The notes under the pieces were generated by a model. It saw nothing but the letters and a program-made list of their open reading frames with translations. It did no database searches and was not told the DNA's origin. The translations under genes were made by a program, and so were the position numbers. Positions 1 through 64,000 of a stretch of 64,000 bases of DNA are shown one piece after another. How positions within the stretch are numbered: the first letter of the stretch is position 1; each line of letters begins with the position of its first letter. The DNA comes from Vicinamibacterales bacterium. GTDB taxonomy: Bacteria; Acidobacteriota; Vicinamibacteria; Vicinamibacterales; UBA8438. Location of the stretch: positions 2,905,704-2,969,703 of the forward strand of contig CBDBMV010000002.1 of assembly GCA_965207665.1 (NCBI GenBank), written 5' to 3'.

Positions 1-788
1 GTTGCTAGCCGGACCTCCGCCGACCGCGCCGCGGTCAGCACCAGAAACTCGAACGCCAGCTTGATCGCCGGCACCGTCGAGCCGTTCCGCACCTTCTCGA
101 CCGCCGCGGCCACCTCCCGGTGCGGCAGCGCCCGCATGTGCCGCACGATGTCGCCCTGCGGGCCGAGCACCGGCCCGATGCGGTCGCACGGGTTGTCCGG
201 CCGCCACTCCATCGCCACGGCCCATTCGAGCACCGTCCGCAGCCGCTGGCGTACGGCCCGGGCCGTTTCCGCCTTGCTGTGCCAGATCGGCGCCAGGATC
301 TCCAGCACGTCCGCGCTGTTGACCTCCGAGACCGGCCGCTTGCCGATGCGCGGGAACGCGTACCGCTCCAGGCTCCGTAACCAGTTGTGCGCGTGGTACT
401 TGCCGCGCCAGCCGCCCTGCTTCTGCTCTACGACGCGCTGGGCTGCTTCGGCGAAGGTGGGCACGCCCGCGACGCGCCGCTTGTCGGCAAGCGGATCGCC
501 GCCCGAGCGCGCCAGCTTGCGGTTGGCGAGCGCGACGTAGCGGGCTTCGGCGAGGGTGACCAGAGAGACGGCGCCGAGGCCCATCTCGCGGCGGCGGCCG
601 CGGATGACGAGCCGCTGGATCCAGCTGCGGGTGCCCTCGGGCTTGACGTAGAGGAACAGGCCGTTCCCGTCGGCGTGTCTGCCGGGCGGTGCGGAGCGGA
701 TGAAGGCGGCCGAGAGCGCCTTATCGGGGTGACGTCCTCGGGGCTTGGTTCGGCGGGGTTTGGGTCTAGCGACGATTACAGTTTCCAT
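1..788 (-). CDS. Tyrosine recombinase/integrase, N-terminal part (P4-like, DUF4102-type arm domain); the rest of the gene lies left of the window
   Basis: Absent from the ORF track because it runs off the edge. My reverse-strand translation from the ATG at 788-786 is open to position 1: METVIVARPKPRRTKPRGRHPDKALSAAFIRSAPPGRHADGNGLFLYVKPEGTRSWIQRLVIRGRRREMGLGAVSLVTLAEARYVALANRKLARSGGDP...WHSKAETARAVRQRLRTVLEWAV...FEFLVLTAARSAEV. The 'GLFLYV.P.G..SW..R' arm motif followed by a core-binding segment is typical of P4-type integrases. Confidence 0.8.
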   Translation of the reverse strand, partial: METVIVARPKPRRTKPRGRHPDKALSAAFIRSAPPGRHADGNGLFLYVKPEGTRSWIQRLVIRGRRREMGLGAVSLVTLAEARYVALANRKLARSGGDPLADKRRVAGVPTFAEAAQRVVEQKQGGWRGKYHAHNWLRSLERYAFPRIGKRPVSEVNSADVLEILAPIWHSKAETARAVRQRLRTVLEWAVAMEWRPDNPCDRIGPVLGPQGDIVRHMRALPHREVAAAVEKVRNGSTVPAIKLAFEFLVLTAARSAEVRLA

Positions 789-931
789 TCCCGTATTGTA
801 TGCGGGAATGGAGCGCATTTGGCAAGCCCTGCACAGCCCGTCCCGGATTCGCTGCCCGCCCGTAATCCCCTGTATACCAGACACTTACGGACGCATAGGG
901 ACAGGCTCGGACAACCAGCCTGCACTGTGCG

Positions 932-3445
932 TTATTCAGGCAGCGCGAACGCCACGATGCGCTCGTTGCCGCGCGTCTCTTCCGAGGCGCCGGCCGATAC
1001 GTTGACGGCGATGTACTGCCGGCCGTCGCTGCCTTCGTAGGTCATCGGGATCGCCTCGACGTTGTAGTCGAAGGCTACCGACCACAGCTCCTCGCCGGTG
1101 CGGGTGTCGAATGCCCGGAACCGGCGGTCCCGCGTGGCGCCGATGAACGTCAGCCCGCTGGCCGTCACCATCGGTCCGCCGACGCCGTGGTTGCCGACGC
1201 GCCGCTTGTCTTCCGGCAGGCGCTCTTCGATGCCCAGAGGAACCTCCCAGGCGATCTCGCCGCTCTGCACGTCCACCGCCAGCAACTGCGCCCACGGCGG
1301 CTTGAAGCAGCGCAGGAAACCGCGCTGCTCGCCGCTCTCATCGATATACGGCGCCACGAACGGCGGCCCGCTGACGCGGATGTACGCCACGTGGTCCGGA
1401 GTGTCCGGTCCGTAATTCGGATTCTCGTCCATCCAGCCGGTGAGCAGGCCGGGCCGGTCCCGCGTGTTGACCAGCATGTAGCCCAGCTCCGGGTCGTAGG
1501 CCGTGCCGCCCCAGTTGACCCCGCCGCCGCTGCCGGGAAAGACGAGCGACGGCGGAGTGCCCTCCGCCCGCAGGTTCAGCGGCGTGAATGGGCCCGCGTT
1601 GTAGTAGCCGACCTCATCCCAGCGCTCGCGGCACGCGGCGGCATGCGCCGCGTTCGTGTCCGCCGCCGTCACGATGTCGTCGCGGTCGATGCTGACGCGC
1701 GACAGCGGCGGCGGCTTGACCGGGAACGGCTGCGTCGGCGAGTAGTGTTCGCCCGGCACGTCGCCGGCCGGTACCGGCCGCTCCTCCACCCCGAACACCG
1801 GCTCGCCGGTGTGCCGGTTCAGGACGAACATGTACGCGGTCTTGCCCACCTGCGCGAGGGCGGGAATCAACTCGCCGTCCCGTTCCACGGTGAACAGGCC
1901 GGGCGCGGGCGGCAGGTTGTAGTCCCACAGCTCGTGGTGGATGTTCTGGAAGTGCCACTCCAGCCCGCCGGTCTCGATGTCGACCGCTATCGTCGTGTTG
2001 CCGAACAGGTTGTCGCCGGGCCGGTCGCCGCCGTAGAAGTTCGAACCCGGCCCGCTCACCGGCAGGTAGACGAGCCCGCGCTCCTCGTCCACCGTCAGCG
2101 TCACCGCCCACACGTTGTTACCGATCCGGTCACGCCAACTGTTGTTGCCCCACGTTTCGCTGCCGAAATCGGTCTCGCGCGGCATCGTCGGGAACTCCCA
2201 GAGCAGCCTGCCCGTCTTCGCGTCGAGCGCGCGGGGATAGGCGTAGGCCGGCTCTCCCCCGCCTCGCGGCTGGTCCAGGTGCGGCGCGCGGTGCACCTCC
2301 CCGGGGCCGTAGGCGTTGGAACCGAGCACCAGGATGTCGCGCGAAACGACCGGCACGCCGGCGTACGGCACGCGCAGCTCCACCTCGCCCTCGTTGCCGA
2401 ACATGGGGTCGCGCTCGCCCGTGCGCGAGTCCAGCGCGATCACCTTCCACAGCGACGTGAAGAAGATGCGCTCCCCGTGCTCGCCGCTGCCCGGCCAGTA
2501 CGTCAGGCCGCGGTACGACACCAGTCCCTCGGTGAGCTGGTGCCGCCAGATCTCCTCGCCTGTCTCCGGCCGCAGCGCCACGACCCGGTCGCCTGCCGCC
2601 AGGTACATCACCCCGTCGACCACGATGGGCGTCACCTGCTGGAACACGTCGGTCGGATCCGGACCCGTTACGATGCGATCTTCATGGTGGAAGCGGTACG
2701 ACCACGCCTCCTGCAGGTCGCCCACGTTCGCGGCGTTGATCTGGGTGAGGGTCGAATAGCGCGTCCCGGCCAGGTCGCGGTTGTAGGTCGGCCAGTCGGC
2801 GCCGGGATGGCGGCCGGATTCCTGCGCGGCGATCTCGATGCGGCGGAACTCCAGGCGGCCCCGCTCCGCCTGGATTCCGATGTGCCCGCGCAACTGCTTG
2901 ATGCTCGTCGAAGTCGTGATCAGCTCACCGTTCAGGCGCACCCACAGGTTCTCGCCCTCCGCCGTGATCTCGTAGGTGTGCCACTCCCCCGTCGGCCGGA
3001 ATGCCCGCTGCAGCGCTTCGCGGTCGAGCTCGTGCTCGAACGGCGGCGCGCCGTACGGCATCAACTGGCCCAGCGGAAAGTCGCCGGTAGCGATATCCAT
3101 GCACTGCACCTGGTAGCCGTTGTTCGGCCAGCCGTTCTCGTCGTCGTTGCTGGTGTGAGCCGTGCGGATGAAGATGCCGCTGGGCGCCTCGGGTTCGAGG
3201 AAGCGGAACTCCATGGTGAGCACGAAGTCGCCGAACGTATCGTTCGACCGCAGCCAGCCGGTGCCGCCGTTCACCTTGAGCACGCCGTCTTCCACGGAAA
3301 ACGGCCCGCCGTTGACGATCTCCCAGCCGTCCAGGTTGCGGCCGTTGAAGAGCGGCGTCGCCGGATTCGCCGGCTGCGCCAGCAACGTACTGCCGGTCGC
3401 CAGCAGCAGACACGCGAGCAGGGCCGTCGGAATGGCGATTCGCAT
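932..3445 (-). CDS. Secreted fusion protein: DUF1080 (3-keto-disaccharide hydrolase-like) domain + PQQ-dependent dehydrogenase beta-propeller
   Basis: 837-aa ORF with a signal peptide (MRIAIPTALLACLLLATGSTLLAQP). The N-terminal segment LFNGRNLDGWEIVNGG...GDFVLTMEFRF...LEFRRIEI is DUF1080-like. The following DWPTYNRDLAGTRYSTLTQINAANVGDLQEAWSY and repeated W-containing blades are typical of quinoprotein dehydrogenases. Confidence 0.85.
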   Translation of the reverse strand: MRIAIPTALLACLLLATGSTLLAQPANPATPLFNGRNLDGWEIVNGGPFSVEDGVLKVNGGTGWLRSNDTFGDFVLTMEFRFLEPEAPSGIFIRTAHTSNDDENGWPNNGYQVQCMDIATGDFPLGQLMPYGAPPFEHELDREALQRAFRPTGEWHTYEITAEGENLWVRLNGELITTSTSIKQLRGHIGIQAERGRLEFRRIEIAAQESGRHPGADWPTYNRDLAGTRYSTLTQINAANVGDLQEAWSYRFHHEDRIVTGPDPTDVFQQVTPIVVDGVMYLAAGDRVVALRPETGEEIWRHQLTEGLVSYRGLTYWPGSGEHGERIFFTSLWKVIALDSRTGERDPMFGNEGEVELRVPYAGVPVVSRDILVLGSNAYGPGEVHRAPHLDQPRGGGEPAYAYPRALDAKTGRLLWEFPTMPRETDFGSETWGNNSWRDRIGNNVWAVTLTVDEERGLVYLPVSGPGSNFYGGDRPGDNLFGNTTIAVDIETGGLEWHFQNIHHELWDYNLPPAPGLFTVERDGELIPALAQVGKTAYMFVLNRHTGEPVFGVEERPVPAGDVPGEHYSPTQPFPVKPPPLSRVSIDRDDIVTAADTNAAHAAACRERWDEVGYYNAGPFTPLNLRAEGTPPSLVFPGSGGGVNWGGTAYDPELGYMLVNTRDRPGLLTGWMDENPNYGPDTPDHVAYIRVSGPPFVAPYIDESGEQRGFLRCFKPPWAQLLAVDVQSGEIAWEVPLGIEERLPEDKRRVGNHGVGGPMVTASGLTFIGATRDRRFRAFDTRTGEELWSVAFDYNVEAIPMTYEGSDGRQYIAVNVSAGASEETRGNERIVAFALPE

Positions 3446-3630
3446 GGTTCCTCCCGTGCGGCCATTCTACGCCCCTGCCACAAGCGCGGCGCAGTTTTCG
3501 ACTGCCCGGTGTTTCGGCGGACCGCGCCGGCACTTGACAGCCGGCGGCCGGCGGTTCGTAATGGAGCGGCCGGTCAAGTGCAGCGGGCCTTTCGCCACGT
3601 GCTGCCAGGCGCGGTAGAGGTGAAGCGACG

Positions 3631-5784
3631 ATGAGAAAACTGCGGCTGGGCAACGTGGCGGTGGCGCGCGCGGCGCTGGCCTGCGCGGTGGCGGCAGGCT
3701 CCGCCCTGGTGGCGGCGGAGAACGACGGCGTCATCCGGGGCGTCGTCACGAGCGCCGACGGACCGGAAGCCGGCGTATGGGTGATTGCCGAGACCGACGA
3801 CCTGGACACCGTCTTCCGCAAGATCGTCGTCACCGGCGACGACGGGCGCTACGTTCTGCCGGAGCTGCCGGACGCCGGTTACGACGTCTGGGTGCGCGGC
3901 TACGGCCTGGTCGATTCGGAGCCCGTATCCGGGAGGCCGGATCAGCGGCTAGACCTGACCGCCGTGGTGGCGCCCACGCCGCGCGACGCCGCGCAGGTCT
4001 ATCCCTCCACCTACTGGCTGTCGCTCATCGACCTGCCGGCCGCGCACGAGTTCCCCGGCACCGGCCCGGACGGCAACGGCATCAACCCGCTGATGGGTAG
4101 CCAGGCCGAGTGGATCAACAACCTCAAGGGCTGCCAGCGCTGCCACCAGGTCGGCAGTGAGCGCACCCGGGAGATCCCGGACGTCGACGCGTTCGACTCG
4201 GCGCGCTCGGCTTGGGCCGACCGCGTGCTGCGCGGCCAGCGCGGCGCGCGCATGAACAGCTTCATCACCGGCTTCGGCCCCGAGCGCGCCCTCGACATGC
4301 TGGTGGACTGGACCGACCGGATTGCGGCGGGAGAAGCTCCCTCCGCGCCGCCCCGGCCGCGGGGCATCGAGCGCAACGTCGTCATCACGATGTGGAACTG
4401 GGGCAACAACGTCGCCTTCGTCCACGACGAGATCGCCACCGACAAGCGCAACCCGCGCGTCAACGCCAACGGCCCGCTGTACGGCGTCGACATCGGCAAC
4501 GACTTCCTGCTGGTGACCGACACGAACGAGCACCGCTCGGAGATGATCAAGATCCCGCTCCGGGAGAACGACCCGCCGGTGCCTTCGATGTTCGCGACCG
4601 AGGGCTTCAAGCCGTGGCGCGACTTCGGCGCCGAGGCGGTCTGGAACGACCCCGCCAACCCGCACAACCCGATGATCGACGCCGAGGGGCGCGTCTGGCT
4701 GACGACGCGGATACGCCACCCGGACAACCCGGACTGGTGCCGCGCCGGGTCGGACAACAAGTACGCGCAGTACTTCCCGCTCGACCGCGCCTTCCGCCAC
4801 ACCGGCTACTACGACCCGGAATCCGGAGAGTTCGAGCTGATCGGCACCTGCTACGGCACGCACCACCTGCAGTTCGCCGAAGACGAGCAGGACACGCTGT
4901 ACTTCAGCGGCGGCGGCGCCGTCATCGGCTGGCTGGACACGAAGCTGTACGACGCGACCGGCGACGAGCAGCTCTCCCAGGGCTGGTGCCCGACCGTCAT
5001 CGACACCAACGGCGACGGCGTCATCACGAAGCCGTGGAACGAGCCGCCGCCGCGCGGCAGCCGCGATCCCGCGGCGTTCGATCCGGCGCTCGACACCCGC
5101 GTCGTGGTCGGCGCCTACGGCGTCATCGCCAACCCGCTCGACGACGCGGTCTGGATCGTCTCGGACGATTTCCCGGGGCGGCTGCTGCGGCTCGACCGCG
5201 GCGACGACCCGCCCGCGAGCTGCATCAGCGAGCTGTACACCGTGCCGGTCGAGAAGGGCTACCGGACGCGCGGCCTGGACGTCGACCGCAACGGCGTGCT
5301 CTGGACCGCACTGGCCGGCAGCAGCCACTTCGCCTCGTTCGACCGGGGCAAGTGCACGGTCTTCGGCGGGCCGGAGGTGCGCGGCGGGCGGCAGTGCGAC
5401 GCCGGCTGGTCGTTCTACAAGGCGCCCGGCCCCAACTTCCGCAACACGGACATCGGGACCGACTTCCACTATTACAACTGGGTCGACCAGTTCAACACGC
5501 TCGGCCTCGGGGAGAACGTGCCGATAGCCAACGGCTCGAGCTCGGACTCGCTGCTGGCGCTCGATCCGGAGAGCGGCGAGTGGACCGTCCTGCGCGTGCC
5601 GTACCCGCTCGGCTTCCACAGCCGCGGGCTCGACGGCCGCATCGACGACCCGGACGCCGGCTGGAAGGGCCGCGGTGTCTACGCCACCTACGGCGCTGAC
5701 GCGGCGTGGCACGTGGAGGGCGGCCCCGTGGAGCCGGGCAACCTGGTCAGGTTCCAGATCCGCCCCGACCCCCTGGCGCACTGA
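3631..5784 (+). CDS. Secreted protein with a CarboxypepD_reg-like N-terminal domain and one CxxCH haem-c motif
   Basis: 717-aa ORF with a signal peptide. GVIRGVVTSADGPEAGVWVIAE...VTGDDGRYVLPELPDAGYDVWVRGYGL is a carboxypeptidase-regulatory-like fold motif. A single CQRCH is present. Confidence 0.7.
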   Translation: MRKLRLGNVAVARAALACAVAAGSALVAAENDGVIRGVVTSADGPEAGVWVIAETDDLDTVFRKIVVTGDDGRYVLPELPDAGYDVWVRGYGLVDSEPVSGRPDQRLDLTAVVAPTPRDAAQVYPSTYWLSLIDLPAAHEFPGTGPDGNGINPLMGSQAEWINNLKGCQRCHQVGSERTREIPDVDAFDSARSAWADRVLRGQRGARMNSFITGFGPERALDMLVDWTDRIAAGEAPSAPPRPRGIERNVVITMWNWGNNVAFVHDEIATDKRNPRVNANGPLYGVDIGNDFLLVTDTNEHRSEMIKIPLRENDPPVPSMFATEGFKPWRDFGAEAVWNDPANPHNPMIDAEGRVWLTTRIRHPDNPDWCRAGSDNKYAQYFPLDRAFRHTGYYDPESGEFELIGTCYGTHHLQFAEDEQDTLYFSGGGAVIGWLDTKLYDATGDEQLSQGWCPTVIDTNGDGVITKPWNEPPPRGSRDPAAFDPALDTRVVVGAYGVIANPLDDAVWIVSDDFPGRLLRLDRGDDPPASCISELYTVPVEKGYRTRGLDVDRNGVLWTALAGSSHFASFDRGKCTVFGGPEVRGGRQCDAGWSFYKAPGPNFRNTDIGTDFHYYNWVDQFNTLGLGENVPIANGSSSDSLLALDPESGEWTVLRVPYPLGFHSRGLDGRIDDPDAGWKGRGVYATYGADAAWHVEGGPVEPGNLVRFQIRPDPLAH

Positions 5785-5852
5785 AACCGGCAAGGCGCCC
5801 CGCTCACAAAGAGCGAAGAGAGAGCAACTTCGACCACAGGCGAGCGATGAGC

Positions 5853-5947
5853 AAGCCGCGCACCGCGCGGCTCGCCGGCCACGGAGTGGGGCGATGGGGC
5901 CCCGCGAGTGGCCGGCGGGGGGCTTGGGGGCGTAGCCCCCATCTAGC
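5853..5947 (+). repeat. Structured intergenic repeat, copy A (three hairpins; REP/BIME-like)
   Basis: 95 nt that align by eye with 12900-12986 and 37152-37247. Hairpins: agccgcgc/gcgcggct; cgccggccac/gtggccggcg enclosing gtgggg/ccccgc; gggggc-gta-gccccc. It lies between convergent genes, and the TAG stop of the minus-strand gene (5947-5949) overlaps the last base of the element. Confidence 0.8.
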
Positions 5948-7410
5948 TAAGCCACTATCTGCGGTATAGCCACGCCGTGGACGTCCGTGAGGCGCATGTC
6001 GCGGCCGTTGTAGCGGTAGGTCAGCCGCGTGTGATCGATGCCGAGCAGGTGCAGGATCGTCGCGTGCAGGTCGTGTGACGAGATGCGCTGCTCCACGGCC
6101 TGGTAGCCGAACTCGTCACTGGCGCCGATCACCTGCCCGCCCTGGATTCCGGCGCCGGCCATCCAGCCGGTCATCGTGCCGGGGTTGTGGTCGCGGCCCA
6201 CGCCGCGCTGCGAGATCGGCATGCGCCCGAACTCGGCGTGCCAGACGACCAGCGTGGAGTCGAGCAGGCCGCGCGCCTCCAGGTCGGTCAGCAGGCCGGC
6301 AATCGGCAGGTCCGTCTCCGCAGCGTGCAGGCTGTGGTTCTCCTTCAGGTTGCTGTGCGCGTCCCACGTATCGGTGTTCTGCTGGCCCAGTCCGCCGTGA
6401 AACAACTGCACGAACCGCACGCCGCGCTCGACCAGCCGCCGCGCCAGCAGGCATTGCCGGCCGAATGGCTCGGTGATCGCCTCGTCGAGGCCGTATAGCT
6501 TCTGCGTCGCCGCGGACTCGGCGGAGATGTCCACGGCCTCGGGCGCACAGCCCTGCATCCGGTAGGCCAGCTCGTACGACGATATCCGGGCCGCCAGCTC
6601 CGAGTTGCCGGGATTCTTCTCCAGGTCGATCGCATTCAGCCTGGCCAGCGCGTCCAGGCGCGCGCGCTGCTGCTCAGCGGTCATGCCCTCGGGCGGCTGC
6701 AGGTCGACGATCGGGTCGCCGACTGCGCGGAAAAGGGTCCCCTGGTACGTCGCCGGCATGAACCCGGCGCTCCAGTCGTTCGGCCCGCCGAGCGGACCGC
6801 CGCGGTGGTCGTTCATCACGACGTACGCCGGCAGGCTCGCGCTCTCCGAGCCGAGGCCGTAGGTGACCCACGATCCGACGGCCGGGAAGCCCATCCGGAT
6901 CTGGCCGCTCTGCATCTCGTAGGTCGCCTGGATGTGATCGTTCGACCGGCCGTACAGCGAGCGGATGAACGCCATCCCGTCGACCTTGCGGGCCAGGTGC
7001 GGAAAGATCTCCGACACGTCGATGCCGCTCTCGCCGTGCTTGCGGAACGCGAACGGACTGGGCATCAGCGGACCGGGATGCCCCTGGCGCACGACCACCG
7101 AGTCGGCCAGCGGCTGGCCGGCGTGCCGCTCCAGCGCCGGCTTCGGGTCGAACGTGTCGACCTGGCTCACGCCACCGCTCATGAAGAGCGAGATGACGGC
7201 GGTGGCGCGCGGCGCGAAGTGCGGCGGCTTCGGCGCGAACGGGTTGCCGGGAACGGGCGCGGCGCAGGTATCGGGCTGCAGCGCCGCCGCGGCCAGCAGG
7301 CCCTCGCGATGGAGCAGGTCCGCCAACGCCACGCCGGCGATGCCGCCGCCCGACTGGAACAGGAAATCGCGGCGCGACCAGATCGTCTTCCTGCGGCAGT
7401 GGTGGTGATG
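5947..7410 (-). CDS. DUF1501 domain protein (sulfatase-like fold), Tat signal
   Basis: The track ORF 5947..8535 is over-extended. A plausible start is the ATG at 7410: MAGHHHHCRRKTIWSRRDFLFQSGGGIAGVALA (twin-arginine motif). The body (TFDPKP, WDAH, FGRMP, GRDHNP) is characteristic of DUF1501. It sits directly downstream of a DUF1553 gene, the canonical pairing. Confidence 0.9.
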   Translation of the reverse strand, partial: HHHHCRRKTIWSRRDFLFQSGGGIAGVALADLLHREGLLAAAALQPDTCAAPVPGNPFAPKPPHFAPRATAVISLFMSGGVSQVDTFDPKPALERHAGQPLADSVVVRQGHPGPLMPSPFAFRKHGESGIDVSEIFPHLARKVDGMAFIRSLYGRSNDHIQATYEMQSGQIRMGFPAVGSWVTYGLGSESASLPAYVVMNDHRGGPLGGPNDWSAGFMPATYQGTLFRAVGDPIVDLQPPEGMTAEQQRARLDALARLNAIDLEKNPGNSELAARISSYELAYRMQGCAPEAVDISAESAATQKLYGLDEAITEPFGRQCLLARRLVERGVRFVQLFHGGLGQQNTDTWDAHSNLKENHSLHAAETDLPIAGLLTDLEARGLLDSTLVVWHAEFGRMPISQRGVGRDHNPGTMTGWMAGAGIQGGQVIGASDEFGYQAVEQRISSHDLHATILHLLGIDHTRLTYRYNGRDMRLTDVHGVAIPQIVA

Positions 7411-7424
7411 GCCGGCCATGCGCG

Positions 7425-10094
7425 CTACCTCAGGTACAGGAACTCGTTCAGGTTGAGCATCACGTGCGTGAAGTCTACAAGCGACTGGCCTGCGACAAGC
7501 TCGGCTGCGACGGACGCCTCCGCCGGCGTCGGCGGGCGCGTGAGCGCGATGCGGTACGCCAGCTCGATCTGCTGGTTCACGTCGCCCGGCGCCTCCCGCT
7601 CCAGCCGCTCGGCGAGCAGCCGCGCCTGGTTCAGCACGAACGGGTTGTTCAGCAGCGTCAGCGCCTGCGTGGACACGGTAGACACGTTGCGCGCCGCCGC
7701 CGTCTGGTTCTGGTCGGGCAGGTCGAACGTGTCGAAGAACGGGAAGCCGAGCGAGCGGCGCCGGTAGACGTACACGCTGCGGCGCCACGTCTCCGGACCG
7801 TCCGCCTCGACGCACCAGATCCCCTCGTGCGGCGCCAGGACGGGCCCGCCGTCCGGCGGGCTGCCGCACCACAGCCCCTTGCCACCGGATGTCCGCAGGA
7901 TGTCCTCCGGAACGTGCGGGAACACGGGCGGTCCACCCACCGCGAGGTCGATGCCGCCGCTGACCGTCATGATGGCGTCGCGCAGCGCCTCGGCCTCCAG
8001 CCGCTGCGGCCGGTAGCGCCAGAGCAGCCGGTTTTCGGGGTCCAGCTCCAAGCTCGCAGCGTCGGCGGCGGACGAGGCCATCTTGTACGCCTCGGAGGTC
8101 ATCAGCAGGCGGTGCAGCGCCTTGACGCTCCAGCCGCGGTCCATGAACTCCACCGCCAGCCAGTCGAGCAGCTCCGGGTGCGTCGGCGGATCGCTCATGC
8201 GGCCGAGGTTGTCCAGCGTGCGGACGATGCCGCGGCCGAAGTGGTGGTGCCAGACGCGGTTGACGATGACGCGCGCCGTCAACGGGTTGTCGCGCGATGC
8301 AATCCATTCCGCGAGCGCCAGCCTGCGCCCGGAGGTCCGGCCGTCCGGCCGCGGAATGGCGGTAGGCGGGTCGCCGTAGGTGGCGACGCTCAGGAAGCCC
8401 GGCGACATCTCCGAGCCGGGGCTGAACGGATCGCCGCGGATCAGGAAATAGCTGGGCGGAGCGTCGTAGGCCGGCCCGCCCGGCTCGTGCAGGAACGTGC
8501 CCGGCTCGTCCGGCGGGACACGGCACTCGGGACACCCGATCACGCTGTCGCCCGGACCGTCCGGGGCGAAGCGGTAGTCGCCGTCGGTGACGATCTCCGC
8601 GATATCCGGCGCCGGCGGGCGCTCCGCGTTCAATGCGGCAATCCGCTCGCGCAGCGCGTCCCAGCGCGTCCGGTCTTCCGGGCCGAGCGCGCCGGCGATA
8701 TCCCAGCGCGGCGAGTTGATGGAGAGCACCTGCGCCGCCAGGAGCTGCTCGCCCGGCGTGCGCTCCGCTTCGGGCTTGAACGCCGCCGCCCGGACGTTCT
8801 CCGGGAAGCGCTCCTCGATCAACTCCCGGCGGAACCGATCCCGGTAGGGCGCCTCGATCGCGGCGATCTCGTCCTTCAGCGGTTGCTGCCGGCGGTCAAT
8901 CTCACCATTCCGTGCGCGCCACGCGTCGGCTTCCGCGCGGTCGAGCAGCGGCCAGTCCGTCTCGACGTAGCCGAAGATGGACGCCTGCAGCCGGTAGTAG
9001 TCGCGCTGCGGGATTGGATCGAACTTGTGGTCGTGGCAGCGGGCGCAGTGGACCGTCATGCCGAGCATGCCGCGGCCGATCGTCGCCAGGACGTCGTCCA
9101 GGTAGTCGTGGCGGCGCTCCGGGTTGTCCTTCTCGCGGAACTGCACGCGCGGGCCGGCGCGCAGGAAGCCGGTGGCGATCAGCGTCTCGTCCGTGACGTG
9201 GTCCAGCTCGTCACCCGCGATCTGCTCGCGGATGAACTGGTTGTACGGCTTGTCGGCGTTGAAGGCGTCGATCACGTAGTCGCGGTAGCGCCAGGCGTTG
9301 GGCCGGTTGTAGTCCTGCTCGAAGCCGCTGGAGTCGGCGTAGCGCGCCACGTCCAGCCAGTGGCGGCCCCAGCGCTCGCCGTAGTGCGGCGAGTCGAGCA
9401 GGCGGTCGATCAGCCGCTCCCAGGCCCCGCGCGCGGTGTCGGCCAGATACTCGTCGACCTGCGCCGGCGTCGGCGGCAGGCCGGTCAGATCGAGATAGGC
9501 GCGCCGCAGCAGCGTCAGCCGGTCGGCCTGCGGCGCAGCGCCCACGCCTGCCTCGCGGCGGGCCGCTTCCAGGAACCGGTCGATGGGGTGCGCGTACTCT
9601 TCCGCGGCCGGCACCGGAGCGCGCAGCGGGCGCTGAAACGCCCAGTACTCGCGCGCCTCGGGCGGCAGGCCGCCGCCCTCCAGCGCCGCCCGCGCGTCTG
9701 CGGCCGACGTGGCGGCGGCGGCGTCCCAGTGCGCACCGCCGTCGATCCAGGCGCGCACCGCCTCCAACTCCCCGGCGGTGAGCGCGTCGCCGCTCATCGG
9801 CATCGCCGGCTGATCCAGACCGGCCACCATCCTGAACAGGCGGCTGTCCTCGGCGCGCCCCGGCACGAGCGCCGGGCCCCGCGAGCCGCCTTCCAGGGCG
9901 CCGTCGCGCGTGCGTAGATCGAGATCGGAAAGCTGCGCCGCCGCGCCGTGGCAGTTCCAGCAGCTCCGCTCCATGATGGGGCGGATGTGGTCGGTGAACG
10001 TGACGGGGCCGGTCTGAGCCTCCGCTACGGCGGTCTGGCCCATTGCGCAGATCGCCGCAAGTCCCAACCGGGCGAATCGTCGCGCAACCCGCAT
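7425..10094 (-). CDS. PSCyt1 / DUF1549 / DUF1553 multidomain protein (Planctomycete-type cytochrome-c domain protein)
   Basis: Start re-set to the ATG at 10094 (MRVARRFARLGLAAICAMGQTAVAEAQ), with a GAGGA Shine-Dalgarno upstream. Motifs: CWNCHG near the N-terminus, HCARCHDHKFDPIPQRDYY (DUF1549 signature), NRVWHHHFGRGIV..DN.G (DUF1553). Confidence 0.9.
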   Translation of the reverse strand: MRVARRFARLGLAAICAMGQTAVAEAQTGPVTFTDHIRPIMERSCWNCHGAAAQLSDLDLRTRDGALEGGSRGPALVPGRAEDSRLFRMVAGLDQPAMPMSGDALTAGELEAVRAWIDGGAHWDAAAATSAADARAALEGGGLPPEAREYWAFQRPLRAPVPAAEEYAHPIDRFLEAARREAGVGAAPQADRLTLLRRAYLDLTGLPPTPAQVDEYLADTARGAWERLIDRLLDSPHYGERWGRHWLDVARYADSSGFEQDYNRPNAWRYRDYVIDAFNADKPYNQFIREQIAGDELDHVTDETLIATGFLRAGPRVQFREKDNPERRHDYLDDVLATIGRGMLGMTVHCARCHDHKFDPIPQRDYYRLQASIFGYVETDWPLLDRAEADAWRARNGEIDRRQQPLKDEIAAIEAPYRDRFRRELIEERFPENVRAAAFKPEAERTPGEQLLAAQVLSINSPRWDIAGALGPEDRTRWDALRERIAALNAERPPAPDIAEIVTDGDYRFAPDGPGDSVIGCPECRVPPDEPGTFLHEPGGPAYDAPPSYFLIRGDPFSPGSEMSPGFLSVATYGDPPTAIPRPDGRTSGRRLALAEWIASRDNPLTARVIVNRVWHHHFGRGIVRTLDNLGRMSDPPTHPELLDWLAVEFMDRGWSVKALHRLLMTSEAYKMASSAADAASLELDPENRLLWRYRPQRLEAEALRDAIMTVSGGIDLAVGGPPVFPHVPEDILRTSGGKGLWCGSPPDGGPVLAPHEGIWCVEADGPETWRRSVYVYRRRSLGFPFFDTFDLPDQNQTAAARNVSTVSTQALTLLNNPFVLNQARLLAERLEREAPGDVNQQIELAYRIALTRPPTPAEASVAAELVAGQSLVDFTHVMLNLNEFLYLR

Positions 10095-10102
10095 CAGTTC
10101 CT

Positions 10103-10118
10103 CGTTACGCCCGTAACG
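10103..10118. promoter_or_regulatory. Palindrome CGTTACG-CC-CGTAACG in the divergent control region
   Basis: Perfect 7+7 inverted repeat. It lies 9-24 nt upstream of the PSCyt/DUF1553 start codon and ~145 nt upstream of the divergent X-family gene. A tandem 9-mer GGGTGCATC occurs at 10205-10213 and 10215-10223. Confidence 0.25.
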
Positions 10119-10261
10119 CTCGCCGCCGGAGCGCCGAACGCACCAACATACTACCAAGTCGTGCACGAACGGGTGTCCCCGGCGCGGATTACGCCTTGCG
10201 CCCCGGGTGCATCGGGGTGCATCATGGGTCATTCCGGCGCGGAGCAGGCGTCGGGTGGAGG

Positions 10262-11308
10262 ATGACGATGAGTTTTCGCAATCTGGCGGCGCTTGCAGTG
10301 GTCCTGGGTCTCGCGCTGGCGGCTGCGCCCGCCGCGGCGCAGTCGGAAACCGTAGCGCGCACGGCCTGGGGCGATCCCGACATCCAGGGCGTCTGGGACT
10401 ATCGGACGCTCACGCCGCTCGAACGGCCCCTGGAGCTGGGCGACAAGGCGTTCCTGACGCAGGAAGAGGCGGATGAACTCGAACGCGAGACGCTGGCCCG
10501 CAACGAGTTCCTGCTGAACCGCGAGCGGCAGGAGGCGACGGCCGGCGACCAGGTCGACCGGCGGGATGACGGCACGCCCGGCTTCTACAACAACTTCTGG
10601 ATGGACCGCGGCACGACGGCCATTGGCACGCGCCGCACGTCGCTCATCATCGAGCCGTCCAACGGACGCCTGCCGCCGCTGACGGCGCCGGCCGCCGCGC
10701 GCGCGGCGTCGGCGGAAGCCGAACGCATCGCGGGTGTGCGCCGCGGCATGCTGCCGGCCGCCAGCTACACGGACCTCGACGCGGGCGACCGCTGCATCCA
10801 GCACGCCAAGGCCGGTCCCCCGCTCAGCACCGGCGGCTACAACAACAACGTGCAGATCTTCCAGGCGCCCGGCTACGTGGTGCTGGTCCCGGAGCAGAAC
10901 CGCGAGTCGCGCATCGTTCCGCTCGACGGCCGGCCGCACGTGGCACCGCAGATCCGGCAGTGGATGGGCGACTCTCGCGGTCGCTGGGAAGGCGACACGC
11001 TCATCATCGAGACCGTGCACTTCAACGGCAAGCACGACCAGATCGGCCGGCCGCTGCTGAGCTGGGCCGATAACCTGCGGCTCATCGAGCGGATCACGCG
11101 GCTCGACGCCGAGAACCTGATGTACGAGTACACGGTCGACGACCCGACCATCTGGACGAGCGCCTGGACCGCCCAGCACCCGATGAAGCTGAATCCGGAG
11201 CCGCTGTACGAGTTCGCCTGCCACGAGGGGAACTACGGGCTGGAGGGCATCATGGCCGGCTCGCGCGTAGAGGAAGCCGAGGCGGAGGCGGAAGCCGCTT
11301 CCAGGTAG
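10262..11308 (+). CDS. Secreted protein of an unnamed conserved family ('X domain'), paralogue 1 of 6
   Basis: Start re-set to the ATG at 10262 (MTMSFRNLAALAVVLGLALAAAPAAAQ), with GGAGG 7 nt upstream. Family motifs: TAWGDPDIQGVW, TPLERP, RTSLIIEPSNGRLPPLT, DRC, RIVPLDGRPH, IRQWMGDSRGRWEGDTLIIET, LRLIERITR, YEFACHEGNY. Confidence 0.8.
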   Translation: MTMSFRNLAALAVVLGLALAAAPAAAQSETVARTAWGDPDIQGVWDYRTLTPLERPLELGDKAFLTQEEADELERETLARNEFLLNRERQEATAGDQVDRRDDGTPGFYNNFWMDRGTTAIGTRRTSLIIEPSNGRLPPLTAPAAARAASAEAERIAGVRRGMLPAASYTDLDAGDRCIQHAKAGPPLSTGGYNNNVQIFQAPGYVVLVPEQNRESRIVPLDGRPHVAPQIRQWMGDSRGRWEGDTLIIETVHFNGKHDQIGRPLLSWADNLRLIERITRLDAENLMYEYTVDDPTIWTSAWTAQHPMKLNPEPLYEFACHEGNYGLEGIMAGSRVEEAEAEAEAASR

Positions 11309-11320
11309 GTCCCGGATAGG

Positions 11321-12802
11321 CTAGCGGCCCGTCTCCAGCCACTCCAGGATGCGCGGCGTCACGAACTCCGGCGCCTCGCGGTGCGGGCCGTGGCCCACGC
11401 CCGGCAGCACCTGGATCGTCAGGGGCCCCTCGACCCAGTCCCACATGCCGTTCACCGACGGGTTCAGGAAGAATGGCCCGTCCTTGCCGTAGATGAACAG
11501 CGTCGGCGCCGTGACGGGCGGAAACTCGCCCAGCTTGAACCCGACCGACTCCGTCTCCATCGTCGTCGGCGACGTCGGCCAGTTCGTCTTGTAGAAGCCG
11601 ACGACCGAGTCGGTGTCGAGGCACTGGGCGGACTCTCTCCGCAATTGGGCCAGGTTCGCCGGTTCGTCCGGGTCCCGCGGCGCGGCGCGGACACCCTGGC
11701 CGAAGTCGGCGCCGGCCTCCGGGAACACCTGCATGTTGCGCTGGAACTGGTTCGCCTGCTGCTGCGCCGGGTTGTCGATGAGCTCGCGGGTCAAACCCCC
11801 GGGATGCACCGTGCCAATGGAAACCAGCCGCTCCGTCTGCTCCGGGCGCGTCATCGCGAAGTGCCAGGCATAGAGCCCGCCGCTGTCCTGCCCCACGATG
11901 GTCGCCTTGTCTTCGCCGAAGTGCTCGATGATGGCGCTGATGTCGTCGGAGATGTGCTCCGCGAAGTAGTTCTCGTAGCCCTCCGGCTTGTCGCTCATGT
12001 CGGTGCCGCGGGTGGACATCGCGACGACGCGGTACTTCTCCGCCAGCATGGGAATCTGGTTCCGGTAGTCGTGCCACGGCGCGGAGACGCCGTGCACGAA
12101 GATCACCAGCGGCCCCTCGCCGGCCGTGTGGTAAACGATCCTGACACCGTTCGAGTCGACCGATCCCTCGGTGGCGACGACCGACTCGCCGCGCCAGTCG
12201 GTGACGGTCACCGCGGGCGCGCTGACGCACGGCTTCCGCGTCAGCCACATCAGGCCGAGGTTCGCGAACGCCTCGCGGTCGACCGAGATTTCCTGGTTGA
12301 CGCGATAGGCGTCCGGCGATACGAAGTAGGACCGGCCCCGCAGCGAGTAGGTGGTGGCGTTGTGCTCGATCTCGGGAGTCTCCCAGAACGCGCTGTAGTA
12401 CCCGCCCAGGTCTCCCCCGACCGGACCCTGCTGCAGCAGCGCAAAGCCCGCGTCGTACACGACGTAGCGGACGAGCGACTGACCGCCCAGGCCGAACTCG
12501 TAGAAGATCATCCCCTCGCCGGAAATCGATGTCCCGTCGCGGCCGGTCAGATGCACTTCGACCTTCAGGAAGCGGTTGTCGATGTGCGTGACCCGCTCGA
12601 TGCCCGCCAGCGGCCCGGGAGGAAACAGGCCCACGTCATCCGGCGGAACCCACTCGACCTCCCACACGCCCGTGAGGTAGCGCGGGTCGAACGGCTGCAT
12701 CATCTCGGCGCCGGTGGTGGGCCCATCCTGGGCGGCGGCCGGTTGCGGGGCCGCCACTAGCGCGACGCCGATGACGCACGCCGCAAGCATCGTTTTCTTC
12801 AT
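11321..12802 (-). CDS. Secreted fusion protein: unknown ~190-aa N-terminal domain + alpha/beta hydrolase with Asp at the nucleophile elbow
   Basis: Start re-set to the ATG at 12802 (MKKTMLAACVIGVALVAAPQPAAAQ). From ...AVTVTDWRGESVVATEGSVDSNGVRIVYHTAGEGPLVIFVHG it is colinear with the mature 14469..15440 protein. The nucleophile elbow is G-Q-D-S-G-G. Confidence 0.8.
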   Translation of the reverse strand: MKKTMLAACVIGVALVAAPQPAAAQDGPTTGAEMMQPFDPRYLTGVWEVEWVPPDDVGLFPPGPLAGIERVTHIDNRFLKVEVHLTGRDGTSISGEGMIFYEFGLGGQSLVRYVVYDAGFALLQQGPVGGDLGGYYSAFWETPEIEHNATTYSLRGRSYFVSPDAYRVNQEISVDREAFANLGLMWLTRKPCVSAPAVTVTDWRGESVVATEGSVDSNGVRIVYHTAGEGPLVIFVHGVSAPWHDYRNQIPMLAEKYRVVAMSTRGTDMSDKPEGYENYFAEHISDDISAIIEHFGEDKATIVGQDSGGLYAWHFAMTRPEQTERLVSIGTVHPGGLTRELIDNPAQQQANQFQRNMQVFPEAGADFGQGVRAAPRDPDEPANLAQLRRESAQCLDTDSVVGFYKTNWPTSPTTMETESVGFKLGEFPPVTAPTLFIYGKDGPFFLNPSVNGMWDWVEGPLTIQVLPGVGHGPHREAPEFVTPRILEWLETGR

Positions 12803-12899
12803 GACCTTCCCTCTGGAAGCCCGTATTGCAACCCCGCCGCGGAGCTGCCGGGATGGCGACAAACGGGGCGGCGACATCCGCGTCAAGCGGTCGGCGCCC

Positions 12900-12986
12900 A
12901 AGCCGCGCACGGCGCGGCTCGGCGGCCACGGCGCGGGGCTACGGGGTCCCCGCTAGTGGCCGCCGGGGGTTCGGGGCGCAGCCCCG
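12900..12986 (+). repeat. Structured intergenic repeat, copy B
   Basis: Aligns with copies A and C. The outer stem cggcggccac/gtggccgccg and the terminal hairpin cggggc-gca-gccccg both carry compensatory changes relative to copy A. It lies between two minus-strand genes. Confidence 0.75.
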
Positions 12987-13004
12987 ACGTGTTGAAGCCG
13001 CCGG

Positions 13005-14423
13005 CTAATTGCTGGTCCGCTTGGTGAGGTCTTCCTTGTCGATGGTGTACTTCTGGAAGATGAAGAACATCTCGTCCCAGCTCTGCTCGCCCCAGTAGAC
13101 CTCGCGGTCCGGACTCGGGTTGTAACGGTTGCGGATGCTGTTGTCGAAGTGTCCCACCGTCTTGAGCGTGCTGCCGGCAGGCACCTTCAGCGGCTCGACG
13201 AAGTCGTACTCGATCTGCCAGTTGAAGTCGTAGTTCGGCACGTGCAGCAGCGTTTCCTCGGTGCCGTCCGGCCAGACGACGATGTAGGTCATGTCCTTGC
13301 CGCGGAAGTGCATGTGCGGCCACACGCCGTAGACCGTAATGTCGTCCTGCACCGGCCAGATGCCGGTAATCCTGAAGTCGTCGGCGTGCGGCGGGATGTT
13401 CGGCGTTCGCGTGAAGCCGGAACCCGCCTGCAGCTCCAACTGCTCCTCGCCCTCCACTATGCGGACGGGGCCGGTGCCGCCGAACTCGCCGGAGCCAACG
13501 GTCAGCATCCGGCGGCGCGGCGTGTCCTTGGCGAACCAGAAGCCGGCAACCGAGCGGTCGGTTTCCGGACGGCCCGTCAGGGTGTAGTGCATCTGGAACT
13601 CGAGGTTGCGATCGGCGTAAACCAGCTTCGCCGTGCCCTCGGGGAAGCGGTTGAAGCCGCCCCCAGGCCGGTAGAAGATGAGCTGCGCGTCCGGGGTGAA
13701 TTCGCGGGCGGCCTCTCTGCGCGCCAGCTTCACCGCGGGGTCTTCGTTCGGATTGATCGGGACCGGCTGCGGGATCATCTGGCCGCCGGGGTGCACCTGC
13801 TCCAGGCCCAGTTCTGTCCCCGGCGGCATTGGCCGCGTGAATATCCCGGCGTGGTGCACCACCGCCGGGTTGCCAGGCCGCAACTGGACCGCTTCCAGAT
13901 AGACGTCATCGTCGAACGGGTACTCCATCCAGACGTCCAGGTATTCGAGCTCGCCCTGGGCGGGCAACTCGACCTCGATTGGCATCTCGACGATGTAGTC
14001 CGGCGGTCGCGGGTGCAGCCAGTCGCTCGCGAACTCCGGAAGCTCGGGAGCCGGCCCGTCGCCCAGCGGCGCGCCGCCGTCCGCCCACGCGGCGATCGTG
14101 TCGACATCCGCCTGGCTCAACGCCGTGACGTCCTTGAACTCCCCGAAGCGCTGGTCCGCGAACCACGGCGGCATCTCGCGCGAGACGACCTTGGTCTTGA
14201 TGGCGCGGGCCCACGGGCGCGCCTCCTGGTAGGAGGTCAGCGACATCGGCGCCACCTGGCCATCCCGGTGGCAGCTCGCGCAGTTCTCGTACAGGATGCG
14301 CCCCACGTCCCCGTTGAACGTGGGCACCGCGGCTGCCTTCTCGTTGGCCACCGCCGTCCCCGCGAGCGCTACAACCGCGAAGAGGGCCGCGCCAAGCGCC
14401 GCGCTCGATCGAACTGCAGTCAT
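13005..14423 (-). CDS. Secreted haem-c (CxxCH) protein with PHM/DBH-like copper monooxygenase motifs, paralogue 1
   Basis: 472 aa with a signal peptide. CASCH followed by MSLTSYQEARPWARAIKTKVVSREMPPWFAD; HH (VVHHAGIF), HMH (WPHMHFRGKDM) and SWDEM. Colinear with 41568..43010. Confidence 0.7.
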   Translation of the reverse strand: MTAVRSSAALGAALFAVVALAGTAVANEKAAAVPTFNGDVGRILYENCASCHRDGQVAPMSLTSYQEARPWARAIKTKVVSREMPPWFADQRFGEFKDVTALSQADVDTIAAWADGGAPLGDGPAPELPEFASDWLHPRPPDYIVEMPIEVELPAQGELEYLDVWMEYPFDDDVYLEAVQLRPGNPAVVHHAGIFTRPMPPGTELGLEQVHPGGQMIPQPVPINPNEDPAVKLARREAAREFTPDAQLIFYRPGGGFNRFPEGTAKLVYADRNLEFQMHYTLTGRPETDRSVAGFWFAKDTPRRRMLTVGSGEFGGTGPVRIVEGEEQLELQAGSGFTRTPNIPPHADDFRITGIWPVQDDITVYGVWPHMHFRGKDMTYIVVWPDGTEETLLHVPNYDFNWQIEYDFVEPLKVPAGSTLKTVGHFDNSIRNRYNPSPDREVYWGEQSWDEMFFIFQKYTIDKEDLTKRTSN

Positions 14424-14468
14424 CTGAACCTCCTTGAACCGCCGCGTCCCCCGGGTATTCCAGGATCG

Positions 14469-15440
14469 CTAGCGGCCGGTCTCCAGCCACTCCATGATAC
14501 GCGGTGTGACAATCTCCGGCGCCTCGCGGTGCGGGCCGTGGCCCACGCCGGGGAGCACCTGGATGGTCAACTGCGCGTCGACCCACTCCCAGGTATCGGC
14601 CAGCGTCTCGCGCATGAAGAACGGCGCGTCCCGGCCGACGATCAGCAGCGTGGGCGCCTTGACCGGCGGAAACTCGCCGTACTTGAAACCGAACGCCACC
14701 GTGTCCATCGTCACCGGCCGCGCCGGCCAGTTCATCTTGTAGAAGCCGACGACGGACTCGGCATCGAGGCGCTGGTTGGACTCCTGCCGCAGTTGGGCCA
14801 GGTTGGCCGGCTCGGTCGGATCGACGGGCGAGTTGCGGACCGCCTCGCCGAAGTCCCTGCCGGCCTCGGGGTTCTCCTGCATGCCCCACTGGAACGCGCT
14901 CGCCTTCTGCTGATCCGGGTTGTCGATCAGCTCGCGGATCAGCCCGGCCGGATGCACGGAGCCGAGCGAGATCAGCCGCTCCGTCTGCTCCGGATGCGTC
15001 ATCGCGAAATACCACGCGTGCAGGCCCCCGCTGTCCTGCCCGACAATCGTCGCCGTGTCCTCGCCGAAGTGCTCGATGATGGCGCTGATGTCGTCGGCGA
15101 TCCGCGCGGACGCGTAGTGTTCGTACCCGGAAGGCTTGTCGCTCATGTCGGTGCCGCGGGTCGACATGGAGACGACGCGGTACTTCCCGGCAAGCATCGG
15201 GATCTGGTTCCGGTAGTCGTGCCACGGACTGGCTACGCCGTGCACGAAGATCACGAGCGGACCCTCGCCCGCCGTGTGGTACACGATCTTCACACCGTCG
15301 GAGTCGACCGAACCTTCGGTGGCGTCGACGGTTTCTCCGCGCCAGTCGGTGACGGTCACCTGCGCGTCTACTGCGGACGGAGCAAGAACAAGCAACCCGG
15401 CAAGCACGAGCAAGTTCAGCATCTTCACGTGAAACTCCAT
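14469..15440 (-). CDS. Secreted alpha/beta hydrolase (Asp at the nucleophile elbow; epoxide-hydrolase/dehalogenase-like class)
   Basis: 323 aa with a signal peptide. IFVHGVASPWHDYRNQ..., elbow GQDSGG, ...LPGVGHGPHREAPE. Close paralogue of the C-terminal two-thirds of 11321..12802. Confidence 0.85.
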   Translation of the reverse strand: MEFHVKMLNLLVLAGLLVLAPSAVDAQVTVTDWRGETVDATEGSVDSDGVKIVYHTAGEGPLVIFVHGVASPWHDYRNQIPMLAGKYRVVSMSTRGTDMSDKPSGYEHYASARIADDISAIIEHFGEDTATIVGQDSGGLHAWYFAMTHPEQTERLISLGSVHPAGLIRELIDNPDQQKASAFQWGMQENPEAGRDFGEAVRNSPVDPTEPANLAQLRQESNQRLDAESVVGFYKMNWPARPVTMDTVAFGFKYGEFPPVKAPTLLIVGRDAPFFMRETLADTWEWVDAQLTIQVLPGVGHGPHREAPEIVTPRIMEWLETGR

Positions 15441-15443
15441 GAT

Positions 15444-15905
15444 CTAATTGCAGGTGTCGGCGATCGCCATAGCTGAAGTGAGGTTGACGCGGTGGGGCTC
15501 GACGCTGGTGATGTACAGGCCCTTGACGGCGAGCTTGCGTCCCTCGGCGATTGCGCCTGTCGCGTTGGCCGACTCGCGCGCCGTGTGCTCGGCCCGGTCG
15601 AACGACGCGAGCAGCCCGTTGACGTCGAGAAAATCGGTGACGCCGATCAGTTGCAGGCGGCTGGAGCCCGGCGCGGCGCTGCCCGCGTCCTCGAGCTCGG
15701 CGGCGCTGGGGAAGGGATACTCGGTGACCTCCGGCTCCGTCGCGCGGGTCAGAAACCAAGCGTCGCCATCCTTCTCGACGCAGCCCACGGACTTCACGAG
15801 CGGCACGGTCGGCGTGTTGTCTTCCGGCTCCTGCGCCGCGACGGCCACCAGCATGACGCACATGATCATGACGGCGGGCGCCGTCGCCAACAGCTTCGTT
15901 CCCAT
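15444..15905 (-). CDS. Small secreted protein, unknown function
   Basis: Start re-set to the ATG at 15905 (MGTKLLATAPAVMIMCVMLVAVAAQEP). It ends 3 nt before the start of the hydrolase gene. No recognisable motif. Confidence 0.55.
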   Translation of the reverse strand: MGTKLLATAPAVMIMCVMLVAVAAQEPEDNTPTVPLVKSVGCVEKDGDAWFLTRATEPEVTEYPFPSAAELEDAGSAAPGSSRLQLIGVTDFLDVNGLLASFDRAEHTARESANATGAIAEGRKLAVKGLYITSVEPHRVNLTSAMAIADTCN

Positions 15906-15978
15906 CTCGATGTGCACCCGGATCCGATTACGACCCGCGATTGTACAGCAGGCGGCGGGCGGGGCGGCTACATGCGGA

Positions 15979-16434
15979 CTAGTCGCCGAACAGATCCTGC
16001 ATGACCAGGTAGCCGCCGGGCCGCATGCCGAACGCCGCGTAGGCCGCCTGCGCGCGGGCATTGTCCCGCTCCACGTACAGCCTGACGCCGACCACCCCGG
16101 GATCCGCGGCCGCCTGCTCCCGGAGATGCGCATAGAGCGCGCGGCAGACGCCCTGCTGCCGGTGATCGGGGTGTACGTACACGCTCTGGATCCACCAGAT
16201 GTCGCCGTTGCGCCAGTCGCTCCACTCGCGCGTGTGCATCATCTGGCCGATGATGACGCCCTTGCAGGCGACGTAGTACGAGCCGTGCGCGCGGTCCGCC
16301 AGCAGCGCCCGCACGCCGCGGCGCACGGTCGCCCGATCCAGCTCGGTGTCTTCGGTCTCGGCGGCGAGCCGCAGGTTGAAGTCGACAATCGTCTCCAGAT
16401 CCTCGAGCGTCGCCGGGCGGATTGCGTGCTTCAT
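15979..16434 (-). CDS. GNAT family N-acetyltransferase
   Basis: 151 aa. ...WIQSVYVHPDHRQQGVCRALYAHL... matches the acetyl-CoA-binding motif A (Q/R-x-x-G-x-G/A pattern), and the overall GNAT layout is present. Confidence 0.85.
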   Translation of the reverse strand: MKHAIRPATLEDLETIVDFNLRLAAETEDTELDRATVRRGVRALLADRAHGSYYVACKGVIIGQMMHTREWSDWRNGDIWWIQSVYVHPDHRQQGVCRALYAHLREQAAADPGVVGVRLYVERDNARAQAAYAAFGMRPGGYLVMQDLFGD

Positions 16435-16460
16435 CGCTGACGGGTCCGGTGCACGTTCCT

Positions 16461-17789
16461 TCAGCCTCGGATGCGGTCGAGAACCGGTACGAGGTACTGC
16501 CTGAACAGCGGATAGTTATCGCACATGACAAAGTGCGATCCGCCCTCGATGACGTCGTAGGTGCAGCCGGGGATGTCCGCCACCAGCGCCTCGGTTCCGG
16601 CAGGACCCGCCACCGTCGGATCGAACTCGCCGGTGAGAAAGTGCACGCCGATCTTCGACGTGTCGATCCCCCTGGCCTTCCCGCCGGTGAGGTCGTGGTC
16701 GACGCTGTAGTAGTAGAGGTCGCCGGCGAATACGTCGGGACCGCCCTGGCTGTAGACCCAGCCGGTCTCCCGGCGGTACGGCTCCGGCGCCGTCGAAGAC
16801 GTGATCGAGTACATCCGCGCCCCGAGATACGAGTTGGTCTGGCGCGCGAGACCGAGGCTCGGGGCCGGCCCGCCCCGCCCGTCGCCCGGTCCCGAATTGA
16901 CGCCGATGACGGCGCGGAACTCGTCCGGCCGGTACAGCGCCAGATCGGGCGCCAGGTAGCCGCCGACCGAGCATCCCATGTAGACGGGACGCTCCAGATC
17001 GAGCGCGCGGCAGATCTCCACCACCGAGTCCATCACCAGCTCCGTCGTCAACCGATACTCCTGTTCCCACCAGGCCACACCGGTCGGCGGTAGCGACTTG
17101 CCGTGGTACGGCAGGTCGTAGGCGATCATCCGGAAGTGCCGCTGCAGCTCGCGGTCCTCGAGCAGGTGCCGCCACTGCCGGCCGTCGGACCCGGCGGTGT
17201 GTTGCAGCACGAGCGGAATGCCCTGCCCTGCCTCCTCGTAGTACACGCGATATTGGACGCCCTGGATGCGGACGTACCGGTAGCGGCCGATCGCGCTGTC
17301 GGCCTCGCGATCGACGTCGGCCACCGCGCCGGGGGGTGCGTCGCCGGTCAACGTCTCTCTCACGAGTCCGACGAGCCGCATGATGGCGCGCTGGTACGGC
17401 CAGACATGACCGACTTCGTCGCCTTCGATCTTCACCCGGCCGTTGTCGATCCCGGCCACGGTGGCGCGGTCCGCTCCCGAGGGGGCCGTCCAGCGCGCGA
17501 CCGAGCCGCTGATGCGGACATCCGGCTCCGGGGTTGCGGCCGGCGGCGCCAGCTCGCGCAGCTTCCCGTCCCGGACTACGGCGTCGAACGCCGCTTCCCC
17601 GATCTCCATGCGCACGCGGGCGTTCCACTGGCGGGCCGTGTGCATGAACTCACCGTCCGCATTCGCCCGCGCGGCGAACGCCGCCGGATCGAAACCCGGA
17701 ACCTGCGCGGCAGCCGGCGCGCGCTGCAGTCCCGCTGCCGCCGCCGCCCCGCCAAGACCGGCCAGAAAGCTTCGACGATGAATCAGCAT
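16461..17789 (-). CDS. Tat-exported alpha/beta hydrolase with an extra N-terminal domain
   Basis: The track ORF is over-extended. Start set at the ATG at 17789: MLIHRRSFLAGLGGAAAAAG (twin-arginine). Motifs: LVLQHTAGSDGRQW, DLPYHGKS, and a serine nucleophile elbow G-C-S-V-G-G. Confidence 0.8.
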   Translation of the reverse strand: MLIHRRSFLAGLGGAAAAAGLQRAPAAAQVPGFDPAAFAARANADGEFMHTARQWNARVRMEIGEAAFDAVVRDGKLRELAPPAATPEPDVRISGSVARWTAPSGADRATVAGIDNGRVKIEGDEVGHVWPYQRAIMRLVGLVRETLTGDAPPGAVADVDREADSAIGRYRYVRIQGVQYRVYYEEAGQGIPLVLQHTAGSDGRQWRHLLEDRELQRHFRMIAYDLPYHGKSLPPTGVAWWEQEYRLTTELVMDSVVEICRALDLERPVYMGCSVGGYLAPDLALYRPDEFRAVIGVNSGPGDGRGGPAPSLGLARQTNSYLGARMYSITSSTAPEPYRRETGWVYSQGGPDVFAGDLYYYSVDHDLTGGKARGIDTSKIGVHFLTGEFDPTVAGPAGTEALVADIPGCTYDVIEGGSHFVMCDNYPLFRQYLVPVLDRIRG

Positions 17790-17817
17790 TGGTCGTTCTC
17801 CTTCGCAGCCGGTCGCC

Positions 17818-18720
17818 TCAGGGCGCGAGCTGCAGGTTGACGAGTTCCTCCGAAACCGCCCACAACCGGGCCGCCATGGACGGGTCGCGCGACCCCGGCG
17901 AAGAGCGGACCTGCCCCGGGTGCCCCCATATCTGCGCGAAACCGTCCGGACCGTAATAGCCGCCAGGCTGCACGTCCGGGGCGGTGGCGGCGTACAGCGT
18001 CGGCAACGCACCCTGCGACGGCCGCATGGCCAGGATGCTGCTGAGCCACAACAATATGCGGCTGAAGCGCAGCAGGTCGGTGCCCGTCCAACCCGGGTGC
18101 GCGGCCACGGACAGACTCTGCATCCCGGCGCGGTCGAAGCGGCGCTGCAGCTCGCAGGTGAACAGCAGATTGGCGAGCTTGCTCTCGAAGTACGCCCGAA
18201 TCGGTTGGTACCTGCGCGCCTCCCATTGCAGATCGTCGAAGTCGATCGCGGCGAAACGGTGGCCCGTGCTGGCAACCGTTACGACGCGCGAGCCGGCCGT
18301 CTCCCTGAGCATGTCGAGCAGCCGGGCGGTCAGCGCGAAGTGGCCGAGGTGGTTGGTGCCGAGCTGCGCCTCGAAACCGTCGGCGGTCCTGGAGAGCGGC
18401 GGCAACATGACCCCCGCGTTGTTTATCAGCAGGTCCAGCCGATCGAACCGCCGCCGGAATTCCTCCGCGAATCCACGGACGGAGGCAAGGTCCGCCAGAT
18501 CGAGCTCCATCACCACAACGCCACCGGCCCGCACGCCACTGTCGATGCGGCTGGCGGCGGCCCGCGCCCTCTCGACGCTGCGGCAGGCCATGACGACACG
18601 GGCGCCGTGGCGGCTCAGTTCCCCGGCGGTGGGTAATCCTATGCCACGGTTGGCGCCGGTCACAATGGCGACCCGGCCCGACTGGTCCCCCATGTCGGCC
18701 GCGGTCCACTTGCTAGGCAT
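17818..18720 (-). CDS. Short-chain dehydrogenase/reductase (SDR) family oxidoreductase
   Basis: 300 aa. Rossmann motif VTGANRGIG and classical SDR layout (NNAG; Y...K region YFESK). Confidence 0.9.
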   Translation of the reverse strand: MPSKWTAADMGDQSGRVAIVTGANRGIGLPTAGELSRHGARVVMACRSVERARAAASRIDSGVRAGGVVVMELDLADLASVRGFAEEFRRRFDRLDLLINNAGVMLPPLSRTADGFEAQLGTNHLGHFALTARLLDMLRETAGSRVVTVASTGHRFAAIDFDDLQWEARRYQPIRAYFESKLANLLFTCELQRRFDRAGMQSLSVAAHPGWTGTDLLRFSRILLWLSSILAMRPSQGALPTLYAATAPDVQPGGYYGPDGFAQIWGHPGQVRSSPGSRDPSMAARLWAVSEELVNLQLAP

Positions 18721-18757
18721 TCAAGTTCTTTCGACGCATCGTGGCCTGACCGATCGG

Positions 18758-19582
18758 CTAATCGTGTCCGACCAGCGGCTCGAGTCCGCTTGCGGCGAGC
18801 GTCGGCGCCGCCTCGGCCGAAGCCAGGAATTCGATCAGGCGCTGCGCGCCGGCCGGGTTCCGCGCCTCGGAAGTGATGCCGGCCGAGAAGGTCGTGACCA
18901 GTTGGTATTCGTCGGGAATCGGGCCGGCGTATGCGGCGCCGTCGATGGACAGTATCTCGCTCACCTGCTGGAAGCCGATCTCCACCTCGCCGCGCGCGAC
19001 GACGGCCGCCACCCGCTCGCTGAGGATGCGCCGGCTCTTGGGCGCGAGCTGCTCGTCGAGACCGAGCCGGGGAAACAGCTCGGTGGAAATGTAGGTCCCG
19101 CTGACGCTCGCCGAATAGCCGATCGATTCGGCATCCAGCAATGCCTGCACGAACGCCTCGGGCGTGCTGATGTCCGGCAGCGGCGCGCCCTCGCGCACCG
19201 CCATGCCGATGGAAGAAGTAGCCATGTCGACCTGCGTGTCGGCCCGGATCACGCCGCGGTCGATCAGCGCCAGCAATCCGGCCTGCGACATGACGAGGGC
19301 GTCGAAACGCTCCCCGCGCTCGAGACGGACCGGGATCGAGTCGGAGGCTCCCCCGCCGGACGCGCCGTACGCCGTGACCAGGGTGATTCCGGTCAAGGCC
19401 TCGAACCGCGGGGCAAGTACGTCGTACGCGGCGGCGAGGCCGCCCGACGTCACGACGCGCACCTCGGGCGCCGCGTCCGCCGCGCCAGCGGCCGGCGGGT
19501 CGCCCGCCGGCGCACCGCATGCCGCGCAGGCAATGGCCAGCACGACCCACAAGCAGATCTCCCACCGTTCGCGCATTGTCAT
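18758..19582 (-). CDS. Periplasmic substrate-binding lipoprotein (ModA-like type of solute-binding protein)
   Basis: Start re-set to MTMRERWEICLWVVLAIACAACG (lipobox). VVTSGGLAAAYDVLAPRFEALTGITLVTAYGASGG resembles molybdate/anion-type SBPs. No cognate permease or ATPase lies adjacent. Confidence 0.65.
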   Translation of the reverse strand: MTMRERWEICLWVVLAIACAACGAPAGDPPAAGAADAAPEVRVVTSGGLAAAYDVLAPRFEALTGITLVTAYGASGGGASDSIPVRLERGERFDALVMSQAGLLALIDRGVIRADTQVDMATSSIGMAVREGAPLPDISTPEAFVQALLDAESIGYSASVSGTYISTELFPRLGLDEQLAPKSRRILSERVAAVVARGEVEIGFQQVSEILSIDGAAYAGPIPDEYQLVTTFSAGITSEARNPAGAQRLIEFLASAEAAPTLAASGLEPLVGHD

Positions 19583-19628
19583 CCGCCGCCCCGGCGGCTG
19601 CCGGGGCAACTGATACTATCAACCTCCG

Positions 19629-21023
19629 ATGGACCCCGGCCGCACGTACGACGTGCTCGTCGCGGGCGGCGGCAATGCGGCCCTCTGCGCCGCGCTCACG
19701 GCGCGCGCCGCCGGCGCCAGCGTCCTGCTCCTCGAATCCGCCCCCCGGCACTTCCGCGGCGGCAACAGCCGCCACACGCGCAACCTGCGCTGCATGCACG
19801 ACGGCCCGTCGGACACGCTCGCGGGCGCCTATCCCGCCGAAGAGTACTGGCAGGACGTGGCGGACGTCACCGGCGGGCGCACCAACGAGGCGCTGGTGCG
19901 CATGGTGATCGCCGGCACCGCCGACTGCCGCGGGTGGATGGCCGCCCACGGCGTGCGCTTCCAACCGTCGCTCGGCGGCGCGCTGCACCTGTCGCATACC
20001 AACGCGTTCTTCCTGGGCGGCGGCAAGACACTGATCAACGCCTACTACCGCGCCGCCGCGCGCCTGGGCGTCGAGATCGAGTACGACGCCGAGGTGCGCG
20101 ACCTGAAGATCGAGGACGCCCGGTTCGACGGAGCCGTCGTGGCGCGCAACGGTCACGAGGTGCTCGTCCGCGCCAGCACGTTCGTCGCGGCGTCCGGAGG
20201 CTTCCAGGCGAACCGCGACTGGCTCCGGAACGCCTGGGGAGAAGCTGCCGACAACTTCCACGTCCGCGGTACGCCGTACGACACGGGCCGCGTCCTGCAC
20301 GCTCTGATGCACAACGGCGCCGCCACCACGGGCGACCCGACGCAGTGCCATGCCGTGGCGATCGACGGCCGCGCGCCGCGCTTCGACGGGGGCATCGTGA
20401 CGCGCGTGGACTGCATCCCGCTCGGCATCGTGGTCAACGCGCACGCCGAGCGGTTCCATGACGAAGGCGAGGATCTCTGGCCGAAGCGCTACGCCGTCTG
20501 GGGACGGCTCGTTGCGCGGCAGCCCGATCAGAAGGCATTCGTCATCTTCGACGCGCGCACGCCGGGGCTGTTCATCCCGCCGATGCTGCCTCCGGTGGAA
20601 GCGCCCTCCATCCGCCGACTCGCCGCGCCGCTGGGCCTGGAGCCCGCAGCGCTGGAGCGCACCGTCCTGGCCTACAACGCCGCCGTGCGGCCGGGCACGT
20701 TCGACCACGCGGCGCTCGACGACTGCTCGACGGCGGGACTCACGCCGCCCAAGAGCCATTGGGCGCGGCGTATCGACCGCGCGCCGTTCTACGCCTACCC
20801 GCTGCGGCCCGGCATCACGTTCACCTACCTCGGCGTGACCGTCGACGAGCGGGCCCGGGTCATCTGGGAGGACGGGCGCCCCGCCGCGAACGTCTTCGCG
20901 GCCGGCGAGATCATGGCCGGCAACATCCTGGGCCAGGGCTACCTTGCCGGACTCGGCATGGCCATCGGCACCGTATTCGGCCGCAAGGCGGGCGAGGAAG
21001 CAGCGCGTCGTGCCGCAACCTGA
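19629..21023 (+). CDS. tcuA: FAD-dependent tricarballylate dehydrogenase
   Basis: 464 aa. YDVLVAGGGNAALCAALTA (FAD dinucleotide fold) and the TcuA-typical RGGNSRHTRNLR. It is followed by a TcuB-like gene. Confidence 0.85.
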   Translation: MDPGRTYDVLVAGGGNAALCAALTARAAGASVLLLESAPRHFRGGNSRHTRNLRCMHDGPSDTLAGAYPAEEYWQDVADVTGGRTNEALVRMVIAGTADCRGWMAAHGVRFQPSLGGALHLSHTNAFFLGGGKTLINAYYRAAARLGVEIEYDAEVRDLKIEDARFDGAVVARNGHEVLVRASTFVAASGGFQANRDWLRNAWGEAADNFHVRGTPYDTGRVLHALMHNGAATTGDPTQCHAVAIDGRAPRFDGGIVTRVDCIPLGIVVNAHAERFHDEGEDLWPKRYAVWGRLVARQPDQKAFVIFDARTPGLFIPPMLPPVEAPSIRRLAAPLGLEPAALERTVLAYNAAVRPGTFDHAALDDCSTAGLTPPKSHWARRIDRAPFYAYPLRPGITFTYLGVTVDERARVIWEDGRPAANVFAAGEIMAGNILGQGYLAGLGMAIGTVFGRKAGEEAARRAAT

Positions 21024-21045
21024 CCCCCGTGCGCCGGAGAGACTG

Positions 21046-22119
21046 ATGCTCCCCGCGCACCTCGCGCAAGAAGGGCGGCACATGGCGCGTATCTGCAACG
21101 CCTGCCGCTACTGCGAAGGGCTCTGCCCCGTATTCCCGGCCATCGAGCGCCGGCTCGACTTCGCGGAAACCGATCTGCGCTACCTGGCGAACCTGTGTCA
21201 CGACTGCGGAGAATGCCTGGACGCCTGCCAGTATGCGCCGCCGCACCCGTTCGGGGTCGACATGCCGCGCATGCTGGCCGCCGTGCGGCGGGCGTCATAC
21301 CGGCGCTATGCGTGGCCCGTACGGGCGGGCGCGCTGTTCTCGCGGCACGGACTCGCGCTGCTGCTCGGCGCGGCCGTTGCGCCACTCCTCTTCTCCGTAG
21401 TGCTTGGCCTGATGGTGGGAATGAACGTCTTCTTCGCGCCGCACGACGACGGGGCGGGCGGGTTCTACCGCGTCATGCCGCACGCCGTCATGGTCGGCCT
21501 GTTCGGCGCGGTGGCGGCATGGTCCGCCATCGCGCTGGCCGTGGGCCTGCGGCGGTGCTGGCGCGACCAGCCGGCCACGCCCGGGGAAAGCATCTCATGG
21601 GGAGCGGCGCACGGCGCATTGCGCGAAGCCCTGACGCTGCGTCACCTGGGCCATGGCGACGATAGCGAGGGGCCGAACTGGCGCCGCCGCTGGCACCACT
21701 GCACCTTCTACGGCTTCCTGCTCTGCTTCGCAGCCACCTCCGTGGCCGCCTTCTACCACAACATCCTGGGTTGGACCGCGCCCTATCCGCTGCTCAGCGT
21801 CCCCGCGCTGCTCGGCTCGGTGGGCGGCATCGGTCTGCTGGCCGGTCCGGCCGGGCTGCTGTGGCTGAAGCTGCGCCGCCCCGCGGAACGCCACGATCAG
21901 GTGCAGCTCGGCATGGATGTGGTCCTGCTCGTGCTCCTCTTCGAGACCAGCCTGAGCGGCCTCCTGCTGCGCGCCTGGGGCGCAACGGCCGCCATGGGTC
22001 CGCTGCTCGGCGTTCACCTCGGGGCAGTCGCCGGGCTGTTCCTGCTGCTGCCGTACGGCAAGTTCGTGCACGGCCTGTACCGCGTCTGTGCACTGGTGCG
22101 CTACCGGATGGGTTCCTGA
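21046..22119 (+). CDS. tcuB: Tricarballylate utilisation Fe-S membrane protein
   Basis: ICNACRYCEGLCPVFPA and CHDCGECLDACQYAPPH cysteine clusters, followed by several hydrophobic helices. The start is either the ATG at 21046 or the one at 21082. Confidence 0.8.
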   Translation: MLPAHLAQEGRHMARICNACRYCEGLCPVFPAIERRLDFAETDLRYLANLCHDCGECLDACQYAPPHPFGVDMPRMLAAVRRASYRRYAWPVRAGALFSRHGLALLLGAAVAPLLFSVVLGLMVGMNVFFAPHDDGAGGFYRVMPHAVMVGLFGAVAAWSAIALAVGLRRCWRDQPATPGESISWGAAHGALREALTLRHLGHGDDSEGPNWRRRWHHCTFYGFLLCFAATSVAAFYHNILGWTAPYPLLSVPALLGSVGGIGLLAGPAGLLWLKLRRPAERHDQVQLGMDVVLLVLLFETSLSGLLLRAWGATAAMGPLLGVHLGAVAGLFLLLPYGKFVHGLYRVCALVRYRMGS

Positions 22120-22123
22120 AGCC

Positions 22124-23116
22124 ATGCGCGGGCAAGACATGGATTCGCACGTTCATCGCCTCGCGCGGCTCGCCGGGGCGCTACTGCTCGCCGCGGCGGC
22201 CGCGTGCGGCGGGCCGCCAGGCGCCGCGCCGGATATGTTGACCATCCTCGCGCCGGCGTCTCCGGGCGGCGGCTGGGACCAGACGGCGCGCGCCATGCAG
22301 GCGGCGCTGCAACAGGACGGAGAGGCCGGGAGCGTGCGCGTGGTGAACGTCGCCGGCGCGGGCGGCACCATCGGCCTGGCGCAATTCGTCAACGCCGGAC
22401 AGGATCGAGGCGACACCGTGCTCGTGACCGGCCTGATCATGGTCGGCGCCGTGCTGACCAACCGCTCGGCCGTCACGCTGGAGCAGACGACACCGATTGC
22501 CCGCCTGACGGGCGACTACGAGCTGCTGGTGGTCCCCGCCGACTCGCCGTACGACACGTTGGACGCGTTCATCGACGCCTGGAAGCGGGATCCCGGCGGG
22601 CTCGCCATCGCCGGCGGCTCGGCCGGCGGGACCGACCACATGCTGGCCGGCCTGCTGGCGGCGCGGGTCGGGCTGGGCCCGACCGCCGTCAACTACGTGC
22701 CGCATTCAGGCGGCGGCGAATCGATTGCGTCCATTCTGGGCGGGCAGGTGGCGGCGGGCATCAACGGCGTGAGCGAGCTGGCGCCGTTCGTGGAAGCCGG
22801 CCGGCTGCGCGCGCTGGCCGTATCCAGCGCCGAGCGCCTGCCCGGACGCCCCTACCCCACCTTCCGGGAACACGGCGTGGACCTGACGCTGACGAACTGG
22901 CGCGGGGTCGTCGGACCGCCGAATCTGCCGGATGAACGGCGCGCGGCGCTGAGGGCCCGTATCGACGCTCTGCAGGAGTCGCCGGCGTGGCAGGCGACCC
23001 TGGCCCGCAACGACTGGATCGACCTGCATCTTTCGGGTCCGGCCTTTGAAGCGTTCCTGCAGGAAGAGCGCACGCGCGCGGCGGCCGTGCTCGACTCGAT
23101 TGGCTTGCTGCAATGA
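22124..23116 (+). CDS. tctC: Tripartite tricarboxylate transporter substrate-binding protein (Bug/TctC family)
   Basis: Lipoprotein-like N-terminus. ILAPASPGGGWDQTARAM...VVNVAGAGGTIG and ...NWRGVVGPPNLPDE are typical of TctC. The start could be 22124 or 22139. Confidence 0.85.
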   Translation: MRGQDMDSHVHRLARLAGALLLAAAAACGGPPGAAPDMLTILAPASPGGGWDQTARAMQAALQQDGEAGSVRVVNVAGAGGTIGLAQFVNAGQDRGDTVLVTGLIMVGAVLTNRSAVTLEQTTPIARLTGDYELLVVPADSPYDTLDAFIDAWKRDPGGLAIAGGSAGGTDHMLAGLLAARVGLGPTAVNYVPHSGGGESIASILGGQVAAGINGVSELAPFVEAGRLRALAVSSAERLPGRPYPTFREHGVDLTLTNWRGVVGPPNLPDERRAALRARIDALQESPAWQATLARNDWIDLHLSGPAFEAFLQEERTRAAAVLDSIGLLQ

Positions 23117-23592
23117 TGGACCTGACCCGCCGCGCGAATCTGGCTTTGGGCAGCGCCGCGTTCCTGCTCGGCCTCGTGCTTGCCGGCGGAACCCTGTTGA
23201 TCGACAGCGGTTTCGGCTACGACCGGATCGGGCCGCGCACGGCGCCCTACGGCGTGGCGCTGGGACTGCTGCTGATCGGCGGCGCGCTGGTCATGCCAGC
23301 GCTGCGCCGTTCACGCGAGGACGACGCGCCCGTTTCCGATCCGCTGCGCTGGCAAGCGCTGGGCATTCTGGCGCTCGCGTGCGCCGTGTTCCTCTTGCTT
23401 GCCGGGCGCGTCGGATTCATCCTGGCAGCCAGCCTGCAGTTCTGGCTGGTCGCGCGGGCGTTCGGCAACCGCCGCCCGCTGCGGGACGCCGGCGCGGCCT
23501 TGCTGCTGGCGATCGTGGTGTACGCAGCGTTCGCGCACGGACTCGGTCTGGCGCTGCCGGCCGGTCCGCTCGAAGCCCTGCTGGCCTTCTGA
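23113..23592 (+). CDS. tctB: Tripartite tricarboxylate transporter small membrane subunit
   Basis: 159-aa protein with four hydrophobic helices. Its start overlaps the tctC stop (ATGA). Confidence 0.75.
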   Translation: MMDLTRRANLALGSAAFLLGLVLAGGTLLIDSGFGYDRIGPRTAPYGVALGLLLIGGALVMPALRRSREDDAPVSDPLRWQALGILALACAVFLLLAGRVGFILAASLQFWLVARAFGNRRPLRDAGAALLLAIVVYAAFAHGLGLALPAGPLEALLAF

Positions 23593-23606
23593 CCGGGAGG
23601 GAGAAA

Positions 23607-23637
23607 CGCACGTGGGGCCAGCGCGGCCCCACGTGCG
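23607..23637. terminator. Perfect 13-bp-stem hairpin between convergent tctB and the receptor gene
   Basis: cgcacgtggggcc-agcgc-ggccccacgtgcg. There is no T-tract. It lies 15 nt after the tctB stop and 20 nt after the receptor gene stop. A near-identical copy is at 27022-27052. Confidence 0.55.
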
Positions 23638-23656
23638 CCTGCGGTACGAAATCCGC

Positions 23657-26600
23657 TTAGAAGTTGTACTGGAAGCTGAGCTTGATCAGACGACCGGGCT
23701 GCAGGCCGATCGGCATCAGGTACGACGGACCCAACGCCTGTTGCTCGCGCGAGACGGCGTTCTCGTTCAGCAGGTTGTAGACGTCGAAGCTCGCGCGCAC
23801 GTTGCCGCCGAGGCCGAAGTCGATCACCCTGGCAATCCGCAGGTCGAGCTGGTTCAGCCGGTCGCCGAATGCCGTACCCGGCGTCACAACGTTGAGCGCA
23901 ACGCGGTCGAGCGTCGGCGTGCGGCCCAGCGCCGCCGCCGCCTCGGTCAGCGGCACCTGGTAGATGGCCTCCCGCCGCGGACCCGGCCGCGAGAAGAAGG
24001 CGGCCGAGACGTCGATGTCGTACGGGAACGTGTACGAGCCCGACAGCGACAGGTTCGTCAGCCAGTTGTCCTCGGCGCGGCAGAACTCCGTTGGCAACAG
24101 CGTGCCGCGGCTGCCGGCGATGCCCGCGAGCTGTCCCGTGGTGCCGCGGCCCACGCGCGACGCGTCACGGACCGAGAAGTCGCCGTAGAGCACCTCAGGC
24201 TGGTTCTGCTGTAAATCGCAGTAGTCCGTGATGCGCCGGCCGGTGGCCAGACCGCCCTGCAGCAGCACGTCTTCGAGCCGGGCGCTCACGCTGAGGTCGA
24301 TGCCGTGCCACATCTCGCTCTCGCCGCCGTACACCTCCGTGCCGGCCTGCCAGTTGTTCTGCGGCCGCAGGGCCGCCTCGGGCGTCAGGTCGACTACCGT
24401 CAGCGTTCGGCCGCCGCCGTCGGGCAGGCGTGAATCCTGGGGCACGTTGACGGTGTACTCCACGAAGTCATCCGGGCCGAGGTTGCGGTTGTCCCAGGCG
24501 CTGAAGTTGAAGTAGACGCGCCGGAAATAGCCGAAGTCGAGCGACACGTTGTCGAGCAGCTCGTGCTGGATGCTGCCCGAGTACTCCCAGTTGCCCTTCT
24601 TCTTGCCCCAGCCGAAGGCCCAGTCAGGGTCGAAGAAATTGCTGGGCTCGTGCGTGCCGAACGAGGGGTTGTCGGGCGCACCCATCAGCTCGCCGTTCGG
24701 AAACGGATTGAGCGGATCGCCCTGCACGAGGCCGTCGCCCGCCACGCACGAGCTGGCCGTGGGGTCGGCCGCCGACGGGATGCACGAGGGGAATATGGGC
24801 ACTCCGCCGAAGATCACGAAGTGGCCGGGCGCCCCGTCCAACCAGAGCCGCGACATGGTCGTATTGTTCGCGATGGGATTGAGCTCGCCCGCCAGGGCGA
24901 TCGCGTCGCGGCTGCCGAAGCGCGAGGCGGAGCCCTTGAGCGCCGTGCGGCCGTCCCCGCGCAGGTCGTAGACCACGCCGAGCCGCGGCTGCAGGTCCTT
25001 CCAGCTCGCGGCGGTCGCGCCCTGGACGGAAATCAGCTCGGGCCCCCACGGCGAGTGGTGGCGCTCGCCGGCGGCGGACATCTGGTCGGGGTAGTGGCCG
25101 TTGAAGTAGTCGAACCGCAGCCCCAGGTTGATGGTCAGTCGGTCGAGCGTCCACTGGTCCTGCGCGTACACGCCGACATTCGTCAACTCGTTGGTTTCAG
25201 GAGGCCGCGACCCGAACTGCGCCTGCAGCGGGAAGCCGGCGATGGTCAGAATGTTCGTCCAGTTCGCGCCGTGGCGATACGCCTCGTTCTGCCACTTGGT
25301 GGTGGTCCGAATACCGAACTTCAGGTTGTGGCTGCCGGTGACGTACGACATCGACGCGCGCGCGGTCTGGTTCAGCGTGGAGAACCACACCGTGTTGCCG
25401 ACGAAGAAGTACCCCATGTTGCGCGACATCGTGAGGTTGGCCCCGTCGAACACGCTCGGCAGGTCCGTGCGCGCGTCGAAGTGCGCGCCGGAGCCCGTCG
25501 CATCGAACGCGTTGTTGAGCGGGTTCAGAATGCTGTGCGCGGGCAGCCGGGAATAGCCGGCCTCGAACAGGATGCGATCGGTATGCGGCCGCACCCATGT
25601 CGCCTGGTAGGTATTGAACGCCGAGGTCCCCTCGCTGCCCGCTTCCGGCGCGATGAAGATCGGAAAGAGCTGCGAGCCGGTGAGCGCCGGCGTCTGCTTG
25701 ACGTTGCTGTTGGCGTAGTACACCTGCACCTTGTCGCGCTCGGTCGCCTGCCACGTGAGACGCCCCGTGTACTCGTAGTTGTTCGACACTTCCCTGGTCG
25801 GATTGTCGAGATCCGGAACGTACCGCAACGCGCTGGTGTCGGTGTTGTTGAACAGGCCAGAGGGAAAGAAGCTGGCCCGGCGATAGGTGTAGCTCGCGTA
25901 GAACCACAGGTTGTCGCGCACGATCGGGCCGCCGAGCTGCGGGGCGACCTGCCACGACTGGTCCGTCTTGAAGGCGCCGTCCCTGCCGCCCGTGATGCCG
26001 CGGTCGATCAGGTCCTGGTCCACGTTGTTCCACAACCAGTCGGCGTGCCCGTAGTTGGCGTAGAAGCCGCCGGTGAACGTGTTGCTCCCCTCCTTGGGAA
26101 TCAGGTTCATCCGCACGCCGCCCGTCTCGACCTCGGCCGCGTTCGAGGAATAGTCGTAGACGTACTCCGCGATCGACGTGTCCTGCGGCAGGGCGCCCGG
26201 CGCGCCGTCGAACGCGACCGAATTGACGTCGAAGCCGTCGATGTGCACCTCGGCGTCCTCCTCCGCGGAACCGTGGATGGTCAGGCGGTTGTTGGAGACG
26301 CCGCTGACGCCGCCCGTGTCGATCGGCACCGCCGTGGTCGGACCGCCCTGAACATTCATCGCCGGGATGAGCAGCGCCAGCGAGTCGTAGCCGCGCGTGG
26401 TCGGGAGCGTTTCGAAAACCTCGCGGTCGATGGTCTCGCTCTGCCGCACGCTCTGCACGTCAATCGTGGGTGTGGCTTCGGTGACCGTGACCGTTTCCTC
26501 GAGCGCGCCGACAGCCATCTCGGCGTCGACGTTCGCCGTGAACCCCGTGCTGAGCGCAACGCCCTCGCGGACGAGCGTACTGAAGCCCGGCAAGGTGAAC

Positions 26601-26872
26601 GTCACGGTGTAGTCGCCCGTCTCCAGCGCGACGATCAGGTACTGGCCGTTGCCGTCGGTGACGGCGGTGCGCACCTGCTCGATCAGGGCCGGGCTGCGCG
26701 CCTCGACCGTGACCCCTGGCAGGACGCCGCCGGTGGAGTCCGTGACCGTGCCGCCGATGGCCTGGGCATAAGCCAGGGCCGGCGCGATCAGGACGATTGC
26801 GACGCTTGCTGCCGCCGCGCGGCTGATGCGCCGCGGGCCTGGCGAAACCGACGATGTTCGAACGCTCCGCAT
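23657..26872 (-). CDS. TonB-dependent-receptor-like outer-membrane protein with a CarboxypepD_reg N-terminal domain, tandem copy 1
   Basis: ~1,070 aa. Signal peptide, GGTVTDSTGGVLPGVTVEA...DGNGQYLIVALETGDYTVTFTLPGF (CarboxypepD_reg), a plug-like region, a long beta-rich body and a C-terminal ...KLSFQYNF ending in an aromatic residue. The ATG at 26872 is chosen by analogy with copy 2; the track uses the GTG at 26881. Confidence 0.85.
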   Translation of the reverse strand: MRSVRTSSVSPGPRRISRAAAASVAIVLIAPALAYAQAIGGTVTDSTGGVLPGVTVEARSPALIEQVRTAVTDGNGQYLIVALETGDYTVTFTLPGFSTLVREGVALSTGFTANVDAEMAVGALEETVTVTEATPTIDVQSVRQSETIDREVFETLPTTRGYDSLALLIPAMNVQGGPTTAVPIDTGGVSGVSNNRLTIHGSAEEDAEVHIDGFDVNSVAFDGAPGALPQDTSIAEYVYDYSSNAAEVETGGVRMNLIPKEGSNTFTGGFYANYGHADWLWNNVDQDLIDRGITGGRDGAFKTDQSWQVAPQLGGPIVRDNLWFYASYTYRRASFFPSGLFNNTDTSALRYVPDLDNPTREVSNNYEYTGRLTWQATERDKVQVYYANSNVKQTPALTGSQLFPIFIAPEAGSEGTSAFNTYQATWVRPHTDRILFEAGYSRLPAHSILNPLNNAFDATGSGAHFDARTDLPSVFDGANLTMSRNMGYFFVGNTVWFSTLNQTARASMSYVTGSHNLKFGIRTTTKWQNEAYRHGANWTNILTIAGFPLQAQFGSRPPETNELTNVGVYAQDQWTLDRLTINLGLRFDYFNGHYPDQMSAAGERHHSPWGPELISVQGATAASWKDLQPRLGVVYDLRGDGRTALKGSASRFGSRDAIALAGELNPIANNTTMSRLWLDGAPGHFVIFGGVPIFPSCIPSAADPTASSCVAGDGLVQGDPLNPFPNGELMGAPDNPSFGTHEPSNFFDPDWAFGWGKKKGNWEYSGSIQHELLDNVSLDFGYFRRVYFNFSAWDNRNLGPDDFVEYTVNVPQDSRLPDGGGRTLTVVDLTPEAALRPQNNWQAGTEVYGGESEMWHGIDLSVSARLEDVLLQGGLATGRRITDYCDLQQNQPEVLYGDFSVRDASRVGRGTTGQLAGIAGSRGTLLPTEFCRAEDNWLTNLSLSGSYTFPYDIDVSAAFFSRPGPRREAIYQVPLTEAAAALGRTPTLDRVALNVVTPGTAFGDRLNQLDLRIARVIDFGLGGNVRASFDVYNLLNENAVSREQQALGPSYLMPIGLQPGRLIKLSFQYNF

Positions 26873-26941
26873 TCTCGACACCCCCTTGGGACTTCCCGTT
26901 TGTGTTCGCCGTGCTGCTTCCCGTTAGCGGCATAGAGTCTA

Positions 26942-26990
26942 CACGGACTCAGCCAGCCGGCCGGTCCGCTCGAAGTGCTGCCGGATTTCC
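26942..26990 (+). pseudogene. Footprint of the tctB 3' end, carried along by the tandem receptor duplication
   Basis: The exact 20-mer gccggccggtccgctcgaag occurs at 23556-23575 (inside the tctB 3' end) and again at 26956-26975. cacggactc occurs at 23536-23544 and at 26942-26950. The hairpin copy follows in the same order. Confidence 0.7.
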
Positions 26991-27021
26991 AGGCGGGCGC
27001 CGCCGCGTGGGAAGGGCGCAA

Positions 27022-27052
27022 CGCACGTGGGGCCAGTGCGGCCCCACGTGCG
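27022..27052. terminator. Copy of the 13-bp-stem hairpin, downstream of receptor copy 2
   Basis: cgcacgtggggcc-agtgc-ggccccacgtgcg. It differs from the 23607-23637 hairpin at one loop position. Confidence 0.55.
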
Positions 27053-27060
27053 TACATGCG

Positions 27061-30000
27061 CTAGAAGTTGTACTGGAAGCTGACCTTGGCCAGGCGCCCC
27101 GGCTGCAGGCCTACCGGCTGCAGGTACACGGGGCCGAACCCGCCCACCTCGCGCGATACGGCGTTGGAGTTGAACAGGTTGTAGATGTCGAAGCTCGCCC
27201 GCAGGTTGCCGCCCGTGCCGAAGTCGAGCAGCTTGGCGAACCGCAGGTCCATCTGGTTGAGCGTGTCGCCGAACTCCGTCCCCGGAGGGAGGATGTTCAG
27301 GGCCGGACCGCCCACGGTCGGCGTGCGCCCAAGCGCCGCGGTGGCCTCCGCGACCGGAACGCGGTAGATCGCCTCGCGCCGGGGTCCGGGCCGCGAGAAG
27401 AACGTGGCCGAGACGTCGATGTCGTAGGGGAACGTGTACGAGCCCGACAGCGACAGGTTCGTCAGCCAGTTTTCCTCCGCCCGGCAGAAGTCCAGGGCGC
27501 GCAGGTTGCCCCGGCTGCCGGCAATCCCGGCCAACTGTCCGGTCGTCCCGCGGCCGACGCGCGACGCCGGGAAGGAGTTGAAATCACCCCAATTGACCTC
27601 GGGCTGCTGCTCCTGGTAGCCGCAGTAGTCGGCAATCCGCCGCCCGGTAGCCAGGCCGCCCTGCATCAGGAAGTTCTCGATCCGGGCGGAGATGCTGACG
27701 TCGACGCCGTGCCACATTTCGCTCTCCCCGCCGAGGTTGTTGGTGCCGGTCTTGACGTTGTCCTGCGCCCGGGCGAGCGCTTCCGGCGTCATGTCCACGA
27801 CGGTGAGCGGATAGCCGCCGCCGCCGGGCAGCCGGTCGTCCTGCGGGGCCATGATCGTGTAGCTCTCGAAGTCCTCGGGACCGACGGCCAGGTTGTTCCA
27901 CGCGTCGAAGTTGACGTAGCTGCGCCGGAAGTAACCGACATCGAGCGAGACGTTATCCAGCAACTCGTGCTGCACGCTCCCCGAGAACTCCCAGTTGGCC
28001 TTCTTCAGACCCCAGCCGAACGCCCACTCGGGATCGAAGCGCTGGGTGATGGCATGGGCGCCCAGGATCACGTTGTTTGTAGATATGAACAGCTCGCCGT
28101 TGGGATATGGCAGGTTCGGATCGCCCTGCGGAATGCCGTCGCCGGGAATGCACCCGGCGCTGAAGCAGGACGGCAGCGGAAGGCCAGGAATGAGGAGGTT
28201 GAAGGGCAGCCCATCGCTCCACATGCGGTCGTGCGTCCGGTTGTTGGCCACCGGGTTCAGCTCGCCGGCCAGGGAGATGGCGTCGCGGCTGCCGAACCGC
28301 GACGCGGACGCCTTGAGCGCCGTCCGGCCGTCGCCGCGCAGGTCGTAGACCACGCCCAGGCGCGGCTGGAGGTCCTTCCAGATCGTCGCCGTCGCGCCTT
28401 CGATGTTGATGGGATGCGCCACCCACGTCGAATGCCCGGGCTGGCCCGGCGACGACGCGTGGTCGGGGTAGAAGCCCTTGAAGTAGTCCCACCGCAGGCC
28501 GGCATTGATCGTCAGCCGGTCCAGCGTCCACTGGTCCTGCACGTAGACGCCGGTATTCGTCAACTGGTTGGTCTCGGGCGGCCGCGACACGAATACCGCC
28601 ATTACCGGGACGCCGAATACGGTGCGGGCGTTCGTCCAGTTGGACCCGCTGCGGTACGCCTCGTTCTGCCACTTGAGCGTGGTCCGGAAGCCGAACTTCA
28701 GGTTGTGGCTGCCGGTGACGTACGACATCGAGGCGCGCGCCGTCTGGTTCAGCGTGGAGAACCACACGGTGTTGCCTTCGAACAGCCCGCCCATGTTGCG
28801 CGACATCGTCAGTGGAATCGGGCCGACCAGCTCCAGCAGGCCCGGCAGATCGGTCCGCGCGCCGAAGTGCGCGCCGTCGCCCTTGGCGTCGAACGCGTTG
28901 TTGAGCGGGTGCAGGACGCTGTGCGCGGGCAGCCGCGAGTAGCCTGCCTCGAACAGGATCCGGTCCGTCTGCGGCCTGACCCATGTCGCCTGATAGGTGT
29001 TGAACGCGGACGTGCCCTCGCTGCCCGCTTCCGGGGCGATGTAGAGCGGATAGAGCTGCGATCCGGTGAGCGCCGGCGTCTGCTTGACGTTGCTGTTGGC
29101 GTAGTAGACCTGGACCTTGTCGCGCTCGCTCGCCTGCCACGTCAGCCGCCCCGTGTACTCGTAGTTGTTGGAAACCTCCCGCGTCGGGTTGTCGGGGTCG
29201 GGCACATATATCGTGGAGCTCGTGTCCTTGCTGTTGAACAGACCCGACGGGAAGAAGGCGGCCCGACGGTAGGTGTAGCTCGCGTAGAACCACAGGTTGT
29301 CGCGCACGATTGGCCCGCCGAGCTGCGGGGCGACCTGCCACGTCTGGTCGGCCCTGAAGGCGCCGTCCTTGCCGCCCGTGATCCCGCGGTCGATCAGATC
29401 CTGGTCGACGTTGTTGGCCAACCAGCTCGGGTGTCCGTAGTTCGCGTAGAAACCGCCGGTAATCGTGTTGCTCCCCTCCTTGGGAATCATGTTCATCCGC
29501 ACGCCGCCGGTCTCGACCTCGGCCGCGTTCGAGGAATAGTCGTAGACGTACTCCGCGATCGACGCGTCCTGCGGCAGGGCGCCGGGCGCGCCGTCGAACG
29601 CCACGGAATTCACGTCGAAGCCGTCGATGTGCACCTCGGCGTCATACTCGTCCGAGCCGTGGATGGTGAGCCGGTTGTTGGGCACGCCGCTGAGGCCGCC
29701 CGTGTCGATCGGCACCGCGGTGGACGGGCCGCCCTGGATGTTCATGGCGGGAATGAGCAGCGCCAGCGAGTCGTAGCCGCGCGTCGTCGGGAGCACCTCG
29801 AAGATCTCGCGGTCGATCGTCTCGCTCTGCCGCACGCTCTGGACGTCGATGGTCGGGGTGGCCTCGGTGACGGTGACCGTCTCCTCCAGCGCGCCGACGG
29901 CCATTTCGGCGTCGACGTTGGCCGTGAACCCCGTGCTGAGCGCGACGCCCTCACGCACGAGCGTGCTGAAGCCGGGCAGCATGAACGTCACGGTGTAGTC

Positions 30001-30258
30001 GCCCGTTTCCAGCGCGACGATCAGGTACTGGCCGTTCCCGTCCGTGACGGCGGTTCGGACCTGCTCGATCAGGGCCGGGCTGCGCGCCTCGACCGTGACA
30101 CCGGGCAGGACGCCCCCGGTGGAGTCGGTGACAGTGCCGCCGATGGCCTGGGCATGGGCCAGGGCGGGCGCGAAGAGGACGACTACGACGCAAGCAACCG
30201 CCGCGCGGCGAAGGCGCAACGGGCGTAGTGAAGACGACGATGTTCGAACGCTCCGCAT
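27061..30258 (-). CDS. TonB-dependent-receptor-like outer-membrane protein with a CarboxypepD_reg N-terminal domain, tandem copy 2
   Basis: Start re-set to the ATG at 30258 (MRSVRTSSSSLRPLRLRRAAVACVVVVLFAPALAHAQ). Colinear with copy 1 over the full length, with the same C-terminal ...KVSFQYNF. Confidence 0.85.
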   Translation of the reverse strand: MRSVRTSSSSLRPLRLRRAAVACVVVVLFAPALAHAQAIGGTVTDSTGGVLPGVTVEARSPALIEQVRTAVTDGNGQYLIVALETGDYTVTFMLPGFSTLVREGVALSTGFTANVDAEMAVGALEETVTVTEATPTIDVQSVRQSETIDREIFEVLPTTRGYDSLALLIPAMNIQGGPSTAVPIDTGGLSGVPNNRLTIHGSDEYDAEVHIDGFDVNSVAFDGAPGALPQDASIAEYVYDYSSNAAEVETGGVRMNMIPKEGSNTITGGFYANYGHPSWLANNVDQDLIDRGITGGKDGAFRADQTWQVAPQLGGPIVRDNLWFYASYTYRRAAFFPSGLFNSKDTSSTIYVPDPDNPTREVSNNYEYTGRLTWQASERDKVQVYYANSNVKQTPALTGSQLYPLYIAPEAGSEGTSAFNTYQATWVRPQTDRILFEAGYSRLPAHSVLHPLNNAFDAKGDGAHFGARTDLPGLLELVGPIPLTMSRNMGGLFEGNTVWFSTLNQTARASMSYVTGSHNLKFGFRTTLKWQNEAYRSGSNWTNARTVFGVPVMAVFVSRPPETNQLTNTGVYVQDQWTLDRLTINAGLRWDYFKGFYPDHASSPGQPGHSTWVAHPINIEGATATIWKDLQPRLGVVYDLRGDGRTALKASASRFGSRDAISLAGELNPVANNRTHDRMWSDGLPFNLLIPGLPLPSCFSAGCIPGDGIPQGDPNLPYPNGELFISTNNVILGAHAITQRFDPEWAFGWGLKKANWEFSGSVQHELLDNVSLDVGYFRRSYVNFDAWNNLAVGPEDFESYTIMAPQDDRLPGGGGYPLTVVDMTPEALARAQDNVKTGTNNLGGESEMWHGVDVSISARIENFLMQGGLATGRRIADYCGYQEQQPEVNWGDFNSFPASRVGRGTTGQLAGIAGSRGNLRALDFCRAEENWLTNLSLSGSYTFPYDIDVSATFFSRPGPRREAIYRVPVAEATAALGRTPTVGGPALNILPPGTEFGDTLNQMDLRFAKLLDFGTGGNLRASFDIYNLFNSNAVSREVGGFGPVYLQPVGLQPGRLAKVSFQYNF

Positions 30259-30448
30259 TCTCGTTACCCCCCTCGGATTCTCTACCGTGTATTCAGCGCC
30301 GTTCCGGCTGACGGTTTGCGACCTCCTTTCACCTGCCGTCCCCAAGGGCCGGATGCTGCGCTATGGCAGCCCGACCTCGCATACTAGCGCACGATTCCAC
30401 GCAAAAAGTCAAGTAGCGCGGGATATTCTTGCGGCGCCGCGAAACTCG

Positions 30449-30476
30449 TTGCGACGCCGCCAATTTCACGTAGAAT
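30449..30476 (+). promoter_or_regulatory. Sigma70-like promoter candidate for the dienelactone hydrolase gene
   Basis: TTGCGA (30449-30454), a 16-nt spacer, then TAGAAT (30471-30476), in a locally AT-richer stretch. A GAGGAGG Shine-Dalgarno precedes the ATG at 30535. Confidence 0.35.
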
Positions 30477-30534
30477 CAAGACCGATCGAAGGCGGCTCCG
30501 TTACGCCGACAGTGGTTCCACCGAGGAGGCAGAC

Positions 30535-31401
30535 ATGTGCGATGAACGAACCGATGCTGACAATTCCAGGTACTTGCGCGCGCAGACGCTGACGCGGCGC
30601 CAGTTCGGCGCCGTATCGGCCGGCGCCGGACTGGCGTTCCTGCTGCCGCGGGCGGCCGATGCGCAGTCCGTGACCGAGGCCGAGATCGACATCACGACGC
30701 CGGACGGCGTGTGCGACAGCTACTTCGTGCACCCCTCCAGCGGCGCCCATCCGGGCGTGCTGATCTGGCCCGACGCCTTCGGCCTGCGGCCCGCCAAGCG
30801 CCAGATGGCCAGGCGTCTGGCCGAGTCCGGCTATTCCGTGCTGGTGGTCAACCAGTACTACCGCTCGCAGCGCGCGCCCATCGTCAGCAGCACCAACTTC
30901 CAGGAGGTGGCCCCCATCGTCAGGCCGCTGATGGGCACGTTGAACGCCGACACCCACGTGCGCGACGCGCGCGCGTTCATCGGCTGGCTCGACGGCCAGG
31001 CGTCGGTGGACACCAGCCGCGGCGTAGGCACGATGGGCTACTGCATGGGCGGGCCAATCACCATGCGCACGGCCGCGGCTGTGCCCGACCGGGTCAAGGC
31101 GGCCGCGTCGTTCCACGGCGGCGGCCTGGTGACCGACGGGCCCGACAGCCCGCACCTGCTCGTGCCGCAGATGCAGGCGCAGTACCTGTTCGCCATCGCC
31201 GAGAACGACGACGAGAACGAGCCGGAAGCCAAGAACGTGCTGCGCGAGGTGTTCGACAAGGCCGGCCTGGCGGCGGAGATCGAAGTCTACGACGGCGCGC
31301 TGCACGGCTGGTGTCCGCCGGATACGCAGGTGTACCACGAGGCGCAGGCCGAGCGCGCGTGGAGCCGCCTGCTCGTGCTGTTCGAGCGCGCTCTCGCGTA
31401 A
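30535..31401 (+). CDS. Tat-exported dienelactone hydrolase family protein
   Basis: 288 aa. LTRRQFGAVSAGAGLAFLLPRAADA (Tat-like); WPDAFGLRP...; nucleophile region GYCMGG (Cys, as in dienelactone hydrolases); ...ALHGW. Confidence 0.8.
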   Translation: MCDERTDADNSRYLRAQTLTRRQFGAVSAGAGLAFLLPRAADAQSVTEAEIDITTPDGVCDSYFVHPSSGAHPGVLIWPDAFGLRPAKRQMARRLAESGYSVLVVNQYYRSQRAPIVSSTNFQEVAPIVRPLMGTLNADTHVRDARAFIGWLDGQASVDTSRGVGTMGYCMGGPITMRTAAAVPDRVKAAASFHGGGLVTDGPDSPHLLVPQMQAQYLFAIAENDDENEPEAKNVLREVFDKAGLAAEIEVYDGALHGWCPPDTQVYHEAQAERAWSRLLVLFERALA

Positions 31402-31419
31402 CGTTCGCCGGAGCGCGCA

Positions 31420-32346
31420 ATGTCCTCGACTGCACTCGATCCGTCCATCGTTCCGCTCGCGGACCAGGTCCCGTTCGGGGAACTAAACGGCGCAACGCTC
31501 GCCGAAATACGGGCAACGCCGCTCATGCTGCCGGGCGAGCTTTCGGACGGCGTCGAGCGCGTCGACCACGTGGTGAGCGAGGCGCCACGCGTCGTCGTCC
31601 GCGTGCACACGCCGAAGGCGGCAGCGAGCCGGCCGCGTCCGTGCATCTACTCCATCCACGGCGGGGGCTACGTCATCGGCTCGTACGAAATGGACGACAT
31701 CAGTTTCGATCAGCGCTGCCAGGCGCTCGACTGCGTCGGGGTTTCGGTCGAGTACCGGCTCGCGCCCGAGACGCCGTACCCCGGTCCGCTGGACGACTGC
31801 TACGCCGGCCTGGCCTGGGTGTTCCGGAACGCCGCGCAGCTCGGCATCGATCCGGCGCGCGTGGGCGTGACCGGCATCAGCGCCGGCGGCGGACTCGCCG
31901 CGGCGCTGGCGCTGCTGGTCCGCGACCGCGGGGAGTACACGCTGGAGTGGCAACTGCTGGACTGCCCGATGCTCGACGATCGCCAGTGCACGCCGTCGAG
32001 TCAGGCCGACGGCCTGATCATCTGGAGCCGCGCGTCGAACGCCTTCGGCTGGAAGTCGTACCTGGGCGATCTCTACGGCGCCGACGACGTGCCGTACCAC
32101 GCGGCCCCGGCGCGCGCGGAGGACCTGTCGGGGCTGCCGCGGGCCTATGTCTGCGTGGGCGGGGCCGACGGCTTCCGGGACGAGGACATCGACTACGCGC
32201 TGCGCCTGAACGGCGCCGGCGTGGAATGCGAGTTGCACGTCTACCCCGGCGCGCCGCACGGCGTCATGCTCTTCGCGGACACCGACGTGGCGCGGCGCTA
32301 CATGCGCGACCAGCACGAGTGGCTCGCGCGAAGGCTCCAAGGCTGA
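31420..32346 (+). CDS. Alpha/beta hydrolase fold-3 esterase/lipase (HSL-like)
   Basis: 308 aa. The oxyanion motif HGGGY, the nucleophile elbow G-I-S-A-G-G and a C-terminal ...PGAPHG are typical of the hormone-sensitive-lipase-like family. Confidence 0.85.
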   Translation: MSSTALDPSIVPLADQVPFGELNGATLAEIRATPLMLPGELSDGVERVDHVVSEAPRVVVRVHTPKAAASRPRPCIYSIHGGGYVIGSYEMDDISFDQRCQALDCVGVSVEYRLAPETPYPGPLDDCYAGLAWVFRNAAQLGIDPARVGVTGISAGGGLAAALALLVRDRGEYTLEWQLLDCPMLDDRQCTPSSQADGLIIWSRASNAFGWKSYLGDLYGADDVPYHAAPARAEDLSGLPRAYVCVGGADGFRDEDIDYALRLNGAGVECELHVYPGAPHGVMLFADTDVARRYMRDQHEWLARRLQG

Positions 32347-32358
32347 AGCGCCGTCCGG

Positions 32359-33699
32359 TCAGTTCCTGAGCTCGCGGCCGGCGATCCACACGGAGTCGAT
32401 CCGCCGCGTGTTGCGGATGTCCGCCAGCGGGTCGCCGTCCAGCACCACGAAGTCGGCCCACTTGCCGGGCTCCAGCGTGCCCAGCTCGCCGAGCCCCATG
32501 ACGCGCGCGGCGCTGCCGGTGGCGGCGACGAGCGCTCGCAGCGGCGTCAGCCCGGCCTCCACCATCAGCTCCAGCTCCACGTGCTCGAAGTAGCCCTGCC
32601 AGCGCCCGAGCTGCGTGCCGCTGTCGGTGCCCATGGCGATCGTCACGCCCCCGTCGGCCAGCAGCTTCAGATTGCGTTGGGCCTGCACAAGCACCCTCCT
32701 GGCCGCCGCGGCCTGTTCGCTCCCGCGCACCCGCGTCTGGAGCGCCGGATCCCGAATGCGTTCCATCTCCGCCCGGTAGGCGTCGCCGGCGCGCAGGAAG
32801 AACGCGTCGTCGAAGAACGCCGGCGTCGTCTCGTAGAGGAACAGCGACAGCGTCCGGGTCAAGGTCGGAACGTATCCGATGTTCCGACTGGTCAGCGCGG
32901 CGATCAGCTCCGCGTCCACGTCCCGGTCGCGCACGCTGTGCACGATGGCGTCCACGCCCGCGTCCGCCAGGCCCTTTGCGTCCTCCAGCGTGACGGCGTG
33001 CGCCGCTACCCGCAGTCCCCGCCGGTGCGCCTGGTCGATCAGCGCGCGATACACCACCGACGCCATGTCGTCCGGCCGGTCGTCGAGCCGCGTCTTGACG
33101 ACGTCGACCCCCAGCTCGGCGATCTCATCGACGCCCGCGCGCGCTTCGGCCGCGGTGGCGCCGACGACGTTCGGACCGGAAGGAAACAGCCGCGCGCGGT
33201 CGAGTAACTCGCCGTCCGCCTGCGCGTCGCGCACCCGCACGCTCTCCTCCCCCACCTGCCACGGGTACGGCAGCCGCGGCGCGTGCGCGCGGTGGGCCGC
33301 GGAGCGCCCGTCGCCCAGGGTGTGAACGGTGGTGACGCCGAACGCGGCATACACACGGAGCTGCGCCAGCAACCGCTCGCGCAGCGGCAGCGCTTCGTCG
33401 CCGTCGTTGAGATGCGCATGCGCGTTGACGAGTCCCGGAATGATGGTCTTGCCGGTGACGTCGATGCGTGTGGCGTCGTCGGGGATCGCCAGGTCCGCGG
33501 CCTGGGAAACCGCCTGAATCCGTCCGTCGCGGAACAGCAGCGCGGCCCGTTCGAGCGGCGGCCGCCCCGTGCCGTCGACCACGCTGGCGCCGGTGAGGAC
33601 TACGACGTCGCCGGAGTCAGGCCCGGGCTGCGCCAGCAGCGCCCCTGCAAGCACCAGCGACCCGCCGCCAGCCGCCAGAGCCAGCGCACGGCGGCGCAT
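32359..33699 (-). CDS. Secreted amidohydrolase family protein
   Basis: Start re-set to the ATG at 33699 ([25 protein letters not shown]). Its start codon shares one base (33699) with the stop codon of the upstream gene (TGATG on the coding strand). Metal-binding motif GLVNAHAHL and a later ...VAAHAV.. and ..HSV.. Confidence 0.85.
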   Translation of the reverse strand: MRRRALALAAGGGSLVLAGALLAQPGPDSGDVVVLTGASVVDGTGRPPLERAALLFRDGRIQAVSQAADLAIPDDATRIDVTGKTIIPGLVNAHAHLNDGDEALPLRERLLAQLRVYAAFGVTTVHTLGDGRSAAHRAHAPRLPYPWQVGEESVRVRDAQADGELLDRARLFPSGPNVVGATAAEARAGVDEIAELGVDVVKTRLDDRPDDMASVVYRALIDQAHRRGLRVAAHAVTLEDAKGLADAGVDAIVHSVRDRDVDAELIAALTSRNIGYVPTLTRTLSLFLYETTPAFFDDAFFLRAGDAYRAEMERIRDPALQTRVRGSEQAAAARRVLVQAQRNLKLLADGGVTIAMGTDSGTQLGRWQGYFEHVELELMVEAGLTPLRALVAATGSAARVMGLGELGTLEPGKWADFVVLDGDPLADIRNTRRIDSVWIAGRELRN

Positions 33700-35597
33700 C
33701 AGTCCAGCCCCGGCACGTCCCTGACCCAGGCGGTCGGGCCGTCCTCCCACTTGTTGTGGGTCAACCGCACGACGGTCCGGTCCGACAGGCGGATGGCATG
33801 GAGCTCGCCGTACGGCTGGGGTTGAAAGATGACGCGCAGCAGCGGCAGCTCGTCGCTGAACTCGCTGCGCTGGGACGTGAAGAGCACCCACTCGTCGTCG
33901 GGCGAGAACTTCGGGTGCATGTCGTTGCCCGGGTTCCGGGTCAGGCGCTCGGGCGGTCCGGGCTCTCCGTTCCGGTCGAACGCGATGGTGTAGATCTCAA
34001 AGTTGCCATCCCGGAAGGAAGTGAACGCGACGCGGTCGCCGCCGGACGAGAACGCCGGCATGGTGTCCGTCGCCTCGTGGTGAGTCAGCCGGCGCGCATC
34101 CGTGCCGTCGGCATCCATCACGTAGATCTCGCCGTTGCCGTCGCGCAGGCTGCGGAAGACGATGCGCCGGCCGTCCGGTGCGAAGTCGGGGAACGCTTCG
34201 TTGGTGTCGGAATCCGGCGTGAGGTTCACCGCGCCGCTGCCGTCGCTGCGGATCTTCCAGATGTCCACATCCCTTGCAGCGGAAGCGAACGGCGGACCCA
34301 CGGCGAACGCCAGCCAACCGCCGTCGTACGACCAAGACGGCCCCCACGCCGAATCGGGGCCGCGGTACCGATCCGCCCCGGCCCGGTCGACCAGCACGCG
34401 CTTGCGGCTGCCGTCCGTCCTGGACGCCACCAGCCGCGCGAACGCCTCGCTGGTGGCCACCTCGCCCGACGTGCGGTCGACTGCCGGGATGTAGCCGCGG
34501 ATGCCGATCAGGGAGACGCGGCGGTCCGGCAGGTGGACCGGCACGGACGCATGCACGGGAAACGCGCCCGGCGAGTCGCTCTCGAAGCGGGAGGCGGGCT
34601 CCAGCGGACCCGGCCCGTGCGCCAGCAGGCGTCCGGACGCAGGGTCGTAGTCGGGCGCCCAGTAGTCGCGCTCGGTGTCACTGGCGACCTGCATGTCAGC
34701 GCCATCCGGGCGTACGGTCACGAGCGTCCAGCGGTCGTCGCGCCGCGCCGTGAACGCCAGCCGCCCGGCTGGGCCGAAGGTCGGCGACAGCGCCGCCTCG
34801 CCGCTGGCCGAAACCGGCTCGGTCCCGGAGCCGTCAATGGCGGTGCGGTAGATGCGCGGCTCCCCGTCGCGCTGCGAATAGAACACGGCCGCCTGTCCGT
34901 CGGGCGTCCACGCCGGCGCCCCGTCCCAGCTCTCGTGCCGCGTCAGGCGCCGTACGTCGCTCCCGTCCGCCTGCATCACGTACAGCTCGCTGGCCAGGTA
35001 TGTCGGCGGAGGCCCCGGCCCTGTGCTCGTCGAGACCGCCGTGTCGCGGCTGCTGGAGAACAGAATCCGAGTTCCGTCCGGCGAAAAAGCCGGGTTGTAG
35101 TCGCCGGCGGCGTGGCGCGTCAGGTTTACCGCCTCGTCCGCTGCAGCCGGCCCCTCCGGCCGGAACGGCATCACGAAGATGTCCGCGTTGCCGCTGCGCG
35201 TGCTGACGAACAGCAACTGCCTGCCGTCCGGTGAAATGTCCGCCGCGTCCTCCATTGCGGGACCGGTGATCAACGGCCGCGCCGGCGCGCTGCCGCGCAG
35301 ATCGAGCACGTACAGGTCCGGGCTGCCGCTGCGTTCGGAGGTGAACACTACCCAGCGCCCATCGGGAGAAAAGGCGCCGTTGTAGTCGAGCCCCGGATCG
35401 GTCGTCAGTCTGCGCGGTTTCTTCCCGGGTTCTTCGAAGAGAAACAGGTCCCAGTTGGACGGCTGGATGGTGCTGTAGACGATGGTCTCGCGCGGCGGGC
35501 CGCCGTCCTGCGCGCCGCCCACGCCGACCGTCACGCCGGCGACAGCCAGCAGCGCCACCAGGACGGCGAACGCCCGCACGACCGTGAATACCTGCAT
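33699..35597 (-). CDS. Secreted TolB-like protein with PD40/WD40-like beta-propeller repeats
   Basis: 632 aa with a signal peptide. Repeated units such as [51 protein letters not shown] and [18 protein letters not shown]. Confidence 0.85.
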
Positions 35598-35678
35598 CGC
35601 AGCGCCCCCCTTTGGGCAGCGGTCGGTATGCTACGTTGCGTTCACTCTACAGCACGGCAGCTTCAACGCCTGCGTCCA

Positions 35679-37208
35679 ATGGAGACCACCTCGGCGCTGC
35701 TACAGGGATTCGCGGTCGTCCTGCAGGACGGGAACCTGCTGTGGGCGTTCGTCGGGGTGGTGCTGGGAACCATTGTCGGCATCCTGCCCGGCATCGGGCC
35801 CGCGCTGACCGTGGCCCTGCTGCTGCCCGTCACCTTCCAGCTCGGACCGGTCGGCGCGTTCATCATGTTCGCGGGTGTCTACGCCGGCGCGATGTACGGC
35901 GGCTCGACCACGTCGATACTGATGAACACGCCCGGCGAGAGCGGCGCCATGATCACCGCCATCGACGGGCACCGCATGGCGCGCGCCGGACGGGCGTCCG
36001 CGGCGCTGGCGACGGCGGCCATCGGCTCGTTCGTGGCCGGCACCCTCGGTGTGGTGGGGCTGACCGCCGCCGCCCCGGCCCTGGCCGAGATCGCCCTGCG
36101 GTTCGGGCCGGCCGAGTACTTCGCGCTGATCCTGGTCGCGTTCGCGACGATCTCGTCGGTGCTGGGCGCCTCGCCGCTGCGCGGCCTGCTCAGCCTGCTG
36201 CTCGGCCTAGCGCTGGGTCTTGTAGGCATCGACCTGCAGACCGGGCAGGCACGCTACACGTTCGGCATCCCGCACCTGCTCGACGGCATCGACGTCGTGG
36301 TCGTTGTCATCGGGCTGTTCGCCGTCGGCGAGGTCCTGCTGCTGGCGGCCGTTCCCCCGGCGGGCGGCGCAGCAACCCGCGTCGGCGGCTGGACGTGGAT
36401 GACCCGCACTGACCTGAGGCGTTCCTGGAAACCCTGGTTGCGAGGCGCGTGCGTGGGATTCCCGCTGGGCGCGCTGCCGATCGGCGGCGCGGAGATTCCG
36501 ACGTTCCTTTCCTATTGGATGGAAAAGAAGCTGTCGCGCCGGCCGGAGGAATTCGGCCACGGGGCAATCGAGGGCGTCGCGGGACCCGAGGCGGCCAACA
36601 ACGCGGCGGCGGCCGGAGTGCTCGTGCCGCTGCTCACCCTGGGCCTGCCGACCTCGGCGACGGCCGCCATCATGCTCGCGGCGTTTCAGCAGCACAACCT
36701 GCAGCCGGGGCCGCTGCTGTTCACGTCGCAGCCCGAGCTGGTGTGGGGACTCATCGCGAGCCTGTACGTCGGCAACGTCATGCTGCTGGTCCTCAACCTG
36801 CCCCTGGCGCCGGTGTGGGCGCGCCTGCTGGCCATCCCCCGGCCCCTGCTGGCAGCCGGCATCGTGCTGTTCGCCACGGTCGGCACCTACAGCCTGAACG
36901 GTTCGCTGTTCGACGTCGGGCTGATGTACGGGATCGGACTGGTCGGATTCGGCATGCGGCGGCTCGACGTGCCGGTGGCGCCGGCGGTGATCGGGCTGAT
37001 CCTCGGCCCGCTGGCCGAGCAGCAACTGCGGCGGGCGCTGGCGATCGCCGAGGGCGACGTGACCGTGCTCTTCACGCGCCCGCTTTCGGGCGCGCTGCTG
37101 CTGCTCGCCGCCGCGGCGCTGCTGCTCCCCTGGCTGCTGCGGCGCGTCAGCAAGGCGCGCACGGCGCGTCTCGGCAAGCCCGGCGCGGGGCGAAGGGGTC
37201 CCCGCTAG
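35679..37208 (+). CDS. tctA: Tripartite tricarboxylate transporter large permease subunit
   Basis: Start re-set to the ATG at 35679 ([15 protein letters not shown]...). GILPGIGPA...[19 protein letters not shown]... is the TctA signature, and the protein is polytopic throughout. The last 19 codons and the stop lie inside repeat copy C. Confidence 0.9.
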
Positions 37209-37247
37209 GGCTTGCCGGGGGGCTTGGGGGCGCAGCCCCCATCTAGC
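37152..37247 (+). repeat. Structured intergenic repeat, copy C
   Basis: 96 nt. The outer stem cggcaagccc/gggcttgccg is fully compensated relative to copies A and B. The terminal hairpin is gggggc-gca-gccccc, followed by the same 3' tail catctagc as copy A. It overlaps the tctA 3' end and contains the TAG stop (37243-37245) of the minus-strand gene. Confidence 0.8.
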
Positions 37248-38466
37248 GAAGCCCCGAGATGGGAGCGGACAGCGAGAGCCGGACCTCCTCCGGCAGATAG
37301 CACACCGTGTCGCTGCACACCTGATAGTCCACGACGACGTCCAGATCGACCGTCTCCCGCCCCCCTTCGAAGAGCTCCGCCATCGCCGTGACCGGAAACG
37401 CGATGTCGGCCGACCCTTCGTAGACGTTCAACGTCACGTCGAGCGCGTCGAAACGCATCGCCATCGTCGGCGGATAGACGGCCTCGCCGATCTCCAGGCC
37501 GTCGACGGGCTCCAGCCGGACCGTGGTCGGGTAGTAGTCGTCGGGGAGCGGCTCCGCGTAGATGTGGTAGCCCTCCTCCATCTCGACGCGCACGTTGAGT
37601 GTGCTCGCCACCTCCAGCGTGAGCTGCGGATCCGACAGAAAGGCGGTGAACCTTGCCCGCGGGGCGCCATGGTCCGCGGCGGGCGCCTCCTCGTGGCGCA
37701 GCGCACGCCCCAGGGCCGAGTCGAGGAGCGTGCCCGCCGAAGTCCGCGTGGCGTAGTGCTTGTTGAAGAACTTCTCGGTCACCACGCCGTCCCCGTCGAC
37801 GACGTACGTGCCCGGAAACGGGAGCCCGTAGAAGTTTTCTGCCAGCGGCCCCTCCGGCTCGATGAGGGTGTTCAGGATGCCGAACTGCGTGATCACCGCC
37901 GAGTCGTCGTCGGCCAGCAGGTCGTACCCGATGCCGTGCTGGTCGGAAAACGCGGCCAGCTCGGAAACCGAGTCGTAGCTGACGCCGTAGATCTTGTACC
38001 CGGCCGCCCCGAAGTCTTGCAGTTGTCCCTGCAGCTCGACCAGCTGCGTCTGGCAGTACGGTCACCAGACCGCCGAGCGGTAGAACACGACGACGGCCCC
38101 CTGCCCGCCCCGGTGGGCGTGAAAGTCCACCGGCTCGCCGTGCTGGTTCGGGAGGGAGAAATCCGGCAGCCGCTCGCCGAGCGCCGGTCCGGTCGGGAAT
38201 TCCATTGTGGCCGGATAGCGGCGGGCCGGGAAGTCGACCCCCATGCCGTCGACGCGCAGACCGCGTTCGTCCGTGTCCGTTTCCTGCGGGTTGGCGAACG
38301 CCTCGTGGGCGCCGCGCACGGCGGCTCCCTCCGGCGACGTTTCAGCCTGCATGTCACCCGCGGGAGCGGGCGGCTCGGTGCTCGCACACCCTGCCGCACC
38401 CAATGCCGCCAGCAGAATCCCGGGCGCCGCCATCCGCCCGCTTACCTTCCACGCGCCAAGTCGCAT
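37243..38466 (-). CDS. Candidate selenoprotein: lipoprotein with an AhpC/TSA-redoxin-type thioredoxin fold (U-x-x-C) fused to a DsbD-alpha/PF11412-like domain; in-frame TGA at 38064-38062
   Basis: Track ORFs 38062..38466 and 37243..37896 are in the same frame, and there is no other stop between them. Read-through gives LPDFSLPNQHGEPVDFHAHRGGQGAVVVFYRSAVW-[TGA]-PYCQTQLVELQGQLQDFGAAGYKIYGVS.... Lipobox LLAALGAAGC. C-terminal part: EEGYHIYAEPLPDDYYPTTVRLEP ... YQVCSDTVCYLPE. Confidence 0.7.
38031..38047 (-). promoter_or_regulatory. SECIS-like hairpin 14 nt downstream of the UGA
   Basis: The mRNA reads GCAGCU-GGUCG-AGCUGC: a 6-bp stem with a GGU-containing loop. The loop GGU is at nt 24-26 counted from the U of UGA. 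By my recollection the E. coli fdhF SECIS has it at about nt 22-24. Confidence 0.5.
38062..38064 (-). other. In-frame UGA at the position of the first Cys of W-C-P-Y-C (putative Sec codon)
   Basis: Plus-strand tca at 38062-38064. The flanking codons read W (38067-38065) and P-Y-C (38061-38053). Confidence 0.65.
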
Positions 38467-38537
38467 GCGTCCCCTCCCATTGCCGGAATTGGAATCCGGA
38501 CGCGGCTACGATACCGTTCGCGGCGGCGGATCTTCAA

Positions 38538-40664
38538 GTGCACGACCAGCGCGCGACACGCATTTCGACCTGCCCGCTCTGCGAGGCCATGTGCGGCATC
38601 CTCGTGGAGGTCGACGGACAGCGCATAGCGGCGGTCCGGGGCGACCCGGACGATCCCTTCAGCCGGGGCTACGTCTGCCCCAAGGCAGCCGCCCTTATCG
38701 ATCTGCACCACGACCCGGACCGCATCCGCACTCCGCTGATCCGCGAGGGCTCAACATGGCGCGAGGCGTCCTGGTCAGAAGCGTTCGAACGCGCCGCGGA
38801 GGGACTTGTCGGCGTGCGGCGCCGGCAGGGCCGGGACGCGGTCGGCGTGTACTACGGCAATCCGGTCGCCCACAACCTGGGACTGATCACCCACCTGCTG
38901 CCGTTCACGCGCGCGCTGCGCACCCGCAACATCTTCTCCGCGAGCTCGGCCGACCAGTTGCCGCAAATGCTCGTGGCGCTGCGCATGTTCGGTCACTTCG
39001 CATCGATTCCGGTCGCGGACATCGAGCGCACCGGCTTCTTCCTGATCCTCGGCGCGAACCCGCTGGCGTCGAACGGCAGCCTGATGAGCGCTCCGGACAT
39101 GCGCCGGCGCCTGGCGGCCATTCGCGCGCGGGGCGGGCGCGTGGTCGTCGTCGACCCCCGCCACACGGAGACGGCCGCAGCGGCAGATCAGCACCTGGCC
39201 ATACGGCCGGGTGCGGACGCGTTGCTCCTGGCGGCCATGCTGCACGTGATATTCGCGGAGCGGCGGACGCGCCTCGGCGCGCTTGCGGGGCGCGTGAGGG
39301 GCCTCGACGCGCTCGCCGCTCTCGTCCGTGATTTCCCGCCGGAGCGGGTGGCGCTCCGAACCGGCATCGACGCATCGGACGTTCGCCGCCTTGCCATCGA
39401 CTTCGCCTCCGCGAACCGGGCGGCCGGCTACGGCCGCGTAGGACTGTGCACGCAGCGCCACGGAACGCTCGCGGTCTGGCTGCTGCAGGCGCTGAACCTG
39501 GTGACGGGCCGCATCGATGCGGAGGGCGGGCTGCTACTGACGACGCCCGCCGTCGACGCCATCGATGTCCTCTCGCGGATCGGCCTGCGCGGGACGTTCG
39601 ATCGCTGGCGCGGCGGCAAGGACCAACTGCCGGAGTTCACCGGCGAGCTGCCCGTCGCGGCGCTCGCGGATCAAATCGAGTCCGCCGGCCCACAGTCGGT
39701 CAGAGCACTGATCACCGTCGCCGGCAACCCCGTGCTGTCCGCGCCCAACGGGGCGCGCCTCGACCGGGCGCTCGGCAATCTCGATCACATGGTAGCGATT
39801 GACCCGTACCTGAACGAGACGACGCGCCACGCGGACGTCGTGCTGCCGCCCGCGCCGCCGCTGGCGCGCGCGCACTACGACCTGGCCCTCAACGTGTTTG
39901 CCGTGCGCAACGTGGCCAAGTACGCCGAGCCGGTCGTGGCGCGCACGCCGGACCAGCGGCACGACTGGGAGATCCTCGGTGAGTTGGCGGCGCGCGTCCT
40001 CTCGCCGCGAGTGTTCCGCCGCCCGGCGCTGCGCGCCGCCGGGCAGCTCAGGCCGGACCGCATTCTCGACCTGCTGCTGCGGCTGGGGCCGCACAAGCTG
40101 TCGCTCGCACGGTTGCGGGAGGCGCCGCACGGCCTCGACCTGGGGCCGCTGCAGCCGGGGCGCATCGCCAGGCGCATCGCCACACCGGACGGGAAGATCG
40201 ACGCCGCTCCCGAGGAATTCGTGCGGGAGGCGCGCGCAGGACTGCCGGCCGAGGCCGACCGCGGCACGAACGGCGATCTGGCGCTGATCGGACGACGCCA
40301 GCTCCGCAGCAACAACTCCTGGCTGCACAACAGCGCCCGGCTGCTGGGCGGCGATCACGGCTGCACGCTGCTCGTGCATCCCGCCGACGCGGCGCCGCGC
40401 CGACTCGCCAGCGGCGACCTGGCCGAGCTCCAATCGGATGCCGGCGCCGTCACGGTCCCGGTCGAGGTAACCGACGCGGTGCGCCCGGGCGTTGTCAGCC
40501 TACCCCACGGCTGGGGCCATGACCGGGACGGCGTGCGGCTCGGCGTCGCGCGCGATCATGCCGGCGCAAGCGTCAATGACGTGACCAGCGAGCGCTTCCT
40601 CGACACGCTCAGCGGCAACGCCGCCTTCAACGGCGTCCCGGTGACCCTGCGACCACGACGGTGA
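38538..40664 (+). CDS. Molybdopterin (bis-MGD) oxidoreductase family protein
   Basis: There is no in-frame ATG near the conserved N-terminus. The GTG at 38538 gives (M)HDQRATRISTCPLCEAMCGILVEV...YVCPK (Fe-S Cys cluster). Then ...ILGANPLASNGS..., RGGRVVVVDPRHTETA, and C-terminal ...VHPADAAP...G..V.L.S..G...V.V.V.D.V.PGVVS.PHGWGH (MopB C-terminal barrel). The predicted Mo-ligand region IFSASSADQ has Ser, not Cys or Sec. Confidence 0.8.
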   Translation: MHDQRATRISTCPLCEAMCGILVEVDGQRIAAVRGDPDDPFSRGYVCPKAAALIDLHHDPDRIRTPLIREGSTWREASWSEAFERAAEGLVGVRRRQGRDAVGVYYGNPVAHNLGLITHLLPFTRALRTRNIFSASSADQLPQMLVALRMFGHFASIPVADIERTGFFLILGANPLASNGSLMSAPDMRRRLAAIRARGGRVVVVDPRHTETAAAADQHLAIRPGADALLLAAMLHVIFAERRTRLGALAGRVRGLDALAALVRDFPPERVALRTGIDASDVRRLAIDFASANRAAGYGRVGLCTQRHGTLAVWLLQALNLVTGRIDAEGGLLLTTPAVDAIDVLSRIGLRGTFDRWRGGKDQLPEFTGELPVAALADQIESAGPQSVRALITVAGNPVLSAPNGARLDRALGNLDHMVAIDPYLNETTRHADVVLPPAPPLARAHYDLALNVFAVRNVAKYAEPVVARTPDQRHDWEILGELAARVLSPRVFRRPALRAAGQLRPDRILDLLLRLGPHKLSLARLREAPHGLDLGPLQPGRIARRIATPDGKIDAAPEEFVREARAGLPAEADRGTNGDLALIGRRQLRSNNSWLHNSARLLGGDHGCTLLVHPADAAPRRLASGDLAELQSDAGAVTVPVEVTDAVRPGVVSLPHGWGHDRDGVRLGVARDHAGASVNDVTSERFLDTLSGNAAFNGVPVTLRPRR

Positions 40665-41559
40665 TGTCTTCCGCCGCGGTCAGGCCGCCGTCGTGGGCCA
40701 GGCAGCGCAGGACGTAGGTGCCCGGCTGGCTGAACGTCGCCTGCACCTCCCAGGTGGCGTCCGGCGGGACCGGCGGCACCGTCCAGCCGGGCGCCCACGG
40801 CGAGTCCGAGCCCTCGCGGGTATCCTCCCAGGCCCTGAACTGCTCCGGCTCGAAGGCCACCTTGCCGGCGCCGCGGTAGACGAACCAGGCCAGACGCAGG
40901 CCGCGGGCGGCGTTCTTGGTGACGCGTCCGGGGCGCTCGGGGTCGGTCGGCGGCAGTGCGGCGGGCGTCAACAGGCCGTCGTCGTCCACGCGGGCTCGCA
41001 GCGTCAGCGGCTTGCCGGCCGCGACTTCCCGGGTGGTCCCGCCTTCCACGTCCAACGCCGGGGCCTTGTTGACGAGCAGCTCGTCGTGGGCCGGCGCGCC
41101 GTTGTTGCGCTGCAGGACGAGGTCATCGATGAAGTAGTCGGGATGGAGCGTCGCGTAGGCCCGCTTCGTCTCGCCGTTGGGGCTCGTCAGCGTCCACACC
41201 ACCTCGTTGTCACCGAAGTCCGCGGGTACGCGCACGCGGAAGAGGAAGCGGTTGCGCCGCGGCAGGAAGTGCGTCGGCTGACCCCGATCGGGGCCGCCCG
41301 GCTCGAGGTTGTTCGCCGGGCCGATCGGGATGTCGATCTCTTCTGCCCAGTTGCGGTTCATGGTGCCGAACACCAGGTTGAAGGACCCGTCGGCGTTGCG
41401 CTCCCAACCCTCGTAGGCCGGCATCACCGCCTGCCCGGTCAGAAACCGCTGCTGGGCCGCTACCGGCGCACTGCCCGCTACGAGCATGCCGGCTGCCAAT
41501 ACAAGCGCGCCGGCGCGTACGGCGTGCCGGCGCACACGACGCGGGCGGGTGTTGATCAT
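40627..41559 (-). CDS. Secreted hypothetical protein (operonic with the haem-c/PHM-like gene)
   Basis: The track ORF 40627..42480 is over-extended. The ATG at 41559 gives MINTRPRRVRRHAVRAGALVLAAGMLVAGSAPVAAQ. It starts 8 nt after the stop of 41568..43010. Its 3' end overlaps the convergent Mo-enzyme gene by 38 nt. Confidence 0.6.
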   Translation of the reverse strand: MINTRPRRVRRHAVRAGALVLAAGMLVAGSAPVAAQQRFLTGQAVMPAYEGWERNADGSFNLVFGTMNRNWAEEIDIPIGPANNLEPGGPDRGQPTHFLPRRNRFLFRVRVPADFGDNEVVWTLTSPNGETKRAYATLHPDYFIDDLVLQRNNGAPAHDELLVNKAPALDVEGGTTREVAAGKPLTLRARVDDDGLLTPAALPPTDPERPGRVTKNAARGLRLAWFVYRGAGKVAFEPEQFRAWEDTREGSDSPWAPGWTVPPVPPDATWEVQATFSQPGTYVLRCLAHDGGLTAAEDITVVVAGSPGRR

Positions 41560-41567
41560 GGGGACTG

Positions 41568-43010
41568 CTACTGCTCGGCGCCGCTGTCGCCCAACGGATC
41601 GTCCAGACCGCACAACGGACAGCCCACCACGGTGTCTCCAGTCTCGATGCCGAGCCGCTGCCGGCGGTCCGCGATCTCCTCCGCGAACTGTTCGTCCGTC
41701 AGGTAGATGCCGCGCGCCAGGTTGATCAACATCTGATCGACGGAACGCATGCCCGCGCCCGACCAGTTCCTGGGATCCGTGACGTTGGGATTCGTCGGCG
41801 AGTTGTTGAAGTAGCCGACCAGGCGCAGGATCGTGCCTTTCGGCAACAGCGGCGCTGCATCGTCCGCGTAGGTATAGACCCTGACCCAACTGTGGTCGTA
41901 CCCCACGCAGTTCAGCGTCTCCCGCATCTGGCCCCAGATCGCTTCCAGGCACATGCGCACGCCGGCCGCGTGCATGTGGGGCTCGAAGATGGTCATCTTC
42001 AGGTGCCGCGGGACCGTGAAGTAGATGTCGATCTCCTGGTCGGGATCCATCGGCTCCAGGTCGAGGTCCACGCTGGCCCAGGTGACGCCCTGCTCGTGCA
42101 CCTTCGGCTCGTATCCGCGCGGATGGAACTTGAATGCGACGTCCAGGCGGGCGCGCGTGTCCATGCCGTTGGAGTGCAGGTGGCCGTTCGGGAACACGAC
42201 GGTCGCCCCTGTCGGCATCAACCGGCCGGCGTCGGGGTCGAAGACGTCGGCGTTGCGGCCCACCTCGTGGGTCGGCCAGCCGCCGAGCCGCTGGCGTTCC
42301 TGGACCGTGTCGTCCGCATTGGGATCCACAACGGCAAGCACTGCGTGATGGAACACGAACAGTCCACCCACCGTGTTGCGCGCGGATCCGCTTTGCGACT
42401 CCGTGACCTCCTTGAATTCCAGCGCGGCGACGTAGCGGTCCTCCGTCAGGCCGCTCGGCGCCTCGCCGTGCGGCCCCCACCAGTCTGGCGCATCGGCGGC
42501 CACTTCGACGCTCGGCGACGACACGACCAGATCAGGTTGTCCTATTTCCCACTCATCCACGTCGATGAACGCCATGGGCGGCGGCATGTCGGCCGGATCG
42601 CCCAGCGGCGCGCCGCTGTCCGCCCACGCCGCGATCTTCGCGATCTCCTCGTCGCTCAGGGAAGGATCGTTCTTGAAGCGCTGGATGCCGATGTCCTTCT
42701 CGACGTACCAGGGCGGCATCGCCCCCGGCTTGTCCCGCAGCCCGGTCCGGTGCTTGATGGAGCGCGCCCAGGGACGCACCTCCTCGTAGTCGATCAGCGA
42801 CATCGGGGCCAGCGAATCGGGCCTGTGGCAGCGCTGGCAGCTCCGCTGCAGGATCGGGGCGATGTCATTCGTGAACGTCACCTGCTCGCGCGGTTCGACC
42901 TGTCCGGCCGCCGCGAGCGGCAACGCCGCAACGCCGAGGACGGCCGAACAACCGGCCGCCAGCAGTCGCGCCCGCCAGCGGCCGTTCCATCCGGTCCATC
43001 CGGCTGTCAT
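41568..43010 (-). CDS. Secreted haem-c (CxxCH) protein with PHM/DBH-like copper monooxygenase motifs, paralogue 2
   Basis: 480 aa. CQRCH followed by MSLIDYEEVRPWARSIKHRTG...MPPWYVEK; HH (VFHHAVL), HMH (EPHMHAAGVRM) and SVDQM. Colinear with 13005..14423. Confidence 0.7.
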   Translation of the reverse strand: MTAGWTGWNGRWRARLLAAGCSAVLGVAALPLAAAGQVEPREQVTFTNDIAPILQRSCQRCHRPDSLAPMSLIDYEEVRPWARSIKHRTGLRDKPGAMPPWYVEKDIGIQRFKNDPSLSDEEIAKIAAWADSGAPLGDPADMPPPMAFIDVDEWEIGQPDLVVSSPSVEVAADAPDWWGPHGEAPSGLTEDRYVAALEFKEVTESQSGSARNTVGGLFVFHHAVLAVVDPNADDTVQERQRLGGWPTHEVGRNADVFDPDAGRLMPTGATVVFPNGHLHSNGMDTRARLDVAFKFHPRGYEPKVHEQGVTWASVDLDLEPMDPDQEIDIYFTVPRHLKMTIFEPHMHAAGVRMCLEAIWGQMRETLNCVGYDHSWVRVYTYADDAAPLLPKGTILRLVGYFNNSPTNPNVTDPRNWSGAGMRSVDQMLINLARGIYLTDEQFAEEIADRRQRLGIETGDTVVGCPLCGLDDPLGDSGAEQ

Positions 43011-43068
43011 CAGTTGCTCCCTTTGTTGCCGCGAATCCGGCGCCGGTAGCCCCTGTCAGGTCCGGGCT

Positions 43069-43947
43069 TCAGCCCTCACCCGCGAGCTCGGCGTAAACCG
43101 CTGTCAGGAACCGCTCGGGATCGCCCCACTTGCCCTCGTACGCCGCGGTCGTCCCGGCGGCGGCCACCTGCTCGTAGGTCATCCCCTGCTCCACCAACTC
43201 CGCCACCTTTCCGGAGACGTCGATCACCATGTCGCGGAACTCGACCACGTCCTCGCGCGTCGACACCACGCCGTGGCCCGGCAGGATGAGCGTATCGGGG
43301 CTGGCCCGACCCGCGATGATCCCCAGCGTCTCGATGGTGCCGGGCAGGCTGCCGCCGTTGTTGCGATCAATTACCGGGAACGCGACCGTGCGGAACACGT
43401 CGCCGACCACCATCACATCCGAGCCCTTGAAGTGGATGACGCTGTCGCCGTCGGTGTGCGAGGCGGGCACGGGGAAGATGTGCACGTCCTCGCCGTTCAG
43501 GTGGATCGTCACGTCCTGGCTGTAAGTGAGGGCCGGCAGCGCGACCGGCGGCATGGTCTCTGCCAGCCGCAGCCGCACGCGGTCCTGGGCCACGATGAGG
43601 ACACCCATGCGGCCAAAGTTCTCGTTGCCGCCCACGTGGTCCCCGTGCACGTGGGTGTTGATGAGGAAGCGGATATCGCCGTTGGATATCCCGCGGATTG
43701 CCGCCAGGATGCGATCGGTCAACGGGGCGAACTGGTCGTCCACCATGATGACCCCGTCGTCGCCCACGGACAGGCCGACGTGGCCGCCGCGGCCCGAGAC
43801 GTAGTGCACCGTCCCGCGCACGTGGTGCGTGTCGATCTCCACCGCGTCCCAGTCCACATCGCCGCGCTGGGCGCGCGTCGCCACCGTCAGCAGCACCGCC
43901 GGGAGGCCCAGCAGCAAGCCCAGACGAATCAATGTCGAGCGTGTCAT
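43069..43947 (-). CDS. Secreted MBL-fold metallo-hydrolase
   Basis: Signal peptide MTRSTLIRLGLLLGLPAVLLTVATRAQ and the H-x-H-x-D-H motif (NTHVHGDHVGGN). The track start is the GTG at 43950; an ATG lies at 43947. Confidence 0.85.
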   Translation of the reverse strand: MTRSTLIRLGLLLGLPAVLLTVATRAQRGDVDWDAVEIDTHHVRGTVHYVSGRGGHVGLSVGDDGVIMVDDQFAPLTDRILAAIRGISNGDIRFLINTHVHGDHVGGNENFGRMGVLIVAQDRVRLRLAETMPPVALPALTYSQDVTIHLNGEDVHIFPVPASHTDGDSVIHFKGSDVMVVGDVFRTVAFPVIDRNNGGSLPGTIETLGIIAGRASPDTLILPGHGVVSTREDVVEFRDMVIDVSGKVAELVEQGMTYEQVAAAGTTAAYEGKWGDPERFLTAVYAELAGEG

Positions 43948-43956
43948 CACCTTCTC

Positions 43957-46395
43957 CTACAACCGGAACAGCCGGTTCAGCTTGACGACGAAGCCGCGGT
44001 TGCGCAATCCGTCGACGCGGATCGGCCGCAGCCCGCCTACGTCGCGCTCCTCGGTGTATACCACGAACAGCTCACTCCCCGGACTGTATTCCCACCGCAG
44101 CCGGAGATTGTTGCTCCAGCGGTCGTTGCTCGAGTTGTACTGCACCAGCCCGCTGAAGAACATCCGCGGGTTGAACGCGAAGTTGAAGCGGGTGCTGACC
44201 AGCGTGGTGGTGAACTCCCCCTCGGGCAGGTCGATGTCGTTGAACGAGATGGTCGGCTCGACGGAGAACTGGTTGGACACGTTGACGCGGCCCCGGCTGT
44301 ACTCCAGCGTGCGGATGTCGCCGCTCCAGAAGCTGCCGGCCGAGAACGCCAGACGGCCGCTCGTCTGGTGCTGCCCTCCGAGGGTGTAGGAAACCGTACC
44401 CGCCGTGAACCCGTAGCCACCGACCGGCAGCACCACGTCTCTCGAAATCCGGAACGGCTCCTGCAGCAGCTCGTACGAATTGGTCAGGTTCACCTCGAAG
44501 CGGTCGCTGTTGTGGAACTCGGTGGCGAAGTCCACCGTCCGCTCGCGCGTCTCCACGAAACCCTGGTCGGCGGTCGTGAAGTAGTCGACGCCGGCCTCGA
44601 GCGAATAGCGCCGCACGAGCGCGCTCCCCTGCGGGCGCGGACTGAAGCGGCCGGAGACGTTCGAGCGGCGGTAGTTGTCGCGCTGGAGGAAGCCGATCTC
44701 GGGCAGGAAGTTCTCCTCGACGGCGATGTGGTTCAGGGTCAGGCCGTAGCGGTCGCCCCCGTAGTCGAAACGCCCCTGGTAGCTGGCGTCCCGGCCGCCG
44801 GCCAGCGGCGTCCGGGTGCGCGCGTAGTAGGTCACGAAGTCGAGGTTCTCGAAGAAGGAGAACGTGCCGTCCACGCCGTACGCCTGGCTCGCGCCGGGGC
44901 CGACCAGCGACACGGAACGGTTGGTGAAGATGCCCCCCACGCTGCTGCGCCGCAGGATGTCGCGCCGGATGCGGAGCACGGTGAAGTTGGTCGACGCCGT
45001 TGCCGCCTCGGGCGATTCCTCCGTCTGGATGCTGAGCGCGCCGACGTCGAAGGCGCCCGCCTTGCCCGTCATCCGCGCACCGCCGTGGATCGGCACCACC
45101 ACCTGCACGTTGTTCGGGTCGCCCTCCAATCCGATCCGCCGGCTGTAGAACAGCGTCGGCGCGTCGCTCGGCTCGCCGGGGCTGCCGGCCCCGACGCCGC
45201 CGCGCGCGAACCCGAAGATGCCGCGACCCTCGAGGAAGAACTCCCGTTTCTCCGGAAAGAAGAGGCTGAAGCGGGTCAGGTTGACCTGCTGCTCGTCCAC
45301 CTCGACCTGGGCGAAGTCCGTGTTGTAGGTGAAGTCCGCGGTCAGGTTCTCCGTGACGCCCATCTTCACGTCGGCACCGAAGGCGCCGCTGCCGTCGTTC
45401 TCCCGAATGGGAATGGAGTTGCGGTCGGTGGTCACGCCGCCGATGCCGTACGGCTTGATCTCGACGAGCCGTCCGGTGTCCGGCGGCTCGATGCCGACCA
45501 GCGTCGCACCCGCCGAGACGCGGAAGATGCCGGCCGCGCCGCGCCCGCCGCCGGCCGAGATCGGGATCCGCGTCAGGTACGTCCACTCGTTCTTGCGGCG
45601 CACGCCGCGGCGCAACTGCACGCCCCACAACTGCGCGCCCCCGCCGCGGTAGCGGAGCGTCTTGAACGGTATCTCCATCTCCGCCGTCCAGCCGCCGTCG
45701 AAGCGTCCCGTGCGCACGTCCCACACGGGGTTCCAGTCGCCGTTGGGATTGCCTTCGTTCGTGAACTGCTGGTCGGCCCGCGCGCCGAGCGGGTTCGTGT
45801 AGAAGTTGAAGCCGTTGCGGCGGTCGTAGAACGTGTCGAAGAACACCGTGAAGGTGTCGTTCTGCCGCAACTGGCTGGTGTCGCGCCGCATCTCGTTGGC
45901 GATCCACTCGCTCTCGGGGGCGGAGTCGTGCACGCGCGCCGCCACGTACACGTTCTCCCCGTCGAACATGATCCAGGCTTCCGTGCGCTCGGTCGCGGGT
46001 GCGCCCTCCACGGGCACCTGCTGCAGGAAGTCCGTGATCGGCGGGACCGTGTCGTACACCTCCTCGTCGAGCACGCCGTCGAGACGGATGCCGGTCTCGA
46101 GCCGGATGGCGCGGACCGTGGTCCGGCCTTCCGCGTCGCGGTTCATCACCGCGGGCGCGACCGGCGCCGGCGGCCCGTCGATGGCCGCGGCGAGCGCGGG
46201 ATCGATTGCGGTGGCGGTCAAGGCGCCCGGCGCGACCTGACCCGGTCGGGGCCCTTCCGCCGCGGGAGAGGCCTGCGGGCGATCATCCTGCGCCTGCGCA
46301 AGAAGGCCCTCGGTCGGGGCGAGTAGCAGCAGGAACAGCAGCACCGCCGCGCGGCGAACCGCGCGCCGGAATGAGGACCGCGAGGGTATCGACAA
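43957..46395 (-). CDS. Secreted CBM9-like / DUF5916-type protein (large beta-rich, probably outer-membrane)
   Basis: IRLDGVLDEEVYDTVPPITDFLQQVPVEGAPATERTEAWIMFDGENVYVAARVHD... is typical of carbohydrate-binding-family-9-like + DUF5916 proteins, and the C-terminus ends in an aromatic-rich ...VKLNRLFRL. The start is uncertain. The TTG at 46395 gives MSIPSRSSFRRAVRRAAVLLFLLLLAP; alternatives are the GTG at 46410 and the ATG at 46506. Confidence 0.7.
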   Translation of the reverse strand: MSIPSRSSFRRAVRRAAVLLFLLLLAPTEGLLAQAQDDRPQASPAAEGPRPGQVAPGALTATAIDPALAAAIDGPPAPVAPAVMNRDAEGRTTVRAIRLETGIRLDGVLDEEVYDTVPPITDFLQQVPVEGAPATERTEAWIMFDGENVYVAARVHDSAPESEWIANEMRRDTSQLRQNDTFTVFFDTFYDRRNGFNFYTNPLGARADQQFTNEGNPNGDWNPVWDVRTGRFDGGWTAEMEIPFKTLRYRGGGAQLWGVQLRRGVRRKNEWTYLTRIPISAGGGRGAAGIFRVSAGATLVGIEPPDTGRLVEIKPYGIGGVTTDRNSIPIRENDGSGAFGADVKMGVTENLTADFTYNTDFAQVEVDEQQVNLTRFSLFFPEKREFFLEGRGIFGFARGGVGAGSPGEPSDAPTLFYSRRIGLEGDPNNVQVVVPIHGGARMTGKAGAFDVGALSIQTEESPEAATASTNFTVLRIRRDILRRSSVGGIFTNRSVSLVGPGASQAYGVDGTFSFFENLDFVTYYARTRTPLAGGRDASYQGRFDYGGDRYGLTLNHIAVEENFLPEIGFLQRDNYRRSNVSGRFSPRPQGSALVRRYSLEAGVDYFTTADQGFVETRERTVDFATEFHNSDRFEVNLTNSYELLQEPFRISRDVVLPVGGYGFTAGTVSYTLGGQHQTSGRLAFSAGSFWSGDIRTLEYSRGRVNVSNQFSVEPTISFNDIDLPEGEFTTTLVSTRFNFAFNPRMFFSGLVQYNSSNDRWSNNLRLRWEYSPGSELFVVYTEERDVGGLRPIRVDGLRNRGFVVKLNRLFRL

Positions 46396-46504
46396 CTCCG
46401 CATCGTACACGATCGGTACTGTGCTACCCTGCCACCGATACCGGGGGCGAACGCCGCCACCGTCCCGACCCCCAAACGCGCACGCGGAGAGGAGCACGGG
46501 CGCC

Positions 46505-48259
46505 ATGGAACGCAAGCAGACCACTCTCGCGACCGTCGTCGCCGCCGCGCTGGCGCTGGCGCCCGCCGCCACCGTGGCCGCCGACTACCATCACGTTCAT
46601 ATCACCGCGCCCAGCCCGGCCATGGGCGTCGACTGGTACTCGGAGTACATGGGGTGCGAGCCGGTCGCCGACCGCGACGACGCCGCGACCTGCGGGGGCG
46701 TGGAGCTCGTGTTCGTGCCCCAGCCGACGAGCGGCGGCAGCCTGGGCACGGGCATCAACCACATCGGGTTCTCGTTCCCCGACCTGGACGCCAGGATGGC
46801 GGAGTTCGAAGCGGTCGGGGTGCGCGGGGCCGGCGTGCGCCTGCAGCGCTTCGAGGACGGGTCGACCGTGCGGGACATCCCCGGACTGTTCAAGATCGCG
46901 TTCATCTTCGATCCCTGGGGCACACGGATCGAGCTGGTGGAAGACGCCGAGCGGCTCGGCTTCCACCACGTTCATCTCAGCGCGACCGATCCGGACTCGA
47001 CGCTGGCCTGGTACCGCGACGTGCTAGGCGGCGAGCCGGCCACGCTCAGGGACAGGGTGGACGGCGTGGAGTTCGGCGACATCCTGTTCCTGGTCTCCGC
47101 ACATCCGGAGGGCCCGCCGCCGGCCGCCACGCAGGGCCGCGCCATCGACCATCTCGCATTCGTGGTGCCGGATCTCGACGCGGAGGCGCCGAGGCTCCGC
47201 GAGCAGGGCGTGCGTTTCCAGGAGGAGCCGGCCGTACCGGCGAACGCCCGCACGGCGGCGCAGCGGGCCTTCATCTTCGGCCCGGACAACGTGCGGATAG
47301 CCATGGTGGAGACCGGCTTCGCGGGTGTCGGCAACGAGCTGGCCGCCGCCATTCGCGGCAGCGATGCGCTGGAGCCGTACGACGTCCCGCGGACGTCCTG
47401 GGGCGAGCCCGACCTGCAGGGCATCTGGACGGGCAACCCCTCGCACGGCATCCCGCTGGAGCGCCCCGAGGGCGTCGAGGCCGACGAGCTGACCCCGGAG
47501 GAAGCGATCGCGCGCCGCGAGGGCGGCACCCTGGGCAGCATCTGGGGCTACGACCGCGAGTGGCGCGACATCACGCTCAGCTACGGCCACGCCGCCGTGT
47601 CCACGCAGGTGGCGATGATCGTCGACCCGCCCGACGGCCGTCTGCCGGCGCGCACGCCCTATGGGCAGACGCTGTACGAAAGCGTCCTGGGCAACTACGA
47701 GAGCCGCCCCTACGCCGGTCCCGAGAACGTACGCCCGGCCGCCCGCTGCCTGACGCGCGGCGCTCCGGGCATGATGATGCCGACCGTCTACAACAACGGT
47801 CTGCAGATCGTGCAGGGACCCGGCTTCGTCGCCATCACCAAGGAGATGATCCACGAGACGCGGGTCATTCCGACCGCGCCGCGCGAACGCTTGGGAGATG
47901 ACCTCGACCTGTGGCTGGGCGACCCGCAGGGCCGCTGGGAAGGCGACATGCTGGTGGTCGAGACGACCAACTTCGACGACCGTGTTTCTTCCATCGGGCG
48001 GCCCATCTGGGCCTCCTCGAGCGACCAGTTGACGTTGACGGAACGGTTCCGCCGGATCGGCCCGCTGACGCTGCAGTACGAGTTCACCATCGACGATCCG
48101 AAGGTGTGGACCAAGCCCTGGACGGCCATGTTCCGGTTCGACAGGGACGACGCCCAGTACGAACTGGTCGAGTACGCCTGCCACGAGGGCAACTACGCCA
48201 TGACCGGCATTCTGGCCGGCGGGCGCGCCATCGAGGCGGCGGCCGAGGCGGGCCGCTGA
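46505..48259 (+). CDS. Secreted fusion protein: two VOC/glyoxalase-type domains + X domain (paralogue 2 of 6)
   Basis: Start re-set to the ATG at 46505 (MERKQTTLATVVAAALALAPAATVAA). VOC motifs: YHHVHITAPSP, INHIGFSFPDLDA, FDPWGTRIELVE; then FHHVHLSATDP, AIDHLAFVVPDLDAE. The X domain begins at about 47380: PRTSWGEPDLQGIW, MIVDPPDGRLP, ARC, GRWEGDMLVVETTNF, LTERFRR, VEYACHEGNY. Confidence 0.8.
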   Translation: MERKQTTLATVVAAALALAPAATVAADYHHVHITAPSPAMGVDWYSEYMGCEPVADRDDAATCGGVELVFVPQPTSGGSLGTGINHIGFSFPDLDARMAEFEAVGVRGAGVRLQRFEDGSTVRDIPGLFKIAFIFDPWGTRIELVEDAERLGFHHVHLSATDPDSTLAWYRDVLGGEPATLRDRVDGVEFGDILFLVSAHPEGPPPAATQGRAIDHLAFVVPDLDAEAPRLREQGVRFQEEPAVPANARTAAQRAFIFGPDNVRIAMVETGFAGVGNELAAAIRGSDALEPYDVPRTSWGEPDLQGIWTGNPSHGIPLERPEGVEADELTPEEAIARREGGTLGSIWGYDREWRDITLSYGHAAVSTQVAMIVDPPDGRLPARTPYGQTLYESVLGNYESRPYAGPENVRPAARCLTRGAPGMMMPTVYNNGLQIVQGPGFVAITKEMIHETRVIPTAPRERLGDDLDLWLGDPQGRWEGDMLVVETTNFDDRVSSIGRPIWASSSDQLTLTERFRRIGPLTLQYEFTIDDPKVWTKPWTAMFRFDRDDAQYELVEYACHEGNYAMTGILAGGRAIEAAAEAGR

Positions 48260-48300
48260 CGCGAGCATCCCGCGGCTCCTGACGACGGAGGGAAACGTCA

Positions 48301-49374
48301 ATGGCACGACTGCGCAACCTCGCCCGGCTGCTCGCCGTCGTGGGCGCATTCTGGCTGGCCGCCGGCATCGCCGGCCAGGAGCTGCCGCCCTGGTCGACAG
48401 CGCCCGAAGGCTGGACGCCGGCGCTGACGCCATGGGGTGTGCCGGACCTGACCGGGATCTGGAGCAGCAAGCACAGCACGCCGCTGGAGCGGCCCGAGGA
48501 GTACGCCGGCCGCGAGTTCCTCACGGACGAGGAGATCGCCGCACTCGATACGGAGCGGGCACGCGCGGAGGTCGCGGGCGAGGTGGCCGGCCGGGACGTG
48601 CGCGCCACGACCGGCACCCCGGCCGACGTGGAGGGCGCCTACAACAACATATTCAGCACCAACCTGGGCACACGCTATAGCCGCACGAAGCGCACGGCGA
48701 TGATCGTCGATCCGCCGGACGGCCGCCTCCCGCCGTTCACCCCGGAGGCCGAGCGGAGCCGACAGGTCAGCGAGGGGCTGCGGGCCCAGGCGCGGGAGGA
48801 TCGCGAGCGCGCCGGCGTGCCGTACTTCGTCGACCTGCGCTACCGCTACGACAACCCGGAGGACACCGGCATCCTTGAGCGCTGCCAGGGTGTCCGCATC
48901 CCCTGCACGGGCGGCATCTGCGGCTTCAGCCGCATGGTGCTCGGACCCGACTCGCTGACGATCTACCACGAGCAGTCGTCGGGCGGCGGCGGGTACCGCC
49001 TGATCTGGCTGGACGGCCGTCCGCATCCGCCGGCCCACATCCGGCAGTGGCTGGGGCACTCGGTGGGCCGCTGGGAAGGCGACACGCTGGTGGTCGACAC
49101 CACGAATTTCACGCACCAGACGCCGTACCTGGGCTCCGCGGAGAACCTGCACCTCGTCGAGCGCTTCAGGCGCGTCGCCCCCGACCTCATCCAGTACCGG
49201 ATCACCGTGGAAGACGCGACCGTCTGGACGCGGCCGTGGACCATGGAGCTCGCCCTGATGCTGCAGGACAACGCCAGGAACCAGATCGGCGAGACCGGTT
49301 GCCACGAAGGCAACTACTCGATGACCAGCATGCTCGCCGGCGCGCGACTGGAAGAGGCGCGGGGTCTCCGCTAG
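48301..49374 (+). CDS. Secreted X-domain protein, paralogue 3 of 6
   Basis: 357 aa with a signal peptide. TPWGVPDLTGIW, TPLERP, RTAMIVDPPDGRLPPFT, ERC, WLDGRPHPPAHIRQWLGHSVGRWEGDTLVVDTTNF, LHLVERFRR, GCHEGNY. Closest to the X domain of 58271..60277. Confidence 0.8.
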   Translation: MARLRNLARLLAVVGAFWLAAGIAGQELPPWSTAPEGWTPALTPWGVPDLTGIWSSKHSTPLERPEEYAGREFLTDEEIAALDTERARAEVAGEVAGRDVRATTGTPADVEGAYNNIFSTNLGTRYSRTKRTAMIVDPPDGRLPPFTPEAERSRQVSEGLRAQAREDRERAGVPYFVDLRYRYDNPEDTGILERCQGVRIPCTGGICGFSRMVLGPDSLTIYHEQSSGGGGYRLIWLDGRPHPPAHIRQWLGHSVGRWEGDTLVVDTTNFTHQTPYLGSAENLHLVERFRRVAPDLIQYRITVEDATVWTRPWTMELALMLQDNARNQIGETGCHEGNYSMTSMLAGARLEEARGLR

Positions 49375-49427
49375 TCTCCTGGCGGCCTGTCGCGGGCACA
49401 CCTCCCTGCAGCAGGCCCCATGACCGC

Positions 49428-50267
49428 ATGAGTCGTGCACCGAAAGCACATCCTGCGCCCGGCGATCCGTATCTGCTGGGTACCGATCCGGAGGAAGCGC
49501 GGCGCCTCCACACGCAACACCGCCTGTGGGCGGACGCGGCGCACGACCTCTGGGACCGCGCCGGATTCGGTCCGGGCGCGCGCCTGCTCGATCTCGGCTG
49601 CGGCCCGGGTTTCGCCGCCCTCGAGCTGGCGGAGCGGGTGGGCGCCGGGGGCCGGGTGCTGGCCATCGACGAGTCGGACCGCTTCATCGCCGGCCTGGTC
49701 CGGGAAGCGAACCGGCTCGGTATCGGGCAGCTTGCGGCACGCGTGCAGCGGGTCGAGGAGCTGCGGCTGGAGCCTGCCGCGCTCGACGGCGCCTTCATAC
49801 GCTGGCTCTTCTGCTTCCTGCCGGATCCGGCGCCGGTCATCGACAGTGTCGTGAGCGGATTGCGACCCGGCGGCCGTCTCGTGGTGTGGGACTACCTCAA
49901 CTACGGCGCGACGACGCTGCAGCCGCGGAGTCCGGCATTCGATCGGGTGCTGGCAGCGGTAGAGGAAAGCTGGCGGCGCACCGGCGGCGACCTGAACGTG
50001 GGCGGCCGCCTTCCAGAGCTGATCGCGGCGTCCGGCTGCCGCCTGCTGGAGCTTGTGCCGCTGGCGCGGTTCGTCCGGCCGGGCACGGCGTTCTGGGACT
50101 GGCCGACGCAGTTCTTCTTCAGCCACGTGCCGCGGCTGGTCGCGGCCGGCCTGCTCACGGAGGCCGAACAGCGCGCGTTCGAAGACGAATGGCGCGTTCG
50201 CGAGCGCGAGCCCGGGACCTTCCTGGCCGCGCCGCCGATGATCGGGATCGTCGGCGAGAAGGAATAA
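49428..50267 (+). CDS. Class I SAM-dependent methyltransferase
   Basis: Start re-set to the ATG at 49428 (MSRAPKAHPAPGDPYLLG...). SAM-binding motif I is LLDLGCGPG, followed by ...GGRVLAIDES.... Confidence 0.8.
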   Translation: MSRAPKAHPAPGDPYLLGTDPEEARRLHTQHRLWADAAHDLWDRAGFGPGARLLDLGCGPGFAALELAERVGAGGRVLAIDESDRFIAGLVREANRLGIGQLAARVQRVEELRLEPAALDGAFIRWLFCFLPDPAPVIDSVVSGLRPGGRLVVWDYLNYGATTLQPRSPAFDRVLAAVEESWRRTGGDLNVGGRLPELIAASGCRLLELVPLARFVRPGTAFWDWPTQFFFSHVPRLVAAGLLTEAEQRAFEDEWRVREREPGTFLAAPPMIGIVGEKE

Positions 50268-50291
50268 CCCGCGACGCTCTTCAGCCTTTGG

Positions 50292-51254
50292 CTACGGAGC
50301 GCTGCGGCGCTCTGCCGCGCGCACGCCGCTCAGGATGTTCGGCACGGCGTAGTTCGCCTCGTGACAGGCGTATTCGTACAGGTCGTAACCTTCATCGCGC
50401 TCCAGCGGGAATGCGACCGTCCACGCCCGCGTCCAGGTGAGCGGGTCCTCGATGCGCACCTCGTAGTCGAGCGCGCCGCCGTCCCCCAGGCGGAACCGCT
50501 CGACGAGCCGTAGCTCCGTGCTGGTCGGGTTCCCGTTGCCGTTGCGCGCGTAGGAGCCGGTCCGGCCGTTTGAATTCGTCGTTTCGACAACCAGGGTGTC
50601 CCCTTCCCACACGCCGCGCGAATCGCCCATCCACTGCCGGATGCCGGCGGCGATGTGCGGGCGCCCGTCGAGCGGAATCACGCGGGTCTCGTGCACCATC
50701 TCGTGGTGAATCACGACCTGTCCCGGCGTCTGGAGGATCTGGTACGCGGAGGCATAGATGTTGGGAAACTGGGAGCCCAGCACGCCGCGGCTGATGCAGC
50801 GGTCGTAGGGCCGCAGGTCCTCCGGGCCGGCGTGCGCGTAGTCTCCCGCCGCCTTCGTCCGCCAGACTGCCGCCCGGCGGGCGCCGTCCCCGGTCATCGC
50901 CGGCAGCCGCCCGTTCGGCGGGTCGATGACGAGCGAGGCCAGCGGCGGCGACGGCCGCCGCCGGGTCCAGCCGGCGGGTGGAACCAGCTTCGGCCGGACG
51001 CGGGCCGCGGCGGCGGCGTTGCGCGCCGCCAGCTCCTCGTCGGTCAGCACGGCACGCAGCCCGAGCTCTTCGGGGCGCTCGAACGGCACGCCGATCGCGG
51101 CGATGCTGACCCACACCCCCTGCAGGTCGGGATCGCCCCAGGGCGTCCGCGCCCCTGCGCCGGGTGACTGCGCCGCCGTTGCCGGGGGGAATATGACCCA
51201 GCTCAAAAACCCGACCGCGAGCACGCAAACCGCAATTGCCTTCAGTCTCTCCAT
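50292..51254 (-). CDS. Secreted X-domain protein, paralogue 4 of 6
   Basis: Start re-set to the ATG at 51254 (MERLKAIAVCVLAVGFLSWVIFPPATAAQ). TPWGDPDLQGVW, PFERP, LVIDPPNGRLPAMT, DRC, HETRVIPLDGRPH, IRQWMGDSRGVWEGDTLVVETTN, LRLVERFR, YEYACHEANY. Confidence 0.8.
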   Translation of the reverse strand: MERLKAIAVCVLAVGFLSWVIFPPATAAQSPGAGARTPWGDPDLQGVWVSIAAIGVPFERPEELGLRAVLTDEELAARNAAAAARVRPKLVPPAGWTRRRPSPPLASLVIDPPNGRLPAMTGDGARRAAVWRTKAAGDYAHAGPEDLRPYDRCISRGVLGSQFPNIYASAYQILQTPGQVVIHHEMVHETRVIPLDGRPHIAAGIRQWMGDSRGVWEGDTLVVETTNSNGRTGSYARNGNGNPTSTELRLVERFRLGDGGALDYEVRIEDPLTWTRAWTVAFPLERDEGYDLYEYACHEANYAVPNILSGVRAAERRSAP

Positions 51255-51266
51255 GAGTCGCCCGCA

Positions 51267-51872
51267 ATGCGTCAGTATATGGGCGGATTCCCCATGCCAG
51301 TCGTGCGCCGCGCCGCAGCCATCCTCGTTGTTCTGGCAGCCGTGCCGGTCATCGCGGCCGCGCAGGAGCAGCGGCTGGCTACCGGGTACTGGACGCGCGG
51401 CCTGGCCGGCGGCTGGGGCAACGCCTGGAAGCACGGCCTGCCGGGTTACGGCAAGACAGACACCGACATCGAATTCGTTGCCGTTCACCCGCAGCTCGGC
51501 CGGTTCATCACCGACCACCTCGAGTTCTACGGCGAGGGCACGCTGCTGCTGTACCACAAGCCGGTGGTTGCGGTCGGCGGCGGCGTCGCGGGGCTGGGCG
51601 GCCGCTACCATCTCTGGAACGACCGCGGCTGGACGCCCTACTTCGCGGGCGGCGCCGGACTGCTATGGACGTCGCTAGACGTCCCTGAAATCGATCGCGC
51701 GTTCAACTTCCAGTTGCACTACGGCGTCGGCATCCGGCAGGTCACCCGGCGCGGACCGGGATTGATCCTGGAGTTCCGCAACCACCACATCTCCAACGCC
51801 AACACCGCCGGGGAGAATCTCGGCGTGAACGCCGCCACGGTGGTGGCCGGCGTGCAGTGGATCCTGCGCTAG
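51267..51872 (+). CDS. PagL-like lipid A deacylase / acyloxyacyl hydrolase family outer-membrane protein
   Basis: 201 aa with a signal peptide. The beta-barrel-like alternation and the FRNHHISNA motif (H-x-S-N, the catalytic His/Ser pair of the PagL family), followed by ...NLGVN. Confidence 0.65.
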   Translation: MRQYMGGFPMPVVRRAAAILVVLAAVPVIAAAQEQRLATGYWTRGLAGGWGNAWKHGLPGYGKTDTDIEFVAVHPQLGRFITDHLEFYGEGTLLLYHKPVVAVGGGVAGLGGRYHLWNDRGWTPYFAGGAGLLWTSLDVPEIDRAFNFQLHYGVGIRQVTRRGPGLILEFRNHHISNANTAGENLGVNAATVVAGVQWILR

Positions 51873-53215
51873 AGGTCCGTCAGGCCTTCGATCTTGCCCG
51901 TGCTGTCGCCGAGCGTCTCGACCGGAAAGCCCATCTTCTCCAGGACGGAGACGTGCAGGTTCGTCAACGGCCGTTTCGAGTAGCGCACGTAGCGGCCGCC
52001 CCTGATCCCGGTGCCCTTCCCGCCGATCAGCGCGATCGGCAGATCGTCGTGGAAGTGCGTGTTGCTGTCGCTCATCCCGCTGCCGTAGAGGAACATCGAG
52101 TGGTCGAGCAGCGTCCCGTCACCCTCGGGCGTCGCGGCGAGCTTCTTTACCAGGTGGGCGAACTGCCGGAAGTGGAACTCGTTGAGCTGGCCGAGCCGCG
52201 CGAGCTTGGTGGGCTCGTCCTGATGATGCGACAGCGGGTGATGCGAGTCGGCAATCCCGATCTCGGGATAGGCCCGGTTGCTGACTTCTTTAGCGGCCAT
52301 GAACGTGCTGACCCGCGTCATGTCGGTCTGGTACGCCAGCGCCAGCAGATCCATCATCAACGTCGCGTGCTCCCCGTAGTCTCGCGGCACGCCGACCGGC
52401 TGGTCGACCACCGGCAGCTCCTGCGTCTCACGCTCGGCCATCTGCAGCCGCCGCTCGATGTCGCGTACGGCTTCGAAGTACTGCTCCAGCGTCGCCTGGT
52501 CCCGGGGACCGACGACGTTCTCGAGACCGGCCGCCTGCTCGCGCACGAAGTCGAGAATGCTGCGGTCCTTCCGCATGCGCGCGCGGCGGACTGCCGGATC
52601 GGTGCTGCCGCTGGCCCCGAACAGCCGCTCGAACACGGCCCGGGGGTTGTTCTCGATCGGCAGCGGCGTCGTGGGGGTGCGCCAGGCAATCGTGTTGAGA
52701 TACGCGCAGGTGACGCCGCCGTCGCAGGTCGAGCCGGCGAAACCGGGATCCTCCATCCCCAGCTCCAGGGACGCGAGCTGGGTCTCCTTCGCCAGCTCCC
52801 TGGCGGCAATCTGGTCCATGGAGACGGCGGCGCGCGCCGTCCCGCTCGTGTCGAACGCCACGCCGGTCAGGAACGGACCGGACGACTTCGAGTGGTCGCC
52901 GCCGCGCAGCAAGAGCGCGGCCTCGCAGGCCAGGCCGCCGCACATGAGCACGCGGTCCTTGTGCTCGTTCAGTGAACGGAGAATCGGCGGGAGCTCGTCG
53001 AGGGAGCCTTCTCCCATGCCGGCCGGATACCAGTAGGGCATCGACATGCCGTTCGGCACGTAGAACACGCCGAGCCGGCGGATCGGCGCCGCGGCCGTCC
53101 TGCTCATCGCGGTGAGCGCCGGCACCATGCCCTCGAGGAGCGGCAGCGCCAGCGTAGCGCCGACGCCGCGCAACACCGTCCGCCGCGGCAGATGCTTTCT
53201 CGTTATGAACATCAT
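51869..53215 (-). CDS. DUF1552 domain protein (Tat signal)
   Basis: 448 aa. MMFITRKHLPRRTVLRGVGATLALPLLEGM is the characteristic DUF1552 N-terminus. Its start overlaps the stop of the upstream DUF1592-type gene (ATGA). Confidence 0.85.
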   Translation of the reverse strand: MMFITRKHLPRRTVLRGVGATLALPLLEGMVPALTAMSRTAAAPIRRLGVFYVPNGMSMPYWYPAGMGEGSLDELPPILRSLNEHKDRVLMCGGLACEAALLLRGGDHSKSSGPFLTGVAFDTSGTARAAVSMDQIAARELAKETQLASLELGMEDPGFAGSTCDGGVTCAYLNTIAWRTPTTPLPIENNPRAVFERLFGASGSTDPAVRRARMRKDRSILDFVREQAAGLENVVGPRDQATLEQYFEAVRDIERRLQMAERETQELPVVDQPVGVPRDYGEHATLMMDLLALAYQTDMTRVSTFMAAKEVSNRAYPEIGIADSHHPLSHHQDEPTKLARLGQLNEFHFRQFAHLVKKLAATPEGDGTLLDHSMFLYGSGMSDSNTHFHDDLPIALIGGKGTGIRGGRYVRYSKRPLTNLHVSVLEKMGFPVETLGDSTGKIEGLTDL

Positions 53216-55596
53216 GGCTCCGGCACTTCCCGCATCCGGAACGCCTCGCTCGACGCGACGGCCAGCACGAGCGTCGACCAGCGGTTGTCGCTCGCCTCGA
53301 GCTCTCTCACCATACGCCGGATGGTCGGTGCATCACGATAGCTCAACCCGCGGCCCAGCGCATAGGTCAGCAGCTTTTCCGCTGCGGTGCGCACGAAAGC
53401 ACGATCGCCCTGCCGGAGCAACGCCTCCCGGAAGGCGGACGGACTATCGACGATCTCACCGGACAGCTCGATCGTTGCGTTGATGTCCGCGCCCTCGTCG
53501 GTTTCGCGCCACTGGCCGACCGCATCGTAGTGCTCCAGCGCGAAGCCCAACGGATCGATCAGGTTGTGGCAGCTCGCGCAGACGGGGTTGCCGCGATGCT
53601 GCTCCATCCGCTCTCGCAGCGATGCGGGCGCCTCGCCGGCCTCGTTCTCCTCGAGCGCCGGCACGTTCGGCGGGGGCGGCGGTGGCGGTGACCCCAGCAG
53701 GTTCTCCAGGATCCACTTCCCGCGCAGCACGACCGACGTCCGGTTCGGATACGAGGTGACGGTGAGCACGCTGCCGTGCCCGAGCAGCCCGAAGCGCCGG
53801 TCGTCATCCAGCGTCACCCGGCGCAGGTGACTCCCGTAGATGTCGTCAATCCCGTAGTGGCGCGCCAGGCGCTCGTTCAGGAACGTGTAGTCGGCGCGCA
53901 GCAACTCGGGAATCGGCCTGTCCTCGCGCAACTGGCTCTCGAAGAAGAGCTTCGTCTCGCGCACCATCGCGTCGCGCAGCGTCGGGTCGAAGCCGCGAAA
54001 GAGGCGCCGGTCCGGCTCGTGGGAGCGCAGGTTACGCACCTGCAGCCACTGCTCCACGAAGTCATCCATGAAACGCGTCGCGCGACGGTCGCCGAGCATG
54101 CGGCGGACCTGCTCCAACAGCGTGCCCGGCTCGGACAAACGACCCTCGGCGGCCAGGTCGAGCAGCTCGTCATCCGGGATGCTGCGCCAGAGGAAGAACG
54201 ACAACCTGGATGCCAGCTCGACATCGCTCAACCGGTAGACCGTTCCGGGCGCCACTCCGTCCGGGTCGCTTTCAACGCGGATGAGGAAGTGCGGAGACGA
54301 CAGCACGCCCTCCAGGGCCAGTCCGACCCCGGCTTCGAATCCGCCGTCTGACCGGCCCGCCCGGTAGAGGTCGACGAGGGGCTCGACGTCGGACTCGGTC
54401 AGCGGGCGACGATACGCCCGCCGCGCGAGCCGCTGGATGATCTCCCGCGCGCACGACTCGTCATCGGCGCCGGCGTTCGTCCCGGCGGGCCGGCAGACGA
54501 GCACCCGGCGCCGACTCGGCGTCTCGTCCGGCACCGTGCCGTCGAACGGGCCCGAGATCTCCAGTTGATCGACACCCACTGGTGAACCGGGGTTGACCGC
54601 CGACGGCATCGAGTTCGTGAAGGCCGCGGCCACGGTCCGCGTGCCGGCCTCGATCCGCACGCGCACTTCCAGGTCGTCGTCGGCGTGCATGAGGTACTCG
54701 TGCACCTGCTGGCCCAGGACGTCGTCCTCGTCAATCGCGACCATCGTTCCGGAATTCAGCAGGCCCTTGTAGCGGCCGCCGATCGTGAAGCGTTTGATCA
54801 GCGCGTGGTCCACGCGCAACTCGATCTGGTGCTCGTCCTCTTCAATGCCCGCCACCCCTCCGCTGCCCCGCTTCAGGCGCAGCCTGAAGACGTAGTCCCC
54901 ATCGAGCGGGAAGTTGTGTCGCACCGCCACGCCGCCGCGCGTGGCGAACGGCATGTTCTCGCCCATCCGCGCATCCTGCCGCGCGGTCGGCCGCACCTCG
55001 TAGACGTGTCCTGCCGGCCGGTTCTCGAGGCTCCCCAGCGCCATGCGGCTGATCCGCATCGCCGTGGTCATGTAGCGCGACATCAGCGCCGGTGTAATCG
55101 TCAGCGCGTCGGCGTTGTTGTCGAAGCCGAAACCGGCCAGGTCGCTGGGCAGGAGCGCGTCGCCGTCGATCTCCAGCGCCAGCAGGTCATAGACCGCGTT
55201 GACGTACTCCGTGCGGTTCAGGCGGCGGGAGGCGACCCACCCGGCGCTGGGGGCGCCGGACGCCGCGGCCGCGTCGAGCGAGGTCTCGAGCCCCGAAACG
55301 AAGTCGCTGACGACGGCCGGCTCCGGCCGTGGTCTCCCCTCGGGTGGCATCAGCCCGTCGCGAAGCTTCCGAACGACCTTCTCGAGCACCTCGGCGTTGG
55401 CCCCGACCGCGGCCACATCGACCTGCTCCAGGCTGAGCCCTCCGGTCATGAGGCGATCGTTGTGGCAGGTCACGCAGTAGCGGCCGAACAGCGGGTGCGT
55501 CGCCGGCGCAGCTTGAGCGGCGGCCGGGCGCGGAAGGACACCGGCGGCCACCACACCGGCGAGCCCGACGGCCGCGAGGATCCTGCTGCCGGGCAT
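53212..55596 (-). CDS. PSCyt3/DUF1592/DUF1588/DUF1587/DUF1585/DUF1595-type multidomain haem-binding protein
   Basis: Start re-set to the ATG at 55596 (MPGSRILAAVGLAGVVAAGVLPRPAAAQ). CVTCHN near the N-terminus and CASCHNLIDPLGFALEHYDAVGQWR near the C-terminus. This is the canonical partner of DUF1552. Confidence 0.85.
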   Translation of the reverse strand: MPGSRILAAVGLAGVVAAGVLPRPAAAQAAPATHPLFGRYCVTCHNDRLMTGGLSLEQVDVAAVGANAEVLEKVVRKLRDGLMPPEGRPRPEPAVVSDFVSGLETSLDAAAASGAPSAGWVASRRLNRTEYVNAVYDLLALEIDGDALLPSDLAGFGFDNNADALTITPALMSRYMTTAMRISRMALGSLENRPAGHVYEVRPTARQDARMGENMPFATRGGVAVRHNFPLDGDYVFRLRLKRGSGGVAGIEEDEHQIELRVDHALIKRFTIGGRYKGLLNSGTMVAIDEDDVLGQQVHEYLMHADDDLEVRVRIEAGTRTVAAAFTNSMPSAVNPGSPVGVDQLEISGPFDGTVPDETPSRRRVLVCRPAGTNAGADDESCAREIIQRLARRAYRRPLTESDVEPLVDLYRAGRSDGGFEAGVGLALEGVLSSPHFLIRVESDPDGVAPGTVYRLSDVELASRLSFFLWRSIPDDELLDLAAEGRLSEPGTLLEQVRRMLGDRRATRFMDDFVEQWLQVRNLRSHEPDRRLFRGFDPTLRDAMVRETKLFFESQLREDRPIPELLRADYTFLNERLARHYGIDDIYGSHLRRVTLDDDRRFGLLGHGSVLTVTSYPNRTSVVLRGKWILENLLGSPPPPPPPNVPALEENEAGEAPASLRERMEQHRGNPVCASCHNLIDPLGFALEHYDAVGQWRETDEGADINATIELSGEIVDSPSAFREALLRQGDRAFVRTAAEKLLTYALGRGLSYRDAPTIRRMVRELEASDNRWSTLVLAVASSEAFRMREVPEP

Positions 55597-55600
55597 CGGG

Positions 55601-57229
55601 CTAGTTCTGCTGCTGACCTGCGCCGGCTGCGGCATCCTCTACGGAAACGTCGCGGAGGCGTTCCTGCACCGTCGCCGCCAAACCGAGGCTGGTGTCGGCC
55701 CCCAGCTCCTCCAGCAGCGCCGCCGTCTCGGGGAATTCCTGGAAGTAGAAGGACTGCTTGCTGCCTTCCGCCAGGCGGTACGGCGTGCGGCCCCGGAAGT
55801 CGCGTGCGTCGATGTCGGCGCCGTGGTTCACCAGGATCCGGATGACCTCGTTGAGCCCGCGGAACGCCGCGCCGTGGAGGGCCGTGAAGTCGGCTTCGTT
55901 GCGGGCTTCGACGGCGGCTCCGGCGTCCAGCAGGAGCGTCACGGCCGCCTCCGAGCTGGACGACCGCTTGCCGCGCCGCAGGTTCTTGTCGTTCGTATAG
56001 CGGCCCAGCCCCGCCGCCACCATGAGCGGCGTCGTGCCGTCGTCGGTGGCCAGGGTCGGGTCGGCGCCGGCAGCCAGCAGCCGCCGCATGACCTCGACGC
56101 CCTCTTCGCCGCCCTGGCACCCCGCGCCGCCGCACCCGGTGGGAATCGCAATACCGAATATCGGCTTGCCGTTCGCGCCCATGGAGGCAATCCACAAAGG
56201 CGTGGCGCCACGGAGGTCCCCCACGCCGGACGTATAGGTATCGAACGCGCCCCTGCGCGGGTACCCGAGATACTCCTCGAACACCGCGGAGTCCGTGATC
56301 CGCGCGTTCGGGTCGGCCCCGCGGGCAAGGAGCGCCTCGACGAGCGGCAGCCGCTGGCTCTCCGCCAACCCGCGGCCCCGGCTCGCGGCGCCGTGCTTCT
56401 GGTTCCACTCGGCCAGCCAGAACGCCATGTGTCCGGTCGCCGCGTGCAGGGCGGTCACGCCCGACACCTTCGCATTGGGGTCGGCGCCCTCTTCGAGCAG
56501 GAAGTGCGCAAACTCCGCCTGCCCGAGGACGATGGAGTACGGCAGCACGTGCGCCCCGTCCGCACCAACGGCGTCGATGTCGACACCGGCCACCAGCAGC
56601 GTGCGGGCCATCTCGATGTCGCCGTTGCGGGCGGCGATCATGAGGAGGGTGAACCCCTTGGCGGTCGAGACATCCAGATCCGCGCCGTGCTCTATCAGGC
56701 GATGGACGATGTCGGCGTACTGCCCTGCCACCGCCCACATCAGCGCGGTGTTGTGCGTCTCGACCGTCGCGGCGTTGACGTCGGCGCCCGCCGCCAGCAG
56801 CAGCCTGACGACCTCCGCGTTGCCGGTCTCGACCGCGGTCATGAGCGGCGTCAACCCGCTCGTCTGCGCCGCGTTCGGGTCGGCGCCTGCGTCGAGCAAC
56901 CGCTCGACCATGCCCGGACTGGCGTTCTCGCAGGCCCGCGCCAGCGCCGTCACGCCGTGGTCGTCGGCGGCGTTGACATTCGCGCCGGCCCGGAGCAGGA
57001 CGCCGGCCGCCTCCACGTCGTCCCAATGCGCGGCGTAGACGAGAGCCGTGACGCCGTCCGCCCGCGCGGCGTTCGCGTCAACGCCTTCCGCCAGCAGCGC
57101 CCGCGCGGCGGCCCAATCCTGATCCGCGGCGGCGTCGACCAGCCGCGCACCGTCCTGCCCGGCGGCCGGCGGGGCCGCCAACGCCAGCAAAGTGGCGGCA
57201 GCAGCCACACGGCCCATGTTCGAGGTCAT
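55601..57229 (-). CDS. Secreted ankyrin-repeat protein
   Basis: Signal peptide (MTSNMGRVAAAATLLALAAPPAAGQ), then many ANK units (e.g. DGVTALVYAAHWDDVEAAGVLLRAGANVNAADDHGVTAL, SGLTPLMTAVETGNAEVVRLLLAAGADVNA). It ends 4 nt before the next gene. Confidence 0.85.
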   Translation of the reverse strand: MTSNMGRVAAAATLLALAAPPAAGQDGARLVDAAADQDWAAARALLAEGVDANAARADGVTALVYAAHWDDVEAAGVLLRAGANVNAADDHGVTALARACENASPGMVERLLDAGADPNAAQTSGLTPLMTAVETGNAEVVRLLLAAGADVNAATVETHNTALMWAVAGQYADIVHRLIEHGADLDVSTAKGFTLLMIAARNGDIEMARTLLVAGVDIDAVGADGAHVLPYSIVLGQAEFAHFLLEEGADPNAKVSGVTALHAATGHMAFWLAEWNQKHGAASRGRGLAESQRLPLVEALLARGADPNARITDSAVFEEYLGYPRRGAFDTYTSGVGDLRGATPLWIASMGANGKPIFGIAIPTGCGGAGCQGGEEGVEVMRRLLAAGADPTLATDDGTTPLMVAAGLGRYTNDKNLRRGKRSSSSEAAVTLLLDAGAAVEARNEADFTALHGAAFRGLNEVIRILVNHGADIDARDFRGRTPYRLAEGSKQSFYFQEFPETAALLEELGADTSLGLAATVQERLRDVSVEDAAAGAGQQQN

Positions 57230-57289
57230 AGCCGCTTTCCCACGTCCATAGTAGCTGGATCTCACGGCTTCAGCCATGCGCTGACCGGG

Positions 57290-58228
57290 CTACCGCGACC
57301 GGTCGCCATCGCGCGCCCGCGCGCCGCGCAGGATGTTGAGCATGCCGTAGTTGCCCTCGTGGCAGGCGTATTCGAACAGCGTCCCGTCCAGTGCGGTCAT
57401 GGGTATCGAAGCGCTCCACGGCGCGGCGTACGTCGTGGGATCGAAAACCGTGAACTCGTAATCGATCGCATCCGCGCCCACGCGCGTGAACCGCTCGACC
57501 AGCCGCAGGTTCTCTCCGGCCCCGAGCACGAGCGGCAGGCCGCTGGTTGCGCTCAGCGCACGCTCGTCGGCCTTGGCGTCGAAGTTCGTGGTCTCGACAA
57601 CCAGGGTCTCGCCTTCCCACCGTGCGCGCGAGTCGCCCAGCCACTGCCGAATCCGCGCCGGCAGGTGCGGTCGTCCATCCAGCGGGATGACGCGTGCCTC
57701 GTGGACCATCTCGACCAGAATCACGACGTAGTCCGGCGTCTGAACGATCTGGTAGTTGTGGTTGTAGAAGCCGGGAATCATCGCGCCGGGCAGCCCGCGC
57801 GTGATGCAGCGGTCGTACAGGTTCAAGTCGGCGAACGAGTCCGGGTCGGTCACGCCGCGCCGCGCGTCGGCGAAGAACGCGTCCTTCGCGCGGACGCGCT
57901 CGGTCAGCGCGGGCAGCCGGCCATCGGACGGATCGATGATGAGGGTCGCCTGCGCCGACCCACCTCCCGATTCCAGCCAGAAGCTGTTGTAGGCGCCGGT
58001 GGCGTTGTTGGCCTGCCGTTCACCGCCGCGCGTGAACCGTTCGTCCCGCTCGGACCGCTCCTCGTCAGTGAAAGGCCGCTGGAATGGAGTTGTGGTCGTG
58101 TTGGTCCAGGCGCCCTGCAGGTCGGGATCGCCCCAGGGCGTGCGCCAGGTCTGTTCACCACCCGGTTGTGCGCCGAACAGGCCGGGCGCCGGCAGGATAC
58201 ACAGCATCAACAGGATTGCCCGTTTCAT
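57290..58228 (-). CDS. Secreted X-domain protein, paralogue 5 of 6
   Basis: Start re-set to the ATG at 58228 (MKRAILLMLCILPAPGLFGAQ). TPWGDPDLQGAW, LIIDPSDGRLPALT, DRC, HEARVIPLDGRPH, IRQWLGDSRARWEGETLVVETTNF, LRLVERFTR, FEYACHEGNY. Confidence 0.8.
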   Translation of the reverse strand: MKRAILLMLCILPAPGLFGAQPGGEQTWRTPWGDPDLQGAWTNTTTTPFQRPFTDEERSERDERFTRGGERQANNATGAYNSFWLESGGGSAQATLIIDPSDGRLPALTERVRAKDAFFADARRGVTDPDSFADLNLYDRCITRGLPGAMIPGFYNHNYQIVQTPDYVVILVEMVHEARVIPLDGRPHLPARIRQWLGDSRARWEGETLVVETTNFDAKADERALSATSGLPLVLGAGENLRLVERFTRVGADAIDYEFTVFDPTTYAAPWSASIPMTALDGTLFEYACHEGNYGMLNILRGARARDGDRSR

Positions 58229-58270
58229 CACCCACCTCGCTGTTGCAGTCCGCATGTCGGCCCTCCCGGA

Positions 58271-60277
58271 TCAGCGTGACCCCAGGCGCTCCAGCCGGCG
58301 CGCGCCGGCCAGGATGTTCGTCAGCGCGTAGTTTCCCTCGTGGCACGCGGCCTCGTAGATCTGGTTGCGGCGGTTGTCCTCCTCCGCCAGCGGGAGCTCG
58401 ATTGTCCACGGCCGCGTCCATACCGTCGGATCGTCGACGGTCACCCGATGAATGAGCCGGTCGGGGCCGACCCGCGTGAAGCGTTCGACGAGGTGGAGAT
58501 TGTCGCGCGAGCCGCGGAAGCTGGTCCTGGACGTGAAGTTCGTGACGTCCACCACCAGCGTGTCGCCCTCCCAGTGCCCTTTCGAGTGCCCGAGCCACTG
58601 GCGAACATGGGCCGGCGGGTGCGGGCGGCCGTCGAGATGGATCGTGCGGTAGGCGCCGCCGTGATGGCCGTACTCCTGGTAGATCGTTACCGCCGACGGG
58701 CTCTGGACGATGCGGCTGAAGGTGCCCGTGCTCACCCGAACGAACGGCAACGTGACACCCAGGCAGCGGTCGCTCGGACGGTCCTCCGGATTGTCGGTGT
58801 TCTCGCTGCTGCCGGCATCGACGAAGTATGGAATCGGATCGCCCTCGGCAGTGGTGGCAAGGGGCGCGCCGCCGCGGCGGCCGTCGCGCACGCCGCGCGC
58901 CCGGGCGTCCGCGGTGAGCGGCGGCATCCTGCCGTCCGGCGGATCGACGATCAGGGAGGTGCGCCTGGTCCAGATCACCCGGTCGCCGCGGCCGGTGAAC
59001 GCGTCGTTGTACGCGCCCTCGACGTCGGCGACGGTGCCGCCTTCCGGGCGGAAGTCGCGACCCGGCGAGGCTTCCTGCGCCCCCTCCAGCTCGGCGACCT
59101 CCGCGTCGGTCAGGTACTCGCGCCCGTCGAACCGCGGGGGACGTTCCAGCGGCGTCAGCGTATAGCCGGGGCTCCAGATGCCCTGGAGGTCGGGATGCCC
59201 CCATGCCGTGCGCGGCGGTTTCCAGGCGCCGGCATCGGCCGCGGGCGCGGGCGGGCCGGGTATGCGGCCCTCCGTGTTCAGCCGGATACGGTAGATCCCC
59301 GTCCGCGCCGTGATGTACAGCGTACGGCCGTCATCGCCCCATGCGAGGTTGGCGGGCGCCTCGGCCGGGCTGATCGTGCCGAGGTGGTCTCCACCGGGCG
59401 ACAGCAGCCAGATGCCGCCCGGACCCGTCGCAAACACGTTGCCCGCCAGATCGACCTTCATGCCATCGCGTCCGCCCGTGAGCGCCGGGTCGTCGATCGC
59501 GTAGAAGACGCGCCCGTTCGTGGCGCCGCCGGGGCCCAGGTCGTAAGCCTTCCAGGGACCGCGCGTGTTGGCGACGTACAGCGTCCGTTCGTCGGGCGAC
59601 AGCGCGATGCCGTTGGGCGCGTCCTCCCTGGCAAGCAGCTCGAGGCGGCCGTCCGTGTGCAGCCGGTAGACGCCGTTGTAGTCGAGCTCGCGGAGCGGGG
59701 ATTCCTCGTACCCGTCCAGGCCGTACGACGGATCGGTGAAGTACAGCGTCCCATCTGCGGCGATGTCGATGTCGTTGGGGCTGTTGAGGCGCCTGCCCTC
59801 GTAGCTGTCCGCGAGCACGGTGCGGGTGCCGTCGGCTTCGATGCGCGAAACCACCCGGTTGCCGTGCTCGCAGATGACGAGGCGTCCCTCGGCGTCGATG
59901 GTCAAGCCGTTCGGCGTGGGGTTGCGCCCCGTGAGATCACCTTCGAACCACGGCGCGCGAAAGACGCTCGCGCCTTCGGCCGCGGTCCACTGGTAGATGT
60001 GCCGGTCGCGGACTTCGGAAAACAGCAGGCGCGACTCGCTCCGCACCCACACCGGCCCCTCCGTGAACATGTAGCCGTCGGCGAGCTTCTCGATGCGTGC
60101 GCCGGCCGGGACCAGGGCGTCCAGACGCGGGTCGACGCGAAGGATCGTCCCGTCGCCGGCCGGCTCGGGCGCCGCCGGCACACGCGCACCCGCCGTGGAT
60201 CGGTCGGGCGCCGGGGGCACACCGCACGCGGCCGCGACGGCGCCGAGACACAGCAAGGCGAGCAGCGGAGATCTCAT
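58271..60277 (-). CDS. Lipoprotein fusion: SMP-30/gluconolactonase/LRE-like six-bladed propeller + X domain (paralogue 6 of 6)
   Basis: The track ORF 58271..61798 is over-extended. The ATG at 60277 gives MRSPLLALLCLGAVAAACG (lipobox). SGL motifs: FTEGPVW, PNGLTIDAEGRLVICEHG, NSPNDIDIAADGTLYFTDP, PNGIALSPDERTLYVANT, DGMKVDLAGNVFAT. The X domain begins at about 59225: RTAWGHPDLQGIW, TPLERP, SLIVDPPDGRMPPLT, DRC, HLDGRPHPPAHVRQWLGHSKGHWEGDTLVVDVTNF, LHLVERFTR, EAACHEGNY. Confidence 0.8.
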   Translation of the reverse strand: MRSPLLALLCLGAVAAACGVPPAPDRSTAGARVPAAPEPAGDGTILRVDPRLDALVPAGARIEKLADGYMFTEGPVWVRSESRLLFSEVRDRHIYQWTAAEGASVFRAPWFEGDLTGRNPTPNGLTIDAEGRLVICEHGNRVVSRIEADGTRTVLADSYEGRRLNSPNDIDIAADGTLYFTDPSYGLDGYEESPLRELDYNGVYRLHTDGRLELLAREDAPNGIALSPDERTLYVANTRGPWKAYDLGPGGATNGRVFYAIDDPALTGGRDGMKVDLAGNVFATGPGGIWLLSPGGDHLGTISPAEAPANLAWGDDGRTLYITARTGIYRIRLNTEGRIPGPPAPAADAGAWKPPRTAWGHPDLQGIWSPGYTLTPLERPPRFDGREYLTDAEVAELEGAQEASPGRDFRPEGGTVADVEGAYNDAFTGRGDRVIWTRRTSLIVDPPDGRMPPLTADARARGVRDGRRGGAPLATTAEGDPIPYFVDAGSSENTDNPEDRPSDRCLGVTLPFVRVSTGTFSRIVQSPSAVTIYQEYGHHGGAYRTIHLDGRPHPPAHVRQWLGHSKGHWEGDTLVVDVTNFTSRTSFRGSRDNLHLVERFTRVGPDRLIHRVTVDDPTVWTRPWTIELPLAEEDNRRNQIYEAACHEGNYALTNILAGARRLERLGSR

Positions 60278-60328
60278 GACTGCCTCCCGCACCGGCCAGC
60301 GTTTTCGGGCATGATCAACGCATGAAAC

Positions 60329-60646
60329 GTGCGAGTGACGACAACGCATGACCGCTACGGCTCGACGGACACGCCTCGCGTGAACGATTCGCCTCCGCCG
60401 GCCCCGGCACGCAGGCCGATCAGCCGCTGGGCCAGGCTCGGTACGATCCTGATGGTTTCGTCGCTGCCCCTTTGGCCGCTCCTGCTCGTGGTGCCGTTCT
60501 TTCCGATGAGCATCGCCGCTCGCGGCGCCGTCGGCACCGGCATCGTGATCCTCGCCGAAATCATGTTCTGGGGCGGGGCGGCGCTGGCGGGTCCGGAAGC
60601 AGCGCGCCGCGTCCGGTCGTGGTGGCGCCGGCCCCGCGGCAACTGA
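60329..60646 (+). CDS. Small two-helix membrane protein (resembles 'transporter suffix domain' proteins)
   Basis: The C-terminal ~65 aa (LGTILMVSSLPLWPLLLVVPFFPMS...GIVILAEIMFWGGAALAG...RRVRSWWRR) has the two-TM pattern of that family. The real start is probably internal, for example the ATG at 60452. Confidence 0.45.
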   Translation: MRVTTTHDRYGSTDTPRVNDSPPPAPARRPISRWARLGTILMVSSLPLWPLLLVVPFFPMSIAARGAVGTGIVILAEIMFWGGAALAGPEAARRVRSWWRRPRGN

Positions 60647-60663
60647 CCGCGCCCGCTCTCGTC

Positions 60664-61257
60664 CTACAGCTCGCGGATCCGGACGTTGCGGAACTTCACC
60701 ACTCCGGCGCCGTATTGCAGCGCAATCGGGCCGCTGGCGTAGGTCGAGTCGTTCATGTCCACGGTCTGGGTGCCGTTGAGCCGCACGGTCAGCCGCGTAC
60801 CCTCGGCCCTGATCTCGTACGTATTCCAGCGGCCGCCGGTGTGGATGACGCTCGTGGGCGCGGCGAAGTGGACGATGCCCCCGGTGCGGTAGGTCTGGTC
60901 GGGGCGCGTGTCGAAGATGTTCACCTCGTACGAGTTGTCGTCGCGCACGGACTCCCCGTCGGCGCAGCGCACGAAGATGCCACTGTTGGCCGGCTCGTCC
61001 ACCCAGAACTCGAGCGTCAGCTCGAAGTCGCCATACGAACGCGGCGTCACCAGGAAGCCCCTGCCGCTGTCGGCCCGCACGGCGTCGTCCTCCAGCGCCC
61101 AGTTGGCGTCGCCCAGCACGTTCCAGCCGTCCAGGCTGCTGCCGTCGAACAGCGTCGTCCACCCGCCGCCCGCCTGACCGGCGCCGGCCGGCGCGGCCTG
61201 CAGACCGAACGCCGCGATCAACAGTCCCACAACAATTGCAGTCACTTGCTTCATCAT
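60664..61257 (-). CDS. Secreted DUF1080 (3-keto-disaccharide hydrolase-like) domain protein
   Basis: Start re-set to the ATG at 61257 (MMKQVTAIVVGLLIAAFGLQAAPAGA). LFDGSSLDGWNVLGDANW..., GDFELTLEFW, ...GPIALQYGAGVVKFRNVRIREL. Confidence 0.85.
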   Translation of the reverse strand: MMKQVTAIVVGLLIAAFGLQAAPAGAGQAGGGWTTLFDGSSLDGWNVLGDANWALEDDAVRADSGRGFLVTPRSYGDFELTLEFWVDEPANSGIFVRCADGESVRDDNSYEVNIFDTRPDQTYRTGGIVHFAAPTSVIHTGGRWNTYEIRAEGTRLTVRLNGTQTVDMNDSTYASGPIALQYGAGVVKFRNVRIREL

Positions 61258-61338
61258 GCGTCTCCCCTGTTCTGGCAGCTCGCGCGAAGAACCCGCACGC
61301 ACGACGCCGCGCTGCTCTTATACCACGGTGATCGCCAT

Positions 61339-61950
61339 CTACGCCGCCGTCGACGGCGACCGGAGGCGCGGGAAGAAGCGTCCCGTCCGCGCCATGTAGC
61401 GCCGGTAGTCGTCGCCGAAGCGCTCGACGAGCTTCGCCTCCTCGGTCGCGGTCCGGACCCTCAGGAGGGCCACGGCCGCGAAGCCCGTCAGCGCGATGAA
61501 CCAGTTGGCGGTCGTGAGCGCGTTGGCGACGAAGGCAAGGGCGGTCGTGACATACAGCGGGTGCCGGACGTAGCCGTACGGACCGCTGGTAACCAGAGCA
61601 TGCTCGCGCCTCGTAACGACGGTATCCGTGATGTTCCGGCCGAGGCTGCGGAACGTCCAGATGGCAAGGGCCAGCGTAGGCAGACCGACCGCCACGCCGG
61701 TCCAGCGCAAGGCCGCGGGCAGGGGCACGGAGGCCCATGCCATCCAGGCCGGGTTGAGGACGAAAGCCACGAGGCCGCCCATGGCCGCCAGTCCGCACGG
61801 GCGCAGCGTGAGGAGGATGAACATTCCCTCCTGGCGGCGGTCGAGCGACTCGCCGCTCGCCTGCGACCGGATCCGGTGGTAGAGCGCAACCGGCACGAAA
61901 ACTGCCATCGCGACGGCCAGGATCAGCCGGAAGGTCTGATCGTCAGCCAT
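61339..61950 (-). CDS. Isoprenylcysteine carboxyl / phospholipid methyltransferase family membrane protein
   Basis: 203-aa polytopic protein. LVTSGPYGYVRHPLY...E.E..L...FG..Y..Y is the ICMT/PEMT signature. Confidence 0.8.
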   Translation of the reverse strand: MADDQTFRLILAVAMAVFVPVALYHRIRSQASGESLDRRQEGMFILLTLRPCGLAAMGGLVAFVLNPAWMAWASVPLPAALRWTGVAVGLPTLALAIWTFRSLGRNITDTVVTRREHALVTSGPYGYVRHPLYVTTALAFVANALTTANWFIALTGFAAVALLRVRTATEEAKLVERFGDDYRRYMARTGRFFPRLRSPSTAA

Positions 61951-62158
61951 CCCGCGCCGCCCGCCCGCGCCGCCGGGCCTGCACCACGATCACGGCGACG
62001 ACCGCCAGTCCGCCGCCAAGCAGAGAGAACGCCGGCGTGTCCGCGCCTTGCTCACCCAGCCAGGCGTTGAACAAGGCCCCAGCGATCATGCCGATCAGCG
62101 CCGCGACCACAGCCTTCGCGACAACGCGCGCGAGCGGCCTGAATCGTCCTTCGGCCAT
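61943..62158 (-). CDS. Small hydrophobic protein, unknown function
   Basis: 71 aa with two hydrophobic segments. Its 3' end overlaps the downstream methyltransferase start by 8 nt. There is no other support. Confidence 0.3.
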   Translation of the reverse strand: MAEGRFRPLARVVAKAVVAALIGMIAGALFNAWLGEQGADTPAFSLLGGGLAVVAVIVVQARRRGRAARDG

Positions 62159-62468
62159 CCTGGACGTCTAGCAGTCCGTGGTGAAACCCCGCGTCGCACC
62201 GAGAGCTTGGCGAATCAATGCTGCGCGCGGCTCGTTCAAGGCGCGAGGAGCGAGCATATTCAACCATATGTGAGCGACGAGCAACACAGTCAGGCGTGAT
62301 GCATCGTCGCTCGAATGCAGCGGGGCTTTCGCCACGGGCTGCTAGGGCAGGGTGAGTCGTTGAATCTTCGTAAACTACTCACTATGAACTGTTTGTTGTT
62401 ATCCAGCCAGCCCCCGTTCCCCCGTCTGTTACCACAATCCGAGCGAGAAACCCAATGGCTATTTCGGC

Positions 62469-62524
62469 GAACGTGAACACGGATCCCGATGAACGTGAAC
62501 GCAGATTCCGACGAAGGTGAACGC
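62469..62524. repeat. Three 12-mers GAA(C/G)GTGAAC(A/G)C spaced exactly 22 bp apart
   Basis: gaacgtgaacac (62469-62480), gaacgtgaacgc (62491-62502), gaaggtgaacgc (62513-62524). They lie in a locally lower-GC non-coding stretch just beyond the 3' end of the istB remnant, which is consistent with the multiple terminal transposase-binding repeats of IS21-family ends. Confidence 0.6.
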
Positions 62525-62551
62525 TCGTCGGAGCGTAGCGACGTTCGTCGG

Positions 62552-62893
62552 TCAGTTCCCTCCCATAGGTGACTTAGCGTCTTGTCGATATCCTACTCGT
62601 GATCTCGTGTGGGTGAGCATCGAGCGGCCCTTCAGCTCGATGCGGTGCGCGTCGTGGAGCAGGCGGTCGCAGATCGCGTCGGCCTGGTTGGGGTCTCCGA
62701 TGACGGCATGCCAGTCCTCCGCGGGCAGTTGGCTGGCAATAAGCGTCGAGGCGCGTTCGGCACGGTCTTCGATGACTTCGGTCAGGTCGCGCCGCTCGGT
62801 GTCGCGCAGCGGGGCGAGCATCCAGTCGTCGATGGCGAGCAGGTCGAGCTTGGCCAGACGGGCGAGCAGCCGGGTGTAGGAGCCGTCGCCGCG
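62552..62893 (-). pseudogene. istB: IS21-family helper ATPase IstB, C-terminal fragment only
   Basis: GDGSYTRLLARLAKLDLLAIDDWMLAPLRDTERRDLTEVIEDRAERASTLIASQLPAEDWHAVIGDPNQADAICDRLLHDAHRIELKGRSM matches the Walker B to C-terminus part of IstB. The Walker A part and istA are absent, and the upstream sequence belongs to another gene remnant. Confidence 0.8.
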
Positions 62894-62895
62894 GC

Positions 62896-63567
62896 GAAGA
62901 AACCGGAAGCGGCCGGTTGGCCGATCGTGATGTCGCGGCCAATCGCCACGTCGGCCACCCCGCCGCTGACGGCGCCGTGCACGTAGGCGTTGCCCGCGCG
63001 GACCGCGGCGTGCAGCGATCCGATCGCACCGCGCGTGTCGAGCCGGACGGCCGCGGCTTCGTTGTCGTGGGTGCCCAGAGTCAGCGCGGCGCCCCACAGC
63101 ACGCGATCGCCGGCGCGGTGGTTGGCGCCCAGCGTCACGGTCAACACCCGCGCGCGGGCGGCGTCGATGACCGAGTCGAGGGCGAAGTGCTGCGTGCCGT
63201 TCTGCACGGTGACGTAGGCACGCAGGTCGCGGTCGGGAAATCCGAACTGCAGATCCGACAGCATCTCGCGGTATACGACGGTGCCGTGGTTTTCCGCCAG
63301 CCGCACCCCTCCCTCGCCCGCCAGCGAGACGCAGACGGGTGCTGCTAGTGTCGACAGCACGACCTCGGCGACAATCGCGTGTCCGACGCCGGTCGGATGG
63401 ATGCCGTCGGCGAACAGCCAGGACGTGTTGGCGCCCGGCCGTTAGGCGGCCGGCAGGCCGGCGCCGGCAGGACCGCAGGCCAGGGCAACAGGGGGCGCGC
63501 AGGCGGCGGCGGCGCACCCGAGCACGAGGATCGCGACGGCGGCTGACAGGCGGAAGCATCGGGACAT
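62896..63567 (-). pseudogene. Decayed GDSL/SGNH-lipase autotransporter gene: signal peptide, in-frame TAA, block V and start of the beta-domain, truncated by the IS remnant
   Basis: From the ATG at 63567: MSRCFRLSAAVAILVLGCAAAACAPPVALACGPAGAGLPAA-TAA-RPGANTSWLFADGIHPTGVGHAIVAEVVL.... The D..HPT..GH motif is SGNH block V. Autotransporter-like strands follow (...LWGAALTLGTHDNEAAAVRLDTRGAIGSLHAAVRAGNAYVHGAVSGG...) and end abruptly at about 62896. Most of the SGNH domain is missing. Confidence 0.5.
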
Positions 63568-63895
63568 CCGAAGTTAGTCTATTAGGAAAACTGTGGTGGA
63601 GGCGGCGGCAATCACGCTAGTCGTGTAAGTCACTCATACACCAGAGGTTAGCCGTCCTCACTGTCCGCAGTTGCCCCCAGAGTTGCCCCAGTCTTCCGCG
63701 TCGACACCCGCTCTTGAACGCCTCTCCTCGACGGCCCGGCCGGCCCGCCTGTCCGACGTGCGCCCTGCCGCACCGCTGTCGGGTGTGGCGCGGCGCATTC
63801 TCTCTTGACACCCGCCCATAGCTGTGGGTACGCTGCACAGGCCTGTGGCGCGCCTCAGCGCCTGTGCAGGGGGCCGGCACTAGGGGGGTCTACTC

Positions 63896-64000
63896 GTGCC
63901 TATAATCTTCGGAGCGAAACACCTTACCGGACTGCTGGTCGCAGCAGCTACGGTCGCCGTACTCCTTTTCATGCAAGTTGGTGCCGTTGGACAAGAAGCT
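63896..64000 (+). CDS. Possible 5' end of a gene encoding a secreted protein (continues beyond the window)
   Basis: The GTG at 63896 gives VPIIFGAKHLTGLLVAAATVAVLLFMQVGAVGQEA, which looks like a signal peptide and is open to the window end. Only 35 codons are visible. Confidence 0.25.
   Translation, partial: MPIIFGAKHLTGLLVAAATVAVLLFMQVGAVGQEA

Follow-up and report, generated by a model that had tools for sequence, protein, structure and literature searches.

The unit of REP sequences and REPINs is one hairpin, 20-40 nt in length, that bears a conserved GTAG (or CGTC) tetranucleotide at one of its ends and mostly occurs as inverted dimers, and the RAYT gene that accompanies them, which encodes a Y1 HUH transposase (PF01797), is typically present as a single copy flanked by the repeats. 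In BIMEs, several types of palindromic unit are joined to other conserved short modules; the order of these parts varies, and they form clusters. MITEs that depend on a DDE transposase have terminal inverted repeats matching an autonomous insertion sequence and are bordered by a target-site duplication of fixed length, and an intrinsic (Rho-independent) terminator is a GC-rich hairpin followed by a T/U tract on the transcribed strand. A survey of GTAG and CGTC repeats does not list Acidobacteria among the phyla with such repeat families; the phylum comes up there solely in connection with tyrosine transposases flanked by TIRs (Di Nocera et al. 2013, PMC3733652).

The window analyzed here, a 64,000-nt stretch of a Vicinamibacterales genome, contains three stretches that a first-pass annotation had described as copies of a three-hairpin intergenic element with compensatory stem substitutions, located at gene 3′ ends, and for which it had considered a REP/BIME-type repeat, a terminator or a small RNA. 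The analyses presented below make it quite probable that the three stretches are members of a lineage-specific, non-autonomous family of hairpin-rich intergenic repeats that is comparable to REP/BIME mosaics. The family is previously undescribed, but the kind of bacterial repeat to which it belongs (REP/BIME-like, a heterogeneous kind) is already known and does not constitute a new kind of gene.

Results

Copy number and distribution

The genome that contains the window (G000; G001, G003, G012 and similar numbers denote genomes of relatives) has a size of 4.3 Mb and a G+C content of 69%, and is assembled in two contigs of 4.11 Mb and 181 kb. The three copies, which we name A, B and C, are all present on the plus strand at the positions originally given for them (Table 1), and the stem sequences quoted for them are right. 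They align at 85% mean column identity. An HMM built from the three copies and used with nhmmer on G000 recovered each of them at E values of 3e-24 to 3e-29, together with ~54 additional full-length copies and about 20 partial matches to the 3′ part. A genome scan with a covariance model, which had been proposed as the way to find out whether further copies exist, gave 60 copies. The total for G000 is about 57-60, and the copies are located on both replicons and on both strands. A chance origin of the resemblance between the three copies in the window is excluded.

Table 1. Positions of the three copies, their parts and the adjoining features in the window.
Feature	Position	Strand	Basis or remark
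Copy A 5′ module, type II	5785-5852	+	Within a ~160-nt stretch that relatives lack; 75-80% identical to the interior of the CTAG MITE
Copy A core	5853-5947	+	HMM, alignment, folding
Copy A hairpin 0	5853-5860 with 5864-5871	+	
Copy A hairpin 1, outer stem	5872-5881 with 5907-5916	+	
Copy A hairpin 1, inner stem	5885-5890 with 5899-5904	+	
Copy A hairpin 2	5925-5930 with 5934-5939	+	
Copy A 3′ tail	5940-5946	+	Abuts the stop codon (CTA, 5947-5949) of a DUF1501 gene on the minus strand
Stretch adjoining copy B	12803-12899	+	~95 nt; missing from G001, common to G003, single-copy in the genome
Copy B core	12900-12986	+	Antisense to both minus-strand neighbors (alpha/beta hydrolase, cytochrome-c-motif protein)
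TctA gene	35679-37208	+	Ends inside copy C
Copy C core	37152-37247	+	Contains the end of the TctA gene
DsbD_N-like gene	37243-37896	-	Convergent to the TctA gene; its stop lies within the tail of copy C

With Rfam, whose families include terminators, Acidobacteria motifs and group II intron domains, the whole window gave zero matches at gathering thresholds, and at a permissive E-value copy A matched eukaryotic (microRNA, lncRNA) and retroviral families only at the level of chance (E 0.7-6); the Rfam search suggested by the first-pass annotation thus returned no described family. In addition, full-text literature searches found no description of such repeats for Vicinamibacteria or sponge Acidobacteria.

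The covariance model was also used to determine the distribution of the element. Within the genus it is present in 12 of the 13 other genomes, ten of which have at least 102 copies; one has 31 and one, G002, has 7, and the genome without the element is G015. Of the 11 further genera in the family, 3 have the element, as do 6 of the 16 other families of the order that were sampled. In an even sample of 300 genomes of the phylum it is limited to its own order plus one single match. Matches obtained by an exact-pattern scan of public genomes fall almost all in uncultured Vicinamibacterales/Acidobacteriota MAGs, and the sequencing runs that contain the window DNA are sponge metagenomes. One exact-pattern match is located on VFZL01000029.1, a contig of a lake water-column MAG that carries the label Acidimicrobiia; this is either a mis-binned contig or a rare case beyond the phylum. 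The family is confined to part of the Vicinamibacterales, and its copies turn over between species.

Gain, loss and junctions

Copies A, B and C are each missing or much shorter in at least one relative, and the same holds for eight other loci. At the site of copy A, the convergent flanking genes are separated by 162 nt in G000 versus 8-21 nt in G001, G003 and G012, where the site is empty. Copy B is missing from G001, in which 6 nt separate the two genes, whose translation is probably coupled; the 200-nt insert is also present in G003. The stretch that adjoins copy B contains, on its minus strand, the ribosome-binding site of the alpha/beta-hydrolase gene, and this gene has a paralogue 3.1 kb away (repeat family D2). 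In the window, tandem paralogous genes at 23657-26872 and 27061-30219 (minus strand), and also 11320-11619/14468-14767, are 75-87% identical over long stretches (repeat families D1-D5 and D12). The spacer containing copy C measures 99 nt in the window versus 34-59 nt in four relatives, and the TctA C-termini encoded there are shorter and different; in the window, about 20 end codons of the TctA gene are encoded by the element and its stop is the conserved CTAG of the element. At one site in G003 just the first 25 nt of a 5′ module are left.

The best pair of filled and empty sites was obtained for locus C2:390836 compared with G001. The empty site reads GCGCCGA|TGAAGAAG and the filled site reads GCGCCGA-TGA-GCAGG...CTAACGATGC-TGA-AGAAG. 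This junction has a 3-bp ambiguity (TGA) and surrounds a 5′-truncated copy whose tail supplies a new in-frame ATG. The remaining junctions display unrelated spacer sequence or element remnants, and the flanks of the closest relative are only 87-96% identical. Because several "empty" sites carry such unrelated spacer or remnants, deletion, replacement and insertion are not always separable there. Judged from these junctions, deletion and replacement take place besides insertion.

Architecture and modules

The core of the element, ~95 nt, consists of hairpin 0, hairpin 1, a G-run linker, hairpin 2 and a 3′ tail. In hairpin 0, a stem of 8 bp is capped by a triloop of the ACG type. Hairpin 1 has an outer stem of 10 bp, six positions of which are variable, followed by a 3x2 internal loop, an invariant inner stem (GCGGGG/CCCCGC) and a 9-nt loop that includes an invariant GGGG. 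The linker between hairpins 1 and 2 is an invariant GGGGG, and hairpin 2 has the sequence GGGGC-GCA-GCCCC with a closing pair that covaries (T-A, C-G, G-C). The conserved 3′ tail of ~8-12 nt reads ATCTAACG(ATGC), AAGTAGGTA(ATGC) or GAGTGGCA(ATGC), and the variant AAGTAGGT is also found; the tails past hairpin 2 are ATCTAACG-like, with AAACCCCC on the opposite strand.

Upstream of the core, 22 copies (about 40%) contain an extra module of ~50 nt with a fourth hairpin (GGGGACGGC...GCCGTCCCC). This module is almost exclusive to the core, which it accompanies in 22 of 24 module matches. The copies that lack it have another 5′ module or none. The alternative module, type II, is present on copy A and on at least two others, and the composite of type II module and core is found again in G003 and G012. 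It resembles the interior of a separate repeat family to the extent given in Table 1.

This second family, a MITE of ~190 nt, is bounded by long terminal inverted repeats (CAGCCCGTGG...CCACGGGCTG), and CTAG flanks most of its copies. Examples are located at 2762516-2762760, 3687362-3687610 and 800907-801150 of contig C2 of G000. Since at least 14 of its copies are near-identical, it was probably active recently. The segment of its interior that is in common with the 5′ module of copy A is ~65 nt long.

Several derivatives of the element were found. Minis with the structure CAAGCC-GCGCA-GCCCCATCTAACGATG are internal deletions between the GCGCA that hairpins 0 and 2 have in common, and at some sites G001 contains minis opposite full copies in G000. 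Head-to-tail arrays are present in G017, in G024, where the array has four copies, and in G004, where five copies lie within 700 nt. The four longest forms start with what reads as a degenerate hairpin 2 and the tail of a preceding copy, and may thus be partial tandems. With two alternative 5′ modules, at least seven hairpin-1 alleles, minis and tandem arrays, the family displays a BIME-like mosaic, which is a resemblance of organization; a sequence relation to the BIMEs of E. coli was neither found nor expected.

Pairing and exchange of the central hairpin

In agreement with the structure proposed at first, each copy in the window folds as three hairpins, on either strand, with z values of -3.6 to -5.5 versus dinucleotide shuffles. 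In 56 cores from G000, 96.5% of the cells are standard pairs, versus 38-51% when the 3′ partners were slid. Nine pairs have changed on both sides; of these, hairpin 0 contributes four and the hairpin-1 outer stem the remaining five. The hairpin-1 inner stem and the hairpin-2 core are nearly invariant and therefore uninformative on covariation. Across lineages (63 copies, 10 or more genera) 93% of the cells pair versus 36-60% when slid, and both sides changed in 16 of 28 pairs; this alignment had been fitted to the model, a procedure that is biased towards the structure. To determine the strand on which the element folds, G-U and A-C mismatches were compared; the ratios of 16 to 34 in the genome and 21 to 6 across lineages are contradictory and dominated by subfamilies.

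The first-pass annotation had taken the compensatory substitutions as the mark of selection on structure. A caution applies here: compensating changes among the copies of one genome can reflect swapping of whole hairpins instead of repeated selection. The 29 haplotypes of the outer stem in G000 can be condensed into about seven alleles with perfect pairing and variants that have one mismatch. We compared twelve orthologous loci of G000 and G001, whose CDS flanks are 84-96% identical. At five of them the G001 core is deleted or otherwise unalignable. Among the seven with an alignable core in both genomes, two are nearly unchanged (98/104 and 97/108), and at the other five hairpin 1 differs as a block, with hairpins 0 and 2 and the flanks the same. 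The clearest of these cases have 8-14 mutually compensating differences, which include the linked inner variants GGAGTGGGG/GCGAG versus GGCGCGGGG/GCTAG. Similarly, the hairpin-1 stem of copy B contains GGCCAC/GTGGCC in G000 versus CAGCCC/GGGCTG in G003, and hairpin-1 alleles are common to different species. The simplest reading of these blocks is short-tract exchange of the central hairpin among copies. Because hairpin 1 is swapped as a block among few alleles, many compensating cells are single events, and the three copies in the window sample three alleles and not three independent sets of compensatory changes. Pairing is nonetheless maintained across families of the order.

Two further features are conserved besides the standard pairs. 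Two G.A/A.G pairs in tandem occupy fixed places in the hairpin-1 outer stem of several families (41 GA and 42 AG cells). In addition, four G-tracts of at least 4 Gs in the order a-b-long loop-c-d, with the spacing G4-N4-G4-N18-G4-N3-G4, are present in 53 of 56 copies from G000 and in 48 of 58 cross-lineage copies. Two of these tracts are unpaired in the hairpin model and are nonetheless 95% or more conserved; they are candidates for an alternative pairing, a quadruplex or a protein site. The presence of this architecture, including the two unpaired G-runs, across an order is more than a decaying selfish repeat needs, and could reflect a host function. One may go further and view the family as a long-lived, vertically inherited REPIN-type replicator that relies on an unrecognised non-Y1 enzyme, or as a domesticated switch element in which the G-tracts would allow the three-hairpin fold versus a G-quadruplex on the G-rich strand and the tandem G.A/A.G pairs would form a motif of the protein-binding type. 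Either version is unlikely in our judgment.

Genomic context and transcription

To assign the gene context of the copies we used a crude codon-usage gene caller built for the analysis. By these calls, 37 copies are located in tandem spacers (23 co-oriented and 14 anti-oriented with the genes), 15 in divergent spacers and 5-6 in convergent ones; among all spacers of at least 50 nt, these types number 986, 473 and 110, respectively. Hence, copies fill the spacer types in proportion to their availability and in both orientations; gene 3′ ends are not preferred, and no rule of orientation reaches significance. The observation that copies sit at gene 3′ ends, two of them between convergent genes, is true of A and C, which are the convergent cases, and of B, which follows the stop of a minus-strand gene, but it does not extend to the family. 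From the GC skew, the origin lies near 0.6 Mb and the terminus is close to 2.62 Mb; with respect to these, the G-rich strand is leading in 31 versus 21 copies in G000, which is no significant replication-strand bias of the kind seen with IS200/IS605.

No T-tract follows any of the hairpins, and a terminator scan of positions 5000-14000 of the window detected no terminator-like site at copies A or B. Lacking both a T-tract and an orientation bias, the element is unlikely to be an intrinsic terminator, one of the possibilities raised initially. Another of them, a discrete small RNA, is likewise unsupported: there is no bias in spacer type or orientation and no Rfam family.

Transcripts that include the element may nevertheless exist. 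Two contigs of one sponge metatranscriptome, 92-95% identical to the window, extend from the upstream gene into the core of copy A (196 nt) and from the core into the downstream gene (150 nt). They fit read-through transcription in a related strain, but they are unstranded, may contain some DNA and are silent on a discrete RNA. Also, the 3′ tail often ends 0-12 nt ahead of a start codon and in one case provides a new in-frame ATG. These data bear on the possibility that the element is a host-selected, cis-acting RNA element, the hairpins of which stabilize or process mRNA, insulate adjacent genes or set translation starts. The conservation of the structure across families of the order, the invariance of the unpaired G-runs and the two orthologous copies that are near-unchanged between species would all be expected for such an element. 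However, its orientation with respect to transcription is near random, as the tandem spacers show; 15 copies lie between divergent genes; copy numbers range from 0 to over 100 inside one genus, and orthologous sites are frequently empty. Together with the lack of a T-tract and the ambiguous nature of the contigs, this makes a cis-acting RNA element quite unlikely. A host function is possible, but position and orientation do not indicate one.

Search for a mobilising enzyme

No mobilising enzyme was found: for the candidates Y1 transposase, IS1380-type DDE transposase and reverse transcriptase, the distribution does not follow that of the element. The larger genomes of the genus and family (G002, G005, G010, G013 and G024) contain dozens of identical copies of IS1380-type, IS200-type and group-II-intron-type (RT) elements, of which the 4-Mb genomes, including G000, contain almost none.

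If the element were a classical MITE that a DDE transposase moves in trans, such as one of the IS1380 or IS5 type abundant in some relatives, this would account for the presence/absence polymorphism and for internally deleted derivatives that retain both ends. IS1380 is numerous in several members of the genus, and a real inverted-repeat MITE, the CTAG family, exists in the same genome and has a module in common with copy A. The ends of the element, however, match in inverted orientation at only 4 of 7 (5 of 10) positions, and no target duplication was consistent across the filled/empty junctions examined. We also considered whether the end variants on the 5′ and 3′ sides represent a long target duplication, a reading that was rejected on account of inconsistent per-copy matches. 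Moreover, PF13701 (IS1380 type) is missing from G001 and G003, both with more than 100 copies of the element, and is abundant in G002 and G015, which have 7 and none, respectively. No element is present at the IS1380-type loci checked, and G000 contains no cargo-bearing version; its sole case of inverted partial copies around a cargo gene encloses an ordinary glycosyltransferase. A trans-mobilized MITE is thus very unlikely. Separately, end motifs of the integron attC type (GTTRRRY/RYYYAAC) were considered and rejected, since their order is wrong for pairing and the copies are dispersed.

Matches to an HMM of the long form have an identical 3′ position in all but one case, and their 5′ ends cluster at model positions of about 70, 83, 117 and 170, which are hairpin boundaries. 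A SINE-like element that is retrotransposed from its 3′ end would account for a 3′ end that does not vary and for 5′ truncation immediately past stable hairpins. Against this, PF00078 (reverse transcriptase) is absent from the element-bearing genomes G017, G028 and G035 and present in ten element-free ones, the minis are directly explained by deletion between short repeats, and the long forms are partly tandem composites, so that we regard retrotransposition as highly improbable.

Hardly credible at all is a REPIN/REP population maintained by a RAYT: the element is indeed a hairpin-based, vertically persistent, high-copy intergenic repeat and Y1 genes are found in the three other element-carrying genera of the family, but PF01797 had no match in G000 or in any of 14 genomes of the genus (controls matched in 6 named genomes), its presence in 7 of 21 element-bearing versus 7 of 20 element-free genomes among 41 relatives gives no association, the Y1 loci are without flanking element, the fixed end has no GTAG or CGTC tag and there is no replication-strand bias.

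Discussion

The reading that we prefer remains that of a non-autonomous repeat family. Its copies are gained and lost in short intergenic spacers, decay via deletion between short direct repeats, build tandem arrays and exchange the whole central hairpin, all of which the above results show. The exchange would probably occur by short-tract gene conversion, for which the conserved hairpins 0 and 2 could provide the homology arms. Pairing may be kept because only folded copies propagate or persist, a requirement that could apply to DNA in single-stranded form or to read-through RNA. The element would be tolerated owing to its location in spacers and to the stop, and sometimes start, codons that it supplies to the genes it touches. 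The enzyme responsible for its spread would not be a RAYT.

These results add a well-defined repeat family to a phylum for which hardly any such elements have been described. As a REP-like population that lasts across an order without RAYT, it makes the question of how such populations are maintained testable in a new lineage. The repeats are also of practical relevance, as they change gene ends and thereby bear on the annotation of sponge-symbiont genomes, and they limit short-read assembly of these genomes. Several contigs of the short-read relative G001 end exactly at orthologous element sites (for example C39/C55, C99/C96, C108:1 and C44:1).

How does the family compare with known systems? 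Correia/NEMIS, ERIC/IRU, RUP and Rickettsia palindromic elements are, like the element described here, about 100-200 nt long, intergenic and stably folded, and they share with it the ability to fuse with reading frames, the donation of stop or start codons and the existence of internally deleted derivatives. It differs from these MITEs in that neither terminal inverted repeats nor a target-site duplication were found for it, and it is not tracked by the three enzyme types searched for. With the CGTC-type REPs, and further repeats that lack a transposase of their own, it has in common that they are high-copy hairpin repeats without a discoverable flanking or associated transposase gene, but those are single hairpins of 8-9 bp, mostly dimers, and the sequence, size and architecture of the element are unrelated to them (PMC3733652).

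Close parallels are provided by the BIMEs and REPs of Enterobacteria and Pseudomonas. The element differs from these, and from their single hairpin of 20-40 nt, by its length of ~95 nt with three different hairpins, by the lack of a GTAG/CGTC tag and by the absence of a RAYT from the genus, and its arrays are head-to-tail, unlike the inverted dimers of REPINs. In agreement with the REP/BIME-like option, which is the one of the initial possibilities that holds, the element is found as many copies dispersed between genes, and its hairpins are conserved across an order. Like BIMEs and REPs, it consists of GC-rich palindromic units located in spacers, with different stem types, mosaic modules and tandem clusters, with copy numbers that differ between relatives, and with compensating stem differences between types.

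What the first reader, a model, noticed from the sequence alone, without database searches (positions are those of the whole stretch)
10262..60277. Six paralogues of an unnamed secreted ~320-aa domain (WGxPDLQGxW ... RC ... WEGDTLVVxT ... CHEGNY) in one 64-kb window
What the sequence shows: six colinear copies.
- 10262-11308 (+)
- ~47380-48259 (+, C-terminal part of a fusion)
- 48301-49374 (+)
- 50292-51254 (-)
- 57290-58228 (-)
- 58271-~59225 (-, C-terminal part of a fusion)

Shared blocks: (T/S)(P/A)WG.PD(L/I).G(V/I/A)W; P(L/F)ERP; (L/M)I(I/V)(D/E)P(P/S).GR(L/M)P; an invariant R-C; (I/V)(I/V)PLDGRPH in 5 of 6 copies; (I/V)RQW(M/L)G(D/H)S.G.WEG(D/E)(T/M)L(V/I)(V/I)(E/D)T; L.L(V/I)ERF(T/R)R; an invariant C-H-E-(G/A)-N-Y near the C-terminus. 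Every copy is behind a signal peptide or behind a secreted enzyme domain.

I cannot assign these motifs to any Pfam/DUF family I know. That reflects the limit of my recall, not a database result.

Inference: this is a periplasmic or cell-surface family under paralogous expansion. The two invariant Cys plus His/Glu could form a disulfide or a metal/cofactor site. Five copies lie within 46.5-60.3 kb.
Basis: partly seen in the sequence, partly recalled or inferred. Interest (0 to 1): 0.85.

Follow-up and report, generated by a model that had tools for sequence, protein, structure and literature searches.

The report
Unnamed secreted beta-barrel protein family array
The window really holds six old, diverged copies of a very large secreted protein family that no database names; the family probably handles small molecules in the periplasm of soil and marine Acidobacteria, but its function is still unknown.

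Summary
Six colinear paralogues lie at the stated places. They share 34-54% amino-acid identity and at most about 68% nucleotide identity over long stretches, so they are not assembly artefacts. Four stand alone behind signal peptides. One is fused behind a double VOC/glyoxalase domain and one behind an SGL gluconolactonase-like lipoprotein.

The domain has no Pfam, NCBIfam or PDB sequence match, yet the family is huge: 27,030 clusters at 50% identity. Most of the closest relatives are from Vicinamibacterales.

AlphaFold (pLDDT 80) predicts an N-terminal lobe (WGxPDLQGxW strand plus helices) on a 10-stranded up-and-down barrel. That barrel resembles FABP/CRBP calycins only weakly. Two Cys and a set of Glu/Arg/Gln/Asn residues are at least 99% conserved.

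A shorter sister subfamily keeps both Cys but not the His/GNY. It pairs with DUF6152 and reaches sphingomonad plasmids.

Five of the six copies have 1:1 orthologues (83-88%, dN/dS 0.14-0.22) in related genomes, so the array is old and maintained. Neighbours are periplasmic enzymes and TonB-dependent receptors; PQQ dehydrogenases are often directly adjacent.

Best reading: an autonomous, disulfide-stapled periplasmic module that binds or converts small molecules. This is a new family of unknown function and a strong DUF candidate.

The parts
10262..11308 (+). Copy 1: stand-alone precursor of 348 aa (signal peptide plus domain), subfamily B1.
   Evidence: Translation; alignment A1; subfamily HMM score 649. 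Orthologues at 65-97% identity in many assemblies.
46502..48259 (+). Copy 2: fusion protein of 585 aa. Signal peptide, then two VOC/glyoxalase modules (about 46502-47344), then the family domain (47345-48259).
   Evidence: PF00903 at 4.8e-20 with 2 stretches. Domain located by HMM. The same VOC-X architecture occurs in P0183, L074 and L087.
48301..49374 (+). Copy 3: stand-alone precursor of 357 aa, subfamily A (extra insert and extra Cys). It lies 41 nt downstream of copy 2.
   Evidence: Orthologues at 86-92% identity.
49428..50267 (+). Class I SAM methyltransferase without a signal peptide. It is the conserved third gene of the module VOC-X -> X -> MTase.
   Evidence: Pfam Methyltransf_31/11/25. 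The same gene order is seen in L085, L086 and L087.
50292..51254 (-). Copy 4: stand-alone precursor of 320 aa. It is divergent from a PagL-like gene at 51267-51872 (+).
   Evidence: PagL PF09411. The X/PagL pair is also found in L087.
57290..58228 (-). Copy 5: stand-alone precursor of 312 aa, subfamily B5. This copy was used for the structure prediction.
58271..60277 (-). Copy 6: fusion lipoprotein of 668 aa. Lipobox signal, then an SGL/gluconolactonase-like beta-propeller (about 59264-60277), a short Pro/Ala linker, then the family domain (58271-59263, subfamily A).
   Evidence: PF08450 at 8.4e-38. PDB 3e5z and 3dr2 gluconolactonases at 4e-47 and 6e-37. In relatives the two parts are separate genes.
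60664..61950 (-). Two genes upstream on the same strand: a 3-keto-disaccharide hydrolase-like protein (60664-61302) and an ICMT/PEMT-like membrane methyltransferase (61339-61950).
   Evidence: Pfam results. An ICMT/PEMT gene also precedes the family gene, one unnamed 344-aa gene away, in L001. 3keto-disac_hyd and DUF1295 lie nearby in L085 and L086.
51869..57277 (-). Genes between copy 5 and copy 4 on the minus strand: ankyrin-repeat protein (55601-57277), PSCyt1/PSD3/PSD5/PSD4/PSCyt3/PSD2 protein (53212-55635) and DUF1552 (51869-53215). These are context, not an obligatory part of the feature.
   Evidence: Pfam results. The order DUF1592 -> DUF1552 -> X recurs in L010, L040, L046, L051 and L070. 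This block is absent from the orthologous array of the closest relatives.

Best explanation
Each copy encodes a member of a very large, so far unnamed family of secreted (periplasmic, sometimes lipid-anchored) proteins of about 290 mature residues.

Predicted architecture. An N-terminal lobe holds the WGxPDLQGxW strand, three helices and the PPDGRLP strand. It packs on a C-terminal 10-stranded up-and-down beta-barrel of the calycin (FABP/CRBP-like) kind, followed by a C-terminal helix.

Inferred features:
- The two invariant Cys (in DRC before the barrel and in CHEGNY after it) form a disulfide that staples the pre-barrel and post-barrel segments.
- The nearly invariant polar residues lie on inward-facing strand positions and at the barrel exit. 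In HMM numbering they are Gln185, Glu195, Arg201, Glu260, Glu302, Glu307 and Asn309. Together they form one conserved site that binds, and possibly converts, a small polar organic molecule. A carboxylate, lactone or carbonyl compound is the most plausible type.
- The protein works on its own in the periplasm, alongside imported-substrate catabolic enzymes (PQQ and sugar dehydrogenases, lactonases, VOC enzymes, esterases, amidohydrolases) and TonB-dependent receptors.
- The many old paralogues differ in specificity.

What is shown and what is inferred. Shown: family size, secretion signals, conservation, fold prediction, fusions and neighbourhoods. Inferred: the disulfide, the location of the site, and the ligand class. 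Whether the protein is an enzyme or a carrier is not decided; I lean slightly to enzyme.
For: Real genes:
- High third-position GC marks copies 1-5 as coding; the copy-6 frame did not pass that script's filter.
- dN/dS is 0.14-0.22 against orthologues for copies 2-6.

Family size: 27,030 clusters at 50% identity at E<=1e-3, and 14,439 at E<=1e-10.

No named family. NCBI names the relatives 'hypothetical protein'.

Fold:
- The AF2 model has pLDDT 80 and pTM 0.83, with 10 consecutive strands at 138-259.
- The top Foldseek PDB hits are all CRBP/CRABP/FABP/SAHS (prob 1.0, E about 1e-3, TM to target about 0.5) in both models.

Conservation:
- R162-C163, Q185, E195, R201, G220, L231, E260, E302, C305, E307 and N309 are at least 99% conserved in 672 near-full-length sequences.
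- Strand periodicity places E260 on the same face as L258 and F262, and E195/R201 on the same face as L193/I203. This is read from the sequence plus the secondary structure.
- Both Cys are kept in the sister subfamily, which is homologous at hhalign probability 100% and E 6e-45.

Rosetta-stone fusions, always with the family domain C-terminal:
- VOC, which is recurrent.
- SGL lactonase. This is a recent fusion of two genes that are neighbours in relatives.
- A prenyltransferase/SQHop-cyclase-like repeat.

Neighbourhood:
- PQQ dehydrogenase is present in 27 of 82 loci, and 23 of 41 such ORFs lie within 2 kb of a family gene.
- GSDH, beta-lactamase-like, MBL, cyclase, FAH, amidohydrolase and TBDR genes recur.

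Autonomy: in the closest relatives the same five paralogues are kept while the genes between them are exchanged.
Against:
- The two most conserved motifs (DRC and CHEGNY) have only pLDDT about 60-65. The predicted site is therefore the least certain part of the model.
- Fold matches are weak (no Foldseek hit at E<=1e-3; TM about 0.5) and cover only the barrel half.
- The barrel could be filled by the protein's own N-terminal segment instead of a ligand.
- The neighbouring gene types are all abundant in these genomes, and no genome-wide baseline could be computed. Part of the co-localisation may therefore only reflect 'periplasmic enzyme islands'.
- A C-terminal position in three unrelated fusions would also fit a generic accessory or docking module.
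Confidence: 0.45

Rival explanations
1. The family is a dedicated periplasmic partner of PQQ-dependent dehydrogenases. Paralogues of the family pair with paralogues of quinoproteins. They might hold or deliver the scavenged cofactor (PQQ, Ca or lanthanide), activate the apo-enzyme (as MxaJ/XoxJ are thought to do), or take over the product or electrons.
For: - PQQ-ADH-type dehydrogenases occur in 27 of 82 loci and are concentrated next to family genes: 13 ORFs within 500 nt and 23 of 41 within 2 kb.
- They occur in both gene orders and are often co-oriented.
- The unrelated PQQ enzyme GSDH is also directly adjacent in L002, L022, L003 and L088.
- Vicinamibacteria that carry PqqU lack PQQ synthesis and must scavenge it, and a periplasmic PQQ binder (PqqT) exists elsewhere (PMC12124388).
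- Several invariant Arg, Trp, Gln and Asn residues could bind a tricarboxylate (inference).
Against: - 55 of 82 loci have no such dehydrogenase within 10 kb.
- In the window the only PQQ dehydrogenase (932-3445) is 7 kb from copy 1 and far from the other five copies.
- The sister subfamily on sphingomonad plasmids has no quinoprotein next to it.
- The fusions are to VOC and SGL, not to quinoproteins.
- There is no genome-wide baseline for PQQ-dehydrogenase density.
Confidence: 0.15
2. The proteins act as hetero-oligomeric or accessory subunits. Tandem genes of different subfamilies would form A/B heterodimers. Alternatively, the family supplies a third component to other unknown periplasmic systems: the DUF6152 partner, or the PSCyt3-type protein plus DUF1552.
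For: - 30 of 36 adjacent co-oriented family gene pairs combine different subfamilies.
- Both window tandems combine one A-type and one B-type copy (2+3 and 6+5), and both are conserved in L085-L087.
- The cassette sister-subfamily -> full-length -> DUF6152 occurs in about 13 loci, and sister + DUF6152 pairs occur in Novosphingobium and Sphingobium.
- DUF1592 -> DUF1552 -> X is co-oriented in at least 5 loci.
Against: - 35 of 82 loci have a single copy.
- Copies 1 and 4 stand alone in the window.
- The ankyrin/DUF1592/DUF1552 block is missing from the orthologous array of the closest relatives.
- In the window copy 4 is separated from DUF1552 by a PagL gene on the other strand.
- The hetero-subfamily excess is modest. 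About 13 same-class pairs would be expected by chance and 6 were observed, and the sampling was biased.
- No multimer prediction could be run.
Confidence: 0.12
3. The conserved Cys/His/Glu residues form a metal or redox-cofactor site. The protein would then be a metallochaperone, a copper or iron protein, or a non-covalent haem binder like nitrobindin or nitrophorin barrels.
For: - C163, C305, E302 and E307 are at least 99% conserved and H306 is 94% conserved.
- These motifs have low pLDDT despite extreme conservation, as cofactor-dependent segments often do.
- Many neighbours and both fusion partners are metalloenzymes: VOC, SGL, MBL, amidohydrolase and PQQ/Ca enzymes.
- The DUF6152 partner starts its mature chain with His-His.
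Against: - His306 and the G-N-Y are lost in the sister subfamily while both Cys stay. This fits a disulfide better than a Cys/His site.
- There is no CxxCH or CxxC motif in any of the six copies.
- Dozens of paralogues per genome would be unusual for a chaperone.
- There is no structural match to cupredoxins, and nitrophorins appear only far down the Foldseek lists.
Confidence: 0.1
4. The repeats are not a real biological feature: an assembly artefact, or spurious ORFs in GC-rich DNA.
For: Many long stop-to-stop ORFs in this 70% GC DNA are spurious. Most apparent 'long fusions' in other loci had no domain in the extension.
Against: - The copies share at most about 68% nucleotide identity over long stretches.
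- Copies 1, 2, 3, 5 and 6 each have distinct orthologues at 83-97% identity in other assemblies, and copy 4 at 83-86%.
- dN/dS is 0.14-0.22.
- HMM E-values are extreme and GC3 is 0.84-0.91 in the coding frame.
Confidence: 0.01

Closest known systems
Intracellular lipid-binding proteins (FABP, CRBP, CRABP) and the FABP-like SAHS proteins of the calycin structural superfamily
   Same: The C-terminal half is predicted as a 10-stranded antiparallel up-and-down barrel of about 125 residues. These proteins are the only consistent Foldseek hits, for two independent models. In both, conserved Arg and acidic/polar residues sit on inward-facing strand positions; in FABPs such residues bind the ligand carboxylate.
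   Different: - No sequence similarity: Pfam and PDB profile searches were negative.
- TM-score is only about 0.5.
- There is no helix-turn-helix lid between the first two strands.
- A 135-residue N-terminal lobe and a C-terminal helix are added.
- The protein is secreted and has an invariant Cys pair.
- It is bacterial and occurs in multi-copy arrays.
The DUF6152-partnered sister subfamily (unnamed; 'hypothetical protein' in Novosphingobium humi and Sphingobium plasmids and in many Acidobacteriota)
   Same: It is truly homologous: hhalign probability 100%, E 6e-45 over the barrel. It keeps the PDLxGxW start, both Cys, the G.S.G.WEGDTLVV hairpin, the V.ER strand and the E..C end. It is secreted and often lies directly upstream of a full-length family gene.
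   Different: It is about 40-60 residues shorter. It has PGVPR after the first Cys. It lacks His306, G-N-Y and the C-terminal helix. It is regularly paired with a DUF6152 (PF19649) gene. None of the six window copies belongs to it.
Accessory proteins of periplasmic quinoprotein systems (MxaJ/XoxJ, PqqT)
   Same: They are periplasmic, are encoded next to PQQ dehydrogenases, and are needed for or linked to cofactor handling (PqqT: PMC12124388; MxaJ/XoxJ: general knowledge). The family is often adjacent to PQQ enzymes.
   Different: MxaJ/XoxJ and PqqT are solute-binding-protein folds. There is no sequence or fold similarity to the family, and the link to PQQ enzymes holds for only about a third of the loci.
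Planctomycete-type unknown pairs PSCyt3/PSD protein + DUF1552 and PSCyt2/PSD1 + DUF1501
   Same: They belong to the same genomic world, are equally uncharacterised (PMC5615132), and form a co-oriented DUF1592 -> DUF1552 -> X order in several loci. In the window, copy 1 lies next to a PSCyt2/PSD1 gene, and copies 5 and 6 lie upstream of the PSCyt3-type pair.
   Different: The family shows no match to any PSCyt/PSD/DUF1552 model. The linkage is absent in the closest relatives.

Membership tests
Any Pfam-A or NCBIfam family | Significant match to a curated profile HMM | tested here: not met
   The six domains gave 0 relevant families at E<=1 in Pfam and in NCBIfam. For 141 members scanned at E<=5, only scattered weak hits appeared; the most frequent was Emfourin in 11 of 141 with best E 0.0014.
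Calycin / iLBP (FABP-CRBP) fold | 10-stranded antiparallel up-and-down beta-barrel | tested here: inconclusive
   The AF2 model shows 10 consecutive strands at 138-259 with pLDDT mostly 85-98. The top 50 Foldseek PDB hits are dominated by iLBPs, but with E about 1e-3 and TM to target 0.45-0.55. This rests on a prediction only.
Calycin / iLBP (FABP-CRBP) fold | Helix-turn-helix cap between strands A and B, and the iLBP sequence signature (PF00061) | tested here: not met
   Strands 138-143 and 147-152 are joined by a 3-residue turn with no helices. There is no PF00061 hit.
Calycin / iLBP (FABP-CRBP) fold | Ligand bound in the barrel cavity | not testable with these tools
Lipocalins | 8-stranded barrel with an N-terminal GxW motif on strand A and a flanking C-terminal helix | tested here: not met
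   Ten strands are predicted. The G-R-W-E-G motif lies in the strand 4/5 hairpin, not on the first strand. There is no lipocalin Pfam hit.
c-type cytochromes / thiol-disulfide oxidoreductases | CxxCH haem-binding motif or CxxC active site | tested here: not met
   Neither motif is present in any of the six domain sequences. The two invariant Cys are about 145 residues apart.
Unnamed superfamily defined here (full-length A and B types plus the DUF6152-partnered sister type) | PDLxGxW start, first Cys before the barrel, G.S.G.WEG..L.V hairpin, V.ER strand, and E..C after the barrel | tested here: met
   All six window copies carry all of these blocks. The blocks are at least 93-99% conserved in 672 sequences. 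They are shared with the sister type.

The most novel reading that the evidence does not exclude
The family is a missing, dedicated component of periplasmic quinoprotein metabolism in PQQ-scavenging Acidobacteria and relatives. Each paralogue would serve a particular PQQ dehydrogenase, of either the 8-bladed ADH type or the 6-bladed GSDH type. It would do so by holding or delivering the scavenged cofactor or metal, or by taking over the reactive product (lactone or aldehyde) or the electrons. This would explain the parallel gene expansions, the frequent direct adjacency and the lactonase fusion.
Probability: 0.12. Interest if true: 0.8.

Novelty: new variant of a known kind. Interest (0 to 1): 0.55.

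Why it matters
A family with about 27,000 clusters at 50% identity, a dozen residues conserved at 99% or more, and multi-copy arrays kept under purifying selection is clearly important to its hosts. Those hosts are Vicinamibacterales and other Acidobacteriota, which are among the most abundant and least understood soil, marine and sponge bacteria.

Yet the family has no name, no profile, no structure and no literature. Defining it would remove thousands of 'hypothetical protein' labels. It would give a handle on the periplasmic catabolic islands of these bacteria, which hold PQQ dehydrogenases, lactonases, TonB-dependent receptors and the PSCyt/DUF1552 systems. It could also reveal a new enzyme or binding activity on a calycin-like scaffold.

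The conserved fusions and gene pairs found here (VOC-X, SGL-X, sister + DUF6152) provide concrete starting points for experiments, including in cultivable sphingomonads.

Tried and rejected
1. Apparent long fusions in other loci. The family domain sat at the end of stop-to-stop ORFs of 500-1400 aa. Twenty N-terminal extensions were scanned. Only one VOC and one BrxC (probably a separate upstream gene) matched. The rest are GC-rich ORF artefacts and were rejected as fusions.

2. The 'short form' first looked like a protein made of the C-terminal half only. Reading the sequences showed a complete but divergent sister subfamily with its own PDLxGxW start.

3. Obligatory operon with ankyrin/DUF1592/DUF1552. 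Rejected because the orthologous arrays in L085-L087 lack these genes, and because in the window a PagL gene on the other strand separates copy 4 from DUF1552.

4. A link between copy 1 and the divergent PSCyt2/PSD1 gene. It is not conserved in L088.

5. Single-linkage cluster 2 ('PQQ', 34 loci) was inflated by the 3-keto-disaccharide-hydrolase domain. It was recounted with the PQQ domain alone, giving 27 of 82 loci.

6. Literature search for the motif strings and for DUF6152 gave 0 papers. The DUF1552/PSCyt literature says the function is unknown.

7. Look-ups of P0089 and P0001 to see more of the source contig returned nothing on record.

8. Foldseek against viral structures found nothing.

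9. The Emfourin hits (11 of 141, E>=0.0014) were treated as chance. The matched region was not examined.

10. The promoter/terminator scan was not informative in this GC-rich DNA.

Full report
**1. Observation**

Translating the six stated intervals gives six colinear proteins or protein parts. In a MAFFT alignment (A1) they share 45 invariant columns.

An HMM built from the six finds exactly these six ORFs in the window and no others. Pairwise identity is 34-54% at the protein level. At the DNA level it is at most about 68% over stretches of several hundred bases. This excludes duplicated or collapsed assembly.

Third-position GC is 0.84-0.91 in the coding frames of copies 1-5; the copy-6 frame did not pass that script's filter.

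Minor corrections:
- The copy-2 domain is in frame from 47381.
- Only LDGRPH, not the full (I/V)(I/V)PLDGRPH, is shared by five of six copies.

Four copies are stand-alone precursors with classical signal peptides. Copy 2 (46502-48259) is signal peptide + two VOC/glyoxalase modules + domain. Copy 6 (58271-60277) is a lipobox signal + SGL/gluconolactonase-like propeller + domain.

**2. The family is not named anywhere but is very large**

- Pfam-A (24,736 models) and NCBIfam give no hit for the domain at E<=1.
- Scanning 141 diverse members at E<=5 gives nothing consistent.
- Profile searches of all PDB sequences give nothing.
None had a Pfam domain, and the only names were 'hypothetical protein'.
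- The exhaustive HMMER search of 1.84 billion cluster representatives gives 27,030 clusters at E<=1e-3, 14,439 at E<=1e-10 and 2,674 at E<=1e-30.
- The 80 best loci are almost all Acidobacteriota (mostly Vicinamibacterales, also Bryobacterales and Terriglobia), with a few Gammaproteobacteria such as Pseudohongiella.
- The window itself is therefore most likely from a Vicinamibacterales-like genome (inference).
- No paper contains the motif strings.

**3. Structure prediction**

With a 141-sequence alignment of three subfamilies, AlphaFold2 gives pLDDT 80 and pTM 0.83 for mature copy 5. The predicted parts are:
- an N-terminal lobe, with the WGDPDLQGAW segment as short strands (pLDDT 95), three helices and the IIDPSDGRLP strand;
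- ten consecutive strands at 138-259, mostly pLDDT 85-98;
- a C-terminal helix.

The long loop carrying D-R-C and the segment carrying C-H-E-G-N-Y are only pLDDT about 60-65.

Foldseek against the PDB gave, for this model and for an earlier shallower one, a top-50 list led by cellular retinol/retinoic-acid/fatty-acid-binding proteins and FABP-like SAHS proteins. Probability was 1.0, but E was only about 1e-3 and TM to target 0.45-0.55. The viral library gave nothing.

So the barrel resembles the 10-stranded calycin (iLBP) barrel at the level of topology only. There is no helix-turn-helix lid and no sequence relationship.

**4. Conservation**

In 672 near-full-length sequences, the following are at least 99% conserved (HMM numbering): R162-C163, Q185, E195, R201, G220, L231, E260, E302, C305, E307 and N309. 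H306 is 94% conserved.

Strand periodicity places E260 on the face of L258 and F262. It places the E195/R201 pair across the strand 2/3 hairpin, on the face of L193 and I203. These are the inward-facing, otherwise hydrophobic positions. This is an inference from the sequence and the secondary structure; no coordinates were available.

A buried, invariant carboxylate together with Arg/Gln/Glu/Asn residues near the barrel exit is the signature of a binding or catalytic site, not of a scaffold.

**5. A sister subfamily**

ORFs that first looked like 'half' proteins are a complete but divergent sister type of about 250 mature residues.
- It keeps PDLxGxW, both Cys, the G.S.G.WEGDTLVV hairpin, V.ER and E..C.
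- It lacks His306, G-N-Y and the C-terminal helix.
- It is unequivocally homologous: hhalign probability 100%, E 6e-45.
- In about 13 acidobacterial loci it lies directly upstream of a full-length member and next to a small DUF6152 protein.
- Sister + DUF6152 pairs also sit on Novosphingobium and Sphingobium plasmids. There PGAP calls the sister protein 'hypothetical protein' and the partner 'DUF6152 family protein'.

Both Cys are retained while the His is lost. This is the best available argument that the Cys pair is a disulfide and not part of a Cys/His metal site.

**6. The array is old and maintained**

In related metagenome-assembled genomes (L085-L087), copies 2, 3, 4, 5 and 6 each have a 1:1 orthologue at 83-88% identity, with dN/dS 0.14-0.22. 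Copy 1 has orthologues up to 97% identical elsewhere.

Three small modules are conserved:
- VOC-X -> X (A type) -> cytoplasmic SAM methyltransferase (window 46502-50267);
- X (A type) -> X (B type) (window 60277-57290);
- X (copy 4) divergent from a PagL-like gene.

The genes between the modules differ. The relatives have an amidohydrolase, an AAA_14 gene and a TonB-dependent receptor where the window has ankyrin, a PSCyt3-type protein and DUF1552.

In the relatives the copy-6 orthologue is a stand-alone precursor with its own signal peptide. The SGL lipoprotein is a separate gene about 1.4 kb away, ending ...EGRIPGP*. In the window the same C-terminus runs on through PAPAADAGAWKPP into RTAWGHPDLQGIW. 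The SGL-X fusion is therefore a recent event that joined two already neighbouring genes.

**7. Neighbourhoods across 82 other loci**

- 47 loci have 2-6 family genes within about 21 kb.
- Adjacent co-oriented pairs are mostly of different subfamilies: 30 of 36.
- An unbiased all-against-all clustering of ORFs and a recount with the PQQ domain alone show PQQ dehydrogenases in 27 of 82 loci. They are concentrated next to family genes: 23 of 41 lie within 2 kb.
- Other recurrent neighbours are DUF6152 (17 loci), the DUF1592-type protein (15) and DUF1552 (12), which are co-oriented as DUF1592 -> DUF1552 -> X in at least 5 loci.
- A 480-aa protein carrying a CxxCH motif and lacking any Pfam match recurs in 12 loci. 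MBL, beta-lactamase-like, NHL, GSDH, cyclase, FAH, amidohydrolase and TonB-dependent receptor genes also recur.
- In at least three loci (L012, L036, L054) the receptor is directly upstream and co-oriented.
- Precomputed Pfam tables of five further loci agree with this picture.
- All of these are secreted or outer-membrane proteins of substrate acquisition and periplasmic catabolism.
- The PSCyt/DUF1552 systems are themselves of unknown function (PMC5615132).

**8. Interpretation**

The most economical reading is an autonomous periplasmic protein with one conserved polar site on a disulfide-stapled calycin-like barrel. It binds, and possibly converts, small polar organic molecules. It has diversified into many specificities and occasionally fuses to enzymes of the same compartment (VOC, lactonase). 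I give this 0.45. Enzyme versus carrier is open.

Rivals:
- A dedicated partner of PQQ enzymes (0.15). This is attractive because of the adjacency to two unrelated PQQ enzyme folds and because these bacteria scavenge PQQ (PMC12124388). However, the link holds for only a third of the loci and not in the window.
- A hetero-oligomeric or accessory subunit (0.12).
- A metal or redox site (0.10).
- An artefact (0.01).

**9. Verdict**

This is a real, very large, unnamed family with a weak calycin-like fold resemblance. Its kind (a secreted small-molecule beta-barrel) is known; the family, its two-lobe architecture, its sister type and its gene partnerships are new.

Interest is moderate to good (0.55). 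It is a strong candidate for a new DUF and for experimental work, but nothing found so far overturns existing knowledge.

Noticed in passing
window 13005-14423 (-) and 41568-43010 (-), the latter followed by 40627-about 41600 (-): Two paralogous proteins of about 475 aa with no Pfam match and a CxxCH motif (CQRCH, read in the 41568-43010 copy). One is paired with a 300-370 aa protein that also has no Pfam match. The same pair (clusters c8 and c17) recurs near family genes in about 12 and 7 other loci. It may be another unnamed periplasmic haem-protein system.
   Followed up: partly
window 932-3445 (-) and 60664-61302 (-): A PQQ dehydrogenase carries an N-terminal 3-keto-disaccharide hydrolase (DUF1080-type) domain. 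A stand-alone copy of that domain lies directly upstream of the SGL-X fusion.
   Followed up: partly
window 61339-61950 (-); L001 8133-8750; L085 and L086 5459-6326: A small membrane methyltransferase-like gene (ICMT/PEMT in the window and in L001, DUF1295 in L085 and L086) recurs a few genes upstream of family arrays in different genomes.
   Followed up: no
window 7425-10232 (-) and 51869-55635 (-): Both types of 'planctomycete-specific' cytochrome systems are present in this acidobacterial window: a PSCyt1-PSCyt2-PSD1 protein, and a PSCyt1/PSD3/PSD5/PSD4/PSCyt3/PSD2 protein with its DUF1552 partner. An ankyrin-repeat protein with a signal peptide (55601-57277) lies directly upstream of the latter.
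   Followed up: partly
L053 7106-7666, L083 8522-8905, L084 8595-9008 and 9843-10253: In the one DUF6152 partner read in full (L053), the predicted mature chain starts with His-His right after the signal-peptide cleavage site (AWA|HHAFTAEFD). This is reminiscent of N-terminal histidine-brace copper sites. No literature on DUF6152 was found.
   Followed up: partly
window 62552-63559 (-): An IstB-like (IS21 helper ATPase) match covers only the C-terminal third of a GC-rich ORF. This suggests an insertion-sequence remnant at the edge of the gene island.
   Followed up: no
window 23657-26881 (-) and 27061-30345 (-): Two tandem outer-membrane proteins of about 1,080 aa with CarboxypepD_reg domains (TonB-dependent-receptor-like). 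They are flanked by dienelactone hydrolase, esterase, amidohydrolase and Tct transporter genes, so the whole window looks like a substrate-acquisition island.
   Followed up: no
L048 6959-10048: A monothiol bacilliredoxin BrxC-like domain lies in frame just upstream of a family domain. It was not checked whether this is a true fusion or a separate gene.
   Followed up: no

Follow-up and report, generated by a model that had tools for sequence, protein, structure and literature searches.

A fusion of two VOC domains with an unnamed domain, X, has a single origin in a family of Vicinamibacterales

Here we show that a gene in a 64,000-nucleotide stretch of DNA from a Vicinamibacterales bacterium (the window) encodes two VOC domains (VOC2) fused to a domain that we call X, that the fusion arose in a single event, and that both its halves are under purifying selection. 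The product would be an exported protein, and we hold, by a modest balance of probability, that its two halves make up one unit, a metalloenzyme that processes small molecules. Among purely genomic lines of evidence, none is stronger than a fusion of single origin that selection has maintained and that has split counterparts in two gene orders; here it speaks for joint action of X and a metal-dependent small-molecule enzyme in the cell envelope. Relatives carry the components as separate genes next to each other, so that the fusion provides the X family with a firm functional partner. X is among the larger protein families without a name, having no Pfam or NCBIfam model, and public records call the fusion only 'VOC family protein', which leaves over half of its length without annotation.

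The gene and its product

The initial annotation of this DNA had described one uninterrupted ORF with a signal peptide, two VOC-type modules and a complete X domain, and our analysis bore this out (Table 1). All the peptide strings that it quoted were found in the translation. The N-terminus, MERKQTTLATVVAAALALAPAATVAA followed by DY, has the charge, hydrophobic core and A-x-A pattern typical of a Sec signal peptide, and homologues of the fusion start at the same position as the window copy; the protein is probably periplasmic or secreted. The X domain begins near nt 47390 and aligned over its full length with the five further X copies of the window.

Table 1. Features of the fusion gene and of other relevant genes in the window
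Feature	Position	Strand	Basis or remark
VOC-VOC-X gene	46505-48259	+	uninterrupted ORF, ATG 46505, TGA 48257-48259, 584 aa
Shine-Dalgarno-like GGAGAGGAG	46486..46494	+	10 nt 5' of ATG; sequence reading
Putative Sec-type signal peptide, residues 1-26	46505..46582	+	sequence pattern; predicted cleavage between VAA and DY
VOC domain 1, residues 27-146	46583..46942	+	PF00903, residue conservation, fold matches
VOC domain 2, residues 152-270	46958..47314	+	PF00903, residue conservation, FosA alignment
Linker, residues 271-296 (26 residues)	47315..47392	+	pLDDT, split-form locus L007, dN/dS
X domain, residues 297-584 plus stop (288 aa)	47393..48259	+	alignment to X copies, conservation, X-only model
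Standalone X paralogue, own signal peptide	48301..49374	+	41 nt 3' of fusion stop
SAM-dependent methyltransferase	49428..50267	+	Pfam Methyltransf_31/11/25
DUF5916 / CBM9-like envelope protein, divergent	43957..46390 (start approximate)	-	PF19313, PF06452
Standalone X paralogue	50292..51254	-	X alignment
SMP-30/gluconolactonase/LRE-like propeller + X, second window fusion	58271..60277	-	PF08450 6.9e-38; X match
Standalone X paralogue	57290..58228	-	X alignment
Standalone X paralogue	10262..11308	+	X alignment

The fusion is authentic and under selection

Logan contigs from 4 runs of at least 3 studies carried no indel over the stretch, and single contigs running from 46400 or 46446 to 47428 spanned the VOC-to-X junction with 0, 1 and 13 substitutions. 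Database searches for the same architecture and for split versions recovered both. Full-length orthologues of about 580 aa formed more than 120 clusters at 63-91% identity. Of the genomes in the genus, 13 of 13 carry the fusion, as do nearly all those of the family within Vicinamibacterales, with 1-3 copies each. The other families of the order have no fused form. The dN/dS ratio was 0.09-0.20 on the VOC half and the X half alike. The fusion is thus confirmed as real, and the caution that it might be peculiar to this assembly and due to an indel does not hold against its presence in so many clusters and throughout the genus. There is next to no chance that the fusion reflects misassembly, a frameshift error or a pseudogene in decay: the same open frame recurs across independent assemblies, runs and genera, and the orthologues in other genera, the indel-free junction contigs and the low dN/dS refute this view.

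Split forms and the origin of the fusion

Other genomes encode the two components by separate genes, which makes this a Rosetta-stone fusion. In genome G013, a VOC2 gene of 264 aa with its own signal peptide is followed, after a 26-nt gap containing AGGAGG, by an X gene that also has its own signal peptide, each product being 56-58% identical to the fused protein. The VOC2-then-X arrangement is also found in G002, G004, G005, G006, G007, G010 and G011, and more distant MAGs show the reverse order, in which the stop of X overlaps the start of VOC2. Phylogenetically, 19 fused X copies group together in one clade (99/98), whose sister is made up of 4 split copies (100/99). This shows a single fusion event, and the fusion has since been retained through several duplications and in more than 11 genera. 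When compared with split locus L007, the linker occupies the place of the stop codon, the intergenic spacer and the X signal peptide of the split form; its model confidence is low (pLDDT 53-72) and its dN/dS is 0.07-0.27. We propose that adjacent operon genes for VOC2 and X fused once in the ancestor of this Vicinamibacterales family, and that the 26-residue linker would then have replaced these three elements.

In most genera, the fused gene or the split pair sits in the middle of an operon in the order short-X, VOC2(-)X, DUF6152. Short-X upstream and DUF6152 downstream were seen in G013, G005, G007, G010, G015, G017, G018, G020, G022 and G024. We regard this operon as the ancestral setting, which the window copy has left: DUF6152 had no match within the window, and neither it nor short-X was present around the window copy. 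The same is true of the genome's two remaining fused copies, which have neither DUF6152 nor short-X as a neighbour. As the window copy is without these ancestral neighbours, its mode of action may not be that of the operon form. DUF6152 (PF19649), itself uncharacterised, was not named under either designation in any paper found by our literature search; its mature N-terminus, His-His, appears to resemble a histidine-brace-like metal site. Short-X relatives are missing the H-E-G-N-Y part of the X motif and keep only two Cys, and the VOC2-linked X subfamily has features of its own, namely GYDREWRD, IPTxPR replacing LDGRPH, and QYELVEYACHEGNY.

The VOC domains

The whole protein matched PF00903 (clan Glyoxalase) in 2 stretches at 4.8e-20. 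When residues 24-150 and residues 151-275 were searched alone, they scored 31.9 and 50.1 bits, respectively, so that each half singly exceeds the PF00903 gathering score of 20.6 and the N-terminal region is indeed VOC by HMM. Among 50 homologues, H29, H30, H32, E67, H86, E143, C51 and C63 of VOC domain 1 were 100% conserved, as were H154, H200, H216 and E269 of VOC domain 2, where H155 was 96% conserved. The candidate metal positions, on the first and fourth strands, are H30, E67, H86 and E143 in the first domain, and H155 or H154, H216 and E269 in the second; alignment with FosA puts FosA H7 on H155. Both VOC domains may bind metal.

Foldseek of the whole-protein model returned two-domain VOC proteins (E 7e-12 to 4e-9, TM at most 0.66 of target), the best overall match being 6bnz (E 7e-12). 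The closest known proteins are maize glyoxalase I (5d7z, 6bnz, 6bnx), human GLOD4 (3zi1, 9csj), B. cereus 1zsw, B. subtilis 3oaj and the hydroquinone dioxygenase PcpA (4huz). Like the fusion, they hold four beta-alpha-beta-beta-beta modules in a single chain and have conserved His/Glu at the canonical metal positions. In contrast to them, the window protein has a signal peptide and would be exported, shows H-H-x-H on the first strand of each VOC domain along with a conserved pair of Cys, and is joined to a 288-aa non-VOC domain; sequence identity is 13-18%. A single-sequence PDB search gave marginal VOC matches only, FosA-type being best at E 0.002. The cut-offs were missed for glyoxalase I (TIGR00068, 36.7 vs 120 bits; PRK10291, 15.8 vs 246), type I extradiol dioxygenase/catechol 2,3-dioxygenase (TIGR03211, 12.4 vs 320.2), 4HPPD (TIGR01263, 12.2 vs 277) and the NCBIfam FosA-type fosfomycin resistance transferase (20.5 vs 275). 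With the VOC part scoring far short of all curated equivalog cut-offs, no reaction type can be carried over from these families.

The X domain

X carries a WGxPDLQGxW arm, DPPDGRxP, RC and EYACHEGNY, the last of these before a C-terminal helix. The domain had no Pfam, NCBIfam or PDB sequence match. Searching 37 X paralogues singly against Pfam at E <= 5 gave no recurrent family, and none was lipocalin or FABP; a profile of the 37 had no match in the PDB. As the whole-protein fold search was dominated by VOC matches and silent on X, an X-only model was built from 37 paralogues of the same genome (pLDDT 81, pTM 0.81), in which X is predicted to be a barrel of at least 8 strands. The model matched FABP/CRABP/SAHS folds weakly (best E 1.6e-3, none <= 1e-3), so that even the description 'ligand-binding barrel' is tentative. 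The best structural matches, to an antiparallel barrel predicted in the C-terminal half, were CRABP2, FABP4, CRBP1 and tardigrade SAHS 5xn9. The TM score was about 0.5 (target-normalised) over about 120 columns, covering about 120 of 295 residues, at 9-16% identity. What sets X apart from these calycin proteins is an N-terminal arm of 140 residues in which proline/glycine motifs are invariant, a C-terminal helix, a pair of invariant Cys, a polar cluster that hardly varies (R414, Q437, R453, E513, E556, H560, E561, N563), and its apparent export. A disulfide between Cys415 and Cys559 is probable. Across 163 paralogues of median identity 41%, about 23 X positions were at least 98% conserved, and the fused X of the window keeps all but three of the positions conserved at 85% or more. 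So many invariant polar residues are as compatible with a catalytic or cofactor site as with a passive carrier, or more so.

Size and partners of the X family

This 4.3-Mb genome holds about 184 diverged X paralogues, about 5-6% of its genes, and the public family comprises about 25,000 clusters at 50% identity (25,171 representatives). Literature searches on Vicinamibacterales together with gene-family expansion or PQQ turned up nothing on the X family. X is also found fused to SMP30/gluconolactonase (SGL), PQQ-dehydrogenase and terpene-cyclase-like domains. X genes share operons with PQQ dehydrogenases (18 as operon neighbours) and with DUF6152, and in this genome an X gene is directly preceded by another VOC2-like gene. 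The other partners of X, in the SGL and PQQ fusions, the PQQ neighbours and the further VOC2-like gene, are also periplasmic small-molecule enzymes.

Proposed function

The proposal that X works together with small-molecule chemistry in the periplasm, made in the initial annotation, gains support from the split pairs in two orders and the sister clades, and is strengthened by the other X fusions and by the operons with PQQ dehydrogenases or DUF6152. In the single metalloenzyme unit that we favour, VOC2 would provide one or two metal centres, through a His/Glu/His/Glu set and a His/His/Glu set, both invariant, and the X barrel, with its FABP-like core, long N-terminal arm and polar cluster, would hold, prime or receive the substrate. 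VOC2 and X would on this view cooperate physically and divide the labour in this way; the whole-protein model reached a pTM of only 0.66.

The roles could be reversed, X being the catalytic core whose R/Q/R/E/E/H/E/N cluster does the chemistry, a common engine on VOC2, SGL and PQQ heads, with VOC2 as an accessory that binds or pre-processes the substrate or delivers metal. The number of nearly invariant positions among the paralogues is unusual for pure carrier proteins, X is the one constant in fusions that bring in three or four unrelated enzyme folds, and the family is very large, all of which speaks for such a role. We nevertheless consider it unlikely, as short-X relatives have lost H-E-G-N-Y and kept only two Cys, no known enzyme fold is matched by X, and the metal ligands of the VOC domains show no variation either, an argument for catalytic activity in VOC2. 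A long, poorly conserved linker of low confidence, split forms in both gene orders, and split partners that each seem to be exported separately by a signal peptide would also suit two successive steps of one periplasmic pathway, with no defined interface and with fusion serving only co-export and 1:1 stoichiometry. Retention of the fusion through its duplications and genera, and the conserved features peculiar to the VOC2-linked X subfamily, as expected for co-adaptation, make this unlikely as well. The VOC superfamily includes pure binding proteins, such as the bleomycin and mitomycin resistance proteins, calycin-like barrels are typically binders, and FosA-type resistance enzymes were the best, though marginal, PDB sequence matches; both halves could accordingly bind and sequester a toxic small molecule in the envelope. 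Such a resistance protein is improbable here, for the metal-ligand sets are full and invariant in both VOC domains, unlike those of metal-free bleomycin-binding proteins, and the genomic neighbours are oxidoreductases rather than efflux or resistance genes.

Returning to the metalloenzyme unit, a broader view is conceivable, though we hold it doubtful: the X family, long and short, together with DUF6152 might be the core of an unrecognised modular periplasmic metalloenzyme platform in Acidobacteriota and some Proteobacteria, its barrels being catalytic or obligatory substrate-presenting subunits. Enzyme heads would be joined to it by operon linkage or fusion, among them the VOC pair, the SMP30 lactonase of the window, PQQ dehydrogenases and the terpene-cyclase-like domain. 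If so, the paralogues would amount to a large repertoire of substrate specificities in one bacterium. For biochemistry, the fusion itself offers a compact construct, a single soluble polypeptide 558 residues long, and could give a first handle on the very large periplasmic enzyme sets of the abundant soil, marine and sponge-associated Vicinamibacterales.

Neighbourhood of the window copy

The standalone X paralogue and the SAM methyltransferase reported downstream of the fusion were both found in place (Table 1). No terminator-like site was seen between the fusion gene and the downstream X; a promoter/terminator scan of 46200-50400, uninformative for this phylum, gave no match, and a search of public runs found no RNA run, only runs of unrecorded type. 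G001 and G003 retain the downstream X, G012 has a fragment of it, and G005 and G008 lack it; with loss or degradation in half of the genus, this gene was rejected as an obligatory partner. The methyltransferase is without a signal peptide and hence cytoplasmic; it was rejected as a partner on this ground and because its synteny is confined to the genus. A distant copy of the divergent DUF5916/CBM9-like gene also adjoins VOC2-X in G015.

VOC2-X is a genuine fusion

In the ORF list, the fusion gene is a single open frame on the plus strand that ends with the stop at 48257-48259 and could start at GTG 46421 or at ATG 46505. ATG 46505 is the credible start: GGAGAGGAG precedes it at 10-nt spacing, and it matches the start of homologues 577-587 aa long. 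The product, P0001, is 584 aa long and begins with MERKQTTLATVVAAALALAPAATVAA, followed across the predicted cleavage site by DYHHVH; the charged n-region, hydrophobic core and A-x-A site are the predicted pattern of a Sec signal peptide. Pfam matched the VOC family (PF00903) twice in P0001 (4.8e-20). When scored separately by HMM against the PF00903 gathering score of 20.6, both halves of the N-terminal region passed, residues 24-150 with 31.9 bits and residues 151-275 with 50.1 bits. The last 309 residues, the X part, found no match in Pfam or NCBIfam, nor in PDB by sequence, profile included. When the X part was used in tblastn, six X copies were found in the window: four standalone, the VOC fusion and a second fusion. 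The ORF list, Pfam and window tblastn results therefore showed the initial annotation to be right in all particulars, namely an uninterrupted ORF with signal peptide, two VOC modules and X domain, a standalone X gene separated from it by 41 nt, and a methyltransferase downstream of that standalone X.

It had also asked whether an indel or frameshift had created the fusion. We placed Logan contigs from four runs, belonging to at least three studies, on 46400-48400. None carried an insertion or deletion over this interval, and the VOC-to-X junction was spanned by single contigs running from 46400 or 46446 to 47428, with 0, 1 and 13 substitutions. Contigs broke at the three most conserved X motifs, WGxPDLQGxW, WEGDTLVV and EYACHEGNY, where depth also rose up to a thousand-fold, because many paralogues share those words. 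In the communities sampled by these metagenome runs, the X family contributes to fragmented assemblies.

The architecture was also sought in databases. Among 5.8 billion proteins searched, over 120 clusters matched at about 580 aa and 63-91% identity, with 93-100% coverage for nearly all and 89% for one, so the fusion is not confined to this assembly. Some of these clusters carry only the name 'VOC family protein [Acidobacteria bacterium]', and record titles placed the fused form in Vicinamibacteria/Vicinamibacterales MAGs. Among whole genomes, full-length VOC2-X was present in each of the 13 further species of the genus; of the 11 other genera sampled in the family, 10 had it and the eleventh had two consecutive pieces; usually 1-3 copies occurred per genome, and other families of the order gave domain-level matches only. 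Comparison with genus orthologues gave dN/dS values of 0.09-0.20 in the VOC part as well as in X, with 0.07-0.27 in the linker. VOC2-X is a genuine Rosetta-stone fusion. Related k-mers of the gene were seen in sponge and marine metagenomes (shares 0.18-0.29), which hints at host-associated or marine relatives.

Split forms and origin of the fusion

Split versions were found in eight genomes of the genus, which also carry VOC2 and X as adjacent genes with 55-58% identity to the fused protein. In the related genome G013, the split VOC2 gene encodes 264 aa with its own signal peptide and ends in TGA; the X gene begins 26 nt past this stop, after AGGAGG, and has its own signal peptide too. The linker of the fused form (residues 271-296, pLDDT 53-72) thus occupies the place that stop codon, spacer and signal peptide take in the split form. 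In MAGs of more distant Vicinamibacterales and Acidobacteriota the order is reversed: X comes first, and its stop overlaps the start of VOC2. The window's own genome, G000, has three fused paralogues, 65-70% identical, as well as a further, distant VOC2-like gene that precedes an X gene by 16 nt and another that is divergent from an X gene. In a maximum-likelihood tree of X domains, all 19 fused copies formed one clade (support 99/98), with four split copies as sister clade (100/99) and standalone X genes outside both. This topology indicates a single fusion and later duplications.

The VOC part

By Foldseek, the VOC part matched maize glyoxalase I (7e-12), B. cereus 1zsw, GLOD4, 3oaj and PcpA, the likeness being the single-chain two-domain VOC fold. 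It fell below every curated equivalog cut-off in NCBIfam, and thus represents a VOC subfamily outside the assigned ones. Among 50 homologues, H29, H30, H32, E67, H86 and E143 of domain 1, H154, H200, H216 and E269 of domain 2, and C51 and C63 were invariant, while H155, to which the FosA metal ligand H7 aligns, was 96% conserved. From their positions in the known VOC architecture, we infer that one predicted site would be a glyoxalase-I-like His/Glu/His/Glu set and the other a 2-His-1-carboxylate set as in FosA or extradiol dioxygenases.

The X family

An HMM built from the six window copies detected 184 X ORFs, 163 of them full-length, in the 4.29-Mb genome G000, i.e. roughly 5-6% of its ~2,950 genes (crude gene call). 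With a median pairwise identity of 41% and no pair above 90%, X is an old family that has diversified, as opposed to one amplified recently. A profile search of public proteins gave 25,171 cluster representatives (clustering at 50% identity), of which 2,481 had E <= 1e-30; they come from Acidobacteriota (Vicinamibacterales, Bryobacterales, Terriglobia, Thermoanaerobaculia) and some Gammaproteobacteria.

The AlphaFold model of X, made from 37 paralogues (pLDDT 81, pTM 0.81), shows an N-terminal arm of 140 residues followed by eight strands in succession (model residues 143-258), and closes with a long helix from HEGNY at the C-terminus. Foldseek against PDB gave nothing at E <= 1e-3; the best matches, all weak, were tardigrade SAHS, CRABP2 and FABPs (E 1.6e-3 to 3e-2, TM about 0.5 of target, ~120 columns), weakly suggesting a FABP/lipocalin-like barrel. 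Across the 163 paralogues, 23 positions were at least 98% conserved, including R414, C415, Q437, R453, W478, E513, E556, C559, H560, E561 and N563, and of the positions with at least 85% conservation, the fused X of the window departs from only three. The two cysteines, retained in the shorter relative short-X too, probably form a disulfide, and the invariant polar set points to a putative shared catalytic, cofactor-binding or partner-binding site. The X part of the propeller fusion at 58271-60277, which has a possible lipoprotein signal in front (...LCLGAVAAAC), shares the subfamily signature GGxY...HPPAH...LGHS with the standalone X at 48301-49374.

Features of the window and of related loci
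Feature	Location	Strand	Remarks
Exported 480-aa protein, CxxCH haem-c motif	41568-43010	-	no Pfam match
DUF5916/CBM9-like envelope protein	43957-46390	-	divergent neighbour of VOC2-X in the window's genus
X part of VOC fusion	47393-48259	+	tblastn
Depth-rise and contig-break motifs	47405-47471, 47941-48007, 48142-48208		summed contig depth, metagenome runs
Standalone X	10262-11308	+	tblastn
Standalone X	48301-49374	+	tblastn
Standalone X	50292-51254	-	tblastn
Standalone X	57290-58228	-	tblastn
Exported protein, many ankyrin repeats	55601-57277	-	adjoins window X genes
SMP-30/gluconolactonase/LRE-like propeller + X	58271-60277	-	PF08450 6.9e-38; X part 58271-59224
PQQ-dehydrogenase-type propeller + X, 868 aa	G000 C2, reverse-strand offsets 981689-984293	-
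Short-X/DUF6152 pair	G000 C2:737895-739128		outside window; counterpart L007 1440-4554
DUF6152	L007 4132-4554 (G013) and 17 loci in G000		predicted cleavage between ...ALG and HHAFSAEFD
Reversed-order loci	L041, L044, L076, L080		36% and 43% identity to window protein

Fusion and operon partners

X fusions in G000 comprise three VOC2-X, one SGL-X and one PQQ-propeller-X. In the public protein P0159 (714 aa), X is fused behind an SQHop_cyclase_C domain (PF13243, 2.3e-10), a squalene-hopene-cyclase-C-like (terpenoid cyclase/prenyltransferase repeat) domain. For 153 called X genes of G000, operon-like neighbours include 45 other X genes, 18 PQQ dehydrogenases (PF01011, up to 1e-198, or PF13360), seven DUF6152 genes (crude call), six haem-c proteins related to that at 41568-43010, and several NHL/SGL and sorbosone-dehydrogenase-like propellers. 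The listed partners are all exported enzymes acting on small molecules. The VOC2-X protein is a VOC enzyme whose partner domain is unannotated. Most likely it is a periplasmic composite enzyme in which the VOC metal head and X barrel would act together on a small organic substrate; the role of the barrel may be to bind and present this substrate, or to add its own conserved polar site.

The order short-X, VOC2(-)X, DUF6152 is the ancestral setting; the split loci show it, and so do the surroundings of the fused gene in six other genera. Short-X (~270 aa) shares ~30% identity with the barrel half of X and lacks HEGNY. DUF6152 (PF19649, 4.8e-32), of which a literature search found no mention, is a small exported protein with the predicted mature N-terminus His-His-Ala-Phe-Ser, whose His-His start resembles N-terminal histidine metal sites. 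Of its 17 loci in G000, 12 have an X-family gene no more than 300 nt away, in most cases one of short-X type, and thus the pair looks like the recurring core. The orthologous pair of G000 (86% and 91% identity to that of G013) has no VOC2 or X gene in between, whereas G013 has both. The wider X/short-X/DUF6152 system could be something more novel.

None of the three fused copies of G000, the window copy included, has short-X or DUF6152 as neighbour. The window copy is flanked by the divergent DUF5916/CBM9 gene and, downstream, by the standalone X and then the methyltransferase, which is cytoplasmic. This arrangement is syntenic within the genus only, where three of six members have already lost the downstream X or carry it in degraded form. 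The DUF5916/CBM9-like protein may be a recurrent VOC2-X neighbour. A 27%-identical copy adjoins VOC2-X on the same strand in another related genome, G015 (L012 12654-14888).
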